Shown: positions 1 through 64,000 of the stretch, one piece after another
Layout of the letters: each line of letters begins with the position of its first letter
Numbering within the stretch: position 1 is the first letter of the stretch
Translations under genes and position numbers: made by a program
Notes under the pieces: generated by a model
What the model saw: only the letters and a program-made list of their open reading frames with translations
The model's database searches: none
What the model was told of the DNA's origin: nothing
Virus record (IMG/VR): IMGVR_UViG_3300032770_000001
Span: 248,001 to 312,000 of that record
Length of the DNA stretch: 64,000 nt
Direction: 5' to 3' (one strand)

Positions 1-184
1 ATTTCGCGGCTCGTCATGCGGCTTTCTTAGCACAGGAACGCCTGAGCAAGGCCGAGCGTGCCATGAACGGGCAGGACAAGAAAGACCCCGAAATGCCGTC
101 CACTCGTGCAGCCGTAGAGCCCGAAGTGGATATGGACGCTTTCGTAGTTGTAAAAACACCCGACAACGAACCCAAGGTCAGCGC

Positions 185-1126
185 ATGAAAATCGAAAGCA
201 AGTTGATTCTCGCAAGCAAATCAGCGGTGACAGGCGTGAACCTGTACACCTTCGTTCTCACCTATCCCCGCGTCATCCTTGCGGAAGTCAACACGCATCG
301 TATGCTGAGCCGCAACACTGCGTCTTCGCGTGCGATTCCTTCAAAGAAACAGAGAGAGCGGGTCTTACAAGACCCGTTTCTCCCTGTCACCATCGGGCAA
401 AACCAGAAGGGGATGCAGGCCGGGGCGGAACTTTCCGGCTGGCGTCGTACTGCCGCCTACAAGACGTGGGAGTACACCCGTTATGTTAACGTCTTCGCCT
501 CCTACTTGCTCGACAAGCTGGGAGCCCACAAGCAGGTGGTCAATCGCATCGTCGAGCCGTGGACGTACACCCAGCAGGTAGTCACCGCGACCGACCTGAA
601 GAATGTATTCAAGCTCCGCAACCACAAGGATGCTGAGCCCCACTTCCAGATCATCGCTAAGCAGATGCAAGAGCAGGTTGAGTACGTCGAGCTTCTGTTT
701 GAAAAAGCTTTGCCGCCTGAGATGTGGAAAGATGACAAGCTGTACCGCCGCCGTCTGGAACTGTATGGGATGCCGAAGGGTATCGGTGTGATCCAAGTGC
801 TTCGCCCCGGTGAGTGGCATCTACCATTCGTCGATGACGATGAACTCTGGCCCGGCCACAACTACGATTTGGCGATCAACTGGGAAGAACTCAAGCAGGT
901 CTCAACCGCCCGTGACGCCCGTGTCAGCTACTTCCTGCCGGAGAACGGGCAACGTTCCGACTACAGCCGTGATCTCGAACTATGCGGTCGCCTGTCCACA
1001 TCCGGGCACATGAGCCCGTTCGAGCACATTGCCACGCCTCTTGAAACTGCCACATATATGGGCAATTTCAAGGGCTGGAAGCAGTACCGCAAAGAATTTG
1101 AGCAGGAGGCTGGCGGCGACCGCTGA
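185..1126 (+). CDS. thyX: FAD-dependent thymidylate synthase (phage type)
   Basis: AEVNTHRMLSRNTASSRAIP resembles the ThyX RHRx7S motif; C-terminal HMSPFEH. Confidence 0.9.
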   Translation: MKIESKLILASKSAVTGVNLYTFVLTYPRVILAEVNTHRMLSRNTASSRAIPSKKQRERVLQDPFLPVTIGQNQKGMQAGAELSGWRRTAAYKTWEYTRYVNVFASYLLDKLGAHKQVVNRIVEPWTYTQQVVTATDLKNVFKLRNHKDAEPHFQIIAKQMQEQVEYVELLFEKALPPEMWKDDKLYRRRLELYGMPKGIGVIQVLRPGEWHLPFVDDDELWPGHNYDLAINWEELKQVSTARDARVSYFLPENGQRSDYSRDLELCGRLSTSGHMSPFEHIATPLETATYMGNFKGWKQYRKEFEQEAGGDR

Positions 1127-1144
1127 GTCGCAGTATTACTCCGT

Positions 1145-1657
1145 ATGGCAACCTTGTTTGTACCGGGGCTTTACCCCACAAAAGACGTTACACCTTCACG
1201 GTGGGATATCTTCTACCTCAAGATGTCCCATCTGGTCTCTCAAATGTCGAAAGACCCCTCGACTCAAACTGGGGCGGTTATTGTCCGCCCGAACAAGTCC
1301 GTGGTGTCGGTCGGCTTCAACGGCTTCCCCAAGGACATGCCGGATAAGCCGGAATACTACGCCGACCGCGAACAAAAATACTCTCGCATCGTGCATTGCG
1401 AGATGAACGCCCTGCTGTTTACGAAAGAGTCGGTGCTGGGTTACACTCTCTACACGTGGCCGTTTGCTTCCTGTGACCGTTGCTGCGTATCCATGCTTCA
1501 GGCTGGGATTACACGTTTCGTCTTTCCGGAACTGCCGGAAGACAAGAAAGAACGCTGGCAGAAGCCCTTGGATTTGACCAAGAAGTACATTGAGGAATGC
1601 AACCACCAGTGGCTTGAGATTGGGCTGAAGGAAATCTATCCTGATGGCACGGTGTAA
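1145..1657 (+). CDS. dCMP deaminase
   Basis: SKDPSTQTGAVIV, GFNG, HCEMNAL and PxxxCxxC zinc motifs; adjacent to thyX. Confidence 0.92.
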   Translation: MATLFVPGLYPTKDVTPSRWDIFYLKMSHLVSQMSKDPSTQTGAVIVRPNKSVVSVGFNGFPKDMPDKPEYYADREQKYSRIVHCEMNALLFTKESVLGYTLYTWPFASCDRCCVSMLQAGITRFVFPELPEDKKERWQKPLDLTKKYIEECNHQWLEIGLKEIYPDGTV

Positions 1658-1753
1658 ACGGCATCGCTTCGACACGTTGATTCGCAGCGCAACACGCCCG
1701 TGGATGTGCGGCAAGTGCGGATACTGGCCCCCAGCCAATAAACAGCCGAAGAA

Positions 1754-2206
1754 ATGATTAAGAACTACCCCAACCACCGCTGGCAGGATGTCTACCGCCA
1801 TGGACGCATCTACAGGGAATGGTACCGCTTAAAGCCGGAATACGGCGAGAAATTGCACCTGACGCGGGCGGACGTTTCCAAGGGGCGGGCATTCTTCGAC
1901 ACCTTCCAGTTCTGGATTAACCTCAAGCCTTGGAATGGGTTCCGCAATAAAGCAGGAGAACGGCACGCCAATACTATGGTCGCTCTGCCGTTATGGTACC
2001 GTTCTAAGTACGATTACCACGATTTCGGACAGCACCGCTGGGAGATTGAAATTTGCTTCCTGAATGTGCTATATATACAGTGGCACCGAAATCGGGATTT
2101 AGATACCAAGGTCGCCCTGCGATTCAAGAAAATTTTTGGAAGGGATGTACACCCGTATGCCAGAGTCCAAACCGAAGCGGAAGCAAGACAAGCAGCGTCC
2201 GTATAG
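1754..2206 (+). CDS. hypothetical protein
   Basis: 150-aa ORF in gene orientation. Confidence 0.6.
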   Translation: MIKNYPNHRWQDVYRHGRIYREWYRLKPEYGEKLHLTRADVSKGRAFFDTFQFWINLKPWNGFRNKAGERHANTMVALPLWYRSKYDYHDFGQHRWEIEICFLNVLYIQWHRNRDLDTKVALRFKKIFGRDVHPYARVQTEAEARQAASV

Positions 2207-3224
2207 AATCGACTACTTCATTCACGATGAGATGTTGAAGGATCGGGCGCTCGTCCGTTCTATTGTCATCCGCGATGTTACTGCCGATGACGCGGAGCAG
2301 AAGTTGGCTCAGCATCTCGGTTTCGACCGCACGTTCACCGTCATCCGCTCCTACCGCTTCTACAAGAAGCTGACAGCCGAACCCAAGAAGAAAGTCTACA
2401 AAGCAGTTGATGAACTGCTGTCGGCGAAGAAGGCCATTGAAGTCATGACGGAGATCGAGAATCGCAAGGCTCCAATTGTCATTCGCCCCGAAGACCTGCA
2501 AAAGGAAGAGCGCGTTGCCAAAGTCATGGACGCAATCGCTGCTGTTGATCCAACCACGCTGCCTCCCGATCATCCGGAACATGTCTGCTCTGACGAGTGT
2601 TACGACATCGTGGAAGTCGCACCCAAGGACGTGAAACTGCCTGCTGAATATTTTGACACGTCCGATTGTTCTGCTGGTCGTCCGGCACCCATGCCAACGG
2701 CTCCAACGGGAACTTGTGAGGCAACTGCCGCCGCGATCAAGCTGCTATCCACGCTGAACGCCTGCAAGTGGCATGGCGAAAAGTACGTCGATCAGGATAC
2801 GGGTCGATGCACCGCTCTCGACTCCGGTTCTGAGTACCTGAAAACCCTGTACAGTGCGAACTTCTATCCGACGAAGGCGTTGCCGAAAGAGACGGAAGTC
2901 CGCACGGCATTCGGCGGCCCGGTTGAACATTACGCGGCAGCCGAAGCCGCCGCACTGTCTTTTCCAGATAAACCAGTGGTGCCGACGCAGCCTGCTGTGT
3001 TCGATGACAACGATCTGGCTGCCAAGCTGGACGAACTTGCGCCAATTATCCATCCTCCGGCAAAGACGGAATCGCCGTTCGAGGTTGGTTCCGAGTTTCC
3101 GGCTGAGGAAGTTGTGCAAGAAGTTTTGACGGGTCACAAGAAGGGTGCCCTGTTTGCGGCTGGGGCGGCGATCATCGCGATCCTCGGCTGCGTGTACGTT
3201 TACCTTCACTATTTCGCGAGGTAG
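2136..3224 (+). CDS. hypothetical protein with C-terminal membrane anchor (start uncertain)
   Basis: long ORF, Pro/Ala-rich middle, terminal hydrophobic helix ALFAAGAAIIAILGCVYVYL. Confidence 0.7.
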   Translation: MEGMYTRMPESKPKRKQDKQRPYRIDYFIHDEMLKDRALVRSIVIRDVTADDAEQKLAQHLGFDRTFTVIRSYRFYKKLTAEPKKKVYKAVDELLSAKKAIEVMTEIENRKAPIVIRPEDLQKEERVAKVMDAIAAVDPTTLPPDHPEHVCSDECYDIVEVAPKDVKLPAEYFDTSDCSAGRPAPMPTAPTGTCEATAAAIKLLSTLNACKWHGEKYVDQDTGRCTALDSGSEYLKTLYSANFYPTKALPKETEVRTAFGGPVEHYAAAEAAALSFPDKPVVPTQPAVFDDNDLAAKLDELAPIIHPPAKTESPFEVGSEFPAEEVVQEVLTGHKKGALFAAGAAIIAILGCVYVYLHYFAR

Positions 3225-3301
3225 GCATGTTGGGTGACGATTGCAAGAACCCGCAAGGCCGACACGGGCGAAGTTACTAGCCAAAAGGTCCTAGTCGGCA
3301 A

Positions 3302-3514
3302 ATGATCTACCCACCAGCCAACGCAGAATTGCGTGACTGTCCAAAGTGTCGCGGCAAAGAAACCGTCTGGGCTCGGACAGTCACGATCTGTGGCATGGCG
3401 TTCAGTTACAAAGCGTGGTGCTGCTCCGAACTGGACTGTGATTATGAAGAGCCCTTGAAGCACACCCATCTACCCGGTACTCGCGACGATTCTTGTCCAG
3501 CTTGTGATCTTTAG
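3302..3514 (+). CDS. small Cys-rich (zinc-ribbon-like) protein
   Basis: CPKC, CCxxxxC and CPAC. Confidence 0.5.
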   Translation: MIYPPANAELRDCPKCRGKETVWARTVTICGMAFSYKAWCCSELDCDYEEPLKHTHLPGTRDDSCPACDL

Positions 3515-3532
3515 ACTATTCGCCCCTCTTAG

Positions 3533-4081
3533 GTGAGGGGTGATGTGAATTACTACATCGTCGAAGCGTCCCACCTATTCCGGGCTGGGGACAAATTCCA
3601 AACACAATTTTTCGTTGTGGACGTTGTTGGCTTTCTGAACCGAGAGTATTTCGATTCCAGAGAGTCTAAAACAATTGTTCTCCACGGCTCCGTAAAAGCG
3701 GAGCAGGCGGACCGTTACGCCGCCGCGTTAGAGCGCCATGATGTGCGGGTCATCCGCATGAAACCGATTGCCAGTATGACGGGCAACGGTAAGTGGTATT
3801 TCAAACCGACTTGGTACTGCCACAGGATGATGGGTACCGATATTCCGAAAGGAAATCGGGTTGTACTTGTGGGTTTTCATAACCCGCGCTACAAAACCTT
3901 CATCGAAAAGTACGTGAAGGATTTTGAAATTTCAATGGCTGCGTTCAAAACCCCGTCGAAAAAGCAGGGCTGGATGTCCATTCCGGAAGATTTCAAGCCT
4001 CTTCTCAAGCACGCCATCGATCTCGACGAATGCGCTGCCAAAATCAAGGCGGAATTCCGCCGCAATCGCAGTAGTAAATAG
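3533..4081 (+). CDS. hypothetical protein, possibly a degenerate NYN/LabA-like fold
   Basis: alternating alpha/beta pattern; catalytic acidic residues not clearly present. Confidence 0.45.
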   Translation: MRGDVNYYIVEASHLFRAGDKFQTQFFVVDVVGFLNREYFDSRESKTIVLHGSVKAEQADRYAAALERHDVRVIRMKPIASMTGNGKWYFKPTWYCHRMMGTDIPKGNRVVLVGFHNPRYKTFIEKYVKDFEISMAAFKTPSKKQGWMSIPEDFKPLLKHAIDLDECAAKIKAEFRRNRSSK

Positions 4082-4199
4082 TGGGGCGGCTCCGAGCCTA
4101 AAGTCTCGATAGGAGCTAGTGACTCCCCTGACTGTTGATGTCTGGCTCATCGATTGGTCGGGAGAGAATGCAACTCGGAGCCGTTCTACTGAGGATTGA

Positions 4200-4592
4200 A
4201 TGCCACTTACACGCAAAGAAATGTTAGAGAAGTTCCCGCTGCTGGACATGTACCAGAGCCTCTCTGGTGAAACTGCCGTCTATGACGGTCAAGGTGAATT
4301 CCAAGGTTTGTGCTACTGCCTGTTCAAACTGGGCGGCGAGGCTGGCGAAGTCTTGGAGAAAATGGGCAAGTTGCTCCGTGATCGTGGTGTCCGCTGGAAC
4401 TCCGATCCAAAAAGCTGGCCTGACGATGTCCAAGAGGCGCTCAAGAAAGAACTGGGTGACGTGCTTTGGTATGTTGCCGGGGTCGCCCGTGAACTTGGTT
4501 TCTCACTGCAATCGGTCGCCGAATGCAATCTGGAAAAACTTGAAGACCGTGAGAAACGTGGTAAGATTCACGGTAGCGGGGACAATCGTTGA
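4200..4592 (+). CDS. MazG-like NTP pyrophosphohydrolase
   Basis: LGGEAGEVLEK...KELGDVLWYVA...NLEKLEDR. Confidence 0.9.
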   Translation: MPLTRKEMLEKFPLLDMYQSLSGETAVYDGQGEFQGLCYCLFKLGGEAGEVLEKMGKLLRDRGVRWNSDPKSWPDDVQEALKKELGDVLWYVAGVARELGFSLQSVAECNLEKLEDREKRGKIHGSGDNR

Positions 4593-5113
4593 TAACCTGC
4601 GTCACAGCGCCGAGCCGGAGCGGAACTAGCCTGACCATGCAGATGTTGCTGGCGGCTGGCTATCCTTTGGCTTGGAACGGACTTCCGAATCGCAATAAAT
4701 GGAATGAGCGCGGTTTCTACGAAATGGATTGGAATAAGGGCACACTCGCCGAGTGCGAGGGTAAAGCGGTGAAAGTCATGCCGTTCGATCTCTACCGCCT
4801 GACGCCGGATCACGAGTATCGGTTCATCACGATTCTGCGGAATATCGCCTGTATTGAGGCGTCGATGGAGCACACGGTGCAGTGGCGCGGTAAGGAAATG
4901 TTCGACGCTCATCATGCCTCGGACTGGCAGGCACGCACGCTGGACTTTATCAAGGATTATTCGCGTGTCATCGTCGAATTCAGTGACCTTTTCAACGGCA
5001 AAGCGCAGCAGCAGATTGGAGAATTCTTGGGGTTCGATGAATTACAGATTGCGAAAATGAACGACTGCGTGGACCCAAGTATGTGGCACTTCAAGCCGGG
5101 GGAAAACCAATGA
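4589..5113 (+). CDS. sulfotransferase-family P-loop protein
   Basis: N-terminal SRSGTSLTMQML PAPS-binding-like loop and NxRGFYE. Confidence 0.75.
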   Translation: MITCVTAPSRSGTSLTMQMLLAAGYPLAWNGLPNRNKWNERGFYEMDWNKGTLAECEGKAVKVMPFDLYRLTPDHEYRFITILRNIACIEASMEHTVQWRGKEMFDAHHASDWQARTLDFIKDYSRVIVEFSDLFNGKAQQQIGEFLGFDELQIAKMNDCVDPSMWHFKPGENQ

Positions 5114-5363
5114 GATGCCTGCGCTGCGTTCGCGAGAATTTGAAGAATCAGCAGATCACCCTCAGCGTTGTTCAGATGGCGGTTGATGGGGCCAGAACGG
5201 GCGTGGTTGTCCGTAACGGAGAGTCCATCTGCACCGAGCATTTGTACAACATCGTCATCGAAGAGGCGATTCCGGTACAGTTCAAATAATTCCATTTTTC
5301 ATGGGATTTTCGACTGCTACCGCAAATTTCATCTCTCCGACTCTTAATTAGAGGGCATCGATA

Positions 5364-6005
5364 GTGAACACGGAATACATCGAAACTACCGAGGAACAAC
5401 TACTCGGACTTCGCGACAGCCTTGACTTGCTGGGGCAGCTTAATCGCGACAAGATCAGAGAATTGGACATCTATCTGTATGGCACGACCACGGATCGTGG
5501 TCTAGTCGATGCCGCCAAGGAAGCCATTGCCGACAGTTCCTATGAAGTCGAAATCACCGAAGAAGACGTAAACCTGACTGAGATTGCGGTCGCCATTCCG
5601 ATCTCCGGTGACACCATCTACGCCCTGACTGGGTCTGGTTTTCGTGTAGATCGCCACATCAGTTTTGCTTACCAAAGCGAGGGTGAAGGACCGAGAGACT
5701 TGAACTACGGTGCCTCATCCTATCGTCCGAATATTAGTTTTTCAGTCCTCAAAAATCCTGCTCTCGCCGATTCAGACTTGAATCTCGGCGAGTACCTGAA
5801 GCAGTACGGAACCGGGGGAGCCGCGCAAATCAAACCAAAGGTCAGACGGACAGAAGAAGCCACGCAACCGGGCATACCCGCCCCTGCGCAGGCTCCGGAG
5901 ACTCCGGCACAGGCTCCCCCAGCAACTCCCGCCCCGGCACCGCAGGGGCAGCCGAAGCGAACCTCGGTGAACATCCCCTACTTGGTAGAGAAGTTCCTTG
6001 GTTAA
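5364..6005 (+). CDS. hypothetical protein with Pro/Ala/Gln-rich tail
   Basis: 213-aa ORF with GAGGG upstream. Confidence 0.65.
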   Translation: MNTEYIETTEEQLLGLRDSLDLLGQLNRDKIRELDIYLYGTTTDRGLVDAAKEAIADSSYEVEITEEDVNLTEIAVAIPISGDTIYALTGSGFRVDRHISFAYQSEGEGPRDLNYGASSYRPNISFSVLKNPALADSDLNLGEYLKQYGTGGAAQIKPKVRRTEEATQPGIPAPAQAPETPAQAPPATPAPAPQGQPKRTSVNIPYLVEKFLG

Positions 6006-6354
6006 AACCGAGCCCAAACCCGAAACGGTACGTAAGGAAAAGCTGGTCGCACCGCCGCTCACCGCCGCCAAGAAAGCGAACTACCTAAAAGTGCGGCTCT
6101 CCTATCTGACACCGGAACCAAAACACATCCGTTCGGTCGCACTGGAGCAGCAATGCCGTATCAAGCCGCCGTTTCTTGAGGACGTGTGCGTTTTGATGCC
6201 ACGGCTGAAAGTCTTCACGATCCTCGAAACCTATATGCCGATTTTCGAGAAATTGCAGGCTGCTGGAATTGTCTCAAATCAGGCTAACCTACAGAGTTTT
6301 AAGGTTTTAGAGGAAGATACCACCACCCTCGCCTACATCTTCAAAAAATCCTAG
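5998..6354 (+). CDS. hypothetical protein
   Basis: ORF overlapping the upstream stop. Confidence 0.55.
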   Translation: MVKTEPKPETVRKEKLVAPPLTAAKKANYLKVRLSYLTPEPKHIRSVALEQQCRIKPPFLEDVCVLMPRLKVFTILETYMPIFEKLQAAGIVSNQANLQSFKVLEEDTTTLAYIFKKS

Positions 6355-6381
6355 CCAAACCACCGCTCGTTGTTGTAGAAT
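6352..6381 (+). promoter_or_regulatory. phage promoter class TAnCCA-N18-TAGAAT
   Basis: TAGCCA 6352-6357 and TAGAAT 6376-6381; same spacing at five other sites. Confidence 0.65.
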
Positions 6382-6416
6382 AGCCCCTGATTCGCATTTT
6401 CGCGATTGGGGGAAAC

Positions 6417-6851
6417 ATGAAACGAACCGCGTTGATTTTCCTGATTGTGGGGTTATTCGCAGCCGCCGCGCACGCCGCGACTGTTCACGTGCTCATTCCG
6501 AACTACGACAGCTACAGCCAAGGCATGATCTGCGTCGTCGATCAAGAGTACAACTCCCAGTTCGAGAACCTAATCCATGCCAGCGATTTCAGCGTCAGTC
6601 GCACCAACAAGAACTCTGCGCTCACCTTGATGGGCTTTTTCAAAGATGTCGATTTGAATGCCTGCTATGTTCCGAAGGGAACCTCGCAGCATGTCGATGT
6701 GCCGAACGCTGAGACGGTCTATGTCGTGACTATCGTGATGAAGGTCGCAAACGGAGCGGCGACTAACGTGTACTGGAACATCACCAACCTGAACACTGTC
6801 GGCATTGTCGGCGATAATCAGTACGTGACCGTGGACGCCCCGGCGCTATAG
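6417..6851 (+). CDS. secreted hypothetical protein
   Basis: Sec signal MKRTALIFLIVGLFAAAAHA. Confidence 0.75.
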   Translation: MKRTALIFLIVGLFAAAAHAATVHVLIPNYDSYSQGMICVVDQEYNSQFENLIHASDFSVSRTNKNSALTLMGFFKDVDLNACYVPKGTSQHVDVPNAETVYVVTIVMKVANGAATNVYWNITNLNTVGIVGDNQYVTVDAPAL

Positions 6852-6858
6852 GAGCCTT

Positions 6859-7314
6859 ATGAAATCGTTTTCGGTACTCACCCTGATGTTCGTTTTGTCC
6901 TTGGCGGCTGTGGCGCAGATGCCTCAGCTACTCCCCCCGCCTCCCCCCGTGGTGCCTTCGGCTCCGGTAGTGACGCCTCCTCCCGCAATGATTCCAGCAT
7001 CGCCCAACAACCCGGCTGCCGTTTATCCCCCGGACAACGTCATCGTGGTCACCGTGAAGCTGTTTGACTCGGATAACTACTGGTACGGTTCACAGTTCGA
7101 GTTGACGAGCACGGTGAATACGGACATCTGCGTGATGCCGTATGTGGTGCCCGGTTCTGCAAGCAACGTCATCGGTTCTGTGGTCCAGATGATGCCGATG
7201 AAGGCATTCGAGAAAAACGTAAACATCGGGCAGTACAAGACGGCTGATGAAAATCAACCGTGGAGAGTCATCGTGAAAGCGAAATGGCGCAAAGGCAACT
7301 GCGCCGACAAATAG
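6859..7314 (+). CDS. secreted Pro-rich hypothetical protein
   Basis: signal peptide ending AVA-Q; poly-Pro linker; AGGAG RBS. Confidence 0.75.
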   Translation: MKSFSVLTLMFVLSLAAVAQMPQLLPPPPPVVPSAPVVTPPPAMIPASPNNPAAVYPPDNVIVVTVKLFDSDNYWYGSQFELTSTVNTDICVMPYVVPGSASNVIGSVVQMMPMKAFEKNVNIGQYKTADENQPWRVIVKAKWRKGNCADK

Positions 7315-7322
7315 GAGAATTC

Positions 7323-7961
7323 ATGAAACGCACATTGATTATTGTTCTGCTCCTGCTGACTGCCAGCATTGCATGGGGTCAGACCATCGGCGATCAAATC
7401 AACGATCTGACCAAGCAACTCCAAGATGCTCAAGCCGCGTCAGAAAGCAACGGCGCAAAGATCAAGAAGCAAGCCGCCAAGCTGGACGACATCAAATTCG
7501 CTGCTGAGGCATACAAGAAGCAGAGCGCCCGTTTGCAGAACGACATCAACGATCTCAACATGCGAATTCAGCAGCACAATAACAACCGCTGCACCGAAAC
7601 CTGCGATCAAAATGGCGGCAACTGCACGCACAACTGTGGTGCGTACAACGCGGAATCGGCGTCCCTCAACAACGAAGCGGCCTCGTTGCAGCAACAAGGG
7701 CAGCAACTCGATCAGATTCAGCAGACCGTTACTCAGCAATCACAGGAGTGGGTTGCGGAGACGAAAGAATTGCTGGCGGAAAATGATCGCCTGAACGCGC
7801 TCATCGCCAACATCCAATCGCGACTCGCTGACCTACGCGGTCAGTACGATCAGTGTCGGGGTTCCATTCCGGTGACGTGTGACGCTCCGAACGATCCAAT
7901 CCTCAACGAGAAGTGTGAGAAAATGCACGCTTCTTGTGGTCGGCTGTTCGACGGAAACTAA
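7323..7961 (+). CDS. secreted coiled-coil, Cys-containing protein
   Basis: AGGAG RBS before ATG 7323; signal MKRTLIIVLLLLTASIAWG; Gln/Asn-rich coiled coil with Cys clusters. Confidence 0.75.
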   Translation: MKRTLIIVLLLLTASIAWGQTIGDQINDLTKQLQDAQAASESNGAKIKKQAAKLDDIKFAAEAYKKQSARLQNDINDLNMRIQQHNNNRCTETCDQNGGNCTHNCGAYNAESASLNNEAASLQQQGQQLDQIQQTVTQQSQEWVAETKELLAENDRLNALIANIQSRLADLRGQYDQCRGSIPVTCDAPNDPILNEKCEKMHASCGRLFDGN

Positions 7962-8085
7962 TGCGAAAACTCGACAACAATTTTACGGCAGCGGTACGGC
8001 GACTATGGCCTATTGGGATCGTTTTCGCCATCGTCCTTGGCGTGATAGTATCGTTTGCAGTGGCTTGGAGCCGCTAGGAGAAAAC

Positions 8086-8259
8086 ATGAAATTCATTCGC
8101 AACGTCGGATGGTGTATGTTCTTCATCGGGATCGGCTGGTCGATTCGCAGCTTTTCCGATCCTAGCTACAACCTCGGTGCGGCAGTGATGGGCGGTCTTT
8201 TCGGCTTGGCTATCGCTCTCGGCTCCAACTACGTTATCAACAAACGAGCGGCAAAATAA
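8086..8259 (+). CDS. small two-TM membrane protein
   Basis: AGGAG RBS and two hydrophobic segments. Confidence 0.6.
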   Translation: MKFIRNVGWCMFFIGIGWSIRSFSDPSYNLGAAVMGGLFGLAIALGSNYVINKRAAK

Positions 8260-9080
8260 TGTCTAACAGGCCAAAGAACGATGCTCTCGGCGACCGGATG
8301 AAGCGGTACGAAGACGTTTATCGTTTCCGTCTCCCCCGTCGCACTTACACCATTGTTCGAGTTGATGGTCGTGCGTTCCACACGTGGACGAAAAGATTGC
8401 AGCGCCCATACGATCTCGAACTGATCGATTGCATGAACGCAGCCGCCCTTGCCCTCTGCGAAGAAGTTGCCGGAGCCCGGTTCGCCTATGTGCAGTCCGA
8501 TGAGATCAGTCTGCTGGCGACCGACTTCGACCTCACGACCACACAGCCGTGGTTTGATGGTATCGTGCAGAAGTGGTGCAGCGTAGCGGCATCTATCGCG
8601 ACGATGGCATTCAACGAAAAGGTGAGACACTACCGTAACTGCGTTGATGGTTCGATGCTCATTAGCAAAAAAGAACCCAACGCAACGTTTGATGCTCGTG
8701 TGTTCACCATTCCTGACCACGTGGAAGTGGCGAACTATTTCGTCTGGCGGCAGCAGGACGCTGAGCGCAATTCGGTCGCGATGTTGGCGCAGCATTATGC
8801 CAGCCATAAAGAACTGCATGGCAAGGGCCGGGAAGAGCAGCATGAGGTCATCTATAAATACGGCGATAACTGGGCAAAGCACCCCGTTCGTTTTAAGCAC
8901 GGTGCAGTTGTACGTCGTCATGTTGAATCTCTCTACTCAACGACCGCTTTCTCAGGTGGGTGGGCGGTTGATGATGCAACGCCGAAGTTTACGCGCAAGC
9001 GTGCGTACCTTGAGAACCTGATCCCTATTGCATGGGAAGGCGATTTGATTGAGCGCAAAGCCAAAGCGGAGGGTGTATGA
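8259..9080 (+). CDS. Thg1-like protein (tRNA-His guanylyltransferase / 3'-5' polymerase)
   Basis: VRVDGRAFH, YVQSDEISL, FDARVF, YFVWRQQDAERNS. Confidence 0.93.
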   Translation: MSNRPKNDALGDRMKRYEDVYRFRLPRRTYTIVRVDGRAFHTWTKRLQRPYDLELIDCMNAAALALCEEVAGARFAYVQSDEISLLATDFDLTTTQPWFDGIVQKWCSVAASIATMAFNEKVRHYRNCVDGSMLISKKEPNATFDARVFTIPDHVEVANYFVWRQQDAERNSVAMLAQHYASHKELHGKGREEQHEVIYKYGDNWAKHPVRFKHGAVVRRHVESLYSTTAFSGGWAVDDATPKFTRKRAYLENLIPIAWEGDLIERKAKAEGV

Positions 9081-9397
9081 AGAACGGAACACTTCGTCAG
9101 GTGAAAGTCAACGACCGTACCTACAAGTACCGCGTCGTCAGCGAACTGTCTACCGAAGTCACTATGCCGGATGGCAAGACCATCACCGCAACCAATTGGG
9201 ATGTCAAAGGGGTGCGGGAAGCGTTCTATCGCGACGAGTACCTCAACCCGGAGATTCATTACAATCTGCCGAAGGGGGATGAAGTCGTGGAGTTCGGCAT
9301 TCGTCCGGCAGACGTGACGCGGTTCATCACCGATGGCATCGAACGCAACCCGGATTTGTTCGATCCTATCGAAATCGCCGAGGGAGCCAATGCTTAA
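9077..9397 (+). CDS. hypothetical protein
   Basis: GGAGG RBS; ATGA overlap. Confidence 0.65.
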   Translation: MKNGTLRQVKVNDRTYKYRVVSELSTEVTMPDGKTITATNWDVKGVREAFYRDEYLNPEIHYNLPKGDEVVEFGIRPADVTRFITDGIERNPDLFDPIEIAEGANA

Positions 9398-10535
9398 TTT
9401 TCTCTTGCTCATGATCGTGCCAGTGCTGATCGCTCTGGCTACCCTGCTGGTCTTCAAGGGCAAGATTCTGCTTTGGGAATTCGGAGCGCAGGTCGGCGTT
9501 GTCGCCCTTGTGATCGGTATCGCTCTTGCTGCGGCGTATGAGGGACGGACCGAGGATGTCGAGGTTTGGAATGGGCAGGTCACCAGCCGCCAACGGCATG
9601 AAGTTTCTTGTTCCCACTCCTATTCCTGTAACTGCACCCCGGAGTACGACAGCAAGGGCAACTATACGGGAGAACACTGCGACACGTGCTATGAACACAA
9701 CTACGACGTGGATTGGACAGTGTACGCTTCGACCGGAGAGTCCGTTGATATCGAACGCGAAGATCGACAGGGTTTGATCGAACCGAAGCGGTGGGACGCC
9801 GCGTACCCCGGTGAACCGTGGGCATCGGAACATTCGTTCACGAATTACATCAAGGCAAACCCTGATTCCGTATTACTCGGTACCAAAGGCGACATGCAGA
9901 AGTGGGGCAAGCTGGTGCCGAAATACCCGGCAGATATCTACAACTATTACTACAACAACCCGGTCATCAACATGGGCGTCCCCGGCGTCAAGGTTGAGGA
10001 GTGGAACTGGCTGGTTCGTGAGATCAACAAGACTCTCGGACCGAAGAAGCAGGTTCACATCATCGTGATTCTGGTGCCGACTAACGACCGCAGTTACCTG
10101 TATGCCCTCAAAGATGCGTGGCTCGGCGGCAAGAAGAACGATGTGGACGTGGTCATCGGTTCACAGGACGGACAGACAATCGACTTCGCCGACGTGATGT
10201 CATGGAGCACGAACAAAGCTTTGACGGTGGAACTCCGTGACGACATCCAAGGCATCGGCAACCTGCTTCGCAAGGACGATATCGTTGCAGCCATCAATAC
10301 GCGAGTCAGTGCTGACTTCGTCCGGATGCACATGAAAGACATGAAATGGATCATGCGTTCGTACCAGCCCTCCTCGTCCACAATGATGTGGATTTTCATC
10401 GTTGGTACGATCCTGTCCGTTGGAATTTCAGTGTGGGCAGTCTACGCGGATTTAGGCGAAGATGATGTTGACCACGATTGGGGTCACCGTCGCTACGCCG
10501 CACGTTTCAAATTTGGGAACAGCTACTTCAATTAA
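9390..10535 (+). CDS. membrane protein (2 N-terminal TM, 1 C-terminal TM, extracytoplasmic domain)
   Basis: hydrophobic termini; CSHSYSCNC...CDTCYEH; WLGGKKNDV; adjacent to the LemA-like gene. Confidence 0.75.
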   Translation: MLNFLLLMIVPVLIALATLLVFKGKILLWEFGAQVGVVALVIGIALAAAYEGRTEDVEVWNGQVTSRQRHEVSCSHSYSCNCTPEYDSKGNYTGEHCDTCYEHNYDVDWTVYASTGESVDIEREDRQGLIEPKRWDAAYPGEPWASEHSFTNYIKANPDSVLLGTKGDMQKWGKLVPKYPADIYNYYYNNPVINMGVPGVKVEEWNWLVREINKTLGPKKQVHIIVILVPTNDRSYLYALKDAWLGGKKNDVDVVIGSQDGQTIDFADVMSWSTNKALTVELRDDIQGIGNLLRKDDIVAAINTRVSADFVRMHMKDMKWIMRSYQPSSSTMMWIFIVGTILSVGISVWAVYADLGEDDVDHDWGHRRYAARFKFGNSYFN

Positions 10536-10556
10536 ATCGAGTTCAGGAGAAAACAC

Positions 10557-11153
10557 ATGAAATACGCTCTGATCGTAATCGGGATTCTCGCGACACTTCT
10601 CGTCGTCGCCGGGATGGGTCTCGCCGTGGGTTACTGGAACTGGTCAAACGACTGCCGTACCGCCGAGCAGGAGATTCCGGGGCAGTACACCGAAATGCAG
10701 AATGCTTACGACAACGGCTGGAAGAAGGTCACTGAGATCGCTCAGGTGCCGCAGCAGCAGATGGACAACTACAAGACCATCTACGACGGCGTCATGAAGG
10801 GTCGCTACGGTGCTGACGGTTCCAAGGCGCTGCTCCAGTTCATCAAAGAACAGAACCCGACGCTTGACCCGGTTCTGTACACGAAGGTTCAGCAGACCAT
10901 CGAAATCTTCCACGACAGCTTTCAGGCGGCTCAGACAAAGTTGATCGCCGAGAAGGTCGCCTACAAGCAGTTGATGGACGTGGGCGCAGGTCGCGTTTAC
11001 AACATCTTCGGCAGCTATCCGCGTATCAAGATCGGCTACCCGGCTGGAACGCAGGATGACTTCCAGATTGTGACGAGCGACAAGACGCAGACCGACTTCC
11101 AGAATCACAAGTCGGCCCCACTAGACATCCGTCACCCTGAGAACAACAAGTAA
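10557..11153 (+). CDS. LemA-like membrane-anchored protein
   Basis: N-terminal TM followed by a helical domain; AGGAG RBS. Confidence 0.55.
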   Translation: MKYALIVIGILATLLVVAGMGLAVGYWNWSNDCRTAEQEIPGQYTEMQNAYDNGWKKVTEIAQVPQQQMDNYKTIYDGVMKGRYGADGSKALLQFIKEQNPTLDPVLYTKVQQTIEIFHDSFQAAQTKLIAEKVAYKQLMDVGAGRVYNIFGSYPRIKIGYPAGTQDDFQIVTSDKTQTDFQNHKSAPLDIRHPENNK

Positions 11154-11405
11154 TGCCTACCGTTAAGACGCCTGCCAAGGTCAAAGTTTTCACGGGCGGT
11201 GAGGATATCGTCCTCGATGGCACAGTTGAACCCCTTCTAATCGAAGGGGTTCAACCCATCTATGACGGTGCGAAAGTCCAACTCTTTCACGCCGGACGTG
11301 TTTGGTGGTTACACTACGGGTTCGACCACAACACTGGCGGCTTCAAATCAAAAAAAGCTGCGATTCATTGGTTTGAGCACGGCGGCAGATAGTATTAGTC
11401 AGTGT

Positions 11406-12056
11406 ATGAGCACTGACGTTGGATTCAAGAAAACCGCAGAAGCAGAACACCACTACAGCACAGGGATGCAACGCGACAATCGCGTCGGTAAGGGTGCCCT
11501 CCATTGGCTCCCGTGGGACGCCGTCCGGTTGGTATCCACCATCTACGAGCACGGCAACAAAGGTCGCAGCAACGTAAACCTCCGTCCTAACAAGGACGGC
11601 AAGGACCGCAATTGGGAGAACGGCGGCGACATCGATGACTTCTACCAGTCAGCCCTGAACCACATTTCAGCCTTTCTCGCAGGTGATCGAAGCGAAGCGC
11701 ATATCCCGCAGGCGATATGGAACCTGCTCAACGGGCTCCAAATGTCGATTTGGGTGTATCTGGGATACCGTTCTCAAGAGCACAACACTTTGACGGATGC
11801 ACGCCACGGCTGGAAGCCCGGTGACCCATACGTCTCTGTGTTGGCACCCATTGAGATCGAACGCCTCAAGTTTTTCGGCGTAATCCCAAAGGACTATGAA
11901 CCCGCTCCGAGTGTCAATGAACCTGAATCTCAGCCGGAGGAACCAACCCCGGCACCAGAGCCGACACCCGCACTCAAGGAATTGATGCAGGAACCTGCTC
12001 CGACCGTGGTCAAGAAGAACATCAAGAAGTTCGAGGAAGGTGAGGACGAACTGTAA
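11406..12056 (+). CDS. DUF5664 / dATP-dGTP diphosphohydrolase-like protein
   Basis: GMQRD..GKGALHWLP, RNWENG, SALNH, EAHIPQAIWN. Confidence 0.75.
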   Translation: MSTDVGFKKTAEAEHHYSTGMQRDNRVGKGALHWLPWDAVRLVSTIYEHGNKGRSNVNLRPNKDGKDRNWENGGDIDDFYQSALNHISAFLAGDRSEAHIPQAIWNLLNGLQMSIWVYLGYRSQEHNTLTDARHGWKPGDPYVSVLAPIEIERLKFFGVIPKDYEPAPSVNEPESQPEEPTPAPEPTPALKELMQEPAPTVVKKNIKKFEEGEDEL

Positions 12057-12477
12057 TGGACGGCATCGAACTCACGCAACCAGCAGCAACTTACTGGGTT
12101 GTCGCTCTCTACAATGAGAAGTCGGAGATGATCTTCGGTGTCAAACTGGATGGTTCAGTTGAGTTCGGACCGGGGTTCACAACCAAGGACGAGGCGGCTC
12201 GTGAGTTCTGGAAGCTTTTAGGACGGCATTATCCGATCTACGTCAACGAGACATACATCAAGGCAGGCGCATAAATGATAGAAAATGAAAACTTACTGGA
12301 TGCTCAACGTTACCGATGGTTGCGAACCCATTTAGAGTTCATCAACTTTGCAGGAGGTCATGTTTTTGACGAGATTAAAGGTTCAGTTCATTCGGGCTTC
12401 TTAACTTGTGACACCTGTGATGTGGGGCTTGATTATGCGATTGACAAACGAATTGCAGCCGAGAAAGGAAATGCATA

Positions 12478-12876
12478 ATGGGATTCTCTTTTGAAGAAGC
12501 ATTCAAACATCTGGACGGCACCAAGCTGACCTACAGCACCCTCATGGACGAGGTTATCGCTGTGCGTCGGAAATATCTTGGCGACCTCGCTCCGGAGATC
12601 AATTCTCATGACATGTTTTTCCAGCTTATGCAAATGGGCTGGATCAGCTTCCCGGACGACGGAAGTTCGGGCGGCAATGAGACTTGTATCTTCGCAATCT
12701 GTGAAGATGTCCGTAAGGTTCGGGAGCGCATCGAGACCTACAAGCGGGACTTCATCACTGAACAGGCGAAACGATTCCTCCAAGAGGAGGAAGAGGACGG
12801 GCAGTTTTACCCCCACGATGTCAAGGTGGAGGAATACCGCACGGCAGTCCAAGAAGTCGCGGCTGGAAATTTCTAG
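12478..12876 (+). CDS. hypothetical protein
   Basis: 132-aa ORF coupled to the upstream stop. Confidence 0.6.
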   Translation: MGFSFEEAFKHLDGTKLTYSTLMDEVIAVRRKYLGDLAPEINSHDMFFQLMQMGWISFPDDGSSGGNETCIFAICEDVRKVRERIETYKRDFITEQAKRFLQEEEEDGQFYPHDVKVEEYRTAVQEVAAGNF

Positions 12877-13366
12877 CTTCTGGAGCCTTTATTGAGGGCT
12901 CTCATGGGCAATCCCCTACTCGATAAACAAGCAAATCCCGCAGCTACCGCTGTCAACAACGCTGGGACCGGACACGAAGAGATCGAAGGCAATCCCCTGT
13001 TCGATCACCGGGTGGGTGTGGTTGATGGTGGGTTGGGTCGCCGTCCTGATTACGGCGAGAAATCGGCTTGCGGCAACCGGGGCGGCTATACGGGCTGGTT
13101 CGAGATCGAAGCTGAAAAGGAAGCCTCCGATATCAAAGCAGAGTATGGAATAGCGGTACAGGCGGACGCCAAAGTCGCCTCGATCCAAACCCAGATGTTC
13201 GTCTCCGGAGCCGACTGGGACGGTCTAAAGCTTAAGCAAGCCCACCTGACAGCCGACCTGACCAAGGCCGTTTATCTGCCGTGGTTTACTGCTCGTCAAA
13301 TCGCCCGTGAACTGCCCAAAATGAACTCCGGGCTCCGTACATCGTTGATTTCTAAGGCATAAAACC

Positions 13367-13396
13367 TAGACTTTTACCCGGCGAAGCTGGTAGAAT
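13367..13396 (+). promoter_or_regulatory. phage promoter (probably leaderless transcript)
   Basis: TAGACT-N18-TAGAAT with CTGG extension; ATG 8 nt downstream. Confidence 0.65.
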
Positions 13397-13404
13397 ATAG
13401 GTAC

Positions 13405-14094
13405 ATGACACGTTTAGAGAGAGCTATCCTCTTCGCTACCACCGCTTTTGACACCAAAGGCGGAACCATCAAGAAATACATCGATGAAGATGGGATGCCG
13501 AAGATCGTCCACTGCCTCGAAGTGATGTTCGCGGTGAAGCAACTCATTGAGCGCGATCCTTCCATAATCCCTGACGGCTGTACAGCCGACGACCTTCTCG
13601 TCGCTGCCGTCCTGCACGACGTTGTCGAGGACACCAAGTTCACGAAGGAAGATATCGCACGCGAGTTCGGCGACGTGGTTGCGGAACTGGTTGATGGTGT
13701 CAGCCGCCGTGAGCACTCTCATTCCACTTGCAAGGTTGCGAAGTGCTCCGAGCACAAGGAATTCTATCGCGATTTCATCTATCGCGCCGGGGAGAAGGTC
13801 GGGACGACCATTATCAAAATCGCCGACCTGACAGTGAACCGTAAGCGCACGCACAAGATCAAGGACTTGAAGTGGCGCGACAAACTGGAGTTCAAATACG
13901 ACACCGCCCTGAAAGTTCTCACTGAGGAAATTTCGTGGGAAGAGGCATCGTGGGGCTGGCACTGCGGTGATTTCGGTGGTAAGATCGGTTCCGAAGGCGG
14001 TTACTTCACCGTAGCAGACCCGAATGGGAAGAAGCTGCGGCTGACTACGGAAGAGTTCGAGAAGTACACCGGACGAAAGGTCACAACATTATGA
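13405..14094 (+). CDS. HD-domain hydrolase, RelA/SpoT (Mesh1-like) (p)ppGpp hydrolase family
   Basis: HCLEV, AAVLHDVVEDT, FGDVVAELVDGVS, IKIAD. Confidence 0.85.
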   Translation: MTRLERAILFATTAFDTKGGTIKKYIDEDGMPKIVHCLEVMFAVKQLIERDPSIIPDGCTADDLLVAAVLHDVVEDTKFTKEDIAREFGDVVAELVDGVSRREHSHSTCKVAKCSEHKEFYRDFIYRAGEKVGTTIIKIADLTVNRKRTHKIKDLKWRDKLEFKYDTALKVLTEEISWEEASWGWHCGDFGGKIGSEGGYFTVADPNGKKLRLTTEEFEKYTGRKVTTL

Positions 14095-15537
14095 GAGTCG
14101 TACAGCTTGGCGGTCTCACAGTCGTCGGCATGAGCGAAGAGCAAGAAGTTTTCATGCGCAAGCGTGAAGCTTTCGTCGAACGCTGGATGAAGGAACACGG
14201 TCTGACAAAAGAGACCGCGACCATCAAACAGATTCTTGAAATGCGCCAAGAAGAAGGGTGGAAGAATCCCCAATGAAAACCCTGAGCGTCAACCGCTTCA
14301 TCTGTCAACGTACCGGGCGTATCTTCGATACCGAAGCGGCCTGCCGCGTGTCTGAAAACAAATTCCCCGCCAAGAAAATCAAACAGTTGTTCGACCGCAT
14401 CATGCGAGGCAAGTATTGGGTGCCGAAAGTCGGCGATCTTGTCTATGTGCCGACGATGATGTCCATCGATCATGGCGAGGATGACGTGCAGGGTGGACGT
14501 GCAATGGTCACCCGCGTTTACAAAAACATGAGCGGCGGCGACAAGGACTGCATCTTTATCGAAATCGCGCAGCATGATCGCGGCGGCAATTGGACGCAGT
14601 TCCTTTTCCCGGAACAGAAGCAACTGATGCATCGCTTCAAGGACATGGTCGCCCGTCCCGATCCTGATTACGGTCCGAGCGATCCCAACGGAGGATGGAG
14701 CTAATGGAAACTCGTGAACAACATTTGAACTGGTGCAAAGAACGTGCGCTGGCGATTCTGAACACTGGTGATATCGCCGGAGCCTATGCTTCAATGGCAT
14801 CCGATCTCCGCAAACACCCGGAAACCGAGGATCACATCGCTATCGGTCTAGGGATGTCGCTTTTGTTCGGTGGACACCTGAACACAACCAACGAGATGCG
14901 CAAATTCATCGAAGGCTTCAACTGAGCCTGCACTGGCAGAAAGACCTGCCGCACAAGTTCGTCTGGCGATGGGCGACTTGGATGCGCCGGGAATACAAAC
15001 GACAGCAGAGAATGCGAAATGAGTCGAGGCAGCAAGGTTCATCCGAAGGGCGAATTCGATATCCGCTATCCGGCTGTCGAGAAATTTGAGCAGTTCTGCG
15101 CTAACCTGCGGTCGCACATGAGGGCGCACGATAAGGGCGATCTCAAGAATGCACAGATCATTTATCGCCGAGCCGTGGGATACGCTTACGAGCGAACCAA
15201 GTCGGCGGTAGAGGCAATGAACCCGAACGATTTTACAGACGTGATGACTCCGGCGTGGAGGCAGTTCCGATTTAATCACGGCGAGTTATCCCGGCTGATT
15301 AGCAAGTACAGATTCATCAAGCAAGAGGACATCAAGATATGAGCCATCTCGCCGATCCCGAAACACAGCCACTCTGGAACAAGGTCATCGACATGTGCGG
15401 CGGTGACTATGACCAAGCCGTGACGTTCATTTGCCGCCTGCGGGAGTTGGTATGTGTTGTCGATCCGTCACGTGGCGAAGATGTCACCAATGCGATTCGC
15501 CGTGCGCAGTACGAAGAGGCTCTTGAGGAGGCTCTGT

Positions 15538-17652
15538 TTGACTAACTCAATCGACAACCCGGCAGTCATTGCGCGTATTCGGCAGCTTAATACCGAACTG
15601 GAACTGGCACGCGAGGCTTATTACAAGTCGGCTACGCCGATCATGTCGGACGCTGAATACGACAAGAAGGAAAAGAACCTTCGCGATATCGTGAAATCAA
15701 GCCCGTGGCTGGCCGAATTTGCTCCGGTATTGACTACGGTCGGTAACGATCTGATGCCTGCCGCAGGGCGTATTCGTCATAGCCGCCCCATGCTCTCCAT
15801 CGAGAACAAATACGAGAAGTCCGAGATCGATGATTTCCAGAAGAACGTATTGCATGGCGAAGCAATGCTTCTGGAGCCGAAACGTGACGGCATTTCCTGC
15901 GAACTTCGCTACCGCGAGGGCAAGCTGCAACTGGCATTGACACGTGGTTCCGGCTCCGAGGGCGAGGATATCACGGCTCAGATTCGTGTGCTGAGAGACA
16001 TCCCGAAAGAGATCAAGTATAGTGACGCATTCCCGCATAGCCTTGATGTGCGCGGTGAACTGGTCATGCGCAAGTCCGAACTGGAGCGCCTGAACAAGAT
16101 CGCCCGTGAGAAGGGCGGCAAGGAATATCAGTCCACTCGCAATTTGGTTGCTGGCACCGTCAAGTTGAAGGACATGAACGAAGTTGCCAAGCGTGAGATT
16201 CTGTTTATCCCGTGGGAGATGACCGGGGATGGGCAACTGTCGGATAGTGGCTATGTCCGTATGACCATGTTGGCAAGTGCAGGCTTCGCCAAGTACGAGG
16301 GCTATCTGGTCGATCCAGCCGACAGCACCGACGTTATTAAGGTGCTCGATCACATCCTGAAAGAGAACGAGCAATCACAGATCGTGGCTGATGGCGTAGT
16401 CGCCAAAGCTGACAGCATGAAGCTGCGCAAGGAACTCGGCGGCGGCACCAAGTTCGCTAACTATCAAGTTTGTTACAAACCGCAGACCGACTTCGCTACG
16501 ACCTACTTGCGCAAGATCGTGTGGCAGACCGGGCGCTCCGGCAAACTGACCCCGGTCGGCGAGTGCGACCCGGTTCCTTTGGCGGGGGCGGTGGTGACCC
16601 GTGCAACCCTCAATAATCTCAGTTTTATTGAGGAAATGGGACTCAAATTGAACGCCAAAGTGAAGATGCTTCGCTCTGGCGGCGTAATCCCGGAGATCGA
16701 CGGAGTCATCGAAGAGGGCGACACCGCAATTAAAGCACCCGGACATTGTCCGGAGTGCGGCAGCATTATCGTTGCCGAGACAGATGAGCGCAGCGGCATC
16801 CTGACGCACTGGTGTCAGAACGTCGAGTGCCCCGGTCGCGTCTCCGATCTGTTCTATTTCATCGGCGGACGAGGCGTGCTGGAGATTGACGGACTCGGCC
16901 CGGAAATGGCTTTGAAGATCGTCAAGGATGGCTACGCCCGAAATATCGGCGAACTTTTCGAATTCCAGACTGAGGCAATGGAAGGCATCAAGACACACGG
17001 CGAAGAGAACTTCGACCGCCGTATGGCGAAACGCGGCTTCTCTGTCGTGTTCCGTAAGATGGTGCAGTCGATGGAACTCGCCAAAAAGAAAGATTGGGAT
17101 CGCTGGATTATGGCTCTCGGTATCCCCATGATCGGTGGGTCGCTTTCCAAGGTTCTGGCGACGAAGTTGGAATTGATGCCGGAGTCGATGAAGTACCTGA
17201 CCGCCCGATTGCTCGATGTTGAGGGCATGGAGATCGAAGGCATCGGTTTCCACAAAAAGCAGATGATTCTGGATTGGGCGAAGGATAGTCAGAATCGCAA
17301 GATTTGCGAGGCTCTGTATAACGCCGGGGTTGCTCCCAAGGCTCCTGAGAAAGTACAGGTGGTTGCCGGGGAGCCGCTTAAGAACGTGGTGTTCGTCATC
17401 ACTGGCGAGTTCAGTGAGGATCGTGAGAAAATCACGGCAAAACTGGTAAAACTTGGTGCTACATCAAAGTCTGGTGTATCATCGAAGGTGAACCTGTTGA
17501 TCGTCGGGGAAGCCCCCGGCAAGACCAAGACAACCAAGGCGAAAGAACTTGGGATTCAACAGGTCGGCAAGGACTGGCTGGTCAACGTGCTTCGCGAGAA
17601 CGGCATGGAATTGTCCGGCTCCGGGCTCGATTTTGAAATGGACGAGGCGTAA
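15538..17652 (+). CDS. ligA: NAD-dependent DNA ligase
   Basis: MSDAEYD, RPMLSI, EPKRDG (KxDG), TRG, VRGE, GRSGKLTPV, zinc finger, C-terminal BRCT; TTG start after GAGGAG. Confidence 0.95.
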   Translation: MTNSIDNPAVIARIRQLNTELELAREAYYKSATPIMSDAEYDKKEKNLRDIVKSSPWLAEFAPVLTTVGNDLMPAAGRIRHSRPMLSIENKYEKSEIDDFQKNVLHGEAMLLEPKRDGISCELRYREGKLQLALTRGSGSEGEDITAQIRVLRDIPKEIKYSDAFPHSLDVRGELVMRKSELERLNKIAREKGGKEYQSTRNLVAGTVKLKDMNEVAKREILFIPWEMTGDGQLSDSGYVRMTMLASAGFAKYEGYLVDPADSTDVIKVLDHILKENEQSQIVADGVVAKADSMKLRKELGGGTKFANYQVCYKPQTDFATTYLRKIVWQTGRSGKLTPVGECDPVPLAGAVVTRATLNNLSFIEEMGLKLNAKVKMLRSGGVIPEIDGVIEEGDTAIKAPGHCPECGSIIVAETDERSGILTHWCQNVECPGRVSDLFYFIGGRGVLEIDGLGPEMALKIVKDGYARNIGELFEFQTEAMEGIKTHGEENFDRRMAKRGFSVVFRKMVQSMELAKKKDWDRWIMALGIPMIGGSLSKVLATKLELMPESMKYLTARLLDVEGMEIEGIGFHKKQMILDWAKDSQNRKICEALYNAGVAPKAPEKVQVVAGEPLKNVVFVITGEFSEDREKITAKLVKLGATSKSGVSSKVNLLIVGEAPGKTKTTKAKELGIQQVGKDWLVNVLRENGMELSGSGLDFEMDEA

Positions 17653-17653
17653 C

Positions 17654-17995
17654 ATGAAGAGCGAAAGCACATACGTTGTCGGCACGACGGACTACTACGG
17701 TGAGTACCAAGCGGTGATGAAGCAATCCGCCGTGGGGAAAAGTTTCCATGAGTTCACAAAAGAGGACACGATCCCTATCAAGAGCGGTGACAAACTGATC
17801 GTCCGTTGGCCTGACGGCAAGTTCACGACCGAAACGATTCGTGTGCGCGACTATCGTAGTTCGGCGAAAGTGGATATGTTCGCCCCACCGGATCAATTTA
17901 CCGCCCGTGTGTTGGAGGTTGTCCGCAATATCCATGGGCAAGACGTGTTCATTCCTTTGAAGAAAGGGCAGAAAGTTCGCCTTTCCCGGAGCTAA
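17654..17995 (+). CDS. hypothetical protein
   Basis: GAGG RBS; in operon. Confidence 0.6.
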   Translation: MKSESTYVVGTTDYYGEYQAVMKQSAVGKSFHEFTKEDTIPIKSGDKLIVRWPDGKFTTETIRVRDYRSSAKVDMFAPPDQFTARVLEVVRNIHGQDVFIPLKKGQKVRLSRS

Positions 17996-17996
17996 T

Positions 17997-18791
17997 ATGG
18001 CAGAAACCGCCACATACCCGCTCACCGCTAAACTCCAGAAAGAGGGGGCCGAGTGGTATTCCATGAGGGGCTTTAGCAAGTTCGATGACGCCCGTGATTT
18101 TATCCTCAAAGAACTCCGCGAGGGCCGAGCAGATAAAGGCATCATGTTGGCTGAGGTTCCCGGCGATCCCACTCCCACCGAACTCCACTACCGGGCGTTC
18201 ACCGATCCCATGCGTGGACGCACCGTGCTTGGCGGTGTATGCACGGCTGAGGACGCCGATCAATACATGGCGGAAGTCAAAGCGGCTTACGTCCGTCCGG
18301 TGTTCTCTCCTCGCGAACTCTTCGAAATGAAGGGCATCGACAAGTACCCGGCTGGCAGCCTACTTGGGTTGGAAAAATACCTCTGCGAGGACGGCATTGA
18401 CCTGCCTTACGACGCATGGGAAAAGATTGAGACTGAGGGTCGCATCGATATGCGTTTTCTCGTCTCCGAGGACATGGGCAGCGATGAAACGCTGGAGATC
18501 GCCACGGTTCGGTTTATCCCGGAGGAAATCAGCCGTATTCCGGTGATGATTTGCACTCATTGCGGAGAAGATGAAGCAGACCGCTACATCGTCAATGCGG
18601 ACGCTTTTGCCCGTATGGTCTCCTACCTGCGCTCGTTCATGGAACGGGAGGAAGATCAAAAACCTTATGTGACCGACATGGACAAGAAACTCCCGGTCTT
18701 AACAGAGTTTGGCGGCTACACTATCCACGACTGGTACGACACCGAAAAGCAACAACGAAAAGAGACGAATCCCCACTCAAGACTCCGTTGA
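17997..18791 (+). CDS. hypothetical protein
   Basis: 264-aa ORF with GGAG RBS. Confidence 0.7.
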   Translation: MAETATYPLTAKLQKEGAEWYSMRGFSKFDDARDFILKELREGRADKGIMLAEVPGDPTPTELHYRAFTDPMRGRTVLGGVCTAEDADQYMAEVKAAYVRPVFSPRELFEMKGIDKYPAGSLLGLEKYLCEDGIDLPYDAWEKIETEGRIDMRFLVSEDMGSDETLEIATVRFIPEEISRIPVMICTHCGEDEADRYIVNADAFARMVSYLRSFMEREEDQKPYVTDMDKKLPVLTEFGGYTIHDWYDTEKQQRKETNPHSRLR

Positions 18792-18835
18792 CGAAACCAC
18801 CCCTACGACGTTAAAGTGGGGTATGGGAGCCTATA

Positions 18836-19492
18836 ATGTTCAAAGTCAGCTATCACTCTTGGCACTCGGAACTCTACCACTGGTGGTATGAGAAAAAATA
18901 CGGGCATCCGAAAGCGCAGCCCGTCAGCAACCTCTGTCCGTACATGCGTGTCGTTCTGTTCTGGGCACCGCTGCGTATCCTGTTCTGGGATTGGGTCGAA
19001 GTGTTTGGCATTCCGACTTACCTGATCTCTTTCCCGACAATTCTTGCTGCGATCCCGATCATTGGGTACCTGCGAGGTCACCACAAATTTGCTGCCCGCA
19101 TGTGGGAAATCTACGGGCTCAGTATCGCCATAATTTTGGCGTTTATTCTGCTCATTTACATCATCGCTTCCATCGAACGTTGGGCGAAGCGCCGTAAGGC
19201 TAATCGCGTAGAGAAGCCGCCGAAACCGCCCGGAGTTTTCTGGCCGATGGTGGGTGCTTACATGAAGTCCGGGCACGACCGTATCTGCCCGGAGATTTGC
19301 TTTATCGGTGCACCTGAACCCCCATGTCCCGATCCCGGCCCGGAGCCATATTGCGACTACGGCGACGAACCGCCCCATGAAGGTTGTGGCTGTCCGCTCT
19401 GCCTTGAACAGGAAAAGAACAAAGCCATCGACGAGATTCTCAACGACAAGGATAAACCGCAAAACTGCGGCGGTGAGGGGAACATCGATTAA
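18836..19492 (+). CDS. membrane protein with Pro/Cys-rich tail
   Basis: two TM segments; GGAG RBS. Confidence 0.65.
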   Translation: MFKVSYHSWHSELYHWWYEKKYGHPKAQPVSNLCPYMRVVLFWAPLRILFWDWVEVFGIPTYLISFPTILAAIPIIGYLRGHHKFAARMWEIYGLSIAIILAFILLIYIIASIERWAKRRKANRVEKPPKPPGVFWPMVGAYMKSGHDRICPEICFIGAPEPPCPDPGPEPYCDYGDEPPHEGCGCPLCLEQEKNKAIDEILNDKDKPQNCGGEGNID

Positions 19493-19921
19493 ATGGCGAA
19501 CTACACCGTAGGATACAAAGCGTTCCGTGTGGGAGAAGATGGGCAGCTTCGTTTCCTATTCCACAGCTACCGGGAGCCCGGTGCCGACAAGGGTTCCAGC
19601 ATCGTTCCGCTTGATCGTTGGATCACGACCAAACGTCCGTGGGGGCGTGAGGCTCAGGGCAAGAAATATCGCCTTGCCTTCCACTTTCTGCGATACGAGA
19701 GGGACATCGCCGCGTTTCAAAAGCTGACAAAGCACAAGTATCTAGTGCTTCCCGTGCACGTCCGTAAGATCGAGCCGAAGCCGCGTACCAGCGTAGGATC
19801 GTGGTTAGCGGTCGAGATTCGCGTGCCATCCGCCCACGTTGCCAAGGCGAAAGCCGAATGGCACCTGACGCATACGCCTCGTCCCGGTAAGCGGGTGAAG
19901 GCGATAGGAGCAGCAGCATGA
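19493..19921 (+). CDS. hypothetical basic protein
   Basis: in-operon ORF. Confidence 0.6.
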   Translation: MANYTVGYKAFRVGEDGQLRFLFHSYREPGADKGSSIVPLDRWITTKRPWGREAQGKKYRLAFHFLRYERDIAAFQKLTKHKYLVLPVHVRKIEPKPRTSVGSWLAVEIRVPSAHVAKAKAEWHLTHTPRPGKRVKAIGAAA

Positions 19922-20233
19922 ACACTGAAGCGACGAAAATTCCTGAATTCAACGAAAGCGTCGTCATGAAGTACGCCGGGGATTTCATGCATCTCGGCGA
20001 TGTGGCACAATACTACGATCCGACAGTCTGTCCGGAGTTTTTCGCACTGTCCGCCCAACTCAAGTTTTTCGCAGGTCTCATGCCTGCGGATATCACGGCG
20101 GCAGACTTACACAACCGTCTGACGGAACTGCGTCAAAAGGTGTTGGTTGCACAGGATCGTCTGAATGCGATTCTCGATGCGGTCGATACCGCACGTACAC
20201 AAGTTCGCAAGGAAATCCAACACTGAGGTTACT

Positions 20234-20770
20234 ATGCCAGACCTACGTCCACGGGTAGACGACCAAGAGTTGTCGCCCAAAGCAAAACGCAATCTCCTCA
20301 TCACCATCGCTATTCTGTTCGTAGCGGTTGTGGGGTTCTGCCTGTTCTTAAATAAGGACACGCGCATCATCGGTCAGGGTACACCGGAAACTCTAATTAT
20401 GAAGCCGATTCAAAGTGCAACTATCGGAGCGAATGGTCTCGTCTGTGTTGAGATGCTTCCCGACCGCACTTTTTATGACCCGACCGCAGAAAAAGGGATT
20501 GAACAGCACTGCACACCCATCGAAAATGCATGGGTCTTGGTCAACAAGAAACCTGAGGTCGATGGTACTGTCGCCACGATTCAATTGCTCCATGACGCCC
20601 CGAATCCTTACGGCATGGATCATTACACTGCGACCAAGAGCATCCTGATTCTGGTGCGTACTGAGAAAGAACGCGAACAGTATCAGGACGTTTTGGACGC
20701 GGTTCAAACTCGTCTGTTTAAGGAACGGGATGTTGCTTTGACAGACCTGACCCAACAGTCAGCGAACTAA
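20234..20770 (+). CDS. single-TM hypothetical protein
   Basis: GAGGT RBS; TM helix LLITIAILFVAVVGFCLFL. Confidence 0.65.
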   Translation: MPDLRPRVDDQELSPKAKRNLLITIAILFVAVVGFCLFLNKDTRIIGQGTPETLIMKPIQSATIGANGLVCVEMLPDRTFYDPTAEKGIEQHCTPIENAWVLVNKKPEVDGTVATIQLLHDAPNPYGMDHYTATKSILILVRTEKEREQYQDVLDAVQTRLFKERDVALTDLTQQSAN

Positions 20771-21150
20771 TGTCCAAAGAGACCAAAAAGAAGGCGCAAT
20801 GCCCGTCCTGCCGGAATGAGAGCAAGGGCGAGAGAAGGTACTATTGCCACGCGGTGAACTGCACGTGGTGTGGCGGCAGCAACTTTCACATTTGCTACGA
20901 TCCTTGGCACGGAGACGTGAGTGTCGTGGTAGAGTCCTCGGCTCCGAAATCGGCCCCGAAGAAAAAGGTTAAAACAGAAGCGGAAGCCGTTTTGGATATG
21001 GACGTAGACTACTTCTTAGATTCGGTGATCTGATGCGTGGGTTCTTTCGACAAGTCGCAATCCTGATCCGGGAACTCCGCTCCCGAACCCGCTGCATCAT
21101 CTGCGGCGAGAAGTACGAGGGACTGGCTCAGGACTGTAGGTGTACAAACT

Positions 21151-21357
21151 ATGAACGAAATTAAGCCATGTCCGTTCTGCGGCGGTGTCGGGTCAGTGAG
21201 TAACGACTATGACGCCAACTCCAAGCTCCCCGACGATGAGCAATTTTTTGTTCGCTGTTTGAGTTGTGCCTGCGAGGGTCCGTGGGCTCGACTCGCAAGC
21301 AATGCAATTACCCTCTGGAATATGAGACATGAGAACGTTCAAGCTGCTGCGCATTAG
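21151..21357 (+). CDS. Lar-family restriction-alleviation-like zinc ribbon protein
   Basis: IKPCPFCGG...CLSC...GP...AITLWNMR. Confidence 0.75.
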   Translation: MNEIKPCPFCGGVGSVSNDYDANSKLPDDEQFFVRCLSCACEGPWARLASNAITLWNMRHENVQAAAH

Positions 21358-21529
21358 AGACGTGTCGGGAATCAGCGGCACTGGGTATGTTGCGGAAGGT
21401 GTCGTGTTCAGCGATAATCAGGTTGTGCTTCGTTGGTTCAACACCGGAGCCATCACTGTGTTTGAAAATCTGGATGTGCTTGAGCGTATCCATTGCGGCG
21501 GCGGGAATTCCCGCGTGGAGTTCGTGTAA
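21329..21529 (+). CDS. conserved phage hypothetical protein
   Basis: RDVSGISGTGYVAEGVVFSD motif, recalled from phage proteins. Confidence 0.6.
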   Translation: MRTFKLLRIRDVSGISGTGYVAEGVVFSDNQVVLRWFNTGAITVFENLDVLERIHCGGGNSRVEFV

Positions 21530-22364
21530 TGGCAAATTACATCCATGTAGAAGCGAAGGGCGGGGGCACCGAGGACATCGATTTCGGTTTCACGACCGAA
21601 GAAGACCCCATCGATGTAATCAAGAAGTGGCGTGCCGAAGGTGGGATTGACACCGGAACCTCTCAATCAGGCAGGACACTCCAGACGGGGTCATTCATCC
21701 CGTGGCATAGGATTCGCGATATAAAGTTTGAGCGAAATTGGAAGAACACGTATCAGGGGGACGGCTTCTCATGAGGATGATTACTGGCTACATTGTTGCC
21801 GATCCGAGCAAGCTCCCACCGGGCACCTGTCAACGCTGCGGTGGTTGGTCACCGGGCTACGGGCCGTGCCATGATGGTGTCACCGGGATCGAGATGCATC
21901 ACGCAGGCGGCGAAGTCCGTTGCGCGATCTGCGGTCGTTGCGGCGGCACCGGGAAAGAGCTATACTGGAAACGCATTCCACAATGGCGTTGGTACAAACC
22001 ACAGACATGGGGCAAAGGTTGGTACGTGGACAACACAGGCACCGTCCAGAATCCACGATTCGGGCAGGAGTATTATCCATGAAAGAACGCACCTGTTTTT
22101 GTGAACTCATCAACAGCGGTATGGTGGATGGCAGGAATCCTCCCCTAGTATGTCCGGAGCATCCAAGAAATTTCAGCATTCCGCCTGAGGGATACGAGCC
22201 GCCCAAACTCCACAAGTGGCAGTTCTGGTTTAGCAAGCACGCACTGTGTTGGGGCGACCGGAAAAGCGGAACTACCTACCACGAGATCGGATACCTGTGG
22301 GTCTTCGTGATCGTGTGGGGCATCGGACATTTCGTCGTCCTGCCGCTCCTCCCAAAATAAATTG

Positions 22365-22396
22365 TTGACAGTTTTCCGACTTTCTGGTATTAGTAT
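22365..22396 (+). promoter_or_regulatory. sigma70-like promoter of tRNA array 1
   Basis: TTGACA 22365-22370, then TGGTATTAGTAT; nearly the same element precedes array 2. Confidence 0.75.
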
Positions 22397-22418
22397 AGTA
22401 GTAGGAACACAAACTCGA

Positions 22419-22496
22419 ATGGTTCGCATACACGCATTATCGTCGTCCTCAAGTAGCTCCCGTAGCGGGAGCGGCGGCGTTGGTGTGTGCTTGTAA
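22419..22496 (+). CDS. attenuator leader peptide 1 (MVRIHALSSSSSSSRSGSGGVGVCL)
   Basis: 25-codon ORF with ATA, TTA and the run TCG TCG TCC TCA AGT AGC TCC; overlaps alternative hairpins; matches downstream tRNAs. Confidence 0.85.
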   Translation: MVRIHALSSSSSSSRSGSGGVGVCL

Positions 22497-22532
22497 ACAC
22501 TTGAAAACAAGCAAGTAAGAAACACCGATGAA

Positions 22533-22566
22533 GCCGCCTAGAAACTTGGGCGGCATTTGTGTTTTT
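22533..22566 (+). terminator. attenuator terminator of tRNA array 1
   Basis: GCCGCCTAG-AAAC-TTGGGCGGC followed by ATTTGTGTTTTT. Confidence 0.8.
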
Positions 22567-22602
22567 AGGGTAGTTTAATGGTATAGCTGGTATTGATATA
22601 CC

Positions 22603-22965
22603 ATGGAGTGCCAATATCACAGATGCGGTAAGGAACTCATCGGCAGGCAGACGAAGTTCTGCTCTCCGAACTGTAAGAACAAAAACAATGTTCACCTTAG
22701 CCGTAGGCGGATGAAGCGTCGAGCAGTCGATTATCTCGGCGGAAAGTGTGTTGGGTGTGGGTATTCCAGATGTCTGGATGCCTTGGAATTCCACCACAAC
22801 TGTGATGAAAAAGAGACTGAAGTTTCAAAGATGATCGCCAATAACAGACCTTGGGAGGTCATCTTACAAGAATTGAAAAAGTGTGAGCTTAGGTGCGCCA
22901 ATTGCCACGCTGAGTATCATACATTAGGTGAGTTGGGAGAGAGGCTTATCCCGCTCGGTTGCTAA
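22603..22965 (+). CDS. HNH endonuclease (free-standing homing type)
   Basis: GGKCVGCGYSRCLDALEFHH...ELKKCELRCANCHAEYH; stop lies in the tRNA-Ser(GCT) anticodon loop. Confidence 0.85.
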   Translation: MECQYHRCGKELIGRQTKFCSPNCKNKNNVHLSRRRMKRRAVDYLGGKCVGCGYSRCLDALEFHHNCDEKETEVSKMIANNRPWEVILQELKKCELRCANCHAEYHTLGELGERLIPLGC

Positions 22966-23018
22966 CCGAGAGTCCCCCGCGAGGGGGACCGCAAGTTCGA
23001 ATCTTGCACTCACCGCCA
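22927..23018 (+). tRNA. tRNA-Ser(GCT)
   Basis: GGTGAGT/ACTCACC-G-CCA; CTCGG-TTGCTAA-CCGAG; long V arm. Confidence 0.95.
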
Positions 23019-23031
23019 AGTTTTGAAGTTT

Positions 23032-23121
23032 GGTGAGTTGGGAGAGTGGTTTAATCCGCCACGTTGGAAGCGTGGAGCACCCGTAAGGGTGCCGCAAGTT
23101 CGAATCTTGCACTCACCGCCA
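23032..23121 (+). tRNA. tRNA-Ser(GGA)
   Basis: CCACG-TTGGAAG-CGTGG; long V arm; GCCA end. Confidence 0.95.
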
Positions 23122-23135
23122 AATTTTTGAAGTAC

Positions 23136-23232
23136 GGTGGGGTTGGTACATGTGGCTTAGGTCCGCTCGTCTTGAAAACGAGTATACTTCAGAGATGGAG
23201 TATTGCCAGTTCAACTCTGGCTCCCACCGCCA
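23136..23232 (+). tRNA. tRNA-Ser(TGA)
   Basis: CTCGT-CTTGAAA-ACGAG; long V arm; atypical D arm. Confidence 0.9.
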
Positions 23233-23237
23233 AGTTT

Positions 23238-23333
23238 GGAGAGGTTGGTACATGTGGCAAGTCCGCTCGCCTCGAAAGCGAGTCACGGGGTTAATCACCC
23301 CGTGTGCAGGTTCGACTCCTGTCCTCTCCGCCA
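23238..23333 (+). tRNA. tRNA-Ser(CGA)
   Basis: CTCGC-CTCGAAA-GCGAG; long V arm; GCCA end. Confidence 0.92.
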
Positions 23334-23341
23334 TTTTACGT

Positions 23342-23419
23342 GCGCACGTGAAGGGAATTGGCATACCTTTCCCACTTAAAACGGGAAGCTTGTGGGTTCA
23401 ACTCCCACCGTGCGCACCA
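23342..23419 (+). tRNA. tRNA-Leu(TAA), short variable loop
   Basis: GCGCACG/CGTGCGC-A-CCA; loop CTTAAAA. Confidence 0.85.
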
Positions 23420-23424
23420 AGTTT

Positions 23425-23519
23425 GGGGGAGAGCACTGGCTGTGCGGCTGGGCCTTATAAACCCGGAGTAGCTCCTGATTAGAGCAGACGGTGGGGTTCG
23501 AATCCCTACTCCCCTACCA
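23425..23519 (+). tRNA. atypical tRNA-Ile(TAT)
   Basis: GGGGGAG/CTCCCCT-A-CCA; loop CTTATAA; 5-nt D loop; long V arm. Confidence 0.75.
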
Positions 23520-23549
23520 ATTTCTTCCTTCCTGTAGTATCATTCCAGC

Positions 23550-24056
23550 ATGGAACTCACCGACCGCGAATACTATCGAGCGCACATGGCGGAATATGCC
23601 AAAGACACGATGGTTCTGTCTTTCACGAAAACCAATCATCCCAGTTATCAGGCGATTCTTTCAATGGGCTCCCTTGCAGTTCCATTCTTACTTGAAGACG
23701 TGCAGTCACAGCACCCAGATGGATCATGGACGCCGGGAGAGCGGCAGTTCTCTTACTGGGGCGCAACTTCGTTGCTCTGGCAAATCACGGCAAAGTCAAT
23801 TAACACACCGCCTGCTCCAATTCTGCCGGAGAAGGATCGTGGTCGGCTGGCTCCGATTCGCAAGTTGTGGGTGGACTGGGGGATCGCGAATGGCTACCTA
23901 ACGCCGAATGACCCCAAGATTCCTCTTCGTTTCAATCAGGTTCACCGCTTTGTGCCGAAGCGGTTCTTCGGGCTCCGCAATTACATCTGGCGTCTGACCA
24001 CGCTGCCGAACAAGCATCGCATGAAACATTCATGGGACTACTGGAGAGCGATTTAA
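23550..24056 (+). CDS. hypothetical protein
   Basis: 168-aa ORF directly after a TG-TAGTAT element. Confidence 0.65.
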   Translation: MELTDREYYRAHMAEYAKDTMVLSFTKTNHPSYQAILSMGSLAVPFLLEDVQSQHPDGSWTPGERQFSYWGATSLLWQITAKSINTPPAPILPEKDRGRLAPIRKLWVDWGIANGYLTPNDPKIPLRFNQVHRFVPKRFFGLRNYIWRLTTLPNKHRMKHSWDYWRAI

Positions 24057-25186
24057 TGGGTAACTTCAAGCCGTTCAAGATTCTTTTCTCCGGGATGGGT
24101 ATCATTTTTCTTCTCATCCTTGGCTACCTCTTCCTGCACTGGGTCGGCGTACACGTCAGCTTCGTTGAGAGGCCGATTTCCGACAGCGACTTCAAGCAGT
24201 GGGTAATAGTCCTCCTCGTCGTCATCGCCTGCAAGAGCGGCGGCGATTGTAACTGCAACTGCAAGAAGGGCTGATATGGCGCTCCATCTATACGAGACCA
24301 ACGAGGGTTACATCTGCGACCACGGCAAGCCGGGATCGATGATGCTGGCTTCGGTCCCATTCATTGCTCACTGCGAAGAGTGCATCCGCAAGGCATTTGC
24401 TGAAGCTTTAGAGCGGACGTTGCGGGAAAACGGCTTCTCAACCCCTTAACTATAGGGGGTACTTTTCATGATCGCTGCTCTTTTGCTCTACTTTATCTCG
24501 CTGGCAATGCTCGGATTCACCGTGGGCTGTGGTGTTTATGCCTACAAAAAGTCCACCACCTACAACCAGTTCATGAATGAACATCCGATTTTGGGTTGGA
24601 CGGCTACGATCACGACAGCCGGACTGATTCTGTATGGAGAATTCCTGTTCCTTCTCTTGACGGTCGCCACGATCCTCGTTATGCTTGGACTAACCAATCT
24701 CGCAGTTCAGTAATAGGAGATCGAATGCCAGCAGCAACGAAGGATCACCGTAGCAAGAAGAACGCTCAGTCCCACGAGTCGCACCTTCGTCGGAAGCGTG
24801 AACTCAATGCCGCCAATACTACGGCGATTCAGTTCCAGCGCATCTATCGCATCAACTGTCTCAAGCAGCGCAAGGCAGAAGGTCGCCTGACCGAGAAGAA
24901 CGAAAAAGAGATCGTCTCCCTCGGCATCACTACGGAAGTGCATCTCAAGAATGGCATCTGAACTGGCAGTAATGCGGTTGGATCGCCTCCTCGATACTGA
25001 GGAGGGACGGCGGCTCCTGACTGATGCCGTGATGGAAATCATGCGGACACGCGCAACAGTCGATGTCGGGGCGGTTGCGGCGGATTTAGCTCCGATGCTG
25101 GATGCGCAGAAACTATCCTTCCTCGTGGAAGTGTTGCAGGAAGCCGCTCAACGTTCCGGAATCGCCATTACCCTCCCGAATCAAGC

Positions 25187-25501
25187 ATGACCACCGTCGT
25201 CCACGTCCGAAAATGCGATCCGCCTTTCGTCCAATTTACGTCCAATTTCGTCTACATCGGACGAGACTTTGACGGGTTCAAAGATGAGGGTTTTGGAAAT
25301 CCTTTCCATTTGGGTAAAGACGGGAACCGAAAAGAGGTATTAAGCAAATATAGGGCGTATGCCATTCACCGAATGCAGCACGACCCGGAGTTCTGGGCGC
25401 GAGTCAAGAACCTCAAGGACAAGACCCTCGGTTGCTGGTGTAAGCCTTATGATTGTCATGGAGATATTTTAGCGGAGTTGGCCTATGCGCTTTGGGTGTG
25501 A
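25187..25501 (+). CDS. DUF4326 family protein
   Basis: VYIGR...FGNPF...LKDKTLGCWCKPYDCHGDILAELA. Confidence 0.88.
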   Translation: MTTVVHVRKCDPPFVQFTSNFVYIGRDFDGFKDEGFGNPFHLGKDGNRKEVLSKYRAYAIHRMQHDPEFWARVKNLKDKTLGCWCKPYDCHGDILAELAYALWV

Positions 25502-25650
25502 ACCGGGTGATGGAAGCATTCATATTATCCTAGAAAATGGGGAAAAACTCCCCCCTCAGTGGAACGTTCCCGGCGTCTCCGTCATGGAAGAAGTCGCCCC
25601 GATTTGCGGCGGCACGCAATACCGGATGATTAAGCAGGAGGACGAAATCC

Positions 25651-26748
25651 TTGCAACGACGTAATTTTCTTCGCGGTCTACTTCTCGCTCCGCTTGCCGG
25701 ACTCTTCCCCACGTTCACGTGGGCTGAGGTCTGGAGCAAGTTCACTAACTGGGTTCCGGTACGATCACTTTCCAAAACTGAGCAACAATCTGAAATGCTC
25801 GGTAAGCTACTCAAGACCGCTGGAGGTCGGCAATTGCTTGCCGCATCTATCGGACCATCGATCCGCCGTCGTCGCGATTACACCAGTCTTATCCGCAAAG
25901 CGTTTCACACCCAAAATGATCCTGTCATTCGCAATGTGACAGAACAGGATTTGTACGTTGTTGGTGAAGAGGGCGGCGATATTATCCGGGTGAGCAACCC
26001 CAAGATAATCAATTTCCCGACGTTCCGCATCGTAAGCAACCCGATGATCCCGTACAGCGATGTCACCGGCAAGCGGTTCGACCTCGTCGCTCGTTGCCTC
26101 AACCTGTCCAAAGCAGAGATAGGTGCTTGCGAAGAGGGGTACATGTTCGCCTTAATGAACGCTGCCGCCGAGGGAGCAAACGCCGGGGGTGCGGGGAATC
26201 CCGATCTCCAGTATGAAGAGAGTCTCGAATTCCTCGAACCGATGAAAGCGCAATTCGCCAAACAGGGCGTCAAAGAGATCAACTTTGCGTTTGTCCATCC
26301 TCGCGATTTCGTCACCTTACTCAAGAACCAGACGTTTATGAATCACTTTGACCGGGAGACCAAACGTAGTTTCCTCAAAGCTGGCGTGATGGGTTACTAC
26401 CAGTTGGCAGATAAAGGCGCAGTCACTTTCATTCAGAACCGTAAGGTCACATACGGATACATCTACATCACAGGCAACACTCCGGCGACCGAAACAGAAC
26501 CAGCCGTTCACACTGGTTATGTCGTCGATCACGTTCCTCTGACCGTGCAATCGACAGATCGTCTTGATCTTGAACAGATCGGTTTCACGATCAGCGAAAA
26601 GGTCGGTTTCGCTTTGAATCCCATCGCCGTTCAACGTGTGAAGATTGCAACAGACAAACCTGTTGTTGAGCCCGTGGATGAAGGTGATGATTTAGACAAG
26701 ATTATCGACAAAACGGGCATCTACCCGTGGGCTGAAGTCAAAGCTTAA
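25651..26748 (+). CDS. major-capsid-protein-like paralogue with twin-arginine signal
   Basis: AGGAGG RBS; MQRRNFLRGLLLAPLAG...TWA; body (GRQLLAASI..RRRRDYTSLIRKAF, YVVGEEG, FRIVSNP, RFDLVAR) resembles large-phage HK97-fold capsid proteins, from recall. Confidence 0.65.
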   Translation: MQRRNFLRGLLLAPLAGLFPTFTWAEVWSKFTNWVPVRSLSKTEQQSEMLGKLLKTAGGRQLLAASIGPSIRRRRDYTSLIRKAFHTQNDPVIRNVTEQDLYVVGEEGGDIIRVSNPKIINFPTFRIVSNPMIPYSDVTGKRFDLVARCLNLSKAEIGACEEGYMFALMNAAAEGANAGGAGNPDLQYEESLEFLEPMKAQFAKQGVKEINFAFVHPRDFVTLLKNQTFMNHFDRETKRSFLKAGVMGYYQLADKGAVTFIQNRKVTYGYIYITGNTPATETEPAVHTGYVVDHVPLTVQSTDRLDLEQIGFTISEKVGFALNPIAVQRVKIATDKPVVEPVDEGDDLDKIIDKTGIYPWAEVKA

Positions 26749-26766
26749 CGGCTACCTGTATCTCTG

Positions 26767-26979
26767 ATGAGGGGGTACAGGACCGTGTCAATCATTCGTA
26801 TCGACAATCCAAAAATCTTCATCGGGCTCAGTCCCGATGAAGCCTCTAGCCAGATCAAATCGTGCGAGTACGACGTTCGCATAATCAACAAACTGGTGCC
26901 CTATAAGCCGGACTACGATCCGCTGCGTATCTGCCTCATTGTGGAGAAAGATAAGGTGATCGATGCTTTTGTCGGCTAA
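26767..26979 (+). CDS. peptidase inhibitor I78/potato-inhibitor-I-like small protein
   Basis: FIGLSPDEA...VRII...DYDPLRICLIVEKDKVIDAFVG. Confidence 0.55.
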   Translation: MRGYRTVSIIRIDNPKIFIGLSPDEASSQIKSCEYDVRIINKLVPYKPDYDPLRICLIVEKDKVIDAFVG

Positions 26980-27006
26980 ACTGTTGATTTTTAAGCCATA
27001 AAATCC

Positions 27007-27036
27007 TAACCAAAATCGTCTCCAAGCTGGTAGGAT
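27007..27036 (+). promoter_or_regulatory. phage promoter (probably leaderless)
   Basis: TAACCA-N18-TAGGAT with CTGG extension. Confidence 0.65.
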
Positions 27037-27698
27037 ATGGGCATGAATGCTTATGTTCTCACCCAGATGGAGATGACGGGCGATGGTGAACAAGCTCACG
27101 TCGTCACGCGCAACCGCAGCGTTACGTTTGATGTCGAGAAGGCTCAGGCATGGGCGAATCAAGGTGTCGATTTCGATTACGAAACCTTCGACATCACCAC
27201 CGAGTCTATCGTCGCCGACGCGACCGGGCAACTCTCTCAAGCCATCGGTGAGGTCAAACAGCAAGCCATCGACTTGGGACAGGCATTCGATGAGGTAAAT
27301 CGTTTGATCCGGGAGTTGAAATGAGAACTGCGTGGGCAATCCTCTTCACCTTCGGAATTTTCCTCGCCGTCGCTGCCGTCCTGTTCATGATGGGCTTCGG
27401 CGCTTCCCGGTTGCCGGGCCCAGTCGGTGACCCCTTCTATTTCCGGCGTCGTAAAGCCGGGAATATTCTCTTCGGCATCGGCCTCATCTGCATCACGATC
27501 TCAGCGGCAATCATTTCTTTCGGGGTGCCGCGATGAGTTTCGCACGCCAAAAACTTCTTGAAGTCAAGAAAGAGTTCGGCGAACTCGTGAAGGTACTTCA
27601 CGACGATTGCGTATGCGTGCGTCCAGAATGCGGATGCGAAACATCTCGTCCGATTAACCGTATCCATGATCTGATCCAAGAACTTGAGGGAGAAATCC

Positions 27699-28442
27699 AT
27701 GAGTAAACGCAAAGGAAACGTCCACCCGATTCTCGATCAGTTCGGTGAGAAACTTTCGCCGTTCTCATTCGACCGCCTGTACGGTGAGGAGAAGTATCGC
27801 CTCCAGAACATGGTGCTCAACATGGCGGATTTCCCGGCTGAGTACGAAGAGGGTGTCGATCAGGTGTTCTCGATCTATGCCGACCGTGCGCACACACAAT
27901 GGTGGGCTGCCGCAAGTCTGGTGGAAAGTACGTCATCCGGCGATGCGTGGTTTAACGGCGTCTCGCATGACGACTTCCTGAAATTCGCAGGCAAGCTGTT
28001 CGGCGCTCTGAACAACCACCGCAAGTGCACCGGGGACGCTCTCACCTACAAAGCGTACCAGTACGCAAACGAATACGAACTCCGCTACAAGGAACTCTAC
28101 GGCTCCATCGCCCTATCGGGTATGTGGCGTGGGCGCGAGGACGAGTTTGAAGGTGATGAGTACCGCCGTTTCCTCGACCTGAGCATTGCGACTGACAAGT
28201 GGGCACAGAAGCAGGCGATGGAGGAAGTCGTACCATTGCCCATCACCGGGGCACTGATGATCCGCATGACCAACGTATCGAGCGGCTATCCCTGCCCGGT
28301 GCTCATCGGCGTGATCCAGAAATCGAAGCTGCCGCGATACAATGGCGGCGGGCCGCTGATCGAATACCCGAAGATGCGCTACGGTATGGACATCTACGGT
28401 GGGCATCTGGACGAGTTAGAAGGTTTCTACCGGAGGGGTTAA
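27699..28442 (+). CDS. hypothetical protein
   Basis: GAGGGAG RBS; 247-aa ORF. Confidence 0.7.
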   Translation: MSKRKGNVHPILDQFGEKLSPFSFDRLYGEEKYRLQNMVLNMADFPAEYEEGVDQVFSIYADRAHTQWWAAASLVESTSSGDAWFNGVSHDDFLKFAGKLFGALNNHRKCTGDALTYKAYQYANEYELRYKELYGSIALSGMWRGREDEFEGDEYRRFLDLSIATDKWAQKQAMEEVVPLPITGALMIRMTNVSSGYPCPVLIGVIQKSKLPRYNGGGPLIEYPKMRYGMDIYGGHLDELEGFYRRG

Positions 28443-29925
28443 ATTGTTCCGATTCTTCGCTCTTTCGCTGATCTATCTGATTTTGATTTTCATCGCCCTC
28501 CCCCTGTGGTTGGAGGCGTTGCTGACACACAACCATCAGGAGTTGTGGTGGGCGAGTGTCGTAATCATCGCCGGACTTTTATCGTTGCCGTTCGAGTGGC
28601 AGCGTGCGAAAAAGGTCGGAATTATTGGCTGGCGTCCTCGGTAGGGATGGTATAATCTGGCTGGAGGAAACGTATGGAGATAGCCGAAGCATACCGCGAC
28701 ACCCGCGAGTTGACGCCGGAACTTCTGCTTGAACTCACGCAGTCGTATGAGTACCATGAAACCGACATGCACACCGGGTATCACACCGATTTGTGCGTAA
28801 CCGAACGGGATATCGAGGTCATGGCTGAGTCGATGAAGAGCATCCTGTTCTTCGTGACGCCTGCATGTATGAGAGCGGCGATGGAACTGGCGCGGGATCG
28901 AGGTAAGCTGATCGGCAGCCGCCGTTGGCTTAAGGAATAACATGGCAAACATCAGCGAGGTCGGTCGCGACATCGGCTCCATGCTGTTCGGTCTGGGTGT
29001 GGCGATGGCCGTTGGCACCATAGCGGGGCTGCTTTTCTATCGGGCATACCCGGCGTTCGGGTCTGGCAATGCGGTAGGAATCGGTTTTGTGCTCGGCGGC
29101 GGTGCGGGGCTGGCTCTCGGTTCCCTGACATGGATGTTCATTCAATGGTCGAACAAGGAATAGCGATGGCTCAGATGCGAGTAGCGAGGAACGGCTGGAT
29201 CGACGATCAGGGGCGCGTTCTTGCTCTGTTCGGCAATCCGGATGCCTCCCAGTTTCTTTTCGACCTTCTAACCGACGAACAGGCACAAAAGTTTCTGGAG
29301 TTCATGAAAGAAAACGCCTTCGTCCGGCAACAGGTTTGCTCTGAATGCCAGACCGAACTGTTCGCCGGAAACAACATCTGCCCCAAGTGTGGGCTCGACA
29401 ACGAGGACAAGTAATGGCGATGGAAGGCTGGAACTGGATACACGGCTCCCCAAAGTGGCACTATTTCTTGGAAGATGGTCGAGCGATTTGTCGTAAGTGG
29501 ATGACGTTTGGTGATAACTCCGACGCTCAGCAGGGCAACGATACCAGCCCGGACAATTGCAAAGCGTGCCGGAAGGCTCTGGAGAAGAGGGCGGCAAAGG
29601 CGGCGAAATGAAGCAGACGCAAATTCAGGAAATGTCGCGGATGCGAAAAGCAGTCGAACTTGCCGAGCAGAACTTGGCTCGGAAGCGCACGTCTCTCATT
29701 ATCCTGCGGAACAAATGCGATCACCGCTTCTCCAATCGCCGGAGCGCAATGAAAGTCATGTCCACGCACAACGACCGCACTTGCGGGGGCTGGAAAGAGT
29801 GTGCTGTCTGTGCCGGAGAACTACCGGAGACCTTCGTCGAGGTCTGTCGCATCTGTCAACATCATGGCGAAGAATTCAGGGAACAACCGCCGCTGGCAAA
29901 ACCAATCAGGCTGTAAGGGGGATTT

Positions 29926-30870
29926 ATGGGAACAAGGGCGAAAATCGCGGCAACCGCGAAGCTGGCGAAAAAGGGCAATACTCTGGTCTATGAGAACCGG
30001 AAGCAAGACCCGATTCGTTGGGATATTTCTACGCCGGAACTTCGGGCGAAAGGTTTTCTCGAACTGTTCGAGTTCCTCAAGCGAACATGGAAGGTTTATA
30101 CCTGCGGCTTCTGGGGAACGTCCGACCGCGAGAAGATCGTGCAGAAAGATTTGTATCAGCAGGCGTGCGCAGGAGACGCCAAAGCAGCCGAGAAGTTGCT
30201 GACCATGCGCATCGACTATGAGTACGAAAACTGGTACATCCTCGACGCTCCGGCTGCCGCCAAGGGTGAACCCAAGAAGGTGCTGGCACGCCGTTCAAAC
30301 CCGGTCTACGTAAAAGACATTCGCCGTCAGGATTCCTCCGGACGCTACTCGTTCGAGTTGAGCAATGGGGAAGAGATCGAGATGATGTATGTCCCGGTCA
30401 ACACGACCCGTCAGAATTGGGAGAACGGTTGGCTGATCCATCACTTCCTGATCGACAGTTTCTACGAGAAGCTTGGTCGTGACAAGGACAACGAGAAACT
30501 GGTTGAGGAACTCCTGTCGCACATGAACTACATGCGCATGACCCTCTACTACACTCTGCATCCGGAGCAGATGCCTCTCGGCAAGTCGCTTCCGATCTGG
30601 CAGAACCGTTCCATCTCGGCGGCTGAGGGACTGATCGAGCGTCATGGCGGCAACCCGGTCGAGAAGTTGAAGGACAAAAAGGTTCGCCCGACCGATCTCC
30701 AGAAGGCGCAGAACGCCGTCAGCGGCTTAATTCTCCAATTGGAGAGCCTGATTGGTTGCGTAAAGCGCATCAAGCAGGGCAAGTATGATCTGGACACCTT
30801 CCACGATCACGATCTGAGCCGTTACGAGGAGAAGATCGAGGAAATCAAGAAGGGCATGATCGAGGACTAA
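29926..30870 (+). CDS. hypothetical protein
   Basis: 314-aa ORF with GGGGGA upstream. Confidence 0.72.
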   Translation: MGTRAKIAATAKLAKKGNTLVYENRKQDPIRWDISTPELRAKGFLELFEFLKRTWKVYTCGFWGTSDREKIVQKDLYQQACAGDAKAAEKLLTMRIDYEYENWYILDAPAAAKGEPKKVLARRSNPVYVKDIRRQDSSGRYSFELSNGEEIEMMYVPVNTTRQNWENGWLIHHFLIDSFYEKLGRDKDNEKLVEELLSHMNYMRMTLYYTLHPEQMPLGKSLPIWQNRSISAAEGLIERHGGNPVEKLKDKKVRPTDLQKAQNAVSGLILQLESLIGCVKRIKQGKYDLDTFHDHDLSRYEEKIEEIKKGMIED

Positions 30871-31041
30871 TGCCGGACCGGAAGTACGAGCCTCGCGATT
30901 TCGTGATTGTCCGTGTCTCCAAGAAGCGGTGGAGAATTGCAGTCCTCCGGCTATCCGGGGAGAAGCTGCAAGCGGACTACATCACCGGGAAGTTCAAGTC
31001 GCAGGCCCGTGCTGCCGAAGCACTGAAAACGTGGAACAACA

Positions 31042-31650
31042 GTGCGTATGGCATTCAATACGGAGAATACGCGGAGGCATGATATGGGTCTTTTTCCGAG
31101 CAACATGATCGCAGAAGAAGTTAATGGCGGCGTCAAGGTGTTCGCCAACGTCGCACGTCGCATCGCACGCGACAACCCGGAGTATCCCTACAAGTCTGTC
31201 CTCCTGCCTGAGGCTCCGCAGATCGTCGAGGAAGTCAAGAAGATCATCATTGGAGAATTGATTGAGGCTGGCATTCCGCACAAAATGAATGGCGAAGGCG
31301 TATGCGGGATGTTCGACATGTCTTTTGACGACGTAGAAAGTCTCCGTATGTCCAACGGCTACTTCCCGGAAGTTCCGTCGAAGCTGATCGGTTTTTACAA
31401 CAAGTGGAAATTTGAGCGACGTTGGTATTACTATGTAGCAGAGGGTGCCGGAATCCCTCCGGAATTCGCCATCCCGTTCGACAAAGAATGGGGTCGTCAG
31501 GTCAGAGTTCACGGTGACTGCGGTTGCCGTGGGGCGGAATTTTGGGGAGAAGGCTTCGGGATCGACATGTATCACATCGATACTCCCGCAGGTTTGAAAG
31601 CATTCATCGGGCTCCTCGATAAGGTTTACAAACCACATCCGCGAGAGTAA
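31042..31650 (+). CDS. hypothetical protein (start probably later)
   Basis: WKFERRWYYYVAEG...YHIDTPAGL. Confidence 0.65.
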   Translation: MRMAFNTENTRRHDMGLFPSNMIAEEVNGGVKVFANVARRIARDNPEYPYKSVLLPEAPQIVEEVKKIIIGELIEAGIPHKMNGEGVCGMFDMSFDDVESLRMSNGYFPEVPSKLIGFYNKWKFERRWYYYVAEGAGIPPEFAIPFDKEWGRQVRVHGDCGCRGAEFWGEGFGIDMYHIDTPAGLKAFIGLLDKVYKPHPRE

Positions 31651-32980
31651 CGTGAAGCTGTCTAAGATCGGTATAGGTGCAATGATCGTCGCCGCTGGCG
31701 GCGGTGTCCTCTGGTTAATCTCCCACTGCAATCACAAATTCACCCGCCCGTTCAGCAACACCCCGTGGCGTCGAAAGCAGACCTACGTGGTATGCATCAA
31801 ATGCGGCGGGGAGTACGAGTACGACGCTGAACTCATGGAAGTCGGCAAACGGCTACCGAATATCGTTGACTCGGCTCCGAAACATACCGTAATCTAGGGA
31901 CATGTTTCCCACAATCAACATCCCCCAAGCACTCAGCGTCTATGACGATCTGGTTAAGGCGTACTACGGAGACAACCGCTACGGCGGTAACGTTGCTGAA
32001 ATCTATGCCAGCCGTTGCACGGAGTACAGCGCCTCGATCTACTGTGCAGTCGGAGCCGCTGACCTTCACAAAGATGGGTTTCTTTACGACGCTCTGTTAG
32101 AGTTCACCAAGAGCGCCGGGGACAACCTGTTCTCGATCATCGAACTGTTTAAGCAGCACTACCCGGACGCCAAAGTCCATATTCAAGGGTGGGTGGGGCC
32201 GAAGAGTCGCGAAGTCTGGCGCATTCCCCGTATCGGATTACGGGGCGGATTCAACCATCGAGTTCATGTCCGGGTCACGCATCCGGGTCAGAAAATCCAC
32301 GGCGAATGATCTGGCTGGCAAATGTTGCTCTCTTTCTCGCGCTCTGGCTGATCGGGAGAAAAACCTTCCGAACGGGCTATACTTTGGGCGTAATCGGGAG
32401 TATCCTGTACGCAGTGGTTTCGATTCAGATTCATCGTTGGGATTTTGCGTCATTCAACATAGCGATGACCCTGCTTAATGGGTGGAATTTATGTCAGAAC
32501 TGGAACAAGACTGGAAAGACCGCTGTGACAAAATCGGAGTTGATCCCTTGACGACATCAGGAACCCCGCAAGATCAAATGATGTTCCCGGAGAAGGCGAC
32601 CTATGAGGTAATGCCTTCGCGAGAGCCGCAGAAAGAACCTCGCAAGCTAGAATTTCTATTCGCTGACGTTATGGGCGTCTGGTATTCCGCCCCGGAGACG
32701 TGGGTGCGCATGGATGGCTCCGAGAAAAAGCATGTAGAGCCGGGTCAGATCGGACTGCACATCAAGTGGGGAGCCAAGAACTACGGCTTCGGCGAGTACA
32801 TCGTGCGGTTCATGACGGACGGTACGATCAAGGTGCATGACGAGTATGGCGGGCCGAATTTCTCGCAACAGCTTTTCGCATTCATCGGTGAACAGATTGC
32901 CAAAGGCGAACACGACCGCGAGAGAGACGCGAAGGAAACAAAATCGCTGGCAGAACTAGCGAAGGAAGTCGAAGAATCGA

Positions 32981-33919
32981 ATGAAGGTTCTGGAACAACT
33001 CAAGGCGAATAAGTTCCCCTACGCGGGGAACCTGATCCACCTGTTCAAGGCTGGCTCCGAACTCCACGGTGCCAAGGTCGAGGGCAAGCAGGATGAGGAT
33101 TGGATGGGTGTGTACGTCGAGAGCCCCAACATGGTGATTGGGCTGGACGAATACCCCCACTACGTTTGGTCATCGGCTGGCGACCACGACAAGAACAAGC
33201 CGGGGGACATGGACATCACTCTTTACAGCCTGCGCAAGTGGGTCAAGCTGGCGTGCACGGGGAATCCTACGATCCTCGGCTGCCTGTTCGCTCCCAATGT
33301 GCTGGATAACGCGCATTGGAGCAAGGTTGTGGCGAAGAAGGATTTGTTCCTCGCCAAGTCCGTGGCTGAGCCGTTCCATGGTTTCGCCGATCAGCAGCTT
33401 AAGCGGGTGCTCGGCGAGAAGGGCAAGGGCAAGCATGGTCAGCGTCCCGAACTGGAGCAGAAGTTTGGGTACGACACTAAGGCTGCCATGCACGTGCTGC
33501 GGCTCCTCGGTGAGGGCGTGGAATTGTTGATGGCGGGTAAGATCACCTATCCTCGTCCCAACACCAAGATTCTGATTGACTGTCGGCAGGGCAAGTTTGA
33601 TTTGCCGTCTGTCAAGGGAATGGCGGATATTCTCTTTGCCGATCTCGAACGGGCTCGACGCGAATCCGGACTGCCGGAGGAGTGCGACCGTGCGGGAGCT
33701 TCTCAGTTCTTGACGGATTTCTACCTTGACTACTGGCAGCAACAGGAATCGCAGATGAACCGCGTTCTAGCGAAGGGAGTAAATCTTGCTTCCCGCTGGA
33801 TCGCGGGACACCTGCGCGTGTGCCCTCTGACTGACGGTCATCCGGCGTGGGAAGAGTGGAAGGAAGAAGATGTCGTGAAGATCGCCATGATCGATTTGGC
33901 GATGCGGAGCAGTGAATGA
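32981..33919 (+). CDS. Pol-beta superfamily nucleotidyltransferase (RNA-repair/YcgL-like)
   Basis: GSELHG...DEDWMGVY, GNPTIL, YDTKAAMHVLRLL. Confidence 0.85.
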   Translation: MKVLEQLKANKFPYAGNLIHLFKAGSELHGAKVEGKQDEDWMGVYVESPNMVIGLDEYPHYVWSSAGDHDKNKPGDMDITLYSLRKWVKLACTGNPTILGCLFAPNVLDNAHWSKVVAKKDLFLAKSVAEPFHGFADQQLKRVLGEKGKGKHGQRPELEQKFGYDTKAAMHVLRLLGEGVELLMAGKITYPRPNTKILIDCRQGKFDLPSVKGMADILFADLERARRESGLPEECDRAGASQFLTDFYLDYWQQQESQMNRVLAKGVNLASRWIAGHLRVCPLTDGHPAWEEWKEEDVVKIAMIDLAMRSSE

Positions 33920-34474
33920 ACAACGTCTACATCCCCGTATCCAGCGACACCATCGTGAAGATGGACGAACGCGGACTGCCGATGATAACGACCATCAGTC
34001 GGTTCAAAGCACCGTGCGAAGGGCCGGATTGCTGGATGTGCAAATCACTCAAGGAAAATAAAGATGGCGGCGATTCAAGGTAATACGGTTTGGAACAACC
34101 GGGGAAGTAGCTGGGACTTCGAGAACAATTCCGACGCATGGCAGGCTTACGGTTTGATCTGCGACTATGAAGCCTACATCAACGATCTGATTGCTGCTGG
34201 TATCGTCGAGGTTCATCGTGGTGAGGCTATCTCGACCGAGATCAAACATCATCCCTTCGAGCGGCGAGAATCTGATGTACGAGTGTGACGGCGGCGAAGT
34301 AGTCGTTAAGGACTGCAATGAGGGGCGCTTCCGCCTCGGAGGTCTGCTCGACTTCCATACATGGCGATGCGAGGACGTGTACGTTTGGCCGAACTCATGG
34401 GGTGATCGCACAATTACCGAACGTTGCCGGGTCTGCGGAGCCGAGCGTCAGTATGATCTTCCCGGAGGGCCGTA

Positions 34475-34753
34475 GTGAGTCACGGCACCTGCTGCCTCTG
34501 CGACCGGGAACGAGGCGACATCACCCGGCACCATCTGATTCCTCGCACCATGCACAGCAAGAAATGGGTGAAGGAACGTTTCCTCATCACGACCCTGCGG
34601 ATCACGGTGCCCATGTGTAAGCCCTGTCACAAGCAGATTCACGAGTTGATTACTGAAAAAGACATGGCACGGGAGTACAATACTGTGGAAGACCTCAAGG
34701 CTCACCCGGAGGTCGCTACTTGGGTCGAGTGGGTGAGAGACAAGGCATTCTAA
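34475..34753 (+). CDS. small HNH-family protein
   Basis: CCLC...TRHHLIPR...CKPCHKQIH. Confidence 0.8.
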   Translation: MSHGTCCLCDRERGDITRHHLIPRTMHSKKWVKERFLITTLRITVPMCKPCHKQIHELITEKDMAREYNTVEDLKAHPEVATWVEWVRDKAF

Positions 34754-35520
34754 TGTGCTTTTTCGCGATGAAGCCGGAACCGAAGGGCGATGATCCCATC
34801 CCCTACACCTATTGTCCGCACATCATGACTGAGTTTGAAGGACGGCCTGTGCTCTGGTCGCGGACTGGCACCATCGGCATGTGCTCGTGCTGCTGGCATT
34901 ACATGTGCGGCAAGTGCTACAGCCATCACCCGAAGCCGGAGAACGCGCCTCACGGGATTCTCCCTTGCCATTGGGATACGCGACAGTTTATATTCATGGT
35001 TGAACGCTTCGGTGATCTACCTCAGAGCGAACAAAGCAGAATTTGGCGAGACCCAGTTGCACGGGCAAAGTTTTACCACGAGACGCCGATAAGGGGCTGA
35101 TTATGAATTCTTTTGGTCTTAGATTCATTGCTTTTGTGTTCGTGTTAGCCGTGCTGTTCGGTGCCATCAACGCCAATCGACTTTATGAGTCGCACGTTAC
35201 GACGACAGCGACGGGACGTGAACCCGTCCAGCCAGAGCCATACAAAGCGGTGTCCTCGATCTACGTTTGGCATCAACCCCTGAAGGACATGCCCGTGGGC
35301 GCACAGGGCTGTTACGAGGTTTTCTACACGTCAAGCGGAGAGCCGTTTGTTTGGGCGTGGGAAGATTCAGACCCGATCTGCCACACTATCGTCCGGCGTG
35401 ATAAGGACGGCTGGCACGCCACACAGCAGGGACCGACAGACCATGAGCAAATCACCGGGTATGTGTCGGTCAGACAGGCTGAGGGCATCCCGATCTCGTA
35501 AAAAATTTTTTCGATAGTTG

Positions 35521-35553
35521 TTGACAAACCGACTACCGATATGGTATTAGTAG
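35521..35553 (+). promoter_or_regulatory. sigma70-like promoter of tRNA array 2
   Basis: TTGACA 35521-35526, then TGGTATTAGTAG; AT-rich sequence upstream. Confidence 0.75.
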
Positions 35554-35572
35554 TAGTGAGCTTGAGAAATTC

Positions 35573-35668
35573 ATGACCTTCATGACAGCCAAATCGAGCC
35601 GAAAGCATCAGCGCCGGAATAATCGCTGGTTCGGCACGGGTCTGTTCTCTGAAGGGTGGGGCGCTTAA
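35573..35668 (+). CDS. attenuator leader peptide 2 (MTFMTAKSSRKHQRRNNRWFGTGLFSEGWGA)
   Basis: control run AAA..CGA AAG CAT CAG CGC CGG AAT AAT CGC TGG matches downstream Lys/Arg/His/Gln/Asn/Trp tRNAs; alternative start at ATG 35582. Confidence 0.82.
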   Translation: MTFMTAKSSRKHQRRNNRWFGTGLFSEGWGA

Positions 35669-35695
35669 AGCCTAGAAACCCAAGAGATTAACGAG

Positions 35696-35729
35696 ACCCG
35701 GAGCCAAAAGGCTTCGGGTTTTTTGTTTT
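35696..35729 (+). terminator. attenuator terminator of tRNA array 2
   Basis: ACCCGGAGCC-AAAA-GGCTTCGGGT followed by TTTTTGTTTT. Confidence 0.9.
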
Positions 35730-35746
35730 GGTCTTTGAAAATTTAT

Positions 35747-35825
35747 AGGGGCGTAAGACTATCTGGCGTCGTCGGCTGGTCTCCAAAACCATGCAGTGGG
35801 GGTTCAAATCCCCCCGCCCCTGCCA
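35747..35825 (+). tRNA. tRNA-Trp(CCA)
   Basis: AGGGGCG/CGCCCCT-G-CCA; loop CTCCAAA. Confidence 0.9.
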
Positions 35826-35826
35826 T

Positions 35827-35914
35827 TGGGCGATGGTGTAATTGGCAACACACTTGGCTCTGAACCAAGGGACTGATAAAGCTTGTGGAGGTTCGAGTCC
35901 TCCTCGCCCAGCCA
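35827..35914 (+). tRNA. tRNA-Gln(CTG) with extended variable region
   Basis: TGGGCGA/TCGCCCA-G-CCA; CTTGG-CTCTGAA-CCAAG. Confidence 0.88.
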
Positions 35915-36028
35915 ATATTGCAATAGGACTGGATACTTGCCGAGAAAGGGTACGGCGTTCGCGTCGGAGAGTATTTCGGGTGTCGAGAAGCCAGCCTTAC
36001 GGCTACAATCCGTGAAAGCCGTTTCGAT

Positions 36029-36105
36029 GGTGGGCGTAGTTCAACTGGTAGAACGCAGGATTGTGGCTCCTGTAGTTGCGGGTTCGAATCCCGTCGCCCA
36101 CCCCA
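36029..36105 (+). tRNA. tRNA-His(GTG), encoded G-1
   Basis: CAGGA-TTGTGGC-TCCTG; G-1:C73. Confidence 0.95.
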
Positions 36106-36116
36106 AGTTTAGATGT

Positions 36117-36192
36117 GGTGTCATTAGCCAAGAGGTAAGGCAAGAGGTTGTGGCCCTCTCATGCGTCGGTTCGATCCCGACATGACACCCCA
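36117..36192 (+). tRNA. tRNA-His(GTG) second copy, encoded G-1
   Basis: AGAGG-TTGTGGC-CCTCT; G-1:C73. Confidence 0.92.
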
Positions 36193-36230
36193 AGTTTTGA
36201 GGAGATAGCAGATTGGATCGACATAGTAAC

Positions 36231-36306
36231 GGGCTTATAGCTCAGAAGGAAGAGCACTGGAATCCGAATCCAGAGGTCGGCGGTTCGAGTCCGCCTAAGC
36301 CCTCCA
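36231..36306 (+). tRNA. tRNA-Arg(CCG)
   Basis: CTGGA-ATCCGAA-TCCAG; GGGCTTA/TAAGCCC. Confidence 0.92.
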
Positions 36307-36317
36307 GAGTTTTGCAA

Positions 36318-36464
36318 GTGATCGCTGGCAGTCCGATTGATTTTGACTGCCCTCTTTGCGGCAAGCCGAAAGGCGTACCCTGCAAAGTCAGGATCGTGGA
36401 AGAGCAGATCGTAGAGATCGACTTCCATCTTGACCGCAAAAAGTTGACAAGATTGTCCGCATAG
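36318..36464 (+). CDS. small zinc-finger protein ending inside tRNA-Arg(ACG)
   Basis: CPLC..PC..H; the TAG stop is tRNA positions 8-10. Confidence 0.5.
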   Translation: MIAGSPIDFDCPLCGKPKGVPCKVRIVEEQIVEIDFHLDRKKLTRLSA

Positions 36465-36531
36465 CTCAACTGGATAGAGCGCGTGCCTACGAAGCATGAG
36501 GTTGGGGGTTCGAGTCCCTCTGTGGACACCA
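36455..36531 (+). tRNA. tRNA-Arg(ACG)
   Basis: CGTGC-CTACGAA-GCATG; canonical D and T arms. Confidence 0.95.
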
Positions 36532-36536
36532 TATCA

Positions 36537-36611
36537 GGGGTGTATTGTCGGTTCGAATCCGGCTGGTCGTGGGTTTCACGATCATAGGCTCAAATGGTCA
36601 ACCAACGCCCC
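36537..36611 (+). ncRNA. circularly permuted tRNA-like RNA (YrlA/Y-RNA-like module)
   Basis: closing stem GGGGTGT/ACGCCCC; T arm GTCGG-TTCGAAT-CCGGC; loop-closed acceptor stem TGGTCGT/ACGATCA; D-like arm. Confidence 0.7.
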
Positions 36612-36622
36612 GTCGTTTTTAT

Positions 36623-36709
36623 GCCTCCGTGTCGGCAACTGGATGCCACCCTCGCTACGAACGAGGAGCCCGAAAGGGAATGCAGGTTCGAGTCCTGTCG
36701 GGGGTTCCA
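36623..36709 (+). tRNA. atypical tRNA-Arg(ACG) with long variable arm
   Basis: CCTCG-CTACGAA-CGAGG; V arm CCC-GAAA-GGG; TCCA end. Confidence 0.82.
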
Positions 36710-36920
36710 TTTTGAAGTATTGAAGAGTATGAGCAGACTTGAAGAGTTGTACGCGCAGTTGGAAAAGACGGAGCCCGGATCGCCGGAATCGAAAACAATA
36801 GCGGAAAAGATTCTGGAAGAGGTCTTCGGCGGCGTCCCGGAAGGGAAAGAAGGCGCGACTGTTCATGCTCCGGGTTGTAAGTGTGGTTGGTGTTTGATGG
36901 GAGATACAAAGTTTTAACAC

Positions 36921-37007
36921 TGGGATGTAGACCGTAATTGGTAGCGGGCGTGGCTGTTAACCACGTGCAGAAATGCCTTGTAGGTTCGAGCCCTACCGTC
37001 CCAGCCA
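36921..37007 (+). tRNA. tRNA-Asn(GTT) with long variable arm
   Basis: CGTGG-CTGTTAA-CCACG; V arm GCA-GAAA-TGC. Confidence 0.88.
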
Positions 37008-37013
37008 GATTTT

Positions 37014-37089
37014 TCCGGGGTAGCTCAGCGGTAGTAGCGTCCGGCTGTTAACCGGATGGTCGCAGGTTCGATCCCTGCCCCCGGAGCCA
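37014..37089 (+). tRNA. tRNA-Asn(GTT)
   Basis: TCCGG-CTGTTAA-CCGGA; canonical. Confidence 0.95.
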
Positions 37090-37346
37090 AGATGTAAACG
37101 TGCGGTTGGGGAGCGGAGCCCTCGGCGAGGGTGGAAAGCCTAAACTCCGCTCCCCGCTGTGGGGGCTGGGTCGCCTGTATAGCGCCACTCCTCATGCTTA
37201 GGGCACGGGATGTCGTTTTCGAAGACTTCTAGGATTGGAATTGGGATGTGGCACTCGCAAAGCAGGATCGCAAAGTAGCGTTCCTCACCGTCTTCGGTTT
37301 TTGCGTAGGCACCACAGACCTGCATACTTAAAGAATACCAAAGTTT

Positions 37347-37423
37347 GGGTGCGTCGTATAGCGGCTGATTATATTCCCCTCTTAAGGGACTTGACGTTGG
37401 TTCAAATCCAACCGCACCCACCA
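37347..37423 (+). tRNA. tRNA-Lys(CTT)
   Basis: GGGTGCG/CGCACCC-A-CCA; loop CTCTTAA. Confidence 0.9.
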
Positions 37424-37443
37424 AGTTTGTGGTATTGTGTAGT

Positions 37444-37605
37444 ATGGCTTTTACCAAGGAACAACTCGAAGCACTGGCTGCTCCATTGCGGCATGTGATT
37501 TTCGACAAGGACACCATCGCGTACCTTGAATGGGTTAGAGATAACCCAAACGAGTGGGCACAGATGATGCAGCAGCGCGATAAAGAACGACAATTGGGGG
37601 GTTAG
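37444..37605 (+). CDS. 53-aa hypothetical protein ending inside tRNA-Lys(CTT)
   Basis: MAFTKEQLEALAAPLRH...QLGG; the TAG stop is tRNA positions 8-10; TGG-TATTGT element just upstream. Confidence 0.55.
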   Translation: MAFTKEQLEALAAPLRHVIFDKDTIAYLEWVRDNPNEWAQMMQQRDKERQLGG

Positions 37606-37671
37606 CTCAACTGGCAGAGCAGGGGCCTCTTAAGCCTCAGGTTGCGGGTTCGACTCCCGTGCCCCTCACCA
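37596..37671 (+). tRNA. tRNA-Lys(CTT) second copy
   Basis: GGGGC-CTCTTAA-GCCTC; canonical D and T arms. Confidence 0.93.
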
Positions 37672-37941
37672 AATCTAGTTAGGAGTTTGCTATGTTCGGT
37701 CCAGCGGAAGATGTACCGGGCGAATGCAATGCTCGGTTGGAGATCGGCGACGATTATGGCGACAATGTCGCCACGATGCGTTGCCAGCGGGAGCCGGGTC
37801 ATCCGGATCGGCACCGCGAAGAATACGTGGACGTGGACAAAGGTGTTGTCACCGTCCAGTGGGGCAATCAGCCCGAATAAGATTGGAACGTGTACACGTT
37901 CCATCGTCCTCGGCTCGGCGACGGTCGGGTAGCGGGGACAG

Positions 37942-38012
37942 CGTACCGTAGCTTAGTTGGCAGAGCGTCCGCCTTGGAAGCGGAAGACGCAGGTTCGAAT
38001 CCTGTCGGCTTT
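37942..38012 (+). pseudogene. tRNA-Pro(TGG) pseudogene
   Basis: intact D, anticodon (TCCGC-CTTGGAA-GCGGA) and T arms, but the acceptor stem pairs only 3 bp and there is no CCA. Confidence 0.7.
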
Positions 38013-38320
38013 GTGTTGGCTCCGGCAGTACCTCGACGGAGGGAATAGTCCGGAGCCGCTTACGTTTATGATACCAGCGTGTGTGACATGCACCGATTGC
38101 GGGTTCGCACCATACGGGATGTACATGGTGACGAACGAGCTTTGGGCAGCGGCGGGACTGAAGCGTGACGATAACGTTTGTCCTCTCTGTCTGGAGAAGC
38201 GTATCGGGCGACCGCTGACACAAGAGGATTTTACGCCGTTCCCGTGCAATAGGATCATCCGAGCCCACGGGGTTCAGGCGCACATTGATTTTTGGAAGCC
38301 TTTAATAGAGGAAGATTATC

Positions 38321-38866
38321 GTGAACGACACATTGGTACTTGACATGAACTGGCAGCCTGTCGGCTTCTGCTCTTGGCAGAACGCCGTGAAGCTCTGGTA
38401 CGAAGGGCGTGCTCAGGTCATCAAGGAAGACGAGGCGGGCCGCGTGCTGCGTTCTCCATCTTTCACGATGGGTATGCCGCGAGTCATTGTCGTTCGTAAC
38501 GCTTGGACTCGTCGTCGCCGTCAGGCTGTGCCGTTCAGCCGTCGCAACATTGCTGTTCGTGACGACTCGACGTGCCAGTATTGCGGCAAGATACTGCACA
38601 CCCACCAGTACACGCTGGATCACGTACTGCCGCGTTCGCAGGGTGGTGTGTCGTCTTGGACGAACCTTGTTCTGGCTTGCATCCGTTGCAACAAGTACAA
38701 GGCCGGACAGACGCCGGAGCAGGCAGGCATGACTCTGTTGAAGAAGCCTGTCGAACCGAAGTCCGATGATCCGAAGTACAACTTCAAGCTGCACATCCGC
38801 CACGTCCGTGCCGAGTGGAAGGAATGGTCAAGCTGGCTCTACTGGAACATCGAATTGGATCGTTAA
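38321..38866 (+). CDS. HNH endonuclease (McrA-like)
   Basis: SRRNIAVRDDSTCQYCG...TLDHVLPRSQGG..SWTNLVLACIRCNKYK. Confidence 0.92.
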   Translation: MNDTLVLDMNWQPVGFCSWQNAVKLWYEGRAQVIKEDEAGRVLRSPSFTMGMPRVIVVRNAWTRRRRQAVPFSRRNIAVRDDSTCQYCGKILHTHQYTLDHVLPRSQGGVSSWTNLVLACIRCNKYKAGQTPEQAGMTLLKKPVEPKSDDPKYNFKLHIRHVRAEWKEWSSWLYWNIELDR

Positions 38867-39474
38867 TGCTGCACACCGTCTACAAAACGGTTTGCCTGCT
38901 AAACGGCAAATTCTATGTTGGGTATCACAAAACTAAAGACCCGTCCGATGGATACCTCGGCTCCGGCACGTACATCCGCCGAGCAGTTCGTAAACACGGA
39001 CGGGTAAATTTTAGAAAAGAAGTGCTTTTCATCTTTCCGGATGTTGAATCCGCGATGGAGAAGGAAAAAGAACTGGTTGAGTTGCATCGCACTAACCCGC
39101 TTTGCATGAATCTGAAAGACGGTGGGCTCAACGGGAAGATGCCGCCTCATGTCGGGCAAGCAGTAGCGGCAGCCAACCGAAAACGGGTTGGATGGCATCA
39201 TACAGAGGATGCCCGAAACCGGATGCGAGCGTCCGGCAAAAAGGTGAAGACGCCACGAGGCGGTTGGAACAAAGGACGAGCGTGGTCGGCTGACGTGCGG
39301 GAAAAAATCAGTGAGGCGACTGGTGATCGTTCCGGTACAAGGAATCCGAATTTCGGAAATAAAGGCTTGAAGAACCCGCTGTTTGGGACGATCCGGTCGC
39401 AGGAAACACGAGATCGCATAGCCGCTGCGCAGCGTGCGCGGTGGGCGCGGAGGAAAAATGGAATTAACGGGTAA
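38866..39474 (+). CDS. GIY-YIG (Seg-like) homing endonuclease with NUMOD3-like repeats
   Basis: TVYKTVCLLNGKFYVGYHKT...DGYLGSG; HHTEDARNRM and RSQETRDRIA repeats. Confidence 0.88.
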   Translation: MLHTVYKTVCLLNGKFYVGYHKTKDPSDGYLGSGTYIRRAVRKHGRVNFRKEVLFIFPDVESAMEKEKELVELHRTNPLCMNLKDGGLNGKMPPHVGQAVAAANRKRVGWHHTEDARNRMRASGKKVKTPRGGWNKGRAWSADVREKISEATGDRSGTRNPNFGNKGLKNPLFGTIRSQETRDRIAAAQRARWARRKNGING

Positions 39475-39812
39475 GTATCGCATAATTCGAGAGAATGCCG
39501 TGGTAGGTGAGGCTGAGGTAGGACCTGATGGTTCAATCACTGCAATCTACCGACCTTCTGAGAAGTGTGTGTATCATGGGAAGGGCAGCGTTCAATACGG
39601 CGGCGTACAACCCGGTCCTGTAAATGGTACGGTGAATTTCGCCATCCAATTCGGAAGTCAACTTCCTGTGGGCGGTCCGGGAACAAAATTCGGATTCTCG
39701 TTTAACGGCAACAAAGCGGCTGATGGGTCGCTGGCGTTGCAGGGGCACCTGAGCCCGGTTGCCCCCGCGTTCCGGCAAGTTTATAAGTTTTCGGCTGAAA
39801 AAGAGGCGACCG

Positions 39813-40220
39813 ATGGGTAACGATTTCATTTGGGCACCGAAAACCGGACTTAGCAGTCTGTTCACCTTAGAGTGTTTCTATTGCGGCATCGAGCTTAAAA
39901 CTGATGATTTGAGCAAGAAATACGCAAATGATGGGGCTACGGTGGACCACAAAGACCCCGTGAGCAAATTCGGGTCTGAGTTGCCAAGCAATAAAGTGGA
40001 TGCCTGTCGAAAATGTAACTCGGAGAAGAATGATCGTAGTCTCGAAGACTACCGTCAATGGCTCATTGTTCAAAATGAATTGAACACGGAAAAACCCGCA
40101 ATGATTATGGGGCTTCTGGGTTGCTGGACTAGCGGTCAGTTGCGTCGTAATCCAAGCCCAATGGCTGTTCTATTCGGGATGGAGTGGTTGTTCCCCGGAG
40201 AACTGAAAGGGAAAGTATGA
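39813..40220 (+). CDS. HNH endonuclease
   Basis: CFYCG...ATVDHKDPVSKFG...NKVDACRKCNSEK. Confidence 0.85.
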   Translation: MGNDFIWAPKTGLSSLFTLECFYCGIELKTDDLSKKYANDGATVDHKDPVSKFGSELPSNKVDACRKCNSEKNDRSLEDYRQWLIVQNELNTEKPAMIMGLLGCWTSGQLRRNPSPMAVLFGMEWLFPGELKGKV

Positions 40221-41047
40221 ACGTCAAGCGTTGTTGTGGGTGTGGGCTTGTAACATCTCGGATCGGACCGAACAGCTTTCGAACAACGATCAACCCACTT
40301 CAGCTTGTGGGAATTACCGACGAGCATTGGGCTTCGGGCACCTGTCCTGTTTGTTATACCCCCACATTGAAAGACGGAGCAGGAATAACGATTCGTTTGG
40401 TCGGCAACTCCCTTTATGAGGTTGTGGGACAAAATAAAACTCTTGATCGAAATGAACTCGTTACGTACCTGTGGGAGCAAGGTCTGAGTGCGCGAGAAAC
40501 GGCTACCGTTTCTGGTATGATCCACGGGTATCACGAAGCAACGTTTTAACGGTATTCCCGCACGGTAACATTCACCGTGTGATCGTGCGGGAAACCTGAT
40601 TTGTTACCGGACGGGAATATGCCACACGTGCAGGGTTGCTTGTTTTGTTTGCTGGAAAAGCTAACTGTGATCTTCGGCTTCGCGGCAATAGGGCTGGTGT
40701 GCATCTTCGGGATGCTGGTGGACGCGGTTCATTTTCGCTTCCTGATGGCAGCCAAGGATTTGATCGGTTATTTCATCGCTATAGTAGGGATCAGCGTGGT
40801 ACCGAAAATGATAGATCGGTTTCACGGTTTACTGGATCAGTGGGGATTATGAAGGTCAACCATCAACGCGGGTATCGGGACGAGCGGGATTACAATGCAA
40901 TCCTGCGTGGTGGTTGCTGGACATGCGGAAAGCATGGAGCCGCGAGAAACAGACGCGGTCGCAAGAAGTTTTTCAACTCTCGTGAGCGATTCCGGACGCA
41001 CATGGAAACTCGGAAGCTTGCGAAAGATGGTGTGGTAGAGTAGGATT

Positions 41048-41123
41048 GACCCCGTAGCTCAGATGGAAGAGCGGTGCGGTCCTAACGCACAGGTCGAGAG
41101 TTCGAATCTCTCCGGGGTCTCCA
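41048..41123 (+). tRNA. tRNA-Arg(CCT)
   Basis: GTGCG-GTCCTAA-CGCAC; GACCCCG/CGGGGTC. Confidence 0.92.
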
Positions 41124-41290
41124 AGTTATGAACTGGATGTGGCTTTGCAGGATTGGTTTTCACGATTGGGTGTATTCAGTGTTTCGTCCTGTTGCACCTG
41201 AATGTGGTGGTGCCGTACCTTGCTACTACGAGAAACGCTGTGAGCGTTGCGGTCTCGAAGAGAAGGGCGAGGGTTGGTTTTAGGGGGCGT

Positions 41291-41509
41291 ATGCCTACTT
41301 TGGTGATTGAGTTCAATCGCAAGATGAATGACATCCTCCAGCAGATGGCGGATGAGAAGGGCACGACCAAGGTAGATATCATCCGGCGTGCCGTGGCGTT
41401 GTACAAGTACCTGACTAACGAACTAGCCTGTCGCCGTAAGGGTGACACGCCGAAGAAGTTGGTCATTCGCCGGGGCGATCTGATCTTGAAAGAAGTCGTA
41501 TTGCCGTGA
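41291..41509 (+). CDS. ribbon-helix-helix (CopG-like) DNA-binding protein
   Basis: LVIEF...LQQMADEKGTTKVDIIRRAVALY. Confidence 0.75.
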   Translation: MPTLVIEFNRKMNDILQQMADEKGTTKVDIIRRAVALYKYLTNELACRRKGDTPKKLVIRRGDLILKEVVLP

Positions 41510-42025
41510 GTCTTGAGTGCAGTGAGTGCGAACGCGATCTGCGCGGTCCTCATGCTGAGGATTGCTCAAGATACACGCCGCCAAGGGCTTGCAAGTGGTG
41601 CCCTCATGATGAATACGACCATGATGAGGAAGATTGGTGCTGGAAATGCGGCACCTTCGGCCCGTGTAGATTCTTTGAACCAGCTTCCTGAACCCTTAAA
41701 TAGGGGGCATGATGAAGCTGACGGAGTACGTGATTATCGCGGAACCGTTCGATACCTCAGACCTGACCTCGACGTTCTATGAGTCGGGCATAGACGAGGA
41801 AGACGCTCTGAAACAGTTCCGCAAGAAGCACCCAACGATGCGGGTGCAGGAAGTTCGGGAGCGGTAAATGGGCAAAAGGAAGCCGCAACCAAAGATCAAG
41901 TTTGTGTGCAAGTTGTGCGGTAAAGATGCGCCGAAGGATGAAGCTCAGTCCAATGAAAATTGGACAGTAGTTAGTACGACCTGTCCATGCGGCGGCACCA
42001 TGAAGATTGTTGTAGAATAAAGTTT

Positions 42026-42099
42026 AGCCCTGTCGTTCAACGGTAGGACATCTGCCTCTGGAGCAGAGTATCGGGGTTCGAATCCCTGTGGGGCTGCCA
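42026..42099 (+). tRNA. tRNA-Gln(CTG)
   Basis: TCTGC-CTCTGGA-GCAGA; GCCA end. Confidence 0.9.
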
Positions 42100-42100
42100 A

Positions 42101-42221
42101 GTGTACTCATGGGGGAAGCGAGTCGCCCCGTCCTCATGGGCATTAGAGGCGGCAGTTATCGCTCACTGTCGGAGCGGCAAAACGTCAGGATGTAAACGTG
42201 ACAGCCCGGAGAGACGGGCAC
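42101..42221 (+). ncRNA. structured RNA, possibly c4-antisense-like
   Basis: several hairpins ending GTGACAGCCCGGAGAGACGGGCAC, which resembles the c4 RNA 3' end as I recall it. Confidence 0.35.
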
Positions 42222-42344
42222 TTAAAGAGACCATGAACACTGCAATCAATCTCGTCGCAATGGCCTGCTTCGTAGCGGGTATGGTCGTATTCTATCTTGC
42301 ACTGACCTCCCTTCCCCTCAGACGAAAACGTTAACCACAAACGT

Positions 42345-42428
42345 GGGGGCGTAGTCGGGGGGCTCTTCTAAAGCCTTAGCCGTAAACCGGAACTGCGAAT
42401 GCGAGTTCGAATCTCGCCGCCCCTTCCA
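42345..42428 (+). tRNA. D-armless tRNA-Arg(TCT)-like RNA
   Basis: GGGGGCG/CGCCCCT-T-CCA; GGGCT-CTTCTAA-AGCCT; canonical T arm; only 7-8 nt in place of the D arm. Confidence 0.7.
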
Positions 42429-42439
42429 TATTTTTCTTT

Positions 42440-42514
42440 GGGAGTATCGTCTAATGTCAAGACCCCCGCCTTTTAAGCGGGCCGATCTCGGTTCGAATCC
42501 GGGTGCTCCCACCA
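42440..42514 (+). tRNA. tRNA-Lys(TTT)
   Basis: CCCGC-CTTTTAA-GCGGG; ACCA end. Confidence 0.92.
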
Positions 42515-42516
42515 AT

Positions 42517-42590
42517 GGGGGCGTAGCTCAGCGTAGAGCAGCGGGCTTTTAACCCGAAGCGCGTGGAATCAATCCCCACCGCCCCCACCA
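42517..42590 (+). tRNA. tRNA-Lys(TTT) with non-canonical T loop
   Basis: loop CTTTTAA; T loop reads ATCAATC; GGGGGCG/CGCCCCC-A-CCA. Confidence 0.78.
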
Positions 42591-42611
42591 AATCTCTGCT
42601 ATAATCCTTCC

Positions 42612-43010
42612 GTGACAATCTATCATCTCAGCGTCATGACATGGTGGGGCATGTGCCCCGGTGCCATCCATTATTTCGGCACTATCGACTCTCGCGATAT
42701 GGAAATGAAGACCGTCCACATCGACGGCGACCACGATCTCTACTCCGAAGAAGCCGTCATCAAGGAAGCTCGCCGCTGGTTCCGCAAGAACGCCAAGCGT
42801 GGCGACATCATGCTGCTCGGCGGTGCTGCCTATCGCGATCCGCAGAAGGTTCTGTGCGGCCCGGCAGAGTTCAAGAAGAAAGGCAATGCCTTGTACGCCA
42901 AGGCTGAGGCGATTGATTTCTGGGAGAAAGATGAAGCCCGGATGCAGAAGCTTTCCGATCAATGGGACGTACTCATCGAAAAGTATGGGACAAGTCACAA
43001 GGCAAAATAG
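42612..43010 (+). CDS. hypothetical protein
   Basis: GTG start just after TGC-TATAAT. Confidence 0.6.
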   Translation: MTIYHLSVMTWWGMCPGAIHYFGTIDSRDMEMKTVHIDGDHDLYSEEAVIKEARRWFRKNAKRGDIMLLGGAAYRDPQKVLCGPAEFKKKGNALYAKAEAIDFWEKDEARMQKLSDQWDVLIEKYGTSHKAK

Positions 43011-43360
43011 AATATGGCTGTTCGGCTACTGTTGGAAGTATGCGGTCGCTCTGAACATGCTCAAAGGCTGGCGGATTTGGATGTGCTCGGAGACGCCCGA
43101 CCCGGATGACGGATTCTACCATGCAGTCGTGGAGCGCGACGACGGGATGCTGTATGACGCGAGCGGTGTAGTTACGACCGAGGAATTGATGAAGCGTTAC
43201 AAACGTCGGGAATGCTTCCTGTGCTACCCGCAGCAACACCACTACTACCACACCGACATGGGAGCCGCGATCAACGATGCAGCACAGCAGTTGCAAAAGG
43301 TCGGTTTGTATTGACACTTTTTTACCGCTACCGGGTTATATAGTCAGGAGGGTCTACCTC

Positions 43361-43813
43361 ATGAAGAAGTTAGCGTTGATTTTCGCAGTATTGATGGCAT
43401 TTTCACTCCCCGCTCTGGCACAGCATCGCGGCAGTGGGGGTGGTGGGCACTGGGGCGGCGGACGTGAACCACACGAGCACACGCAGGCGATCCGTCAGAA
43501 TCACCAAGCCTATCGCGGACATGGCAGCCCGGAAATTCGCGATCACTGGGATGGTCGCCGCTTCGACCGCGCCTATTTCGGAGCCCACTGGGGCTACGGT
43601 CACCAGTTCTACTGGTATCACTGCCGCTGGTGGGGACCGCGTTTCGTGGTCGGCAGCCGCTTCTACTATGGCGGTGCGTGGTTTATGATCGTCGATCCGA
43701 TTCCGGATTACTGGGGTGATGAGTATGTCTACATCGACGAGATCGACGGTATCTACTACCTTGTCAATCCGCTGTATCCCGGCACTCACATTGTAGTCAA
43801 CGTCGTGTTCTAA
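43361..43813 (+). CDS. secreted Gly/His/Arg/aromatic-rich protein
   Basis: AGGAGG RBS; signal MKKLALIFAVLMAFSLPALA. Confidence 0.78.
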   Translation: MKKLALIFAVLMAFSLPALAQHRGSGGGGHWGGGREPHEHTQAIRQNHQAYRGHGSPEIRDHWDGRRFDRAYFGAHWGYGHQFYWYHCRWWGPRFVVGSRFYYGGAWFMIVDPIPDYWGDEYVYIDEIDGIYYLVNPLYPGTHIVVNVVF

Positions 43814-46687
43814 AATGAGGGGGAGAAATCCCCCTCTTCTCTTCCCAAAACGACGGCGGTCGAGGTATTATTCCAATATGACTCGTCACCCTTCCGTCAT
43901 CGATGTCCGCATCAAAAACTCCGAGAACAACACGTTCTACTATTTCGCCGCACGCGAAGATCGCTTGAAGGCGTTTTACCAATTCATCGTCGCCGACCGT
44001 AAGACCGTTCCCGGCCCATTCATTCCCGGCATCTCCGGGATGGCACTGGAAGGAAGCAAGTGTCTTTTCACTAGCCAGTTCAACAAATTTCCATCCATGG
44101 ACGTGTTGGCATGGCTTCGCGATCAGCAGAAGACTTACCTCGGCGAATACCCGAATCCGAAAATCGAAATCCCGGAGATCGAGAACGCACTGGAACGTTT
44201 CGGTCTGGTAACACCACAGTTGCATCAAGACGGCAGCGGGGAAGAGATCGTAGTGGAGCCTGCATCGAATGCTGAATGAGTTGTTGCAGAAGCTTCGACA
44301 GTTGAAGCGAGATTACATCGCTGGTAAGCTGTCCAAGCAGGAAGTCGTCGATCAGATGGGGCTGTTGCTGCGTCAACGCGGCATGATGGCTCCGGATGCC
44401 ACGATGCATATCGAAGACTTGCCGGAGGAATTCTGGCTACCGTGCGACTGTATCCTGTGTCGTGCTGAGCGTGGCGAAGTGCCGCTGCCAGTAGACGCTG
44501 TCATGGAAGTCGAGGCTCTGCGTACCGCCTACCAGTTCGGGATGATGAGTAAGGTGGAAGCCTTGATGAAGATTCAAGTCGTATTCCGGCGTCACGGTGT
44601 GAGTGAAGCCGATGCGACAGCTTATTGGAAAAATCCAATGAACAAGAGGACGCCACACGACGTTGAAATCAAGCCCATGTCCGACAGTGAGAAGGATTTC
44701 TTCGCCGGGTTGGAAAAACAGATGAAGGACGTTCCAAAGGATGAAAAATGACTAAAGGTGCTTTAGAAGTTCTCCGTGTAGCCTTACGAAATATCTGTGC
44801 TCTCCCACAACCGGATGGACACGACTGTGATGACGACATGGTAATCGACACCCTGTCCAAGATGATCGGGGGCGAAATGTTTGGTTTTGAGGTTTGGGCT
44901 ACCCAAGGTCAGGGTGGGGTTTTGGATGAGACCTACCCAACGTTCGAAGAAGCTTTGGCTCACGTGGAGCAGCACAAGGGTGATGCTTCCTTCGGTATTA
45001 AATACCCCAACGGCAACTGGCATAAATGGGCATGAGAATCGCCAAGATCAAGTTCAGCGAAGAGCAGGTTCGAATGATGGTCGATGGTAAGACCGTCGTT
45101 GTGCGTACCACCGAGGGCGAGATGCATCTGACCATGGATCAGACTCGTGTTGAACTTCGCCGTGCCGCCGACAAGCTGAAGGACATCGGCAAAACCAAGA
45201 CCGGGTTCGAAGACCTGTTCGGTGACGGTTTCGATTTTAACGGCAAGAGTGGCGGATTCAAAGACATCTTCAACGACATCATGGGTAAGAAGAAATGAAT
45301 CTCGGTTACGGACTAATCGAACGCAAGAAACGATACACGCTGGAGGAAGTTCTTGCGTGGAAATATCCGGGCTTCAAGATCAAAAAGACCTACAGCGAAC
45401 GAGAAGTGCTGCGGATGAAGGGGATGCTGGGTGGAACCGGACTATATGCTGGTGCCCTCATGATCTATGATGACTGCCCTACTGAAGTGGGACACATCAT
45501 CGACCGTCAGCTTCGCAAGCACAACATGTCATTCAGTTTCCGGAAAGGTCAGCGTTCCAAGGTGGTTCAGCTTGATGACGCCAAGCCCTTGCCGACGAAT
45601 TACTTTTTCATAGCAGAGAAGATCATCGGAGAGGCATACGATGAATATTTACGACGAGAAGAACAACGGTCCGGTAACGGAAATCGCTGATCCCGGTTTC
45701 CGCGATCAGGACATCGAGGTCGGCGACGTAGTCACGATTGTGGCTCCCCCCATTCGACGCATGGGCGGCTGGTTTGCGCACCCGCATGTGGGGCGCTCCG
45801 GCAGGGTCGTGGATTACCAGCGACGTGCGAATGGCGATCCCTACGGTCGTGTGGTAGAATTGGCTGGGGGCGATCTCCGCAACGTTCGCGTCTGCGTATT
45901 TGATGACCGCGAACTTCGCAAGGGGCGGATGTAAAGGAAAAGAAAAAATGAGCGTTTCTCTGTACCGACGAATACGTCAAGCGGAAAGTCTGCGAAGCAG
46001 GTTGATTGGCAGGGTGAAGCGTCGTTGCGTGTACGAACCTCACACCATTCGGTGCTACTATCCCGCGAAACGCGGCTTCATTTACTGCCCACTGCACATC
46101 AAGGAAAATTTACAAGTGGCGCTCATATCGAGTACCATGAAACAAGCCCTTGATGCCCTCAGGGTGAAAAACAATCCTTGGGCCGTAAAGCGGCTCACCG
46201 AACGGGAGTAATCTATGTACGGAGCATTTCTCGAAACTCTAGCGGACATGGGCTTTCGCAGTTCTCTGGAAAAGATGGGAGCTATCCCCAAAGGTCCGAA
46301 ATCCAAGCCCCCGGCGTTGCCGCCCGATCCGATTCTTGAAGCCCTCGGCACTCTTCATATCTGCCCTGACTGCAAAGGCAACACGTTCATCATGGGACCG
46401 CAGGGCGGCATGAGTCAGAACATCAAGTGTGAGAACCGTGAGTGCGGCTCTGAGTTTTCCGTCGCTCCGTTCGAAGATGGGCAATGGCTTGATGTGCCCA
46501 TGATGGCGAAGCGCACCAACCGCAGTGAAGCGGATAGCATATCACTATACGGTTTTGGCTATGGACGATTTCATTCAAATTCCACTTCAACCTCTGCGAC
46601 TGTCTGAGTTGGACAGGCGGATGGAAGAAAGCCGACTGGCGCTGATACGCGACATCGTCAACGCTCTCGGAATACCACCGGAGTATT

Positions 46688-47386
46688 TTGATGGAAAAAA
46701 CAAAACTTCAAACCGTTATTGACATGATCGCGGCGTCAGTCCGCGAAGGTATCACCACGATGGAACTGGAGCAACAGGCGGTGCGTGCTTTCAACCTCCT
46801 GAACGTCCAGCCAGCGTTTTTAGGCTATCAGCCGCGAGGCGCAAAGGGCGGCTACCCGTTCGTCACCTGCATCTCGATCAATAACGAAGCCATCCACGGG
46901 TTGCCATCCGAACGAAAGATCGAGGAAGGTGACATGGTGAAGATCGATACGGGACTTATCGACAATGGACAGTACGATGATGGAGCCACGACTGTATTGG
47001 TCGGCAAATGCTCAGCCGTTGCCCGTCGCTTGTTTTGGGCTACGCAGGCGGCACTGGAAGCCGGGGTCGATCAAGCGAAGGCTGGCAAGACCAATCACGA
47101 TATCGCTCGTGCGATTCAAGAGGTCGCCGAAGACAACGAGTTCGGCATTGTCGAAGGTTTTGCTGGTCACGGCATCGGCGAGAAACTGCATCTGGAGCCG
47201 ACCATTCCGAACCGTGTCGAAGGTCCGGAAGTCAAGCTAGAGTCCGGAATGCGCATCTGCATCGAGCCCATGTTCACGTCCAAGAAGGGAAACGGTCGCG
47301 TGTATACGGACGCTAACGGCTGGACAGTCAAGCTGGTCGGCGGCGGTCTGGCGGCACATTTTGAACGTTCGATCACAATCGCATGA
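46688..47386 (+). CDS. map: methionine aminopeptidase type I
   Basis: CISINNEAIHGLP, DTG...DDGATT, GHGIG, IEPM, AHFE. Confidence 0.93.
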   Translation: MMEKTKLQTVIDMIAASVREGITTMELEQQAVRAFNLLNVQPAFLGYQPRGAKGGYPFVTCISINNEAIHGLPSERKIEEGDMVKIDTGLIDNGQYDDGATTVLVGKCSAVARRLFWATQAALEAGVDQAKAGKTNHDIARAIQEVAEDNEFGIVEGFAGHGIGEKLHLEPTIPNRVEGPEVKLESGMRICIEPMFTSKKGNGRVYTDANGWTVKLVGGGLAAHFERSITIA

Positions 47387-48929
47387 ATAACTACTGGTGC
47401 CATTGCGGGTGGGGAACATTCGTTGCGGACGGCATAGCGATGGCCGATCCGCCGCAGTGTCCGCTGTGTGAGTGCTATACTTTCTGCGAAAGGGAGAAAG
47501 GAACGTTCTGGGATTCGGACAAGCACTGTGTCGTGAAAAAGCAGAAAGAACGCTATCCGTATCTTGAAAGCGTGGTGTCGTACATAGAGTCGCTCCCGCA
47601 TCGGCACATAGATTTCTACGTCAGGCATAAAGTCGGGAAACAATTCAACCTCACCCCGGAAGAAGTTTGCGGCGTGCTGGATGAAATTGAAGAAATGAAG
47701 GAATATGCGAAACGCTAAGAGATTTCTCGAATTGCTGACAAAGGCATTTCCGATTGACGTGAACCACCGCCACAACCTCACTGTGAATAACAACGGTTTG
47801 CTCACAATCACTATTTGGCTTCCATTCCATGGCGGGTTCGCAGCCCAACCCTTCACGCTTAACGACGCCGATTTGGAAAAACCTTTGGAACAGATCGTTG
47901 AAGAGACCATGAACTGCGCACCAAAATTACTATGAAACTGATTCGACAAGGCACCAAGCACGAACGCACTTTCCGGGGAACCTGTCACCACTGCGGTTCT
48001 GAATGGGAAGCTATGGAGCAAGAGCTTCAGGGCAAGATCACGGACGATCAACGGGACGGTGAGTTTGCTCGCACTAAATGCACCGCTCGCAACTGCGGCC
48101 ATGAACTAATTTTGTATCCGGTGAAGGAAGAAGCTCCCGGCAGTCCGAGTTGGATGCAACGATGAAGTGCCCCTACCACACTTGGAGTTGCCCGATTTGC
48201 TGGACACTTCGTGCCGCCGTTGTCTTGTTCATCTTGGCGGTCGTTGTCGCTACTTGCAGAGCGGATATCCCGCGTGATCCCTTCATCAAGCCTCGCACTC
48301 CAACTTTCAAAGAGGCAAAGCACAAAAACGGCGGTCGCTGGTACATGGCGGCGGACGGCCATGCAGTCTACTGTTACGGTCCGAAAATGCTTGTGCGCAA
48401 TGCGGTGGGTGACATCGAGCCCGTCGCAACATTTTGTCGCGATGGTCGTTCCATCGTCCCTTTGAAACAATAGCGAAACATGGTATTAAACATCAGGAGC
48501 CTTTTCCTGATGCGAAAGAAGATTCAGAAACTCACCGAAGAAGACCTCGAACGGTACGAACGCGCTCTTCAACTTTGGGAAGTTGCACTTCAAAGACAAG
48601 AAGACGAACTGGAACAACGGGAAGACAACCTCCTGATGGAACTGACGGGCAAGTCACTCATCCGAACAGCCGAGATCAATCAACTCGAAGCACTCTACAA
48701 ACTGGAAGACACCCGGAAACACGAAGACCCGCCACAAGGTGGGACGGGTCTTTGATCGTGCTAGATTTTAAGATCACCCCCTCTCAGAATTGGACTTTTG
48801 TTGAGATGTAACCTCCGGATGGTTGAAGCTGCGTTGAGTCGGAAAGATTCATCGGCAAGTCCTCCTGAGGGGAGTATTGAATTGTATACCGGGCAGAGCC
48901 CTCAGTAAGGGGTTCGGTAGCGGCGAAAC

Positions 48930-49973
48930 ATGGAACGTAGATCAAAAGTTTTCGGAGCGGTCTTCGGGCAAGCAATTGGCGATGCTCTCGGACATCCTCG
49001 CGAATTCGCTAACTCCCGTATGGTCAAAGGGGTATGGTCGCCCGTAGTTATCGAAGACCTTCCAGAAAAGAACAAATTCACCGACGATACGCAGATGTTC
49101 TGCTGCATCGGTGAGGCTCTCATATCCGACCCCCCACACGTTGATGAGAACAAGTTCATGGAGGCGGTCAGCCGGAATTTCGTGGTGTGGAAAGACAAGC
49201 CATTAGGCGGTGACCACCGGGCACCGGGCGGCTCCTGTATGGCGGGAGTTCGGAAATTGAGTGCCGGAGTGCCGTGGCTTGAATCCGGAGGGCTACAAGC
49301 GAAGGGAAACGGCACTGCCATGCGTTCTGGCGTGGTGGGTGCCTATTACTGGAGCACCCCGGACTATGCGTTCAGGATCGGGGCACTGACTGCCGTCAAC
49401 ACGCATTACAACTTGGAACCCATCATCGGAGCCGGGATAGTCAGCTACCTAGTTGCGGCGTCGATTAAGGGAATCGAATTTTCGACTGCGGTCGGCTGCG
49501 CCTTCAAGCTGGCAAGCGAATTCGATGACTTGACGGTCGTGGCTCATTATCCCCAGCAAGTGCGCCTCGGACCGGGGGAGGCGAATCAAAATCCATGGTA
49601 CGCCATTGGGCATATCGCAGCCAGTTTTGCCTTCGGAAATGGGAAATCGGTCAATATCAAAGCCTTTAATAAGTGGAATGGGGATGACTTCGCGGTCATT
49701 CCAGCGGTTGCCGCAGCCGTGTTTTACAACGCACGGTACAGTACCTACCGAGACATCGTCCTGAACTGCGTGAACAACACCGGGGACTGCGACACCACCA
49801 CTGCCATCGCTGGCACCATTGCCGGAGCCCGATTTGGGACGCCGGGAATAGATCAAGAGTGGATCATGCGGGTGGAACTCAGCGAGTATTTAGCGACACT
49901 GGCGGATCAGATTTATCAGGGCAGTATTACGTTAGTAGGACAGGAGAAAGAAACGCATGGATCGCATTCGTAG
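48930..49973 (+). CDS. ADP-ribosylglycohydrolase (DraG/ARH family)
   Basis: AIGDALG, TDDTQM, GNGTAMR, GDCDTTTAIAG. Confidence 0.93.
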   Translation: MERRSKVFGAVFGQAIGDALGHPREFANSRMVKGVWSPVVIEDLPEKNKFTDDTQMFCCIGEALISDPPHVDENKFMEAVSRNFVVWKDKPLGGDHRAPGGSCMAGVRKLSAGVPWLESGGLQAKGNGTAMRSGVVGAYYWSTPDYAFRIGALTAVNTHYNLEPIIGAGIVSYLVAASIKGIEFSTAVGCAFKLASEFDDLTVVAHYPQQVRLGPGEANQNPWYAIGHIAASFAFGNGKSVNIKAFNKWNGDDFAVIPAVAAAVFYNARYSTYRDIVLNCVNNTGDCDTTTAIAGTIAGARFGTPGIDQEWIMRVELSEYLATLADQIYQGSITLVGQEKETHGSHS

Positions 49974-51486
49974 CATCCTCGGCATGTTGGACGAGGGCAA
50001 ACGTATTTACCGCGTGCAGGAAGGTGAAGTGCAACGCGAGGAGTTCGAGTATTGTCAGGTCATCGACCAACTCGTCTTCGGACCGAAGGGCTATGTGGAG
50101 ACGCTCGGTCCGACATGGAACATGATCCATGACCCGCGCTTCGTCAAGATCGAGAACGCATTCATCATCGACCGCAAGTCCATCTTTGGCGGCGATGCCC
50201 GTGTGGGCAAGCAATACATCTCTTCGGACGGTACCTTCTCATCTACGGTAGCCGATCTGGAACAGTACGCTGAAATCCTCGGCGAAGGCCGTCACTTCCA
50301 CAACGTGCTTCAGCACCCGGATGTGAAGTGTCCGGTGCGTGCATGGCTGGAGCGCACCTTCAAAAAGACCGAGGTCAAGCCGGATGAGACGCTGGCGTGC
50401 ACCTGTCCGGAAGGAATGAAAATTGATCCCAAGAAGCTGACTCTCTGGACGGACACACAGCTTTGGGGTTTGATCCGCACCGAGTGTCCGAACTATTTCA
50501 CGCAGAAGGGTAAGCCCAACAAGCTGGCTGTCCGCCTGTTCGATTTGTTCCGTGCCGATCTTGTGGGATTGGTTGCTGACTACTGCGAGACCCCGCTGAT
50601 CGATGAGTGGCAAATGCTCGACACTGGCGACGTGGTGGAGACCACCAACGCCGAAAACGTTCTGGATGTGCAGCCGCAAGTCTTCATGGAAGTCGATATC
50701 CTCGAAAAGGCTCTGACCTACCGTGCGACCCTGCGTGCGACCGCAGCCAAGATTCTCAAGCAGTGCGGCTTCGCAAGTTATCTGAAGAACATCACAAAAG
50801 ACCTGCCGGATGGGACGCCTATCCTCACCGATACGGAGACCGACACGTTGCTCCGCACCATCTATCAATCGGATTGGCCGAACGACAAGCCTTTGTTGAT
50901 TACCAAGCTCACCACAATCGTCACAGAGGCTCTCAAGGCTCCGTATGAACAACGTTTGGCTGAGCAGACTGCTCGTGCTTCAGAGGAGTCGAAGAAGGTC
51001 GTACAGGAACTCAAGACTGGAAAGACTCTCTGCATCAACCAGTACACTGAGCCTGCCGCTGAAGTCGATCAAGACGCCTACGCCGCGTTGGTGGATGCGA
51101 TCATTAAGAACCCACTCAAGCAGGGACTATTCTTGATTTACGCCGCCGCCGAAAAAGAAATGATGCACAAAGGCATCTCCGGCGAAGGGCTGCTGGCTAC
51201 CTCCGCTCTCGCGGTCGAGGAAGCCATCGGTGAAGAGTCGATCTGCAAGGATAAAGAATGCACGGAGTGTGCGCTGGCCCGCAAGGTCGTGGACATTCTG
51301 GCTCCGATCTTCTCTGCACCGGATTTCCCGTTGTCTGAGGAAGGCTACGAGAAGTTCATGAAGGACGTGCAGGCTACGGGTTGGTTCAAGAAGAACCCAC
51401 TCACTTTCGAAGGTGAGTTCCATTCCGACGAAAGTGGCGAACGCGGCTGGGAGCGTCCTATTGACCCGGATGCACCGACGCAGTAA
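49957..51486 (+). CDS. hypothetical protein
   Basis: 509-aa ORF with AGGAG RBS. Confidence 0.75.
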   Translation: MDRIRSILGMLDEGKRIYRVQEGEVQREEFEYCQVIDQLVFGPKGYVETLGPTWNMIHDPRFVKIENAFIIDRKSIFGGDARVGKQYISSDGTFSSTVADLEQYAEILGEGRHFHNVLQHPDVKCPVRAWLERTFKKTEVKPDETLACTCPEGMKIDPKKLTLWTDTQLWGLIRTECPNYFTQKGKPNKLAVRLFDLFRADLVGLVADYCETPLIDEWQMLDTGDVVETTNAENVLDVQPQVFMEVDILEKALTYRATLRATAAKILKQCGFASYLKNITKDLPDGTPILTDTETDTLLRTIYQSDWPNDKPLLITKLTTIVTEALKAPYEQRLAEQTARASEESKKVVQELKTGKTLCINQYTEPAAEVDQDAYAALVDAIIKNPLKQGLFLIYAAAEKEMMHKGISGEGLLATSALAVEEAIGEESICKDKECTECALARKVVDILAPIFSAPDFPLSEEGYEKFMKDVQATGWFKKNPLTFEGEFHSDESGERGWERPIDPDAPTQ

Positions 51487-52895
51487 GCTAAGACAGTGCC
51501 GCAGCTAGTCAAAACCGAAACGGGCAGCCTCTACCTGATTGACCAAAAGAAAGGTACATGGAAGAGGGTGTCCGCCACTGAAAATTCCGGCGATTTGCGT
51601 ACCGATGAGGGCACGTTTTACGAAATATCATTGAAGGTGGGCGAAGGCATGGCGATGCTCGGTCCGCCGCTCAGCGATGACGTTGATGGTCGATTCCTGT
51701 ACACCAGTGACGTAGTCGAAATCGAAGAGGTTCCCGAAGCCTAATGGCATACGTCACCTACAACGTCAATCATACGACAGGCGAGATTCGAGAACGGAAG
51801 TACCGATGGAGTACGGAGGACGATCTAATCGGTGTCTGTCCTGCTGGAGAAGACCCGATTCAATTCTGCCTTAAGCTCGCACATGAGGAACTTATCCGGA
51901 GACATAAAGAAGAATGCCGCTAGTATTCAGCAACGCTACATTCACCCACGGCACATATATCATCTTCCTCAACAAGGGAATTATTCCCGGAGGGAAGACC
52001 AACGTGTACGAGGTCTGGTCGAAAGGTGCTGAGGATGAGCTAGGCGATTTGCTCGGCGAGATCAGATGGTTCGGTCGTTGGCGTAAGTATTCGTTTTTTC
52101 CGAAAGGCGACACGATCTACGAGGAAGTCTGCCTGCAAGAGATCACGGACTTTCTCAAGGCAGCGAACATAGCACACCGAGAGGCGAAAAAACATGCTGC
52201 AAACGTTTAGATATTTCGACGTGCAGGGTGACTGTCGCGGTATTGCGGTCGGCACCCATAAACGCACCGAGACCGAAGAAGATGGCACCACGACAGTGTT
52301 CATTCTGAATGGTGATGCTGAAACATTTGTCGCCTGTTTTTTGCTTCTCCCCGGCGAGTTCGTTTCTGCCAATGCACCCGATTTGGAACTCACCACAGCC
52401 TGACTTTCGTATCCCTAAACAGGGGGTACGAATGGACAAGGACTGCCCACATCTCATCCCTGATGAGAACTGGAAGTGCGAAGACTGCGGAGCCGACTAC
52501 CCGCAGCCAGACCTACCACCCGACTGGAATCCTGACATCGGCGATGTAAAAGGCATCTGCACTCATCTAAAGCAGACCTGCAAGGAATTCTCCCTCATAA
52601 TCAAGGCCAATACCGACGCGGATGGCAAGCCCAAAATGCGCATTATCGGCGGTCAACTCTTCCGTCTTCCGCACGACATGATTATCCGGGCGATGATCGG
52701 TCCGTCATTCCTGAAAGCTCGAACCCTCGGCTATCGCGGCAGCGAAAGCAAATGGCGGGAGATGGTGATTGAGGAAATCTCCAATCCGAGCAAAAATTGT
52801 CAGCCTGCAAAATAGGGGCTAATCTACAGAAACCGAAAGATTTAACTTCAAAACCACCCGAAAAATTGCAAATTCAAAAAATATTTTTGGAAAGT

Positions 52896-52925
52896 TAACC
52901 AAATCACCGATTTTGCTGGTAGTAT
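52896..52925 (+). promoter_or_regulatory. phage promoter of rIIA (leaderless)
   Basis: TAACCA-N18-TAGTAT; AT-rich upstream; ATG 6 nt downstream. Confidence 0.7.
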
Positions 52926-52931
52926 ATCGGC

Positions 52932-55574
52932 ATGAAGCTAAACACCCGTGGGAACGACAAGGCGACAGTCGTCGGCGGCAAGAGCCTCGGCACCTATCGC
53001 ATCAACGCCAACAAAGCCGCTTTTGAAACCCTCTCCAGCCGCCTCTACTCCGATAAGATTCGGGCCGTCATTCGTGAACTGGCGTGCAACGCATACGACG
53101 CCCATGTCGCCGCTGACAAAGAGAACGTGCCCTTTGAGGTTCACCTTCCCACGACGTTTGAGCCCCATTTCGAAATGAAGGATTTCGGTACCGGACTGGC
53201 TCACATCGACATCGTCGATCTGTTCTGCACTTATTTCGGCACCAACAAATCCGACAGTGACAAGTTCATCGGAGCCCTCGGTCTCGGATCGAAGTCGCCG
53301 TTCTGTTTGACCATGCGCAACGAGACCACTGGTCGGGAAGAAGCGCAGGGCTTCTCGATTACCAACCGCTTCAAGGGTGACTCCGGTGAGTGCCCGGTCT
53401 GCGGCAAGTTGGTGCTCCTCGTCGATGAATGGATGCGCGATCAGCAGCGAGGTATCCGTTTCACCCGCAAGCCAATCGAACACGAAGTCGGTCGTATCAG
53501 TGAGAAGTCGGCGTTCGACCGGGTCGATACTGACGAAGAAGATTCGCATGTGAACTGCGAAGGCGTCGGGCTCCTGCCGAAGCACGGGGAGTATGAGGGT
53601 TGGGAAGCCAAGCAACCGCTGGTCGTGCGCATGTACGACGCGATGATCGAGGACGGCGAACCGAAACTGATGCTGATGGCTGAGCGCATCGTGCCGGAAG
53701 AGCCCCTCGGAATTACCGTAAAGTTCGATGTCCAGCAGAGCCAGATTTGGGAGTTCGAAAACAAGGCGAAAGTTGCATTCGAATTCTTCGCCCCACGTCC
53801 GATCTTCAACATCGAAGATTTTTCCATTCCTCAGGTCGAATACAGCGTCAAGACGGCTCTGTGGGGAATGCGCAAGGTCGCCGCCACGCCACAGACAAAC
53901 ACCGTGCGTGCGATTCAGGGCAAGGTGCAATACAGCGTCGGCAACATCGACGTGAGCCGCACGACCGACTGGCAGAAGAAACTGCTGGCGATGCCGCTCG
54001 ACCTGTTCTTCCCGATTGGGCAACTCGATCCGGCTGTCAGCCGCGAGACTCTGGAACTGAATGAGCGCACCATCAAGAACATCTTGGGGATGCTCGACAG
54101 CGTCTACGAGGAAATGCTTGCCGAGATCAAGAAAAAGATCGACGCCTGCTCACAGCCGTATGAAGCCCGGTTGCTGGCATGGGAACTGGTGCACTCGGAA
54201 GGCATCGGCAAGATCGTCAACGACGCATGGAACAAGGGCGACCTGTTCGGCAAGTACCAGAATTTCGTTCTGTCCGACAAGAAGCCCTTCCTGAATGATC
54301 TGGACATGGAGCAGACCATTCTCGTTCGATTCTCGAAGAACGGCGAGAAGAAGCGTGCCAAGAAAGAAGTTCTTACCAAAGTCTGCGAGAAGTGGAACAA
54401 GCAAACCGTCATGAGCGATGTCATGGCGGGCCGTGCGAAAAAGGAAGAGTACAACCGTGAGATCGATGTCGAGCCGAAGGTTGCGTTCCTCATCAACGAT
54501 CTGAAACAGGGCGGCGACAAGTACGTCCACTTCCTGATTCAGGAGTGGACGGAACAGGATCACAAAGATTTTGGCTTGAACTGCGAGAAGTCCGTGGTCT
54601 ACATGCTCAACCGTGTGGACAAGTTCGCTGATCCGAAGGAAGTGGCTAAGGAAGCCCGAAAGATGTTGAAGCGCATCGGCAATCCGCCCTTCATTCTCAT
54701 GAGTGAACTCAAGGCGAAGTTGAAGCCGATCCTCGATGTGGAGAACGACAATCCGCGCATGTCGCGTGAGCGGCGTACCATCATCGAACTGAATCTGAAC
54801 CTCGGCAGCCGTCGCCATCAACGTGGTAAAGGCTGGCAGGAAGCTTGGGATAAATCGGAAGAGCAGCCGGAGGGGATCAAGTATTACATCCCGGTTGAGC
54901 GCCTCAAGGCGACCGAATCCGGATTCAACCGCTCTTATGATCTGGTCGATTTCATCAACACGATCATCAAGACTGGTATGTTCGGAATCGATAACACTAC
55001 GGTGATCTACGGTCTGCGCAAGAACAGCAAGCTGCGACAGAAGGCGGAATGGGTTGATCTGATTCCGCACTTGAAGCGTATGATTCCGACCGTCCTGAAC
55101 ACGGACATCGAAATGCGCCTGTCGTATCTTTTGTCGCCGTTCCAGTCCGATCACAGTTCGCTGTTGAGCCGCATCGCAGATAAAAAGCTGCTTTATGCTA
55201 AGAGCCCGTTGCAGAAATTCTGCAACCAGCTTAGAGCGGCACAGAATTCGCAAACGCCGGAGCAGGATCGCGCCCTGCACGAGATCATTCGTCAGGCGCG
55301 TATCTGGGGCATCTATCACGTCACCAACACAGTCACGTTCGATGCGACGTGGAAGGAATTGAAAGAACGGTACCCACTGCTCAAGCTGAGTTGGTATGGT
55401 GCCTATGATGCGAACAAGGATGATCGTCTGATCGTGGATTATCTTCTGATGATCGATGAGCGGGACGGCATCACCGCTCCGGTCCGGGTTCAAGCGGCTG
55501 CGGCGTCCGGCGATGGTATCGTCACCGCCCCATCCGAACTAACAGTTTCCGAGACGGAGGTCTCAAATGTCTAA
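52932..55574 (+). CDS. rIIA: rIIA-like protein (N-terminal GHKL ATPase)
   Basis: LYSDKIRAVIRELACNAYDAH, DFGTGL, IGALGLGSKSPF; followed by rIIB. Confidence 0.9.
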   Translation: MKLNTRGNDKATVVGGKSLGTYRINANKAAFETLSSRLYSDKIRAVIRELACNAYDAHVAADKENVPFEVHLPTTFEPHFEMKDFGTGLAHIDIVDLFCTYFGTNKSDSDKFIGALGLGSKSPFCLTMRNETTGREEAQGFSITNRFKGDSGECPVCGKLVLLVDEWMRDQQRGIRFTRKPIEHEVGRISEKSAFDRVDTDEEDSHVNCEGVGLLPKHGEYEGWEAKQPLVVRMYDAMIEDGEPKLMLMAERIVPEEPLGITVKFDVQQSQIWEFENKAKVAFEFFAPRPIFNIEDFSIPQVEYSVKTALWGMRKVAATPQTNTVRAIQGKVQYSVGNIDVSRTTDWQKKLLAMPLDLFFPIGQLDPAVSRETLELNERTIKNILGMLDSVYEEMLAEIKKKIDACSQPYEARLLAWELVHSEGIGKIVNDAWNKGDLFGKYQNFVLSDKKPFLNDLDMEQTILVRFSKNGEKKRAKKEVLTKVCEKWNKQTVMSDVMAGRAKKEEYNREIDVEPKVAFLINDLKQGGDKYVHFLIQEWTEQDHKDFGLNCEKSVVYMLNRVDKFADPKEVAKEARKMLKRIGNPPFILMSELKAKLKPILDVENDNPRMSRERRTIIELNLNLGSRRHQRGKGWQEAWDKSEEQPEGIKYYIPVERLKATESGFNRSYDLVDFINTIIKTGMFGIDNTTVIYGLRKNSKLRQKAEWVDLIPHLKRMIPTVLNTDIEMRLSYLLSPFQSDHSSLLSRIADKKLLYAKSPLQKFCNQLRAAQNSQTPEQDRALHEIIRQARIWGIYHVTNTVTFDATWKELKERYPLLKLSWYGAYDANKDDRLIVDYLLMIDERDGITAPVRVQAAAASGDGIVTAPSELTVSETEVSNV

Positions 55575-56919
55575 GTGCTCAGTTGTTTCATACGTGTCGA
55601 AGCCCTCATTCGTTTCACTCTACGTGGATCGCGGCAAGGGTGTTGAGAATTTCCGCCTCAACGATACGCACCCGACTTTCAAGAGCCTGTTGCGTGCGTT
55701 GAAGCGTGGCGAAGATCGTCGCGTTCCCAAGCTGCTTTCGGCGGCTGAGAGCATTTCCAACGTCACCCACGGCAACGTGACGGTGATGAAAGACGGCGTG
55801 TACTTCAAGGGGCGCAAGGTGGAAGCCGCTCTGACTCGCCGCATCTACGAACTGGCGTCCCAGAAGGCATCGACTCAGGCTCTCCTGAAATTCATGGACA
55901 ACCTGTTCCAGAATCCTTCCGAGGAAGCGCAGAACGAGTTGTACGAATGGCTCGTGAACTTCAATGACGGCAAGTTCGTGCCGACCGATGATGGCTGTTT
56001 CGTCGCCTACAAGGTCGTCAACCCGGACTACACCGACTGCCGTACTGGTACGGTACTGAACAAGCCCGGTGAGCGTCCGTGGATGCCCCGCAAGGATGTC
56101 GATCCGGACCGCCGCAACGAATGCAGCCGTGGGTTCCACTTCTGCTCACGTCAGTATGTCGGCGTGTTCAATGGTTGGCAGCGTGGCTCCGGCAGCAACC
56201 GCGTGGTCGTGGTGAAAGTCAACCCGAAGGACGTGGTTGCGATCCCGAAGGACTACAGCTTCAACAAGGGGCGCACGTGGACGTATGAAGTGCTTCGCGA
56301 ACTGGAAGAGTTCAACTTCAAGAACGAGCAGGAGCACCCGTACTTCCAGCAGTTGTTCGTGCCTGAGATGAAGGAAAAGGCCGACATTCTCAAGGCTCTG
56401 TACGAACTGCCGAACGTGAAGCGCATCCTCAAGAAGCGCAAGCTGACCAAGACTTCGCTGCGCAAGGCGTCGAAAGAACGTCTCCGCAACTGGTACGGTC
56501 AGTTGCACGCGATGCTGAATCCGCCTGATATGAGCAAGCTGTTCGAGAACCCGTTGAAGGCGACTCTGACGGCGACCAAGGGCGGCATCACCATCGGCAT
56601 GGTCGCAGCCGAACTCGATGTGCCGTACAAGACGATCTACAACGCGGTGAACGGTAAGCCGCCGCAGGAAATGATTGATCTGATCGGCGAAGCCATTGCC
56701 AAGTTGCGTGGCACCAAGGGCAACACGTCGAACAACTCGTATCCGACGCCTGTTTCTGAAAAGCGCACCTACGCGGCGGCAGCCTCGCTGTCCGGCTCGA
56801 CGGTGAATCAGGAAGGCGAAGAGTCCGAGTTCGATGGGCTGTACGACGAATACGGCTACGGAACCATCGATGACGGGTCGGAATTCGACGAGACGGAAGA
56901 AGAACAGGATCAGGACTAA
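55567..56919 (+). CDS. rIIB: rIIB-like protein
   Basis: FMDNLFQNPS, TDDGCFVAYKVV, CSRGFHFCS, VKVNPKDVVAIP. Confidence 0.9.
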   Translation: MSKCSVVSYVSKPSFVSLYVDRGKGVENFRLNDTHPTFKSLLRALKRGEDRRVPKLLSAAESISNVTHGNVTVMKDGVYFKGRKVEAALTRRIYELASQKASTQALLKFMDNLFQNPSEEAQNELYEWLVNFNDGKFVPTDDGCFVAYKVVNPDYTDCRTGTVLNKPGERPWMPRKDVDPDRRNECSRGFHFCSRQYVGVFNGWQRGSGSNRVVVVKVNPKDVVAIPKDYSFNKGRTWTYEVLRELEEFNFKNEQEHPYFQQLFVPEMKEKADILKALYELPNVKRILKKRKLTKTSLRKASKERLRNWYGQLHAMLNPPDMSKLFENPLKATLTATKGGITIGMVAAELDVPYKTIYNAVNGKPPQEMIDLIGEAIAKLRGTKGNTSNNSYPTPVSEKRTYAAAASLSGSTVNQEGEESEFDGLYDEYGYGTIDDGSEFDETEEEQDQD

Positions 56920-57275
56920 CCGTCTCTTAAGTTAGAGGCGAAGCCCGATCTGTTAATCTCTCGACCAACTGACTAAACACACGGGTGGAGTCTCTAAGGG
57001 GAGCACTGGATATGGAAATCCAATCGCTCCCCTTCTCTTTTTTGGTATTAACCGGGTATGAACACCATATTCCGGTGCGCAGAGCACAAACGATTCGAGA
57101 CACAACGAGAAGCCGAAGAGGAACTCCCCAAGATCGCCCTGCACGGCATGAGAAAGGGCGGCGGATCGTGGCGTTTACTTAAGGCATTCCAGTGCGGTGA
57201 CCACTGGCATGTGGGCCGAGATTGGAAGAGCCGCAAAAAACCCTCGTAAGTAGCTGAAAACACGCCAATAAAAAC

Positions 57276-57305
57276 TACCCAAAATCCCTTCCCCGCTGGT
57301 AGAAT
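57276..57305 (+). promoter_or_regulatory. phage promoter of Ku gene
   Basis: TACCCA-N18-TAGAAT. Confidence 0.65.
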
Positions 57306-57325
57306 GTAGGCATCGGAGGGATTTT

Positions 57326-58336
57326 ATGGCGAAATCCAAGAAAGCTGCTCCAGCCGTTGCCGTTGCAGAAGCACCGATCACCAAGGAATCGGCTATGAGC
57401 AAGCTGGCAGCAATGCTGAGCCAGCCCGGTATCACCCCGGTCGTCGCTCCTACTCCTGAAAAGAAAACCACCAAGAGTTCGGTATTCACTGGCGAACTGG
57501 TCATCCTCGAAGGCCGCGCCACTCTCGACATCAAGTGCTATAACGCTGCCGAAGCCGACAGCATCGAGCGCAACAACCTGCACGCCCATACCACCAAGCA
57601 GAAGAACGAGAAGGGCGAGGACGTTGAAGTCACCACCTACAGCAAGGTGAAGAACGGCACGCAGTTCTGCTCCGGCTGCAACAAGACGATCTCGAAAGAC
57701 GAGATCGTGAAGGGCGTCGAAGTCGGCAAGGACAAATACGTCACCTTGACCGATCAGGAAATTCAGGAAGTCGCACCGCTCAAGGCGAATCAGATGTTCG
57801 TTACCGCCTACGTCAAGCCGGAAGATGTCAACCTGACCTACATCGAAGATTCCGAGTACGTCTGCATCGACCCGGACAGCAAGAACCCTCGCAAGGAAGT
57901 TTTCGACACGTTCGTCGATGCGATGTTCAAGCACGGTCGTTACGGCAAGGGTGTGCGTGTGAAAGGCAATCGTGAGCAGTATTTCATCATTCGCCCGGTC
58001 ATGAACAAGCTGGCGGATGGCTCCATCGCCTACGGCATGATGCTGCACCACCTGTTCGCGGAATACGAAGTCCGCGAGTGCAACAAGTTCCAGAAGGCTG
58101 AGCCGAACTCGGAATTGTCGGCAGTCATCGGTCAGTACATGGAAGAGACGACCGAGGGTTTCGTCCCGGCAAAGTACGACAGCTTCCTCGGCAACACGCG
58201 CAATCTGGTGTTGGCGAAGTCGAACGGTGCCGTTGCGTCGATCAAGCAGTCGCACATGGCGCAGGCTCCTGCGACCGATCTGATCGGTGCTTTGAAAGAC
58301 GCTCTCAAGACGAAGAGCGCCAAGGCTGGCAAATAA
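57326..58336 (+). CDS. Ku-like DNA end-binding protein
   Basis: DEIVKGVEVGKDKYVTLTDQEI, LFAEYEVR, DLIGALKDAL. Confidence 0.85.
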   Translation: MAKSKKAAPAVAVAEAPITKESAMSKLAAMLSQPGITPVVAPTPEKKTTKSSVFTGELVILEGRATLDIKCYNAAEADSIERNNLHAHTTKQKNEKGEDVEVTTYSKVKNGTQFCSGCNKTISKDEIVKGVEVGKDKYVTLTDQEIQEVAPLKANQMFVTAYVKPEDVNLTYIEDSEYVCIDPDSKNPRKEVFDTFVDAMFKHGRYGKGVRVKGNREQYFIIRPVMNKLADGSIAYGMMLHHLFAEYEVRECNKFQKAEPNSELSAVIGQYMEETTEGFVPAKYDSFLGNTRNLVLAKSNGAVASIKQSHMAQAPATDLIGALKDALKTKSAKAGK

Positions 58337-58340
58337 GTTC

Positions 58341-58693
58341 GTGCCGTGCGTAGTCGAAAGGCTTACACCAAGTCCGCTGTAGTCGGCAGCCAGTGCCCAC
58401 ACGGATTCAGGTAGCGCACGGCACATAGATTTCAACCCGGTGTAAACGGGAAGGGGTGTAAACGGTTCGCCGGAATGAAGCCCCCGGAACATCGCCGGAC
58501 GAAGCCGGGTTGAGAGGAAAGAGACCACGCCCTATATAGGCGTGGCGGTGAGGCGGGTTCCGTAAAAGAGCGGCCCACGATGTACCTGACAGCATAGGGA
58601 GGGCTTAGCGACAAACACTGGTGTCCGGCAGTAAGCTACGCCCGGAGAAACAAAACGGACGCCGGAAGGAATGGTTGAGACCGAACCGCCTCA
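58341..58693 (+). ncRNA. tandem structured RNA modules of unknown family
   Basis: three closing stems of 10, 9 and 8+ bp, each enclosing internal hairpins. Confidence 0.5.
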
Positions 58694-61094
58694 TGCAGAT
58701 TTAGGAGGGAAGCAATGGCGAAACGATATCTTGGCAGGCCATACATCATCGGCCTTGATCGGCGGCATGGCACGGCTGGTCTGTTGGATGAACTACGAAG
58801 GGTCGCACGAGCGACTCAGAAGGCCGATAAAAAAGCTGACGTGGTCACGAGGGGGCGACATCCGAAAAGTTCTCCGAATGCGCTCAGAAAGGCTCTCGAC
58901 GAACTGGCATGAGATACTTCAAACTGGTAGCTGGTGGACGCGGTGACTCAGCCTACGGCGAGTATCAGGAAATCTCCGAAGGCGAGTACAAGTTCACCCT
59001 TGAGAAGTGCATGAAGCCTGCCTATCACGAGAAGCTGTTGCAGCACATGAACGGTTTCGTCTACATGGGTATGGCGTTTATCGCTCTGGAATACGTGAGC
59101 GATGAGACTGACATCGACCGCAAGGCGGAAGCTGAGGATCGAGATCGTGGACGATAAACAGCGCAGGGTCGCGGAACTGGTCGGACTGATCGAAGTTTCG
59201 CGATTGACAATCGCAGGGCACAAGCGCAATCTTAAGATTGCCGAAAGCCTCATCCTGCAATGCACCGGGCGACTGGCGGCTGAGGAAGCAACGCTGGAAC
59301 GCCTGATGAAAGAGATCAAGGCACTTGGGTTTCACGATAGTGGACACGCCAAGGGAGAGATGAAGAAATGGACTTCTTAGTCGGACAACTCGTAAGATGG
59401 TCGAGTCAGTCTCGTGGCTACCAGACAACCAAAGAAGGCATCATCTGCTGCGCCGTGCCTGCTGGTGAGAAGCCGAGCAAAGAATACAAAAACCTGCACA
59501 CGGGCGCGGGATGCGGCTCCAGCCGTAAAGAAATTTCGTATGTGGTCTGCGTGGACGGCAAGTTTTATTGGCCTCGTGTCGGCAGTCTATGCGCGGTGGT
59601 GCATGACCCCAACCGCAGTATTCCTGCGGAGAACTTCGTGCAAACTGTGGCGGCGAACGTCCACAATCCGAGCCTGACGGACAAAGGCTTCCGGGAATTC
59701 GTGAAGAGCACGTTGCCGATAGTGAGGTATTGATGGAATACGAAGTCACATTCAAGAAGCGGTTCAAGGTCCGCGAAGATCAGAACCCGGCTGACATCGG
59801 CAAGAACTACATCGAGACGATGGGTTTTGAAGTCGTGTCCACCGAACTGGTTTACGATCCGACCTACGGTGACGATGTTCTGTGCGAATGCGGTCATGCC
59901 TATTACCGCCACTTCGACACTTACGAGGACATGCGTCCGGTCGGCTGCAAGTATTGCGGCATGTATGTCGAGGGCATATCGCATCGCCGGGAGATTCCTG
60001 TTCCCCCCGATGCGGATGTCTCGAAGTTCACTTTCGAGGACTGGCAGAAATACGCTAGTATTTGCACGGGCTTCAAGAGGGCAAAATGAGAATCGATCAA
60101 TTACAACCCGGTCAGCGAGTTTACAACGTCATCCGCCGCAGGATGGGCAACACGACCCTCCGCGATACCGCCGTGTTTAGCATCGTGGTCAAGGAAATCG
60201 ACCCCGCTGGTCGGTGGGTGCTGGCGTCGTGGAACTCGAATCCGCCTGAGAAGTTCCATGCCACTCAAGTTAGCAAATGGAAAAAGGACAAACCCGTCAC
60301 GGTTGCTATCGGGTTCGGAGCCAGCCGTCTGGCGACACGCGAGGAACTGAAACTCATCAAGGCGCAGAAAGAGATCGACGCCGTCCAGCCTGAGGGCGAC
60401 AATTGCGGAACGCATTTCACTCGTTACCGCACGCTCAAAGTTGATGGTGGACTCACGATCAAGTATTGCAACGTATGCCGACAGGAGCAGGGGTTCAAAG
60501 AGATATGAGAAACCGGGAAGCAGTCCTCAGGGAACTGGCTCCACTGGTGCGAACGATCTATCAACGCGACGACAACGGCTGCTGCTTGCACGCGATGCTG
60601 GATGACGGGAATTGGGAACTGATCTACGAGGATGACCTGTTGGAGCACGATGACTGCCGGAAGGCTCATGAGTTGCTACAGGAACTCGCTCTGGAAGATC
60701 GGCTCCTGCTGGAACACGACGGCGGCAGGGGGCTGCATTTCGGTGAACTGCCGCAGTTCGATGACGAGTACGACCCGAACGAATACGGAGAATGGGGCGA
60801 TGAGGAAGAGACTGAAACCAATTCGACTGGCGACTAAGGACGGCGGCGTGCTGAAAGTGGTCGGACAGGGCAAGGACGCCTGCCTGAATTTCCATGCCGG
60901 GAATGCGCCCTACGCCCTGATCGACAACAGCCTCACTGTGCGCAACTTCCTCCGGGATGCTCTGGAGCGGATGCGCATTCCAATCCACTGCATGACCTGT
61001 TCGGATGATCGCAAGGTACTGCAAGGTACGGGTGACCCTGAGCATCCGCTCAAAGCAGTACCATGCCCGGATTGCACAAAGCGGAGTCAGAAAC

Positions 61095-61697
61095 ATGGCA
61101 AATGAAAAAATGGAAGCATTCTGGAAAGCCAACCCGAAGCTGGCTGCTGAGGTTGAGGAGTTGAGAAAGAAGCCGGACAACGAGATCGATTTGTCCGACA
61201 TTCCGGAGATCACGGACTGGTCGGGTGCCGTGGTCGGCAAGTTCTATCGCCCGAAGCGGAAACTCTTCGTCTCGTTCACCGCCCTGCTCCGTCACTTGAA
61301 AGACGGCAACGTCATTCAGAACGACCTGAATCGTGGGCTGTTCTATTTCGGCTGCACGCGCAGCTACGTGTTTGACGACATCCAGCCGAAGGAAGTCGAA
61401 TGGTTCTTCCGCGACGACATGGAGGCGGGAGCCGCCGCCCTAGCTCAGGTGCGGGGTGCCATCGTCTTGGCTGAGGCTGAGGGTCGCTGCATCTGGCGTG
61501 AAGCACATGAGATGAATAGCTACGAGGCTCTGAACGACCTGCTGGTCAAGAGCGGCTATTCGTACAACCGTCACGGCGGTCCGGCGATTGTGTTCGAGAA
61601 CGATAACCGCACCGAAAACCCGTCGTATGCGTATTGCTATCCCGGCGTCCGCGACCGCATCGCGGAAGCGGCAATCCCGCTGGAAGTGGTGATGTGA
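61095..61697 (+). CDS. hypothetical protein with BrnA-antitoxin-like N-terminus
   Basis: DNEIDLSDIPEITDWSGAVVGKFYRP. Confidence 0.55.
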   Translation: MANEKMEAFWKANPKLAAEVEELRKKPDNEIDLSDIPEITDWSGAVVGKFYRPKRKLFVSFTALLRHLKDGNVIQNDLNRGLFYFGCTRSYVFDDIQPKEVEWFFRDDMEAGAAALAQVRGAIVLAEAEGRCIWREAHEMNSYEALNDLLVKSGYSYNRHGGPAIVFENDNRTENPSYAYCYPGVRDRIAEAAIPLEVVM

Positions 61698-62880
61698 TGC
61701 CGCCGCTCATGCGCAGGTTCATAGATCGTCTGAGGCTTTCGTTCAGCAACAACCAGCTTCCCCCGGCTCAACCGGATTTCGTGGGAACTCCCGGCGATGT
61801 GTTAAAATCGAGGCTGCTGGAGATAGGAGCGATATGCGAGAAGCAGGAGACGAAATAATCGGACGTGTAGTTCGAGTCGAACGATGTTCAGCACGAGAGC
61901 ACGGCGATCACGATGCCTGCGTGTGCAAATTCATCGGCGAAAATGTTCTTGTCGGTAGGAAGATCGAAAGTGCGTTCATCGGCCTGCCGAGCTACTACAT
62001 TCAGGGCACCAGCTTCCGAATTCGCCGCAATGAAGTGAAGTTGCTCAAGAACCAGAAAACCAAGACCGCTTTCGAACAACCACGTCTCGGTCAGAAGGTG
62101 TATTTCAGCAGCATTGCGCACGGCAAGGGCGCACGCCGCGACACCATCTATGCATTGGTAAATGAGGCCGACACCGGGGAATTGACTTTGAGCGCCACGC
62201 TGGACGATTGCCTGTTGAGAATCAATGAGCGTGGTTGGGTGATCGTAGATCGCCCGAAAAGTTTGTCGTAGCGTTCTTGCCAAGAACGTTCCCTCCGAAC
62301 CAATGTGATTTTGAGCGATAACGTTTCGCCACGTTGGACTACGACAAGGGGCAGGTTGCCAAACCTGCCCCAACAGTTTAGGATAAAGTCATGTTGAAGA
62401 AGCTATCGGTAGCAGCGCAGGAATCGCAGTTCGAACAAACCCTCACCGACTACTGGAGGAAATTCGGTATCGGCACGGACACGATGGGCATTGGACATTG
62501 CTCGTTTTGCGGCAACCGGGGCATCATCGATTCACGCAGCATCACGACACCAGCCGGACAAGTTTGCGGTCGTCTGAACTGGTGCATCTGCCCCAACGGA
62601 CAGACCATGCGGCGTCAGACCAAGCAGATGTTCCCGGACGAAGCACAGTGGGATCGAGCGAGGTAGCATGGGTTGGCCTACAGGCTTTCAGTTTTCGATG
62701 GCACCGTGGGGATACACGATCATCATCGACCGGGTGCCGGACACGTCAATGGGAAGTGTGCGATACAAGTGCCACTACGACCGCTGCACTCAGGATTTCA
62801 TTTTCCCGTTGGATAGCTCTCAAGAGTCGGCGCAGCAAGTCATGCGGAAACACGTAGACGAGAAACACTGAGGAGGCTCC

Positions 62881-63393
62881 ATGCAGGGTGAAGAGAAGCG
62901 CATCTACGTAGTCGTAGCCAACACGGTCCAGCATCCCCTATTCGAGGGACGCCGAGGCGAGGACACGCGCACTATTGTGCAGGTTCCCGGTCGGCAGATT
63001 GCTCAGGCGTGCCACGCCGTTCGCCGCATGGGGCACTACATGGTCATCCGTGCGGTTCTCGGTCTGTTCGAGGATATTCGGGGCGGCAAGTTCCGCAACT
63101 TGAAGAATCGTCTTGACACCATCCGGGCGACCATCGCCCATGAATTGCATTACGAGCCCATCACGACTATCGTGCTCTCATGCCGCGACAGTTTCGAACT
63201 GGAGCACGTCTACGATCTGCTTCGGATCGCGGGTGTGGACGTTTTCATGTTCTTCGACACCAACCCGGCTGTTTACGGCGAGGGCGAGGTTCGCACCGCG
63301 TTCGCCACAGACCCGATTGATCCCTCCAAGACGGTGGGAGTCATCGATTATCTCCCTCTATGGAGCCCGGAAGTGACTGGAAACAAAGGGTAA
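62881..63393 (+). CDS. peptidyl-tRNA hydrolase PTH2-like protein
   Basis: IYVVV...GRQIAQACHA...TIVL...FFD...TAFATDP...YLPL. Confidence 0.7.
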   Translation: MQGEEKRIYVVVANTVQHPLFEGRRGEDTRTIVQVPGRQIAQACHAVRRMGHYMVIRAVLGLFEDIRGGKFRNLKNRLDTIRATIAHELHYEPITTIVLSCRDSFELEHVYDLLRIAGVDVFMFFDTNPAVYGEGEVRTAFATDPIDPSKTVGVIDYLPLWSPEVTGNKG

Positions 63394-63409
63394 ACAGGCT
63401 CAAAAATCC

Positions 63410-63439
63410 TACCTTTTTCGACTCGTTGACTGGTAGAAT
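63410..63439 (+). promoter_or_regulatory. phage promoter (leaderless)
   Basis: TACCTT-N18-TAGAAT; ATG 6 nt downstream. Confidence 0.65.
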
Positions 63440-63445
63440 GTAGGC

Positions 63446-63766
63446 ATGGACAACAGCGTACCGCAAACGATTCTCCAGCAGTTAGGCGGCAGCCGCTTTC
63501 GCACCATGACCGGGGCGCACAGCTTCACCGCTGACGGCAACAGCTTGATCTTCAAACTGCCCCGCACGTCCAACAAAAAGCGCATCGCTGGCGTCAAGAT
63601 CACCCTGACGCCGCAAGACGAGTACGACATGGAGTTCTTCGCGTTCCGTGGTTCGCTGTCGAAGGGCAACTACCGCTGCGAGACAGTCGCCAAGCACGAT
63701 GGTATCTATTGCGACATGTTGCAGGACATCTTCACGCAGGAGACCGGGCTGGACACCCACCTATAA
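63446..63766 (+). CDS. conserved phage hypothetical protein
   Basis: TILQQLGGSRFRTMTGA...DEYDMEF...IYCDMLQDIFTQETGL. Confidence 0.75.
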   Translation: MDNSVPQTILQQLGGSRFRTMTGAHSFTADGNSLIFKLPRTSNKKRIAGVKITLTPQDEYDMEFFAFRGSLSKGNYRCETVAKHDGIYCDMLQDIFTQETGLDTHL

Positions 63767-64000
63767 ACATGACTGGACGACTCCAACTCGAATTAGATCG
63801 CGAGACACAGCGGCACGAGAAAAAGGTCGCTGAACTGGCAAACCGTTGCCTGCAAGACTTCAAGGACGAATGGAAGCAGGGCAGCAAGGTGCGGCTGACC
63901 TTCGGCATGGGCGACGTGCTGGTCGAGGTCAACAACCTTCCGGTAGACGAAGAGGACTATCCGGAGATCGAGCAAGTCATCATGGACGTGTGCGAGATCA

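Follow-up and report, generated by a model that had tools for sequence, protein, structure and literature searches.

Leader-peptide attenuators are well known from amino-acid biosynthesis operons (trpL, hisL, pheL, leuL, thrL, and ilvL/ivbL), in which a promoter-proximal short ORF with a cluster of control codons is followed by protector, antiterminator, and terminator hairpins, and the position of the ribosome chooses between them. Leaders that respond to several amino acids already exist, since thr senses Thr and Ile, and ilv senses Ile, Leu, and Val. The pheM leader of pheST applies the principle to an aminoacyl-tRNA synthetase operon, and so to a component of the decoding machinery rather than to a biosynthetic pathway. 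T-box riboswitches likewise sense the state of a specific tRNA and control read-through of a terminator upstream of genes of the same amino-acid system. Clustered tRNA genes interspersed with homing endonucleases are known from T4, T5, mycobacteriophages, and jumbo phages, where they are thought to compensate for codon usage or for loss of host tRNA.

Here, we analyzed a 64,000-nt stretch of a giant-phage genome (IMG/VR record IMGVR_UViG_3300032770_000001, positions 248,001 to 312,000; hereafter, the window), in which an earlier note had proposed, from the sequence alone, that two tRNA arrays are controlled by codon-matched leader-peptide attenuators. We conclude that the observation is real and far beyond chance, and that the phage probably makes these tRNAs only when decoding runs short. 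We found no published description of such a use of this classic bacterial switch, either in literature searches or in the phiCbK and Tunturi genome papers, neither of which mentions leaders or attenuation.

Two tRNA arrays and their matched leader ORFs

All of the window features described below lie on the plus strand. In array 1 (22927-23519), ARAGORN and Rfam identified Ser-GCT, Ser-GGA, Ser-TGA, Ser-CGA, and Leu-TAA at 22927-23419. Both tools missed a further tRNA at 23426-23519, with anticodon TAT and a long variable arm, which the earlier note had listed as an Ile tRNA. This tRNA is real, and its orthologue in a relative is called tRNA-Ile(TAT). The proximal part of array 2 (35747-37671) comprises Trp-CCA (found at 35747 by Rfam only), Gln-CTG, His-GTG x2, Arg-CCG, Arg-ACG x2, Asn-GTT x2, and Lys-CTT x2. 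Additional tRNAs, namely Arg-CCT, Gln-CTG, a tRNA-like element with anticodon TCT (42345-42424), and Lys-TTT x2, are scattered among small genes further downstream (41048-42590) and have no leader of their own.

Each array is preceded by the same type of promoter. Promoter P1 (22365-22395) has a -35 TTGACA (22365-22370), a 17-nt spacer, and an extended -10 TGgTATTAG (22385-22393), whilst promoter P2 (35521-35552) has a -35 TTGACA (35521-35526), an 18-nt spacer, and the extended -10 TGgTATTAG (35542-35550). TTGACA followed, after 14 or 15 nt, by the 11-mer TGGTATTAGTA occurs exactly twice in the window, at these two sites, and only twice in the 455,708-bp parent contig. Apart from the promoter and a shared 10-mer, GCCTAGAAAC, the two leaders are unalignable, which slightly corrects the earlier claim that they are unrelated in sequence.

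Leader ORF 1 (22419-22496) comprises 25 codons plus a stop. Its control codons are ATA (22428), TTA (22437), and seven Ser codons (22440-22460) that use TCG, TCC, TCA, AGT, and AGC. The longest run of cognate codons is eight (Leu-TTA plus seven Ser, with Ile-ATA just upstream), against a background of 9.9%, and covers all six tRNAs of array 1. Leader ORF 2 (35573-35668) comprises 31 codons plus a stop, with AAA at 35591 and a control run at 35600-35629 of CGA, AAG, CAT, CAG, CGC, CGG, AAT, AAT, CGC, and TGG. This run of ten cognate codons, against a background of 20.3%, covers all seven tRNA species at the start of array 2. None of 100,000 random gene segments reached either run, and against the other array the leaders score only 3/25 and 3/31 cognate codons.

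The Shine-Dalgarno-like elements of these leaders are weaker or further away than those of many genes of the same phage, and that the ORFs are translated is an inference. In addition, an HNH homing-endonuclease ORF (22603-22965; identified by PHROG hits) sits between attenuator 1 and its tRNAs, overlapping tRNA-Ser by 39 nt, and a promoter-like near-copy of the -10 motif (22588), carried by the HNH gene, could bypass the control. The HNH ORF is a secondary insertion, as it is absent from a diverged lineage (lineage C, below), where the terminator lies about 60 nt before the first tRNA.

Predicted alternative structures

The leaders fold more stably than shuffled sequence (z = -5.05 and -2.83). 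The first-ranked and third-ranked terminator-like sites of the region follow the ORFs, at 35693-35722 and 22533-22554, respectively. Terminator 1 (22533-22566) has a 9-bp GC-rich stem, a 4-nt loop, and a T-rich tail (-14.4 kcal/mol), and terminator 2 (35693-35733) has a 13-bp stem, an AAAA loop, and a T-rich tail (-21.4 kcal/mol).

In the minimum-free-energy fold of leader 1, a protector hairpin (22431-22489) is formed by pairing of the control-codon strand (22431-22447) with 22473-22489, with an inner hairpin at 22456-22472, and an equivalent helix exists in lineage C. In leader 2, the control codons themselves form a hairpin (35607-35630; AUCAGCG/CGCUGGU) that is conserved in all three lineages examined and may be an RNA polymerase pause or protector hairpin. 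In transcripts truncated before the 3' arm of the terminator, the 5' arm is sequestered by a segment of the ORF, unless a ribosome sits on the last codons or the stop codon. In leader 1, this antiterminator (22473-22538) pairs the ORF 3' segment 22473-22494 with 22507-22538, which includes the terminator 5' arm GCCGCC. In leader 2, the antiterminator (35633-35705) pairs 35633-35650 with 35683-35705, which includes the terminator 5' arm. In both cases, the stop codon lies in the apical part.

However, equilibrium folds of the full leaders always keep the terminator, so that the switch rests on a kinetic, co-transcriptional argument. Moreover, in truncated folds the antiterminator forms even without a ribosome, and the protector hairpin of leader 2 does not fully cover the antiterminator strand. 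Folding also suggests that stalls at the last control codons (CGC and TGG of leader 2, and the late AGC codons of leader 1) would cover the antiterminator strand and would probably favor termination rather than read-through. The earlier proposal that stalling at any control codon would favor read-through is therefore too strong.

Conservation in diverged relatives

Every sequence-level prediction of the attenuator reading held, including the sequence-level tests that the earlier note had set for its refutation. Although the flanking proteins are only 57-67% identical, diverged relatives (designated L plus a number) keep both ORFs in frame. Leader 2 is present in three lineages (A, B, and C), being conserved in frame in lineages B (L063) and C (L097, L074, and L068), and leader 1 is present in two, being conserved in frame in lineage C (L113 to L115). 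ORF lengths differ only by whole codons (31, 29, and 39 aa; 25 and 23 aa), and the stop codon stays in the same structural position. Leader 1 retains the codon set ATA, TTA, TCG, TCC, TCA, AGT, and AGC, but in a different order. Between lineages A and C, blastn aligns only the tRNAs and the leader core. As an exception to the match, lineage C keeps a CAG codon, but no Gln tRNA is visible in the part of its array that was recovered.

Importantly, in every lineage a segment inside the ORF, downstream of the control codons, pairs with the 5' arm of the terminator and changes together with it. In leader 2, CGGGUCU/AGACCCG in lineages A and B becomes AGUGGGCUU/AGGCCCACU in lineage C, and a compensatory change in terminator 2 is seen in L063.

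Recurrence in other phages

The same design appears in cultured phages of Acidobacteria and Caulobacter. Tunturiibacter phage Tunturi_5 has three arrays and three different matched leaders, in which cognate codons with the leader's own array are 14/32, 24/37, and 34/49, against 2 to 12 with the other arrays, and which hit 8/9, 14/15, and 15/15 tRNA species. Four Dolichocephalovirinae phages of Caulobacter/Brevundimonas (phiCbK, CcrRogue, CcrBL9, and Bajun) have two leaders each, and every leader hits 7/8 up to 12/12 of its own array's species. Phages with differently composed arrays have correspondingly different leaders. A Trp codon appears in the Pro/Lys/Leu/Ser-type leader only in CcrBL9, where Trp-CCA is part of that array. 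In the Caulobacter leaders, GGACGGGCC/GGCCCGTCC in CcrBL9 (Bajun GGCCCGTCT) becomes GGGCGGGCC/GGCCCGCC in Rogue and phiCbK, which changes the peptide but keeps the pairing. In contrast, T5, RSP15, and Variovorax V45v66 gave no such ORF, so the scan does not produce the pattern by itself.

We considered the possibility that the ORFs are ordinary small phage proteins or chance ORFs whose resemblance to the arrays reflects compositional bias, given that phiCbK gp335, CcrRogue gp349, CcrBL9 gp149, BAJUN_02440, and Tunturi_5 ORF308 are annotated as CDS, several of them as hypothetical proteins. This appears very unlikely. Own-array scores far exceed other-array scores in 15 of 15 leader-array pairs, random gene segments do not reach the runs seen in the window, and peptide order and sequence drift while the codon set and the RNA pairing are conserved. 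The ORFs also lie between a promoter and a terminator, directly before the tRNAs, with the reservations about array 1 noted above and about the Pro/Lys/Leu/Ser-type leaders noted below.

It is also conceivable that the ORFs act through another translation-coupled route, such as Rho-dependent polarity, protection or processing of the tRNA precursor, or a timer that shuts the arrays off once phage tRNAs have accumulated. The weak SD elements would be compatible with this idea, as would the observation that the Caulobacter-phage leaders start about 7 nt after a -10-like element, and so may be leaderless. Furthermore, our simple fold did not find an antiterminator inside the ORF of the Pro/Lys/Leu/Ser-type leaders of CcrBL9 and Bajun, and for leaders of this type only weaker terminator-like sites, or none, were found. 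However, a strong intrinsic terminator follows the ORF in all five peat-phage leaders, all three Tunturi_5 leaders, and the three Val/Ile/Gln-type leaders covered by our scan (CcrBL9, Rogue, and Bajun), and a copy of the terminator's 3' arm lies inside the ORF and co-varies with the 5' arm. Rho-dependent polarity would, in addition, give the opposite sign, as a stall would produce less tRNA. We therefore regard such a route as improbable.

Proposed mechanism

The most likely explanation, to which we assign a probability of roughly 0.8 on sequence evidence alone, is ribosome-mediated transcription attenuation acting as demand-driven control of tRNA supply. In this model, a host-type promoter starts a transcript whose first element is a short ORF that contains, closely packed, at least one codon for nearly every tRNA species encoded downstream. 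If those codons are decoded quickly, the ribosome runs on through the 3' part of the ORF to a stop codon that lies inside the antiterminator. That strand is then occluded, the terminator hairpin forms, and transcription ends before the tRNAs. If any of the early control codons is decoded slowly, because its charged tRNA is scarce, the ribosome stalls upstream, the ORF's 3' segment pairs with the terminator's 5' arm, and RNA polymerase reads through into the array. The new tRNAs would relieve the stall, resulting in a negative-feedback loop on decoding capacity with one input per tRNA species. The response of read-through to tRNA supply and the physiological trigger are inferred, and extra tRNA would not help against amino-acid starvation.

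The earlier note suggested that the attenuators sense tRNA-targeting host defenses, such that cleavage of host tRNAs by anticodon nucleases stalls the leader ribosome and switches on replacement tRNAs. This is a special case of the model above rather than an alternative mechanism, and it remains a tentative, purely inferred possibility. Array 2 groups Lys, Asn, Gln, His, Arg, and Trp, which may overlap the targets of anticodon nucleases and colicins, and a demand-driven design would suit a threat that is only sometimes present. Relatives and Tunturi_5 also carry tRNA repair or maturation genes near the arrays (PNKP plus an Rnl1-type ligase in the relative L058, and a tRNA nucleotidyltransferase and an RtcB-type ligase in Tunturi_5). 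However, nothing in the sequence ties the trigger to nucleases. Taken together, the Tunturi_5 leaders cover all twenty amino acids, which fits general decoding homeostasis, or compensation for host shut-off and codon-usage mismatch, better than a response to particular nucleases.

Comparison with known systems

In the sources we read, phage tRNA clusters carry only annotated promoters and terminators, with no mention of decoding-dependent control, and T5 shows promoters directly before its tRNAs and no matched leader. T-boxes bind uncharged tRNA directly, without translation, through one specifier codon, whereas here there is an ORF with many codons, and Rfam finds no T-box. The pheM leader has a single amino acid as input and a protein-coding operon as its target. 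We also examined the E. coli tRNA-Phe genes pheV and pheU, which do not have a leader; their promoters abut the tRNA. In comparison with the attenuators of amino-acid biosynthesis operons, the system described here is encoded by phages, no Rfam leader family matches it, the regulated genes are tRNAs rather than enzymes, and the product would directly relieve the stall. Instead of a run of codons for one to three amino acids, the leader samples up to 15 tRNA species and up to about 9 amino acids, with roughly one codon per isoacceptor.

The tRNA arrays and their upstream regions

The phage from which the window derives is represented by a 455,708 bp viral contig (IMGVR_UViG_3300032770_000001), together with a near-identical contig of 105 kb. 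It encodes rIIA/rIIB, an NAD-dependent ligase, and many homing endonucleases. No close relative was found among GenBank phages, where nucleotide searches returned only tRNA-sized hits and protein searches with rIIA, the ligase, and RlaP gave only distant hits. The head-protein-like ORF (25795-26745) has only four hits among GenBank phages, the best being the jumbo Tunturiibacter (Acidobacteriota) phage Tunturi_5 (42% identity), followed by a 485-kb uncultured phage and Bacillus phage G. This suggests a phage-G-like jumbo clade, and possibly an Acidobacteriota host.

ARAGORN and Rfam placed all of the tRNAs between 22.9 and 42.6 kb on the + strand. Array 1 comprises Ser-GCT, Ser-GGA, Ser-TGA, Ser-CGA, and Leu-TAA, and ends with a sixth tRNA of 94 nt (23426-23519), with anticodon TAT and a long, type-II-like variable arm, that was missed by both tools. 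Its orthologue in a relative (contig L113, 3160-3253) is called tRNA-Ile(TAT), although such an arm is unusual for tRNA-Ile, and its amino-acid identity is uncertain. Array 2 comprises Trp, Gln, His x2, Arg-CCG, Arg-ACG x2, Asn x2, and Lys-CTT x2, with Arg-CCT, Gln, and Lys-TTT x2 scattered further downstream. The proximal and distal tRNAs of array 2 are separated by a cluster of three homing-endonuclease genes (HNH, GIY-YIG/NUMOD3, HNH; 38345-40217). Three of the tRNAs (Gln, Arg-ACG, and Asn; 35827-35914, 36623-36709, and 36921-37007) are 87-88 nt long, and each lies close to a normal-length gene with the same anticodon (for Gln, the one at 42026). A further tRNA-like element with anticodon TCT and a long arm (42345-42424) scores below the Rfam threshold. 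The pairing of long and normal copies recurs in two diverged lineages, B and C, described below. In addition, a tRNA-like element with anticodon TGG (Pro) at 37946-38008 matches the tRNA model only at positions 5-66, and so lacks a proper acceptor stem. It is conserved in lineage B (contig L063, 5350-5412). No Pro codon occurs in the leader of array 2. A Pfam search of the ORFs between the arrays found nothing related to tRNA metabolism, only homing endonucleases.

Each array is preceded by TTGACA, then 14 or 15 nt, then TGGTATTAGTA, which reads as a -35 box, a 17- or 18-nt spacer, and an extended -10 box. The motif is exact only at these two places, both in the window and in the whole parent contig. 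It is followed, after 24 and 21 nt, respectively, by an ORF of 25 codons (leader 1, 22419-22496) or 31 codons (leader 2, 35573-35668), although the ribosome-binding sites are only moderate. The third-ranked and first-ranked terminator-like sites of the region follow leader 1 (22533-22554; -14.4 kcal/mol) and leader 2 (35693-35722; -21.4 kcal/mol), and the leaders fold much better than shuffled controls. The 10-mer GCCTAGAAAC occurs in both of these otherwise unalignable leaders, in the terminator loop of leader 1 (22536-22545) and just after the stop codon of leader 2 (35670-35679). Related ...GAAAC... strings occur in lineages B and C, but chance is not excluded.

An HNH endonuclease gene (22603-22965) is inserted between attenuator 1 and the first tRNA, and overlaps tRNA-Ser by 39 nt. 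Just upstream of its ATG lies TGGTATTGATA (22588), a two-mismatch copy of the -10 motif shared by the two array promoters, which could drive transcription that bypasses the attenuator. A possible split tRNA at 22568 looks instead like part of this insertion.

Leader codons and the tRNAs of each array

Leader 1 reads ATA, two other codons, then TTA, then seven Ser codons (TCG TCG TCC TCA AGT AGC TCC), such that every one of the six tRNAs of array 1 is sampled. Leader 2 contains ten consecutive codons (CGA AAG CAT CAG CGC CGG AAT AAT CGC TGG) that sample all seven proximal tRNA species of array 2, and an AAA three codons upstream matches the distal Lys-TTT. The background frequencies of cognate codons in the genes of the phage are 9.9% and 20.3%, respectively, and none of 100,000 random gene segments reached either the run of 8 or the run of 10 cognate codons. 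In contrast, each leader has only three codons cognate to the other array. Control codons are only slightly rarer than expected from phage gene usage. Preference for rare codons is therefore not the design principle; coverage of every tRNA species is.

Predicted alternative RNA structures

In the full-length fold, the control-codon strand of leader 1 pairs with the 3′ segment of the ORF to form a protector hairpin, and the terminator forms. Equilibrium folding of the full leader with a ribosome mask was uninformative, as it always kept the terminator. We therefore used folds truncated before the 3′ arm of the terminator, and folds of only the RNA 3′ of the ribosome. In the truncated transcripts, the same 3′ segment pairs with the 5′ arm of the terminator. 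In leader 1, the pairs are GGCGGC with GCCGCC, and GUUGGUGU with ACACCGAU, whilst in leader 2 they are CGGGUCU with AGACCCG, plus flanking helices. The stop codon lies in the apical part of this antiterminator. A ribosome on the early control codons leaves the antiterminator strand free, whereas a ribosome on the last codons, or at the stop, removes it. This is the logic of the classical attenuators, albeit with the reservations that the argument is kinetic, because equilibrium folds keep the terminator, and that stalls at the last control codons would probably not induce read-through. In these in silico folds, a mutually exclusive antiterminator was found in five leaders of the peat phages, three of Tunturi_5, and three Val/Ile/Gln-type Caulobacter-phage leaders, but it was not resolved for the Pro/Lys/Leu/Ser-type leaders.

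Leaders in diverged relatives

Exact-protein look-ups and one metagenome pattern scan recovered diverged orthologous loci from peat and soil assemblies, with conserved gene order and flanking proteins that are 57-67% identical. We refer to the window's phage as lineage A. Lineage B is contig L063, and lineage C is represented by contigs L097, L074, and L068 for array 2, and by L113 to L115 for array 1. Leader 2 is present in all three lineages, with ORFs of 31, 29, and 39 codons; all length differences are whole codons, and the core CAT CAG CGG AAT AAT CGC TGG is invariant. Leader 1 was found in two lineages. In lineage C it has 23 codons and carries the same codon set (ATA, TTA, TCG, TCC, TCA, AGT, AGC) in a different order. 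It also directly abuts the tRNAs, and the HNH gene in the window is therefore a later insertion. Between lineages A and C, blastn aligns only the tRNAs and the leader core.

As MAFFT misaligned the lineage C terminator, we described the helices lineage by lineage instead of counting alignment columns. The terminator of lineage C leader 2 is entirely different (GGCCCACU / AGUGGGCU), and the ORF-embedded strand has changed to match it (AGUGGGCUU). Lineage B shows a compensatory change in the terminator stem. Additionally, a 99.6%-identical variant (contig L071; Ga0335070_10376248) lacks about 400 bp (window 35091-35489) that encode the 132-aa gene upstream of the array 2 promoter, yet keeps the promoter, the leader, and the start of the array.

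Other searches for relatives gave little. In IMG/VR, the promoter pattern, two flanking proteins, and both leader patterns returned only the parent contig, its 105-kb twin, and chance hits without tRNAs, and the leader 1 pattern has no match in 185,579 reference genomes. The 168-aa gene downstream of array 1 has homologues in contigs L058 to L062, but none shows tRNAs in the recovered sequence. In L061 there are about 2.5 kb of protein-coding DNA upstream of the homologue and no tRNA, whilst L062 may simply begin downstream of the array. L058 carries a tRNA repair pair, a PNKP-like kinase/phosphatase and a T4 Rnl1-type RNA ligase (6769-8832), about 1 kb upstream of the homologue, with no tRNAs nearby.

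Leaders in other phages

To determine whether the design is more general, we wrote a simple scan for an ORF upstream of an array, scored by cognate-codon runs, and applied it to other phages. Tunturi_5 (PP885688.1) has three arrays and three leaders. Leader T1, whose array serves Leu, Cys, Tyr, and Ser, has 14/32 codons cognate to its own array (motif LCLSSYCLSSSLSLS), compared to 4 and 12 for the other arrays, and hits 8/9 tRNA species. Leader T2 (Asn, Gln, Gly, Thr, Pro, His, Ala, and Phe) has 24/37 cognate codons, including a run of 15, compared to 2 and 11, and hits 14/15 species. Leader T3, annotated as ORF308 (Trp, Asp, Met, Lys, Val, Arg, Glu, Ile, and Gly), has 34/49, compared to 4 and 10, and hits 15/15 species. 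Each Tunturi_5 leader is followed by a terminator whose 5′ arm pairs with a segment inside the ORF. The 3′ tails of leaders T1 (11682-11780 of the Tunturi_5 sequence) and T2 (19748-19861) lie in or near the antiterminator strand and are rich in codons cognate to the third array (for example, KVVKW, and DLR..RDADMI). Stalling there would favour termination, which hints at possible cross-talk or a hierarchy between the arrays.

In the Caulobacter/Brevundimonas phage subfamily Dolichocephalovirinae (phiCbK, CcrRogue, CcrBL9, and Bajun), two arrays each have a conserved leader. One type serves Val, Ile, Gln, Phe, Asn, and Arg (motif RQFVRQIQ). The other serves Pro, Lys, Leu, Ser, Thr, His, and Ala, and is annotated as phiCbK gp335, Rogue gp349, CcrBL9 gp149, and BAJUN_02440. 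Every one of these leaders hits 7/8 up to 12/12 of the tRNA species in its own array, and a Trp codon occurs in the second leader type only in CcrBL9, where Trp-CCA belongs to that array. The ORF copy of the 3′ arm of the terminator co-varies with the 5′ arm: a T:A pair in CcrBL9 and Bajun is a C:G pair in Rogue and phiCbK, which changes the peptide from RTG to RAG. The phiCbK record annotates predicted terminators at the sites equivalent to those in the window. In these phages, the leader ATG lies only about 7 nt after a -10-like element (about 4950-4990, about 4950-4992, and about 25870-25903 in the phage sequences L124, L125, and L120, respectively). The leader mRNAs may therefore be leaderless, as many Caulobacter mRNAs are known to be.

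Overall, own-array scores exceeded other-array scores in 15 of 15 leader-array pairs. In contrast, T5, Ralstonia phage RSP15, and Variovorax phage V45v66 showed nothing comparable. The design is therefore found in two deep phage lineages, a jumbo myovirus clade that includes the window's phage and Tunturi_5, and the phiCbK-like siphoviruses, but it is not universal.

Discussion

The observation made in the earlier note, that both arrays begin with a promoter, a short ORF, alternative hairpins, and a terminator, and that each leader contains codons for the amino acids of the tRNAs behind it, is confirmed. The interpretation of these elements as leader-peptide attenuators is supported as far as sequence analysis can go, and we place a probability of about 0.8 on a functional, decoding-dependent attenuator. 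The further suggestion in the note, that the arrays are switched on when host tRNAs are cut by anticodon nucleases, remains a tentative hypothesis.

Why phages carry tRNAs, and how they use them, is a long-standing question, for which the proposed answers include codon-usage compensation, loss of host tRNA, and evasion of anticodon nucleases. A leader that reads out each tRNA species of its array implies that expression is conditional on decoding failure. A broader, and rather speculative, possibility is that many large phages carry a programmable sensor of decoding capacity, in which each array is gated by a leader that samples every tRNA species in that array, so that the phage produces exactly the tRNAs the infected cell lacks at that moment. 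This would let it ride out host shut-off, codon mismatch in new hosts, and tRNA-cleaving immune systems. On this reading, demand-driven tRNA replacement would be a general counter-defence and host-range strategy, and the leaders a natural multi-input device for reading out tRNA availability. As the design is present in phiCbK-type phages of Caulobacter crescentus and in the cultured Tunturi_5, these ideas are open to standard genetics and sequencing methods. Several annotated “hypothetical proteins” (phiCbK gp335, CcrRogue gp349, CcrBL9 gp149, BAJUN_02440, and Tunturi_5 ORF308) can be re-annotated as leaders.

We found no description of leader-peptide control of tRNA genes in full-text searches, although the literature searched was incomplete and an earlier description cannot be excluded. 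Nor is it mentioned in the genome papers on Tunturi (PMC11924767) or phiCbK (PMC3556154), the latter of which does not discuss the terminators annotated before the phiCbK tRNA groups. Likewise, the T5 annotation does not describe its arrays as subject to any decoding-dependent control. Besides tRNAs, the Rfam search of 20000-46000 at E <= 1 gave only weak sub-threshold matches to unrelated families, none of which is a known leader, such as the His, Thr, Leu, or Trp leaders. There was also no match to the T-box riboswitch, which binds uncharged tRNA without translation, whereas the element described here is an ORF conserved in frame. The E. coli tRNA-Phe genes, pheV and pheU, have no leader. 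The mechanism class is that of the leader-peptide attenuator, from which the present elements differ in their phage setting, in having far more inputs than any classical example, and in their target, which is tRNA genes rather than the amino-acid biosynthesis or synthetase genes that form the classical scope of the family. Attenuation would apply to the tRNAs themselves, creating the shortest possible feedback loop, because the product relieves the stall.

Follow-up and report, generated by a model that had tools for sequence, protein, structure and literature searches.

A predicted leader-peptide attenuator upstream of tRNA genes in a giant phage

When and why phage tRNAs are expressed is an open question. 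The locus analysed here raises it in a specific form: why would a giant phage place, in front of a transcription stop signal, a tiny ORF built from the very codons that are read by the tRNA genes behind it? We addressed this in a 64-kb window (64,000 nucleotides of a 455-kb phage genome), starting from an initial annotation which proposed that a Ser-run leader with rare ATA and TTA codons forms an attenuator ahead of four tRNA-Ser, a tRNA-Leu(UAA) and a tRNA-Ile(UAU). What had been observed is confirmed by our analysis, whereas the interpretation placed on it is only partly supported, for reasons detailed below.

The first step was to define the anatomy of the locus, all of which is on the + strand. 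Within 22365-22566, there is a sigma-70-like promoter, a short ORF, three mutually exclusive helices and an intrinsic terminator, in the right order and with the right spacing for an attenuator. The promoter (22365-22393) consists of TTGACA (22365-22370), a 17-nt spacer and a TG-extended -10 element TGGTATTAG with the hexamer TATTAG (22388-22393), and the likely start site, which is inferred, is the G of GTAGG near 22401. The leader ORF (22419-22496) has its ATG at 22419 and contains 25 sense codons, of which the initial annotation had listed the first 18, followed by a TAA stop at 22494-22496. ATA is codon 4, TTA is codon 7, and a run of seven Ser codons (TCG TCG TCC TCA AGT AGC TCC) occupies positions 8-14, with further AGC codons at positions 16 and 18. 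Downstream, ARAGORN identifies five tRNA genes (22927-23419), all with an encoded CCA: tRNA-Ser GCT (22927-23018), GGA (23032-23121), TGA (23136-23232) and CGA (23238-23333), and tRNA-Leu TAA (23342-23419). A sixth gene (23425-23519), which had been annotated as Ile(UAU), is detected neither by ARAGORN nor by the Rfam tRNA model RF00005 and is therefore not a canonical tRNA. It is nonetheless a conserved cloverleaf-like RNA, with a 7-bp acceptor, a D arm, a 5-bp anticodon stem with a 9-nt loop (rather than 7-nt) that has UAU at its centre, a long variable arm, a T arm, discriminator A and encoded CCA. In a consensus fold of six sequences (alifold), its acceptor and variable-arm pairs covary, but its amino acid identity was not established. 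As had been claimed, each of the six anticodons has an exact Watson-Crick codon in the leader (AGC, TCC, TCA, TCG, TTA and ATA).

One feature not mentioned in the initial annotation is an ORF encoding a 120-aa HNH homing endonuclease (22603-22965; phrog_2255, E = 1.7e-19), which lies between the terminator and the first tRNA and overlaps the first 39 nt of that tRNA. The attenuator is thus not directly adjacent to the tRNAs in this genome. The HNH ORF is preceded by cTGGTATTGA plus 6 nt plus ATG, a promoter-like motif (22588-22596) of the phage's own leaderless type, which could bypass the attenuator, so that the tRNAs may also be made independently of it. The HNH gene is inserted between attenuator and tRNAs in this genome only and is absent at this position in the four diverged metagenomic relatives of this locus (referred to as L051, L057, L058 and L061, with L051 grouped with L059), where tRNA-Ser(GCT) starts some 15-25 nt after the T tract. 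We also considered that 22567-22606 might be part of a split or intron-containing tRNA around the HNH gene, but no cloverleaf fits and no detector supports it.

Is the codon content of the leader more than chance? The ORF holds nine Ser codons plus the rare ATA and TTA, i.e., 11 of 24 codons are cognate to the six downstream genes, whereas such codons make up 5.7% of codons in the ORFs of the window (binomial P = 2.5e-8). ATA and TTA occur at only 2.1 and 3.2 per 1000 codons, respectively, although their rarity overstates their significance because AUA and UUA triplets are partly favoured by the need to pair with the GGUGUGUG strand. In a scan of all six frames of the 64 kb, the longest run of these codons (8) starts at 22437, within the leader. 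However, the idea that the use of five different Ser codons suggests sensing at the isoacceptor level is not supported. With this phage's Ser codon usage, 7-10 Ser codons cover all four decoding classes by chance with P = 0.36-0.59, which makes Ser codon diversity uninformative on this point. Isoacceptor-level sensing is not demonstrated.

Folding of the leader RNA with RNAfold shows that the pairings proposed in the initial annotation are real. The MFE of 22395-22575 is -67.4 kcal/mol (z = -5.0), and 0 of 200 shuffles fold as well. Region 1 (22431-22447), which overlaps regulatory codons 5-10, is the 5' strand of the protector helix, inside of which is a small hairpin GCUCCCG/CGGGAGC (22456-22472) that is conserved in the relatives. 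Region 2 (22473-22494), which ends at the leader stop codon, is a shared strand that pairs either with region 1 to form the protector or with region 3 to form the antiterminator. Region 3 (22507-22538) comprises ACAAGCA, ACACCGAU and GCCGCC, the last six bases of which are the 5' arm of the terminator. The antiterminator pairs GGCGGC (22473-78) with GCCGCC (22533-38), GUUGGUGU with ACACCGAU, and UGCUUGU with ACAAGCA. The intrinsic terminator (22533-22566) is a 9-bp stem with a tetraloop (22533-22554) followed by the T tract ATTTGTGTTTTT. An antiterminator unable to compete energetically had been named in advance as a reason to abandon the attenuator reading, but this is not what we found: the local energy of the 2:3 helix is -27.2 kcal/mol, against -15.9 for the terminator hairpin. 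Across this module and its four relatives, the values follow a classical hierarchy, with -25 to -38 kcal/mol for 1:2, -22 to -27.5 for 2:3, and -12 to -16 for 3:4.

Footprint-masked folding, which had also been suggested beforehand as a way to probe the model, gave a consistent picture. A ribosome with its A site on codons 1-14 leaves the 5' arm of the terminator paired to 22469-22478, within or just upstream of region 2, at the moment before the 3' arm is made, whereas with the ribosome on codons 15-25 the arm is free and the terminator forms. The same pattern holds in L051 and L057. At full-length equilibrium, the terminator often wins even with the footprint mask, and the model therefore relies on the kinetic order of folding, as it does for trp. 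Ser codons 16 and 18 lie outside the productive stalling zone. This behaviour was shown only in silico, not in vitro or in vivo. Simulated stalling at the regulatory codons thus leaves the 5' arm of the terminator held in the antiterminator.

A second module in the window, at 35521-35729 and, like the tRNA cluster behind it, on the + strand, provides an independent line of evidence. It has a near-identical promoter (TTGACA 35521-26, an 18-nt spacer and TATTAG 35545-50), and this motif combination occurs only twice in the window, each time upstream of a leader and a tRNA cluster, yet the two leader sequences are unrelated. The promoter is followed by a leader ORF (35573-35668), a protector (35584-35646), an antiterminator (35633-35705) and a terminator (35693-35722 plus T tract). 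Codons 10-19 of this leader (CGA AAG CAT CAG CGC CGG AAT AAT CGC TGG) cover all seven anticodons of the tRNA cluster behind it (35747-37671), which comprises Trp CCA (detected by Rfam only), Gln CTG, two His GTG, Arg CCG, two Arg ACG, two Asn GTT and two Lys CTT, with small ORFs interspersed, although the Trp codon lies outside the productive stalling zone. This run of 10 is the longest run of such codons in the six frames of the 64 kb, and none of 200 shuffles reaches 10. Cross-matching fails, with P = 0.9 for leader 1 against the second codon set and P = 0.24 for leader 2 against the first. The footprint pattern is reproduced in module 2 and in its single relative, L062, although the protectors are weaker (-22 kcal/mol, and -18 in L062). 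In all seven sequences, the antiterminator (-22 to -33 kcal/mol) competes with the terminator (-12 to -20). In contrast, no attenuator-like terminator precedes the third tRNA group, at 41-42.6 kb.

Conservation in the relatives, which amount to only 5 + 2 sequences from two clades when the modules of the window are included, points in the same direction. The relatives of module 1 and L062 keep the ORF, its stop position, its codon classes, and the protector, antiterminator and terminator layout, and the homologous -10 element TGGTATTAT is present in the module 1 relatives. The regulatory part is only 54-65% identical at the DNA level, and the peptide itself is poorly conserved, yet the Ser/ATA/TTA content is maintained, with ATA and TTA at non-homologous positions in the window compared with the relatives. 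All three indels inside the ORF are 3 nt, whereas the three outside it are 1, 1 and 2 nt. The stretch GGTGTG(T/A)GCTTGTAA in region 2 is invariant across all five module 1 sequences but for one base in L061. Pairing is also conserved: four one-sided substitutions in region 1 all keep pairing with the invariant partner strand, and there is a compensatory C-G to U-A change in the terminator of L057. There are exceptions, since the top antiterminator helix has one mismatch in L058 and works only in a shifted register in L057. Whether the leader is translated is left undecided by what we observed. On the one hand, none of the seven leader ATGs is preceded by a convincing Shine-Dalgarno sequence, only by a conserved A/C-rich stretch, although other genes of these phages do have GGAG-type sites. 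On the other hand, the frame-preserving indels, the conserved stop, and an in-frame stop 15 nt upstream in L057 that fixes the ATG as the start provide indirect support; transcript, ribosome-profiling and host data were lacking.

A search of INPHARED phages with 22300-23600 found only a distant tRNA-Leu match in Acinetobacter phages and no relative. A promoter-pattern scan of IMG/VR gave 37 loci, of which only the source contig (455,708 bp) and an identical 105-kb contig were true hits, and a leader-derived pattern found only self in IMG/VR and nothing in GTDB genomes. Scans of IMG/VR with neighbouring proteins (a 168-aa protein and RlaP) gave only self hits plus one RlaP locus with 29% identity and no tRNAs. 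Homologues of the 168-aa downstream protein led to contigs that either lack tRNAs (L043-L047) or are too short to reach a leader (L048 and L049), but they did validate the sixth gene. A looser pattern based on the -10 element and start site, in a search that was not exhaustive, returned spurious matches, among which only an unrelated phage (L066, L155) had tRNAs downstream, without a leader; the presence of further modules in the 455-kb genome outside the window was therefore not established. Internal promoter-like motifs were seen before ORFs inside the clusters of relatives.

Taken together, the most likely explanation, which we hold with good but not full confidence, is that this is a ribosome-mediated transcription attenuator of the trp/his type redeployed to control tRNA genes. 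In this model, transcription starts at the sigma-70-like promoter and a ribosome begins translating the leader. If it reads quickly through the ATA, TTA and seven-Ser stretch, it would run on over region 2 to the stop codon, the terminator would form, and transcription would end before the tRNA cluster. With no ribosome at all, region 1 would pair with region 2 and the outcome would be the same. If the ribosome stalls in codons about 4-14 because aminoacyl-tRNAs for those codons are scarce, it would cover region 1, leaving region 2 free to pair with region 3, which includes the 5' arm of the terminator. The terminator could not form, and RNA polymerase would continue into the six tRNA genes that decode exactly those codons. 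The result would be negative feedback on decoding capacity, a tRNA-supply homeostat, for which a plausible physiological trigger is shortage of the host's rare-codon tRNAs, or loss of host tRNAs during infection or through tRNA-targeting defence. Our analysis directly shows the sequence features, the alternative helices and their energies, the codon enrichment, the second module and the conservation, whereas the start site, leader translation, stalling, regulated termination and the physiological signal are inferences. Nothing here shows that the leader is translated or that termination responds to it. The core of the initial interpretation, a leader-peptide attenuator whose regulatory codons match the tRNA genes downstream, is supported by every computational test that we could run.

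Among the alternatives, the one that survives best, although we consider it unlikely, is that the same attenuator senses amino acid supply or charging, for example serine starvation, rather than the abundance of particular tRNA species, the tRNA genes being simply one more starvation-responsive output. A stalled ribosome cannot tell a missing tRNA from an uncharged one, this is the established logic of the trp, his and thr leaders, and the Ser codon diversity is what chance would give. However, making more tRNA does not relieve amino acid starvation, leader 2 mixes six amino acids in ten codons that map one-to-one on the downstream anticodons, which is hard to read as an amino acid sensor, and the single rare ATA and TTA codons match single dedicated tRNA genes. 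Slightly less likely still is that promoter, short ORF and terminator form a self-contained small gene, a Ser-rich micropeptide or a small RNA, with a constitutive terminator, and that the tRNAs are transcribed from other promoters such as the HNH promoter-like motif or internal promoters. This would be consistent with the terminator being thermodynamically favoured in most full-length folds and with the promoter-like motifs mentioned above. However, it explains neither why two unrelated leaders each hold the window's longest run of codons cognate to the cluster immediately behind them, nor why region 2 can pair with both region 1 and the terminator arm in all seven sequences. Furthermore, in the four relatives the short distance between T tract and first tRNA leaves no room for another promoter, and it is codon class, not peptide sequence, that is conserved. 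A translation-independent riboswitch-like element, in which uncharged tRNA (as in T-box elements) or a phage protein binds the leader RNA and the ORF is incidental, is very unlikely: although alternative terminator and antiterminator structures are also a hallmark of T-box and protein-dependent attenuators, there is no T-box or other Rfam match even at permissive thresholds, the frame-preserving indels, conserved stop and frame-specific conservation of codon class point to translation, and there are many different "specifier" codons rather than one. Chance, i.e., a low-complexity Ser-rich frame next to an ordinary terminator, is effectively refuted by the codon content, the coincidence of the window-wide maxima with both leaders, the fold z-score and the conservation, even though short ORFs and GC-rich hairpins are common and part of the sequence is constrained by pairing.

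How does this element compare with known systems? In the leader-peptide attenuators of amino acid biosynthetic operons (E. coli trpL, hisL, thrL, leuL, ilvL and pheL), there is likewise a promoter-proximal short ORF enriched in regulatory codons, a protector, an antiterminator and an intrinsic terminator, with a stop codon placed so that a ribosome that finishes the leader masks region 2, and the ribosome's position chooses the fold, which for the phage element is an inference. As in thrL and ilvL, more than one kind of codon would be sensed. The differences are that the downstream genes are tRNA genes in a phage rather than genes for biosynthetic enzymes or synthetases, so that the product would directly relieve the stall it senses, that the regulatory codons map to individual anticodons, and that there is no clear Shine-Dalgarno sequence. 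Neither leader matches an Rfam family (Trp_leader, His_leader, Thr_leader, Leu_leader and others) at gathering or permissive thresholds. Because the downstream genes are tRNAs, we do not assign the element to any named leader family. The pheM-pheST attenuator, which controls phenylalanyl-tRNA synthetase, and the putative leader peptides upstream of aminoacyl-tRNA synthetase genes in Deinococcus deserti (PMC4007540) apply leader-peptide attenuation to a component of the translation apparatus that serves the sensed codons, and the Deinococcus cases show that such leaders can work without classical SD-led initiation. However, those systems control the charging enzyme for one amino acid, whereas here it would be the adaptor RNAs themselves, several species at once. 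T-box riboswitches also couple tRNA status, codon by codon, to a terminator/antiterminator choice upstream of translation-related genes, but they bind uncharged tRNA directly, need no ribosome, and have a conserved specifier loop and T-box sequence, none of which is present here (no Rfam T-box hit in the window or in either leader at E <= 1 or E <= 0.1). Finally, polycysteine leaderless short ORFs act as Cys-responsive attenuators in mycobacteria (bioRxiv 10.1101/834739), where a short ORF with a run of one codon type senses decoding and controls downstream genes in an organism rich in leaderless or SD-less initiation. However, the targets there are cysteine-metabolism operons, and the reported mechanism is not a classical three-helix terminator switch upstream of tRNA genes.

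A bolder possibility, which our evidence does not rule out but which we regard as somewhat less likely than not, is that giant phages carry codon-resolved decoding sensors, in which each tRNA gene cluster sits behind a leader peptide that is a miniature test pattern of exactly the codons the cluster decodes, so that replacement tRNAs are transcribed only when those particular host tRNAs run short. Shortage could come from rare-codon demand, from phage-induced host shut-off, or from host anticodon nucleases and other tRNA-targeting defences. Cluster 2 covers Lys, Arg, Asn, His and Gln, and several of these are classic anticodon-nuclease targets, a point that was not tested here. It has been stated that tRNAs are widespread targets of bacterial immunity and that some viruses encode their own tRNAs to counter this (PMC12409363). 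If so, this would be the first case of tRNA genes under leader-peptide attenuation, and an inducible counter-defence.

Bacterial and phage tRNA genes are thought to be controlled at promoters, by growth rate and stringent control, and by processing, while leader-peptide attenuation is known for amino acid biosynthesis and a few synthetase genes. Full-text literature searches found no report of it upstream of tRNA genes. The architecture described here suggests a simple search rule for annotating similar elements in other large phages, namely promoter, short ORF, terminator and tRNA cluster, scored by codon-anticodon match, and the element could also serve as a compact, programmable sensor of the availability of chosen tRNAs. 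For the phage itself, a leader whose codons mirror the anticodons downstream would be a direct feedback loop on decoding capacity, with the tRNAs probably made only when ribosomes have trouble reading those codons, and it would give a mechanistic answer to the question of when and why phage tRNAs are expressed.

The window belongs to a 455,708-bp IMG/VR viral contig (IMGVR_UViG_3300032770_000001, also Ga0335085_10000040), an identical stretch of which lies on a 105-kb contig, and it has a GC content of 53.8% with genes almost all on the + strand. ARAGORN finds 19 tRNA genes in it and Rfam adds at least one more, while no close relative exists among deposited phage genomes. The element described in the initial annotation is real, and its sequence reads as that annotation gave it. 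It consists of TTGACA at 22365-22370 followed after 17 nt by a TG-extended -10, TGGTATTAG (hexamer 22388-22393), an ORF from ATG 22419 to TAA 22494-22496, and a hairpin at 22533-22554 followed by ATTTGTGTTTTT, which was recovered by a terminator scan. Downstream lie tRNA-Ser GCT, GGA, TGA and CGA and tRNA-Leu TAA, and then a sixth gene at 23425-23519, and each of the six anticodons has its exact codon in the leader. What the initial annotation did not mention is a 120-aa HNH endonuclease ORF at 22603-22965 (phrog_2255, E = 1.7e-19), which lies between the terminator and the first tRNA and overlaps the first 39 nt of that tRNA, tRNA-Ser(GCT). Mobile-looking ORFs sit at different places inside or before the tRNA clusters of each related contig as well: an HNH ORF (phrog_2255) in L062 (3178-3591), a PDDEXK_5-family ORF in L051 (2360-2737), and an ORF in L057 (about 1219-1900) that looks like GIY-YIG by eye, although this assignment was not tested.

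The sixth gene is missed by both ARAGORN and the Rfam tRNA model. It is nevertheless conserved in five other contigs (L048 325-420, L049 336-430, L051 3574-3669, L057 2079-2174 and L058 8978-9073) and folds as a cloverleaf with covarying acceptor and variable-arm pairs. It has a 9-nt anticodon loop with UAU at its center, a long variable arm whose stem covaries (GCUC/GAGC, GCGG/CCGU, GCAC/GUGU), discriminator A and an encoded CCA. A long-arm tRNA with an AUA-reading anticodon is unusual, and we have no data on whether it is charged with Ile, Leu or something else. tRNAs of about 84-88 nt for Gln (35827-35914), Arg ACG (36623-36709) and Asn (36921-37007) in the window, and at 2793-2878, 3043-3130, 3884-3967 and 4171-4256 in L062, carry an extra arm, which is not the bacterial norm for these tRNAs; in the window, the Arg(ACG) and Asn genes lie beside normal-length copies with the same anticodon. 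In L051 (2990-3069, same as L059 4328-4407), ARAGORN reports between Ser-TGA and Ser-CGA a tRNA with a 6-nt anticodon loop and a two-base "anticodon." The leaders of L051 and L061 have a TGC codon inside the Ser run, but we found no link between the two. A possible further tRNA-like sequence in the window (42343-42420) ends in a T-arm and CCA but is not called by ARAGORN, and at 37946-38008 there is a separate, truncated tRNA match (Rfam model positions 5-66) with a TGG-type anticodon loop. CCA is encoded in every tRNA gene and is usually followed by AGTTT or AATTT (for example at 23016-23024, 23230-23238, 36103-36110 and 37421-37428), which may be a shared processing signal.

The codon content of the leader and the fold of its RNA both depart from chance. 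Codons read by the six downstream genes make up 5.7% of codons in the long ORFs of the window but 11 of the 24 leader codons (binomial P = 2.5e-8), and two of these codons, ATA and TTA, are rare, at 2.1 and 3.2 per 1000, although AUA and UUA triplets are partly favored by the need to pair with GGUGUGUG. In a scan of all six frames of the whole 64 kb, the longest run of these codons (8) starts at 22437, inside the leader. The RNA from 22395 to 22575 folds at -67.4 kcal/mol, z = -5.0, and none of 200 shuffles does as well.

A further finding is that the window contains a second, independent module. The same promoter motif (GTTGACA, then 14-19 nt, then GGTATTAGTA) occurs only once more in the window, at 35521, where it is followed by a 31-codon ORF (35573-35668), a strong terminator at 35693-35722 plus a T tract, and a cluster encoding tRNA-Trp CCA, Gln CTG, His GTG (two), Arg CCG, Arg ACG (two), Asn GTT (two) and Lys CTT (two). 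Codons 10-19 of this leader are CGA AAG CAT CAG CGC CGG AAT AAT CGC TGG, i.e., ten consecutive codons that are all cognate to the cluster and together cover all seven anticodons. This is the longest run of such codons anywhere in the window in any frame, and none of 200 shuffles reaches 10. The two leaders are not alignable beyond the promoter, and each matches only its own cluster, since leader 1 against the codon set of the second cluster gives P = 0.9 and leader 2 against the codon set of the first gives P = 0.24. This within-genome covariation of leader codons with downstream anticodons is the strongest single argument. Not all phage tRNA clusters are built this way, as an unrelated viral contig (L066 and L155, IMGVR_UViG_3300009705_000049) has a similar -10-like motif 25 nt upstream of a Leu-TAA/Lys/Met/Arg/Asn tRNA cluster, with no leader ORF or terminator.

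Scanning metagenome contigs with a 20-nt stretch of the sixth gene, together with look-ups of neighboring proteins, recovered five useful contigs, four of which are diverged relatives of module 1 (L061, L058, L057 and L051, the last of which is the same as L059), while one is a relative of module 2 (L062). The flanking protein is about 60% identical over its matching part and the tRNAs are 62-92% identical. All relatives have a homologous TG-extended -10, a leader ORF, a terminator and then the same tRNA families. The regulatory half of the leader is only 54-65% identical in DNA between the window and its relatives, yet every leader keeps 8-11 Ser codons of all four decoding classes, one ATA and one TTA. 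In the alignment, the ATA and TTA codons of the window are not positionally homologous to those of the relatives. All three indels within the ORF are 3 nt long, whereas those downstream of the stop are 1, 1 and 2 nt. The stop codon and the last codons (GGT GTG TGC TTG TAA) are invariant in four of the five sequences, L061 having AGC in place of TGC, and in L057 an in-frame stop 15 nt upstream fixes the ATG as the start. In L062 the core CGA AAG CAT CAG CGG AAT AAT CGC TGG is kept, with one codon deleted in frame.

In all seven sequences, region 2 can pair either with the regulatory-codon region (protector, 1:2) or with a downstream strand that ends in the 5' arm of the terminator (antiterminator, 2:3). 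Local energies in the module-1 family are -25 to -38 kcal/mol for the protector, -22 to -27.5 for the antiterminator and -12 to -16 for the terminator (3:4), while the corresponding values in module 2 and L062 are -22 and -18, -33 and -28, and -19 and -20, respectively. The initial annotation had specified that an antiterminator unable to compete would refute its reading, and these energies show that the antiterminator does compete. We then folded the nascent transcript up to just before the 3' arm of the terminator while masking a 29-nt ribosome footprint. A ribosome with its A site on codons 1-14 of leader 1 leaves the 5' arm fully or almost fully paired to 22469-22478, within or just upstream of region 2, whereas on codons 15-25 the arm is free and the terminator forms. 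The same division is seen in L051 and L057, in module 2, where codons about 5-16 are productive, and in L062. At full-length equilibrium the terminator often wins, and the model therefore depends on the order of folding during transcription, as it does for trp. In addition, the top antiterminator helix has a mismatch in L058 and needs a shifted register in L057. Across relatives there is one compensatory C-G to U-A change in the terminator, and four one-sided changes in the protector all keep pairing with the invariant strand, while module 2 shows a G-U to C-G change in its terminator.

The reading also has weak points. None of the seven leaders has a convincing Shine-Dalgarno sequence, and they share only an A/C-rich stretch before the ATG, whereas other genes in these phages have GGAG-type sites and many appear to be leaderless, with TGGTATTAT followed by ATG after 5-7 nt. 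A recurrent TG-extended -10 (TGGTATTAT, TGGTATTGA or similar) lies 5-7 nt before an ATG in the window (22588-22605, 37430-37448, 43863-43880 and 57043-57060), in L051 (about 3685), in L057 (about 2190) and in L058 (about 8584 and 9088). This suggests that many genes of this phage group are expressed as leaderless mRNAs, which may hint at the host group; no host is known, and there are no expression data. In this genome the HNH insertion brings such a leaderless-type motif (cTGGTATTGA, then 6 nt, then ATG, at 22588-22605) downstream of the terminator, and cluster 1 may therefore also be transcribed constitutively. In the four module-1 relatives, by contrast, the first tRNA starts some 15-25 nt after the T tract, so their attenuators are not bypassed at that point, although some of them do have internal promoter-like motifs before ORFs deeper in the cluster.

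The interpretation in the initial annotation, a leader-peptide attenuator ahead of tRNA genes, is supported in its core but needs correcting in places, and we hold with fair but not complete confidence that this is a functional ribosome-mediated attenuator of tRNA genes. While the features, codon statistics, pairings and conservation are results of the analysis, the mechanism is one that we propose from them. It works like the trp, his and thr leaders and, among the systems known to us, it is closest in spirit to pheM-pheST and to the putative synthetase leaders of Deinococcus deserti (PMC4007540), where a translation component is the target. What sets it apart is that the output is tRNA genes, and full-text literature searches, which did not reach most papers in subscription journals and whose silence is thus not proof, found no report of a leader-peptide attenuator upstream of tRNA genes in bacteria or phages. 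The alternative that survives best is that the relevant signal is amino-acid supply rather than tRNA availability. Our analysis does not separate the two, but tRNA availability is favored because the output is tRNA, which does not relieve amino-acid starvation, and because leader 2 mixes six amino acids in a one-to-one map onto the anticodons. The additional claim in the initial annotation that the use of five different Ser codons implies sensing at isoacceptor level is not supported by that argument, since with the Ser codon usage of this phage 7-10 Ser codons include all four decoding classes by chance with P = 0.36-0.59; the better argument for codon-level design is the presence of single rare ATA and TTA codons and the one-to-one map in leader 2. 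The element is not a T-box, and it matches no Rfam leader family.

tRNA-related functions nearby fit a role in coping with loss of host tRNAs. An RlaP-family RNA-repair gene (Pfam E = 1.6e-21) lies at 32981-33916, 1.6 kb upstream of module 2, and L043, a relative, carries adjacent Pnkp-like and T4 Rnl1-like genes (6769-8832), which together suggest investment in tRNA repair. tRNAs have been described as frequent targets of bacterial immunity, which some phages counter with their own tRNAs (PMC12409363), but the link to the modules described here is inferred. In the mechanism that we propose, which is classical ribosome-mediated attenuation, fast decoding of the test codons would lead to termination before the cluster, while slow decoding would let transcription run into the genes for the very tRNAs that were limiting, the logic being that of a negative feedback loop on decoding capacity.

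Follow-up and report, generated by a model that had tools for sequence, protein, structure and literature searches.

A conserved family of non-canonical tRNA(UAU) genes with a long variable arm in phages and bacterial tRNA arrays, and its candidate role in TilS-independent decoding of AUA

Nearly all bacteria read the codon AUA only after the essential enzyme TilS has rewritten C34 of a Met-like tRNA. This tRNA, tRNAIle2(CAU), which carries lysidine after modification, is Met-like until TilS acts, which is the opposite strategy to that of a tRNA reading the same AUA with U34. Systems with the anticodon UAU have been described. Class I tRNAIle(UAU) of Mycoplasma mobile, Lactobacillus plantarum and Bifidobacterium has been proposed to read AUA without TilS and can coexist with it, and bacterial IleRS is described as relying on G34 or lysidine-34, with adapted enzymes in the users of UAU (PMC9976931). 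A nematode tRNA with a class II body, A73 and UAU, nev-tRNAIle(UAU), receives leucine (PMC3333845). Allo-tRNAs, reported from Acidobacteria, Proteobacteria and phages, have UAU as their commonest anticodon, and six allo-tRNA(UAU) variants, possibly from a family other than the one considered here, were inactive in E. coli (PMC5389517).

The window analysed in this study is a stretch of 64,000 nucleotides corresponding to bases 248001-312000 of a 455,708-bp IMG/VR virus record, which is rated complete by CheckV and hence identifies the source as a huge phage. The phage genome encodes 61 tRNAs spanning nearly every codon box, arranged in five clusters roughly by amino acid, and a permuted tmRNA (ARAGORN), together with a bacterial class A RNase P RNA (Rfam). 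Two CUA tRNAs in this set raised the possibility of stop-codon recoding, which was rejected, as coverage under code 11 was already 89% and readthrough of any one stop gained little.

The RNA gene at positions 23425-23519 belongs to a tRNA(UAU) family that is non-canonical, widespread and strongly conserved; 89 distinct sequences of this family were collected from IMG/VR phages, Terriglobia tRNA arrays and scattered Alphaproteobacteria. It is the final element of a tight block of six tRNAs with spacers of 4-14 nt and a CCA encoded in each, the gap from the CCA of Leu(UAA) to G1 of tRNA(UAU) being 5 nt. A terminator-like site on the + strand is located upstream of the block at 22533-22554, and none was found downstream of 23519 in a scan of 22300-24300. 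The features of the locus are as follows.

22927-23419, + strand: upstream part of the putative operon, with Ser(GCU), Ser(GGA), Ser(UGA), Ser(CGA) and Leu(UAA)
23425-23519, + strand: tRNA(UAU) with a long variable arm, delimited from the sequence and its minimum-free-energy fold
23425-23431, + strand: 5' strand of the acceptor stem, GGGGGAG, paired with 23509-23515 and including G1.U72
23432, + strand: single connector A8, A in 89/89 family members
23433-23445, + strand: D arm, stem GCAC/GUGC and 5-nt loop UGGCU with a GG equivalent to G18G19
23446-23447, + strand: linker GG from D stem to anticodon stem (GG in 85/89 members and AG in 4/89, at positions fixed by most search patterns)
23448-23466, + strand: anticodon arm, stem CUGGG/CCCGG, loop CUUAUAA (23454-23460), anticodon UAU (23456-23458)
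23453/23461, + strand: sixth position of the anticodon stem, C.A in the window copy
23467-23491, + strand: long variable region, counted as 24 nt (23467-23490), with unpaired AGUA, a hairpin, and then A and the junction GACGG
23471-23474 with 23482-23485, + strand: variable-arm stem GCUC/GAGC, with the 7-nt loop CUGAUUA at 23475-23481
23492-23508, + strand: T arm, stem UGGGG/CCCUA and loop UUCGAAU (100% paired in the family, 4/5 pairs covarying)
23509-23519, + strand: 3' strand of the acceptor stem, CUCCCCU, then A73 (23516) and the encoded CCA (23517-23519)

The core of a canonical tRNA has two connector nucleotides (8 and 9), a D loop of 7-11 nt and one nucleotide (26) before the anticodon stem. 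This core is absent from the window copy, which has one connector (A8), a 5-nt D loop and a linker of two nucleotides. Canonical features that are present include the 7-bp acceptor, the 5-bp T stem, a T loop of the form UUCRANY, G18G19, U33, a purine at position 37 and N73-CCA. The cloverleaf is the minimum-free-energy fold of the window copy; shuffled sequences reach energies as good as its own (z = -0.3), so that the energy by itself proves nothing. A fold with an 8/4 split was considered and discarded: it is not conserved, and the eighth pair it needs, between A8 and the last base of the T stem, would be A.A here and could form in about one third of the relatives.

None of the standard tools recognised the gene. 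ARAGORN with default settings made no call at 23425-23519, and Rfam RF00005 gave no match at its gathering score (29 bits). At E <= 10 Rfam still returned no tRNA match for this interval, only a tmRNA match of 10.6 bits, and there was no tRNA-Sec match, both neighbours scoring 36-41 bits. The Rfam tRNA model missed 7/7 other family members tested, yet it detected 48 neighbouring tRNAs. ARAGORN labelled 24/50 phage copies as 'Ile(tat)', about half of the family being missed. Two alternative ARAGORN calls for the window copy, both obtained under relaxed settings, a Gly(CCC) with a broken acceptor and a Tyr(AUA) with a 2-nt 'intron' CC, were ruled out by family-wide covariation and by the variable sixth pair of the anticodon stem.

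All relatives were found through sequence patterns, which biases both the apparent breadth of the family and some of its 'invariant' positions. An exact 18-mer from the anticodon arm matched five other viral contigs in IMG/VR, as well as a second contig with an identical copy. A looser pattern, which constrained the loop, the T loop and 'ACGG' alone and left the D arm free, brought in 13 distinct copies, all of which shared A73 and the unusual D arm. When the D arm was fixed and the anticodon left free, dozens more copies were obtained, all of them UAU, and no true match in IMG/VR carried a different base at position 34 or 35 on this scaffold. Additionally, 46 matches came from Terriglobia/Acidobacteriota MAGs and scattered Alphaproteobacteria, including isolates, in a search of one genome per GTDB species. 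Cultured carriers are Cereibacter azotoformans KA25, Paracoccus sp. R12_2, Roseiterribacter gracilis TMPK1, Nitratireductor sp. XY-223 and Tropicimonas sp. IMCC34043. Judged by these pattern scans, the long arm and the compressed core appear to make up one dedicated scaffold, seen with the anticodon UAU only.

Several traits of the family were independent of the patterns used to find it. A73 occurs in 89/89 members, an encoded CCA in 86/89 and U72, mostly as G1.U72, in 72/89, and none of the three was imposed by any search pattern. U33-UAU-A37 is invariant, also in the scan that left the anticodon free. The D stem is GCAC/GUGC in 85/89 members, with a compensatory variant GCUC/GAGC, and the D loop is 3-7 nt long across the family, usually UGGU, most relatives having a loop of 4 nt. 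Because the patterns fixed the 'ACGG' junction and parts of the D arm, invariance there carries no evidential weight.

Covariation supported every helix. In a MAFFT alignment of 52 sequences, compensatory changes were present in 7/7 acceptor, 4/5 T-stem and 5/5 anticodon-stem pairs, the acceptor, D and T helices were 100% paired, and unguided RNAalifold recovered the same cloverleaf helices. A second alignment was made of 42 relatives, from which the window sequence and its two nearest kin were left out. Here, 99.7% of paired cells were complementary, 22/26 pairs had compensatory changes and all five helices covaried (all 7 acceptor pairs in this alignment too), with a covariation score of 0.73 (shuffles 0.17, slid controls 0.09-0.14). 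The covariance model built on the held-out set matched the window copy over its full length (model positions 1-95) with 87.0 bits and an E value of 9e-19; the next best match in the window reached 30.7 bits, and ordinary tRNAs there scored no more than 31 bits.

The earlier note on this DNA had singled out the one-nucleotide connector, the GCAC-UGGCU-GUGC D arm and the variable region of about 24 nt with its GCUC/GAGC stem, all of which are present at 23425-23519 and kept across the family. It had also described an anticodon stem extended by C.A, which proved to be one state of a variable sixth pair: this position is U-A, U.G, C-G, G-C or G.U in 49/89 members and mismatched in 40/89. The variable sixth pair defines a loop of seven nucleotides, Y-U-UAU-A-N, and an anticodon UAU, and it rules out AUA as the anticodon. 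The proposal that the RNA is functional gained strength as well, since compensatory changes under strong purifying selection, the invariant U33-UAU-A37 and A73, the encoded CCA and the operon position all argue for it.

Phage copies sit in tRNA clusters of 10-30 genes. The largest subfamily belongs to T4-like genomes of 160-175 kb with the gp44/62 clamp loader, RegA, Hsp20 and T4 RNase H, while one copy each is found in the window phage and in a relative of 359,890 bp and 41% GC. Cultured phages (INPHARED) contained neither the window block nor a copy of the major subfamily, the only matches being to the T arm or to Leu tRNAs. In Terriglobia, arrays of 20-37 tRNAs combine Ile(GAU), tRNA(UAU) and a single CAU tRNA; they share the Ser GCU-GGA-UGA-CGA order of the window, and their tRNA(UAU) gene lies apart from the Tyr/Leu/Ser block. 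In the window phage, the gene is found beside Ser and Leu(UAA) tRNAs and away from Ile(GAU), with two 8/4-type tRNASer directly adjoining it.

In Alphaproteobacteria the gene is solitary and sporadic: 3/151 sampled genomes were positive, two of them already-known carriers (one being the genome that seeded the search). These solitary copies have no conserved neighbour gene, and island-like genes are located downstream. Among the latter is an AAA_13 protein, which we take to belong to the PrrC/RloC family. Across alphaproteobacterial and phage loci, no protein gene consistently co-occurs with tRNA(UAU); the commonest ORF in phage loci encodes a PF04308 RNaseH-like protein (17/50), which is absent near the window copy. 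Comparison of the acceptor, D and T parts with the isoacceptors of the same genome yielded inconsistent, uninformative best matches and revealed no affinity, tRNALeu included.

Codon usage and conservation were used to ask what ATA stands for in carrier phages. ATA accounts for some 500 codons in the window phage (3.7 per 1000); in the 41%-GC relative, 16% of Ile codons are ATA. Such genome-wide use points to a demand for an AUA reader and is a better argument for a functional RNA than the ATA codon in leader 1 that the earlier note had cited. At 84 ATA positions from 33 ortholog pairs between two carrier huge phages, the opposite residue was I in 28 cases, V in 12, L in 10 and M in 7, and the log-likelihoods were -199.5 for Ile, -214.8 for Val, -222.7 for Met and -226.8 for Leu. 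In a set of 931 ORF pairs drawn from 50 loci of carrier phages (about 2000 cells, ATA-ATA excluded), ATA aligned with I at a frequency of.39, V at.22 and L at.18, against.52,.20 and.12, respectively, for ATT/ATC and.67 with L for Leu codons; the ORF pairs are not independent, and this profile is therefore a description rather than a test. ATA in carrier phages thus behaves as an Ile codon, unlike Leu. The host's own tRNAIle2 could be an alternative source of the same assignment.

A search for TilS (PF01171) found nothing in the window phage and nothing in five further records of carrier phages, and neither a class Ia synthetase (PF00133) nor a PF00587 synthetase was found in the window phage; with neither TilS nor these synthetases of its own, the phage must have tRNA(UAU) charged by a host enzyme. 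Its genome holds two confident CAU tRNAs, one initiator-like (its 1-72 position is mismatched and its anticodon stem has three G-C pairs) and one elongator Met-like. A third, weak CAU candidate at genome positions 133587-133658 has two acceptor mismatches, appeared only at a relaxed threshold and could be a lysidine-type tRNAIle2. Without tRNA(UAU), the phage set would have no evident reader of AUA. The bypass of TilS suggested previously is in keeping with the failure to find this enzyme in the six phage records, and with sets that hold Ile(GAU) and tRNA(UAU) but only one or two CAU tRNAs. TilS was present in 5/5 carrier bacteria examined, so that tRNA(UAU) is an addition there and not a replacement, and bypass is not obligatory.

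We consider it probable that the RNA is a functional non-canonical elongator tRNA that decodes AUA independently of TilS and most likely receives its isoleucine from the host IleRS. It would be transcribed as the last gene of the phage's six-tRNA operon, its 5' end would be freed by RNase P, and the CCA is already encoded. Host IleRS would charge isoleucine by way of A73 and the A35-U36-A37-A38 loop context. With U rather than C at position 34 there is no lysidine to be made and hence no need of TilS, and such a gene could serve mobile tRNA sets, whether phage clusters or bacterial arrays, as a portable AUA decoder in any cell they enter. The variable arm or the weak sixth pair may serve the AUA task by making U34 acceptable to IleRS, by excluding other enzymes or by lowering misreading of AUG. 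Of these elements, expression, the attachment of isoleucine and a function for the variable arm are inferred.

The tRNAIle identity set (A73, A35, U36, A37, A38) is complete in the window copy; in the family A38 occurs in 65/89 members and the other four positions are invariant. The earlier expectation that A73 favours Ile or Leu over Ser held up, with A73 in all 89 members and G73 in all four adjoining Ser tRNAs; the Ile(GAU) tRNAs of the phage also have A73 (2/2). Charging with isoleucine is the most economical assumption, given that G73 is lacking, that A35 is wrong for TyrRS and that the long arm is no mark of Leu in these systems, where most tRNALeu of the same tRNA sets have no such arm. 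Owing to the reliance of bacterial IleRS on G34 or lysidine-34, a generic host IleRS may charge tRNA(UAU) poorly.

The variable region is 19-30 nt long in the family and contains a hairpin of 3-6 bp in 88/89 members, flanked by 3-4 unpaired nucleotides on the 5' side and 5-6 on the 3' side. The hairpin occurs with 37 different stem sequences, and all 5 of its pairs had compensatory changes in the alignment of 42 relatives. Its loop always contains GAU or, less often, GAC, and may serve IleRS or a modification enzyme as a recognition site, or else make a tertiary contact. In several members the 7-nt loop is one position off the anticodon loop of tRNAIle(GAU), examples being CUGAUUA in the window copy and CAGAUAA in a Hoeflea MAG. 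Both the existence of GAC variants and simple geometry speak against plain mimicry of the anticodon. The possibility that the second hairpin is the true anticodon arm (GAU) and the first an insert was examined and rejected: the loop of the second is 3-7 nt long, has GAC besides GAU and mostly lacks U33 or a purine at 37, whereas the loop of the first is invariant and canonical.

The often mismatched pair beneath the anticodon loop might tune decoding so that U34 skips AUG. More speculatively, the variable arm with its GAU/GAC loop and the weakened base of the anticodon stem could together form an identity and fidelity module that lets ordinary host IleRS charge a U34 tRNA and leaves AUG unread, yielding a complete, horizontally mobile decoding set free of TilS. 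We regard this idea as tentative and, on present indications, somewhat doubtful; if true, the identity element would belong to a new class and the architecture would be new among bacterial tRNAs.

Among the competing explanations, a tRNA-shaped RNA that does not decode at all is the one that survives best, and it is still unlikely. Such an RNA could be a decoy or replacement target for an anticodon nuclease or other defence, or a regulatory or enzyme-binding RNA acting through the variable-arm loop. The unusual scaffold, the otherwise unexplained GAY motif of that loop and the island-like neighbours of the solitary alphaproteobacterial copies, AAA_13 protein included, would suit this explanation, and a non-translational role was proposed for allo-tRNA(UAU) by Mukai et al. 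(PMC5389517). It does not readily account for the strict conservation of the anticodon-loop signature, T loop, G18G19, A73 and CCA, nor for the presence of the gene in tRNA sets that lack nothing but an AUA reader, and the lack of a consistently co-occurring protein gene also counts against it.

A translating tRNA that carries the 'wrong' amino acid and makes AUA ambiguous comes next, with a low probability of its own. Leucine would be the likeliest choice in view of A73 and the class II-like body, serine and tyrosine being less so. LeuRS does not use the anticodon and would be blind to UAU, the long variable arm is found together with A73, and in the phage the gene adjoins Ser and Leu(UAA) tRNAs and not Ile(GAU); in Terriglobia arrays, however, it is placed away from the Tyr/Leu/Ser block. 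A precedent is nev-tRNAIle(UAU) of nematodes, for which ambiguous reading of AUA was proposed (PMC3333845). Against leucine, the assignment of ATA to Ile exceeds that to Leu by a log-likelihood difference of 27 at the 84 sites, in agreement with the profile over 2000 cells. Moreover, most Leu tRNAs of these sets are armless, and the family core (A8 only, D loop of 4-5 nt) is unlike that of tRNALeu, to which no sequence affinity was seen. For the remaining candidates, the G73 of tRNASer is found in no member, and A35 does not suit TyrRS.

It is highly improbable that the anticodon loop has nine nucleotides (CCUUAUAAA) and that the RNA reads something other than AUA, for instance with the anticodon AUA (a Tyr codon) or as a quadruplet reader. 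The sixth pair of the window copy is indeed a C.A mismatch, and ARAGORN with introns allowed gives 'Tyr(ata)' after removing CC, but the flanking positions pair in 49/89 relatives and leave exactly the 7-nt YUUAUAN; for a Tyr tRNA with A34 we also know of no precedent. Finally, a decayed pseudogene or chance cloverleaf, to which failure of default ARAGORN and Rfam and a folding energy no better than shuffles might have pointed, has next to no probability left and is effectively refuted by the held-out model (87 bits) and the strong family-wide covariation, together with helices free of mismatches outside the variable sixth pair and an identical copy on a second IMG/VR contig.

If the reading as a TilS-independent, isoleucine-accepting decoder of AUA is right, this conserved, UAU-only architecture, carried by T4-like phages, huge phages and bacterial tRNA arrays, would stand beside TilS as a second way in which nature has made AUA readable. 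It would be a further example of the remodelling that a tRNA core tolerates, and would offer a test case for the handling of U34 at AUA and AUG by IleRS and the ribosome. As Rfam misses the family and ARAGORN detects about half of it, AUA decoding is probably under-annotated in phage and metagenome surveys. A structurally distinct tRNA that is independent of TilS may also interest genetic-code engineers.

Comparison with known systems places the family between several of them. The earlier note had called the D region 'Pyl-like', and the likeness is fair for the core: the one-nucleotide connector and the small D loop are shared with tRNAPyl and with mammalian mitochondrial tRNASer(UCN), and their six-pair anticodon stem has its counterpart in a sixth position that is C.A in the window copy and a standard pair in 49/89 relatives. 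The likeness is one of architecture alone, a common way of compacting the core, and ends at G18G19, T-psi-C, the long arm and UAU: tRNAPyl has a 3-nt variable loop, the anticodon CUA and no G18G19 or T-psi-C, whereas the window RNA has a 24-nt variable region, UAU, GG and UUCGAAU. With class II tRNAs it shares a variable arm of more than 10 nt that forms a stem-loop (4-bp stem and 7-nt loop), and it differs from them in combining UAU with A73 and in having 4 unpaired nucleotides before the hairpin, compared with a variable stem 1-2 nt from the anticodon stem. Nematode nev-tRNAIle(UAU) likewise has a long variable arm and UAU for a rare codon (PMC3333845), but nev-tRNAs are eukaryotic, derived from tRNALeu and charged with leucine, while for the family described here no affinity to tRNALeu was seen and ATA is Ile-like in its carriers.

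Allo-tRNAs resemble the family in their long arm, long anticodon stem and small D loop, and their occurrence in Acidobacteria, Proteobacteria and phages means that the habitat is shared too (PMC5389517). The 12-bp acceptor/T branch of allo-tRNAs is split 8/4 or 9/3, they resemble tRNASec, and most of them have G73 or U73, in contrast to the 7/5 split and A73 throughout in the present family, whose window copy scores under 10.6 bits with the models of the Rfam clan. No description of the family was found in the literature, the allo-tRNA(UAU) sequences of Mukai et al. having been compared by description only; the family is apparently undescribed, and a prior description is possible among those sequences. 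Class I tRNAIle(UAU) has the same UAU, U33, A37, A38 and A73 and the same proposed function. It is an ordinary tRNA of 76 nt, whereas the present family has one connector, a D loop of 4-5 nt, a sixth anticodon-stem position and a 19-30-nt arm, and is set apart from class I tRNAIle(UAU) by its carriage in phages and tRNA arrays.

The phage (window 22927-23419) and chromosomal tRNA arrays of Terriglobia (L240:6853-7293 and L209:6347-6797) share one arrangement, Ser(GCU)-Ser(GGA)-Ser(UGA)-Ser(CGA) beside Leu(UAA). Because the same Ser-Leu(UAA) gene order recurs, common descent of the phage tRNA clusters and the bacterial arrays is hinted at. Three genes of this block are described here:

Window 23136-23232 and 23238-23333, + strand: tRNA Ser(UGA) and Ser(CGA), 96-97 nt
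Window 23342-23419, + strand: tRNA Leu(UAA), neighbour of tRNA(UAU), 78 nt including CCA

The Leu(UAA) tRNA has no long variable arm, and its 31.39 pair is a mismatched A.C. Its short, class I-like build, which is unusual for bacterial-type tRNALeu, was shared by four of the six phage Leu tRNAs (window 23342-23419; also genome 129268-130702) and was also found in the Terriglobia arrays L209 and L240.

Additional tRNAs and tRNA-like candidates were located elsewhere in the phage genome:

Genome 133587-133658, outside the window: weak candidate for a third tRNA with a CAU anticodon
Genome c25852-25929, c25979-26052 and c26227-26302, outside the window: two CUA (amber) tRNAs and one four-base (GCAA) tRNA
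Window 42345-42428: UUA (ochre) tRNA-like gene
Window 35747-35825: Trp(CCA) tRNA-like gene

The third CAU candidate encodes CCA, but its acceptor stem contains two mismatches and its T loop is odd. Should this gene be genuine, its product might be a tRNAIle2 of the lysidine type, in which case the argument that tRNA(UAU) fills a gap left by the lack of an evident AUA reader would be weakened. Two CUA tRNAs, together with a UUA candidate, were likewise present in a related phage (G001). ORF statistics gave no sign of TAG reassignment in the phage genome, 89% of which is already covered under code 11. The UUA and Trp(CCA) genes in the window were recovered only with relaxed ARAGORN thresholds or the family covariance model. 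The former has a CCA end and a good acceptor and T arm, but its D and anticodon arms are poor; the drawing of the latter suggests an 8/4 acceptor/T split.

Protein-coding and other RNA genes considered were as follows:

L109:3452-3919, L025:6445-6924 and 15 more phage loci: PF04308 'RNaseH-like' ORF
L228:3266-5638 (Tagaea sp. MAG): AAA_13 protein, 791 aa, 445 bits
Window 15454-17652, + strand: NAD-dependent DNA ligase, 732 aa, with adenylation, OB, HhH and BRCT domains
L003:3629-4003 (genome about 92128-92502): RNase P RNA of the bacterial class A type, full length, 167 bits
L002:15959-16241 (genome about 30.9-31.3 kb): permuted (two-piece) tmRNA

The PF04308 ORF (~156 aa), whose product may be a tRNA-processing or tRNA-repair factor, lay inside tRNA clusters in 17 of the 50 family-carrying phage loci; none was seen near the window tRNA(UAU) copy, and the ORFs either side of its tRNA block (window 22603-22965 and 23550-24056) had no Pfam match. 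The AAA_13 gene, from a family which we take to include the anticodon nucleases PrrC and RloC, directly follows a solitary tRNA(UAU) family member in the Tagaea sp. MAG. Downstream of other solitary copies lay genes for AAA ATPases or an IS240 transposase, a pattern as at an island integration site. The phage RNase P RNA gene sits within a tRNA cluster, and a permuted tmRNA is also present in the 359,890-bp relative.

Ser(UGA) and Ser(CGA) scored 36 and 41 bits, respectively, with the Rfam tRNA-Sec model, above their tRNA-model scores and short of the tRNA-Sec threshold of 47 bits. Both look like 8/4-type tRNASer, resembling those known from phage tRNA clusters (Mukai et al., PMC5389517).

What the first reader, a model, noticed from the sequence alone, without database searches (positions are those of the whole stretch)
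25651..26748. Capsid-protein paralogue fused to a twin-arginine (Tat) signal peptide
A strong AGGAGG RBS supports the start MQRRNFLRGLLLAPLAGLFPTFTWA (RRxFL, hydrophobic core, TWA cleavage-like site). The remainder resembles large-phage major capsid proteins (from recall). The gene lies outside any structural module in this window. Inference: a repurposed capsid fold exported to the envelope, for example for superinfection exclusion, or as a decoy for capsid-sensing defences.
Basis: partly seen in the sequence, partly recalled or inferred. Interest (0 to 1): 0.68.

Follow-up and report, generated by a model that had tools for sequence, protein, structure and literature searches.

The report
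Capsid-protein duplicate carrying a Tat export signal
A 456-kb wetland phage carries, far from its head genes, a spare copy of its own capsid protein with a conserved twin-arginine export signal, so a capsid-fold protein is probably sent to the host's cell envelope, which the literature I could search does not describe.

Summary
Window 25651-26748 (+) is a 365-aa ORF with a TTG start 9 nt after AGGAGG. Residues 1-25 (MQRRNFLRGLLLAPLAGLFPTFTWA) have the full layout of a Tat signal. Residues 38-332 are an HK97-fold capsid domain (AF2 pLDDT 89; phage G gp27, PDB 6wkk, E 2e-13).

- The fold is HK97.
- Orthologues start with ATG at the same position.
- The genome has a separate canonical capsid gene (genome 430604-431563, next-but-three to the head protease; 70% identical to the Acidobacteriota jumbo phage Tunturi_5 MCP).

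The Tat-like signal recurs in all 8 known members of this type (26-56% identity; M1, R3, R4 and F6 invariant). Seven of them fall in a well-supported clade beside the canonical capsid proteins.

The gene is accessory. Two complete relatives (463 and 332 kb) have only the canonical gene. One of them keeps the flanking genes without the paralogue.

Export itself, and the role in the envelope, are inferred and not shown. My best guess is a Tat-exported periplasmic factor, possibly for superinfection exclusion. HMM scores for the Tat signal are below the curated cut-offs, the host is unknown, and there are no RNA or proteome data. I rate it a new variant of a known kind, moderately to highly interesting.

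The parts
25636..25641 (+). Shine-Dalgarno AGGAGG, 9 nt before the start codon
   Evidence: Read directly. Orthologues have GGAG/GGAGG before their ATG at the same position.
25651..25725 (+). TTG start and Tat-type signal peptide, residues 1-25: n-region with R3-R4, h-region 9-25, predicted cleavage T-W-A|E after residue 25
   Evidence: Pfam TAT_signal residues 1-19, E 8e-4, 19.7 bits, below the cut-off. Layout table. M1, R3, R4 and F6 are invariant in the 8 Tat-type homologues. It is the only such N-terminus in the genome.
25726..25761 (+). Variable linker, residues 26-37, between the signal and the capsid domain
   Evidence: Length and sequence vary among homologues (alignment A2). pLDDT is about 60. 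It has no counterpart in the canonical MCP.
25762..26646 (+). HK97-fold capsid domain, residues 38-332 (N-arm helices, E-loop hairpin, spine helix 144-177, P and A domains)
   Evidence: phrog_2522 E 4.4e-16. 6wkk gp27 E 2.3e-13. AF2 pLDDT above 90 over this span. Foldseek matches to HK97 and encapsulins. The N-arm is 75% identical to the canonical MCP and the A-domain about 35%.
26647..26748 (+). C-terminal tail, residues 333-365 (acidic, ends ...IYPWAEVKA), plus the stop codon
   Evidence: Absent from P0003-5. A similar ...PW(E/D)... tail is present in the non-Tat sisters P0006-8. pLDDT is 42-75.
25485..25664 (+). Upstream 59-aa ORF overlapping the target's start by 14 nt (possible translational coupling)
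   Evidence: An orthologue sits at the same place in L008 (63 aa), but a different protein sits there in L009. No Pfam hit.
25187..25501 (+). DUF4326 gene, the conserved upstream neighbour
   Evidence: PF14216 E 1.1e-22. It holds the same position in L008, L009 and L101.
26785..26979 (+). Conserved downstream neighbour: 64-aa protein resembling potato-inhibitor-I (CI-2/eglin) serine-protease inhibitors, with no signal peptide
   Evidence: PF00280 E 0.036, 15.2 bits, below the cut-off. Orthologues occur in L008, L009, L101 and G001. It is present in G001 without the capsid paralogue, so it is not obligately linked to it.

Best explanation
This is an accessory duplicate of the phage's own HK97-fold major capsid protein that has gained a genuine twin-arginine (Tat) signal peptide.

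Proposed mechanism:
1. The gene is transcribed within a long same-strand run of small non-structural genes. Many of these encode small membrane proteins.
2. The protein folds in the cytoplasm.
3. Its RRNFLR motif is recognised by the host TatBC receptor. The phage has no TatC of its own.
4. The folded monomer is moved across the inner membrane, and signal peptidase cuts after Ala25 (TWA|E).
5. The mature capsid-fold protein then acts in the periplasm or envelope, not in the virion shell.

What is shown: the fold, the paralogy, the conserved signal layout, the accessory status and the non-structural location.

What is inferred: export and cleavage.

What is speculative (about 0.2): the role. 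I favour superinfection exclusion. The paralogue keeps the capsid N-arm almost unchanged (75% identity) while the A-domain has diverged. It could therefore still bind partners of the capsid N-arm or inner surface, such as ejection or internal head proteins of incoming kin phages, and trap them in the periplasm.

Sub-probabilities: real Tat targeting about 0.65; not a shell building block about 0.75.
For: - Signal layout: RR at residues 3-4, a 17-residue uncharged h-region with mean KD 1.39 (too weak for a membrane helix, typical of Tat), and a small-x-small site ending at residue 25. The best 19-residue hydrophobicity is 1.28, against 1.8 or more for the local membrane proteins.
- Conservation: 8 homologues at 26-56% identity all begin M-[QED]-R-R-x-F-[LIF]. 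All have a candidate cleavage site after residue 25, and 6 of 8 have a Lys in the c-region. M1, R3, R4 and F6 are invariant while the following linker varies in length and sequence.
- Start codon: orthologues use ATG with an RBS at this position.
- Specificity: it is the only hit to this layout in six frames of the 456-kb genome, and related loci give almost only its homologues.
- A second Tat-signal gene (156 aa, MERRNFLRL...) sits directly upstream of the Tat-type homologue in L010.
- Canonical MCP elsewhere: genome 430604-431563 (-), downstream of a head-maturation protease. It scores phrog_2522 E 7e-42 and NCBIfam 124.9 bits (cut-off 80), against 47 bits for the target.
- Phylogeny: 7 of the 8 Tat-type proteins lie in a 12-member clade with 98% support, sister to the canonical MCPs of this phage group.
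- Accessory status: complete relatives G001 (463 kb) and G002 (332 kb) have only the canonical MCP. G001 keeps the downstream neighbours without the paralogue.
- Local context: 6 of 25 genes within 6 kb encode small membrane proteins, against 40 of 521 genome-wide.
Against: - No experiment shows export.
- The Pfam TAT_signal score is below the gathering score (19.7 against 22.7 bits). TIGR01409 gives no hit for the target, and five of the seven other Tat-type homologues give no Tat HMM hit at all.
- The target itself lacks the c-region Lys.
- Five members of the same paralogue clade (P0006-8, P0066, P0095) have no Tat signal. P0006 sits at the syntenic position. The clade's shared function therefore cannot depend on export.
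- The host is unknown, so a host Tat system is assumed. Relatedness to an Acidobacteriota phage is the only clue.
- HK97-fold monomers usually have floppy N-arms and E-loops, and Tat quality control might reject them (my own knowledge).
- The superinfection-exclusion role has no direct support.
Confidence: 0.5

Rival explanations
1. Minor virion protein. The paralogue is a specialised shell subunit (vertex or penton, or portal-proximal, like T4 gp24 beside gp23). Its N-terminal 25-37 residues are a propeptide removed by the head protease, or a membrane tether for prohead initiation. The likeness to a Tat signal has no export meaning.
For: - It is a full-length HK97 domain with an intact, highly conserved N-arm and E-loop tip, GEEGGD.
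- The phage has a head-maturation protease that could trim N-termini.
- In L011 the Tat-type gene lies directly after another MCP paralogue, as gp23 and gp24 do in T4.
- Very large capsids often use extra MCP-like proteins (my own knowledge).
Against: - It is absent from two complete relatives with closely similar canonical MCPs, and absent from the cultured relative Tunturi_5, which has one place only.
- It lies 157 kb from the head module among non-structural genes.
- A propeptide has no reason to keep RR-x-F-L, an uncharged h-region, a c-region Lys and a small-x-small site across 26-56% identity.
- It has lost the LPxGxLPxYD motif shared by canonical MCPs, including phage G.
Confidence: 0.15
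2. The Tat signal is real, but the protein is not released. Either the uncleaved signal anchors it to the inner membrane (as in bacterial Rieske proteins), or the protein engages TatBC without passing and so blocks host Tat export as a host-takeover device.
For: - The same signal evidence as the main explanation.
- The cleavage site is only predicted. In P0010 and P0067 the position-25 site is poor.
- If the protein oligomerises like a capsomer it would be too large for Tat (my own knowledge).
- The local context is membrane-rich.
Against: - The h-region is weakly hydrophobic (mean KD 1.0-1.9) and short for a stable anchor.
- Most members have a plausible small-x-small site at the same distance.
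- There is no evidence of oligomerisation; the trimer prediction gave no verdict.
Confidence: 0.12
3. Cytoplasmic decoy or regulator. The paralogue clade acts in the cytoplasm, for example by soaking up capsid-sensing defence proteins or modulating head assembly. The N-terminal peptide is a lineage-specific add-on without export function.
For: - Five clade members, including the syntenic orthologue P0006, lack any signal.
- The conserved N-arm could mimic the canonical MCP.
- The known capsid sensors are cytoplasmic (my own knowledge).
Against: - It does not explain why 8 divergent proteins keep a complete Tat layout.
- It does not explain why a second Tat-signal gene is adjacent in L010.
- A hydrophobic N-terminus would be a liability for a soluble cytoplasmic decoy.
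Confidence: 0.1
4. A decaying duplicate or mis-called ORF with no function.
For: It scores far below the canonical MCP on every capsid model.
Against: - The frame is intact, with a strong RBS.
- The predicted fold is confident.
- Homologues occur in at least 8 clusters, with conserved motifs and conserved synteny.
- An identical copy is present in a second IMG/VR record (L013).
Confidence: 0.03

Closest known systems
Major capsid proteins of phage-G-like and Tunturi_5-like giant myoviruses (PDB 6wkk gp27; NCBIfam NF042927 capsid_Caudo_2; phrog_2522; Pfam PF25209 Phage_capsid_4)
   Same: Same HK97 fold and clear sequence homology over residues 38-332. The N-arm motif GRxxLAxSxGPSxRRRRDY is nearly identical to that of the phage's own MCP.
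   Different: - Carries a 25-residue Tat-type signal plus a linker.
- Falls below the curated cut-offs (47 against 80 bits; no PF25209 hit).
- Lacks the LPxGxLPxYD motif and the group-specific E-loop insertion.
- Has an extra insertion in the A/P region and a C-terminal tail.
- Lies outside the head module and is dispensable in relatives.
T4 gp24 (vertex protein, paralogue of the MCP gp23)
   Same: A second HK97-fold paralogue of the MCP encoded in the same large myovirus genome.
   Different: By my own knowledge, gp24 is adjacent to gp23, is a conserved virion component, and has a short protease-cleaved N-terminus rather than a signal peptide. Here the gene is distant from the head module, accessory, and Tat-tagged.
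[quoted passage not shown]
   Same: An HK97-fold shell protein that carries an N-terminal export or targeting signal, which the authors describe as 'reminiscent of twin-arginine peptides'.
   Different: cEnc is cellular, belongs to the encapsulin family, is fused to a cytochrome domain, has a cargo operon, and its printed signal has no RR pair. The present protein is phage-encoded, derives from the phage's own MCP, and has a canonical RRxFL motif. No relatives were found in 185,579 species genomes.
Phage superinfection-exclusion proteins that act in the envelope (T4 Sp and Imm, T5 Llp, HK97 gp15, TP-J34 Ltp)
   Same: Exported or membrane-located accessory phage proteins without enzymatic domains, encoded outside structural modules (my own knowledge). 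This is the proposed functional analogy only.
   Different: There is no sequence or fold relation. None is known to be Tat-dependent or capsid-derived. The function here is untested.

Membership tests
HK97-fold major capsid protein (capsid_Caudo_2 / phrog_2522 / Phage_capsid_4) | HK97 fold (N-arm, E-loop, spine helix, P and A domains) | tested here: met
   AF2 pLDDT 89, pTM 0.80. Foldseek gives 303 PDB matches at E<=1e-3, led by HK97, other phage capsids and encapsulins.
HK97-fold major capsid protein (capsid_Caudo_2 / phrog_2522 / Phage_capsid_4) | Significant sequence homology to an experimentally solved MCP | tested here: met
   6wkk_A phage G gp27: E 2.3e-13 with the protein alone and E 7e-108 with the family profile.
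HK97-fold major capsid protein (capsid_Caudo_2 / phrog_2522 / Phage_capsid_4) | Reaches the curated family score cut-off | tested here: not met
   NF042927 gives 47 bits against a cut-off of 80, while the genome's canonical MCP scores 124.9. Pfam reports no capsid family at E<=1.
HK97-fold major capsid protein (capsid_Caudo_2 / phrog_2522 / Phage_capsid_4) | Encoded in the head-morphogenesis module | tested here: not met
   The head protease and canonical MCP lie at genome 430-437 kb. The target lies at 273.6 kb among DUF4326, RlaP, tRNAs and small ORFs.
HK97-fold major capsid protein (capsid_Caudo_2 / phrog_2522 / Phage_capsid_4) | Essential: present in every complete relative | tested here: not met
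   G001 (463 kb, 100% complete) and G002 (332 kb, 100% complete) have one MCP each, of the canonical type. Tunturi_5 has one.
HK97-fold major capsid protein (capsid_Caudo_2 / phrog_2522 / Phage_capsid_4) | Forms the virion shell | not testable with these tools
   The phage is uncultured and there is no proteome. The homotrimer prediction gave no verdict.
Tat (twin-arginine) signal peptide | Twin-arginine motif (S/T)-R-R-x-F-L-K near the N-terminus | tested here: met
   Q-R-R-N-F-L-R at residues 2-8. R3, R4 and F6 are invariant in 8 homologues.
Tat (twin-arginine) signal peptide | Uncharged, only moderately hydrophobic h-region of about 12-20 residues | tested here: met
   17 residues with mean KD 1.39; homologues have 12-13 residues with mean KD 1.0-1.9. 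This is below the level of the local transmembrane helices.
Tat (twin-arginine) signal peptide | c-region with a small-x-small signal-peptidase site | tested here: met
   T-W-A|E after residue 25. A candidate site lies at the same distance in all 8 homologues. This is a pattern match only; no SignalP or TatP was available.
Tat (twin-arginine) signal peptide | Basic 'Sec-avoidance' residue in the c-region | tested here: not met
   The target has none (FPTFTWA). 6 of 8 homologues have a Lys at about position 21.
Tat (twin-arginine) signal peptide | Reaches the curated HMM cut-off (PF10518 / TIGR01409) | tested here: not met
   PF10518 gives 19.7 bits against 22.7. TIGR01409 gives no hit for the target. 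These short models are insensitive.
Tat (twin-arginine) signal peptide | Tat-dependent translocation; the host has TatABC | not testable with these tools
   The phage encodes no TatC. The host is unidentified; by inference it is an Acidobacteriota-like diderm.
Encapsulin | Cellular gene with an adjacent cargo gene bearing a targeting peptide | tested here: not met
   No relative was found in 185,579 bacterial and archaeal species genomes. All contexts are huge-phage contigs. The protein is nearest to phage MCPs on the tree.
T4 gp24-type vertex paralogue | MCP paralogue adjacent to the MCP gene and conserved among relatives | tested here: not met
   Paralogy is met. It lies 157 kb away from the MCP gene and is absent from complete relatives.

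The most novel reading that the evidence does not exclude
A phage exports a folded copy of its own capsid protein through the host Tat pathway. In the periplasm the protein either self-assembles into a capsid-like lattice or shell (a virus-made, encapsulin-like envelope compartment), or captures the ejection or internal-head proteins of incoming kin phages. The second option would be a capsid-mimic mechanism of superinfection exclusion. Either would be the first HK97-fold protein shown to work outside the cytoplasm.
Probability: 0.12. Interest if true: 0.85.

Novelty: new variant of a known kind. Interest (0 to 1): 0.62.

Why it matters
HK97-fold proteins are known as cytoplasmic shell builders: phage and herpesvirus capsids, and encapsulins. 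A conserved, textbook Tat signal on a duplicated capsid protein would mean this fold has been recruited for a job in the cell envelope. It would widen what huge phages are known to send into the host envelope.

It also gives a clean, cheap experiment: RR-to-KK mutants and tatC controls. A cultured relative and its host (Tunturi 5 on Tunturiibacter) could be used to test an exclusion phenotype.

For annotation, it warns that 'major head protein' hits in huge phages can be accessory, non-virion paralogues. In the held library of papers I found no description of a Tat-tagged capsid protein.

Tried and rejected
- Complex prediction, three copies of residues 38-335: no verdict (score 0.00). This is not evidence either way.
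- Tat HMMs: Pfam TAT_signal and TIGR01409 are sub-threshold or silent for the target and most homologues. I therefore rely on the motif layout and its conservation.
- TatC in the phage genome: none.
- GTDB genome scan for relatives: the first alignment was too diverse. The second found none, so there is no host clue from prophages and no cellular homologues.
- Sequencing runs: only wetland DNA metagenomes hold the stretch, and no RNA runs. Expression was not assessed and read laying was not used.
- Promoter and terminator scan: uninformative.
- Profile search of 5.8 billion proteins with the Tat-type alignment: no new Tat-type members, only canonical MCPs.
- Rejected idea, 'the E-loop is deleted in the target'. 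The region between the N-arm and PTFxI is 39 residues, against 44 in phage G and 58 in the canonical paralogue. The target's hairpin is therefore kept. Only P0035 and P0067 lack it.
- Rejected idea, 'the inhibitor-like downstream gene is functionally tied to the paralogue'. G001 has the inhibitor-like gene without the paralogue.
- ESM Atlas feature search: only phage-capsid clusters, scores below 0.9.

Full report
**Where the window lies.** The window is bases 248001-312000 of a single 455,708-bp IMG/VR virus record that CheckV rates 100% complete. Its first and last 149 bp overlap with one mismatch, so the assembly is in effect circular. GC content is 53.7%. The stretch occurs in wetland DNA metagenomes, and no RNA run holds it.

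**The observation.**
- The ORF at window 25651-26748 (+) encodes 365 aa. It starts with TTG, and AGGAGG lies at 25636-25641, 9 nt upstream.
- Residues 1-25 read MQRRNFLRGLLLAPLAGLFPTFTWA. This gives a twin-arginine motif (RRNFLR against the consensus RRxFLK), a 17-residue uncharged h-region of moderate hydrophobicity (mean Kyte-Doolittle 1.39), and T-W-A before Glu26.
- Pfam reports only TAT_signal over residues 1-19, at E 8e-4 and 19.7 bits. This is below the 22.7-bit gathering score.
- The layout is not a chance match. A six-frame scan of the whole genome finds only this gene. A relaxed scan of 679 kb of related loci finds only its homologues, one neighbouring gene of a homologue, and one Sec-like protease.

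**The capsid domain.** Several independent lines show that residues 38-332 are an HK97-fold capsid domain:
- PHROG phrog_2522 'major head protein', E 4.4e-16.
- NCBIfam capsid_Caudo_2, E 1.6e-12.
- The solved phage G capsid protein gp27 (PDB 6wkk), E 2.3e-13 with the protein alone and 7e-108 with a 72-sequence family profile.
- An AlphaFold2 model from that alignment, with pLDDT 89 and pTM 0.80. pLDDT is above 90 across the domain and about 60 over residues 1-40.
- Foldseek, with 303 PDB matches at E<=1e-3, led by HK97, other phage capsids and encapsulins.

**It is a paralogue, and the true capsid gene is elsewhere.**
- The genome holds a second, stronger match at 430604-431563 (-): 319 aa, 51% identical to the target, beginning MAQLSRTQQQTQMLGQ. 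That start aligns with residue 38 of the target, so this copy has no N-terminal extension.
- This gene scores phrog_2522 at E 7e-42 and passes the NCBIfam equivalog cut-off (124.9 against 80 bits). The target scores 47 bits.
- It lies in a minus-strand run with a head-maturation protease (phrog_18299) and large unannotated proteins.
- It is 70% identical to the major head protein gp334 of Tunturiibacter phage Tunturi_5, a 309-kb jumbo myovirus of Acidobacteriota from tundra soil. Tunturi_5 has the same protease-to-capsid arrangement (PMC11924767).
- By inference only, the host is therefore an Acidobacteriota-like diderm.

**The start codon and the signal are conserved.**
- Searches of 5.8 billion and 1.8 billion protein sets gave eight Tat-type clusters: P0002 (this gene), P0003, P0004, P0005, P0010, P0011, P0035 and P0067. 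They are 26-56% identical to the target.
- All begin M-[QED]-R-R-x-F-[LIF], then 12-17 uncharged residues. Six have a Lys near position 21, the classical Sec-avoidance position. All have a small-x-small candidate site ending at residue 25.
- M1, R3, R4 and F6 are invariant, while the linker that follows varies in length and sequence.
- Where DNA is available, the orthologues start with ATG preceded by GGAG or GGAGG at exactly this position. This rules out the downstream start at M49.
[quoted passage not shown] That makes two adjacent Tat-tagged genes.

**Evolution.**
- A maximum-likelihood tree of the core domain places seven of the eight Tat-type proteins in a clade of 12 with 98% SH-aLRT support.
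- That clade is sister to the canonical capsid proteins of this phage group. The eighth protein, P0067, sits on a very long branch nearby.
- The clade also holds five proteins without a Tat signal: P0006-8, P0066 and P0095. The label therefore needs at least three changes on the tree.
- P0006 occupies the same syntenic slot as the target (DUF4326, paralogue, 64-aa gene) but has an acidic, non-Tat N-terminus.
- The simplest reading is one duplication of the capsid gene. The signal was then either gained early and lost or replaced in some lines, or gained more than once.
- Against the canonical copy, the N-arm (residues 41-80) and the start of the spine helix are 75% identical. The A-domain is about 35% identical.
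- The paralogue clade has lost the LPxGxLPxYD motif that canonical members share with phage G. It has gained an insertion near residues 276-288.

**Accessory status.**
- Two complete relatives, G001 (463 kb) and G002 (332 kb), contain only the canonical gene.
- G001 keeps the target's downstream neighbours, the inhibitor-like 68-aa gene and the next gene, but has no capsid paralogue before them.
- The order DUF4326, small ORF, paralogue, 64-aa gene is kept in L008 and L009, and in L101 without the small ORF.
- In L102 and L103 the Tat-type gene sits in a different place, beside a papain-like peptidase. In L011 it follows another divergent capsid paralogue.
- No relative exists in 185,579 bacterial and archaeal species genomes.

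**Local context.**
- The neighbours are non-structural: DUF4326, RlaP, a zinc-ribbon protein, tRNA arrays and many ORFs without matches.
- Six of 25 genes within 6 kb encode small proteins with a strong hydrophobic helix, against 40 of 521 genome-wide.
- The phage has no TatC, so any export would use the host machinery.

**Interpretation.**
- Shown: this is a conserved, accessory, non-module paralogue of the capsid protein with a complete Tat-signal layout.
- Inferred: it is exported folded by host Tat and cleaved after Ala25.
- Speculative: its job. Phage accessory proteins that act in the envelope without enzymatic domains are most often superinfection-exclusion factors (my own knowledge). 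The near-unchanged N-arm suggests it may still bind partners of the capsid's N-arm or inner face, such as ejected head proteins of incoming kin phages. I give this role about 0.2.
- The main rival is a minor virion subunit whose N-terminus is a propeptide. That reading is weakened by the gene's absence from complete relatives, by its location, and by the specificity of the signal layout.
- The non-Tat members of the clade are the strongest caution. Whatever the clade does does not always need export.

**Literature.** The held literature has no Tat-tagged capsid protein. [quoted passage not shown]

**What gave nothing.**
- The trimer prediction gave no verdict.
- Expression could not be assessed, because no RNA runs hold the stretch.
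- SignalP and TatP were not available.

**Verdict.** I rate it a new variant of a known kind, with interest 0.62.

Noticed in passing
window 26785-26979 (+) (longest ORF from 26767): A 64-aa protein ending ...DYDPLRICLIVEKDKVIDAFVG resembles potato-inhibitor-I (CI-2/eglin c) serine-protease inhibitors. PF00280 gives E 0.036, below the cut-off. It has no signal peptide. Orthologues occur in L008, L009, L101 and G001 (L104 1498-1704). A CI-2-type inhibitor would be an unusual phage gene.
   Followed up: partly
window 22927-23419, 35827-37671, 41048-42590: There are 19 tRNA genes in three arrays on the + strand, including four tRNA-Ser in a row and duplicated His, Asn, Lys and Arg. This is typical of huge phages.
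   Followed up: no
whole genome G000: first and last 149 bp: The contig ends overlap by 149 bp with a single mismatch. The record labelled 'linear' is therefore probably a closed circular assembly, or has a short terminal repeat.
   Followed up: partly
protein family (P0023, P0032, P0036 ... 26 of 72 full-length members): A large branch of the same capsid family carries a different conserved N-terminal extension: M-[DN]-R-[YF]-x-I-x-x-G-K-x-PPPP followed by a Lys-rich stretch. It could be a built-in scaffold or a DNA-facing domain. It is unexplained.
   Followed up: no
L010 1160-1630 and 6574-7503: In the contig of the Tat-type homologue P0035, the upstream 156-aa gene has its own Tat signal (MERRNFLRLAGAAIALPMLPAFAVA). 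A trypsin-like protease 4 kb downstream has a Sec-like signal (MRRFLITSILVLLACVAVG). Together they suggest a small island of exported proteins in a related huge phage.
   Followed up: partly
L102 13651-16086 (-) and 8777-9592 (-): Next to the Tat-type homologue P0011, a huge-phage contig encodes an 811-aa protein with Vault_3 and MVP_shoulder domains (like the major vault protein) and a papain-like Peptidase_C1. No homologue of the vault-like protein is found in this genome.
   Followed up: no
genome G000 401018-401515 (+) (L007 1018-1515) and 342046-342384 (-); L010 5239-5526: Short proteins of 95-165 aa resemble only the A-domain part (query residues about 203-277) of the capsid protein: E 3.5e-5 and 0.06 in this genome, with a weak phrog_544 hit. 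These phages therefore also carry capsid-fragment paralogues.
   Followed up: partly
window 24032-24274, 24468-24713, 27321-27536, 28444-28644, 28942-29163, 31652-31897: Six small ORFs (66-81 aa), each with a strong hydrophobic helix, surround the target. Genome region 240-300 kb holds 17 of the 40 such genes in the genome.
   Followed up: partly
L011 2-616 and 627-1589: Two divergent capsid paralogues lie in tandem. The second is the Tat-type P0067. The first is cut by the contig end, so its N-terminus is unknown.
   Followed up: partly
proteins P0179, P0198: Some canonical capsid proteins of this group carry an extra Gly/Thr-rich insertion of about 60 residues in the A-domain. It may be a built-in decoration domain.
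   Followed up: no
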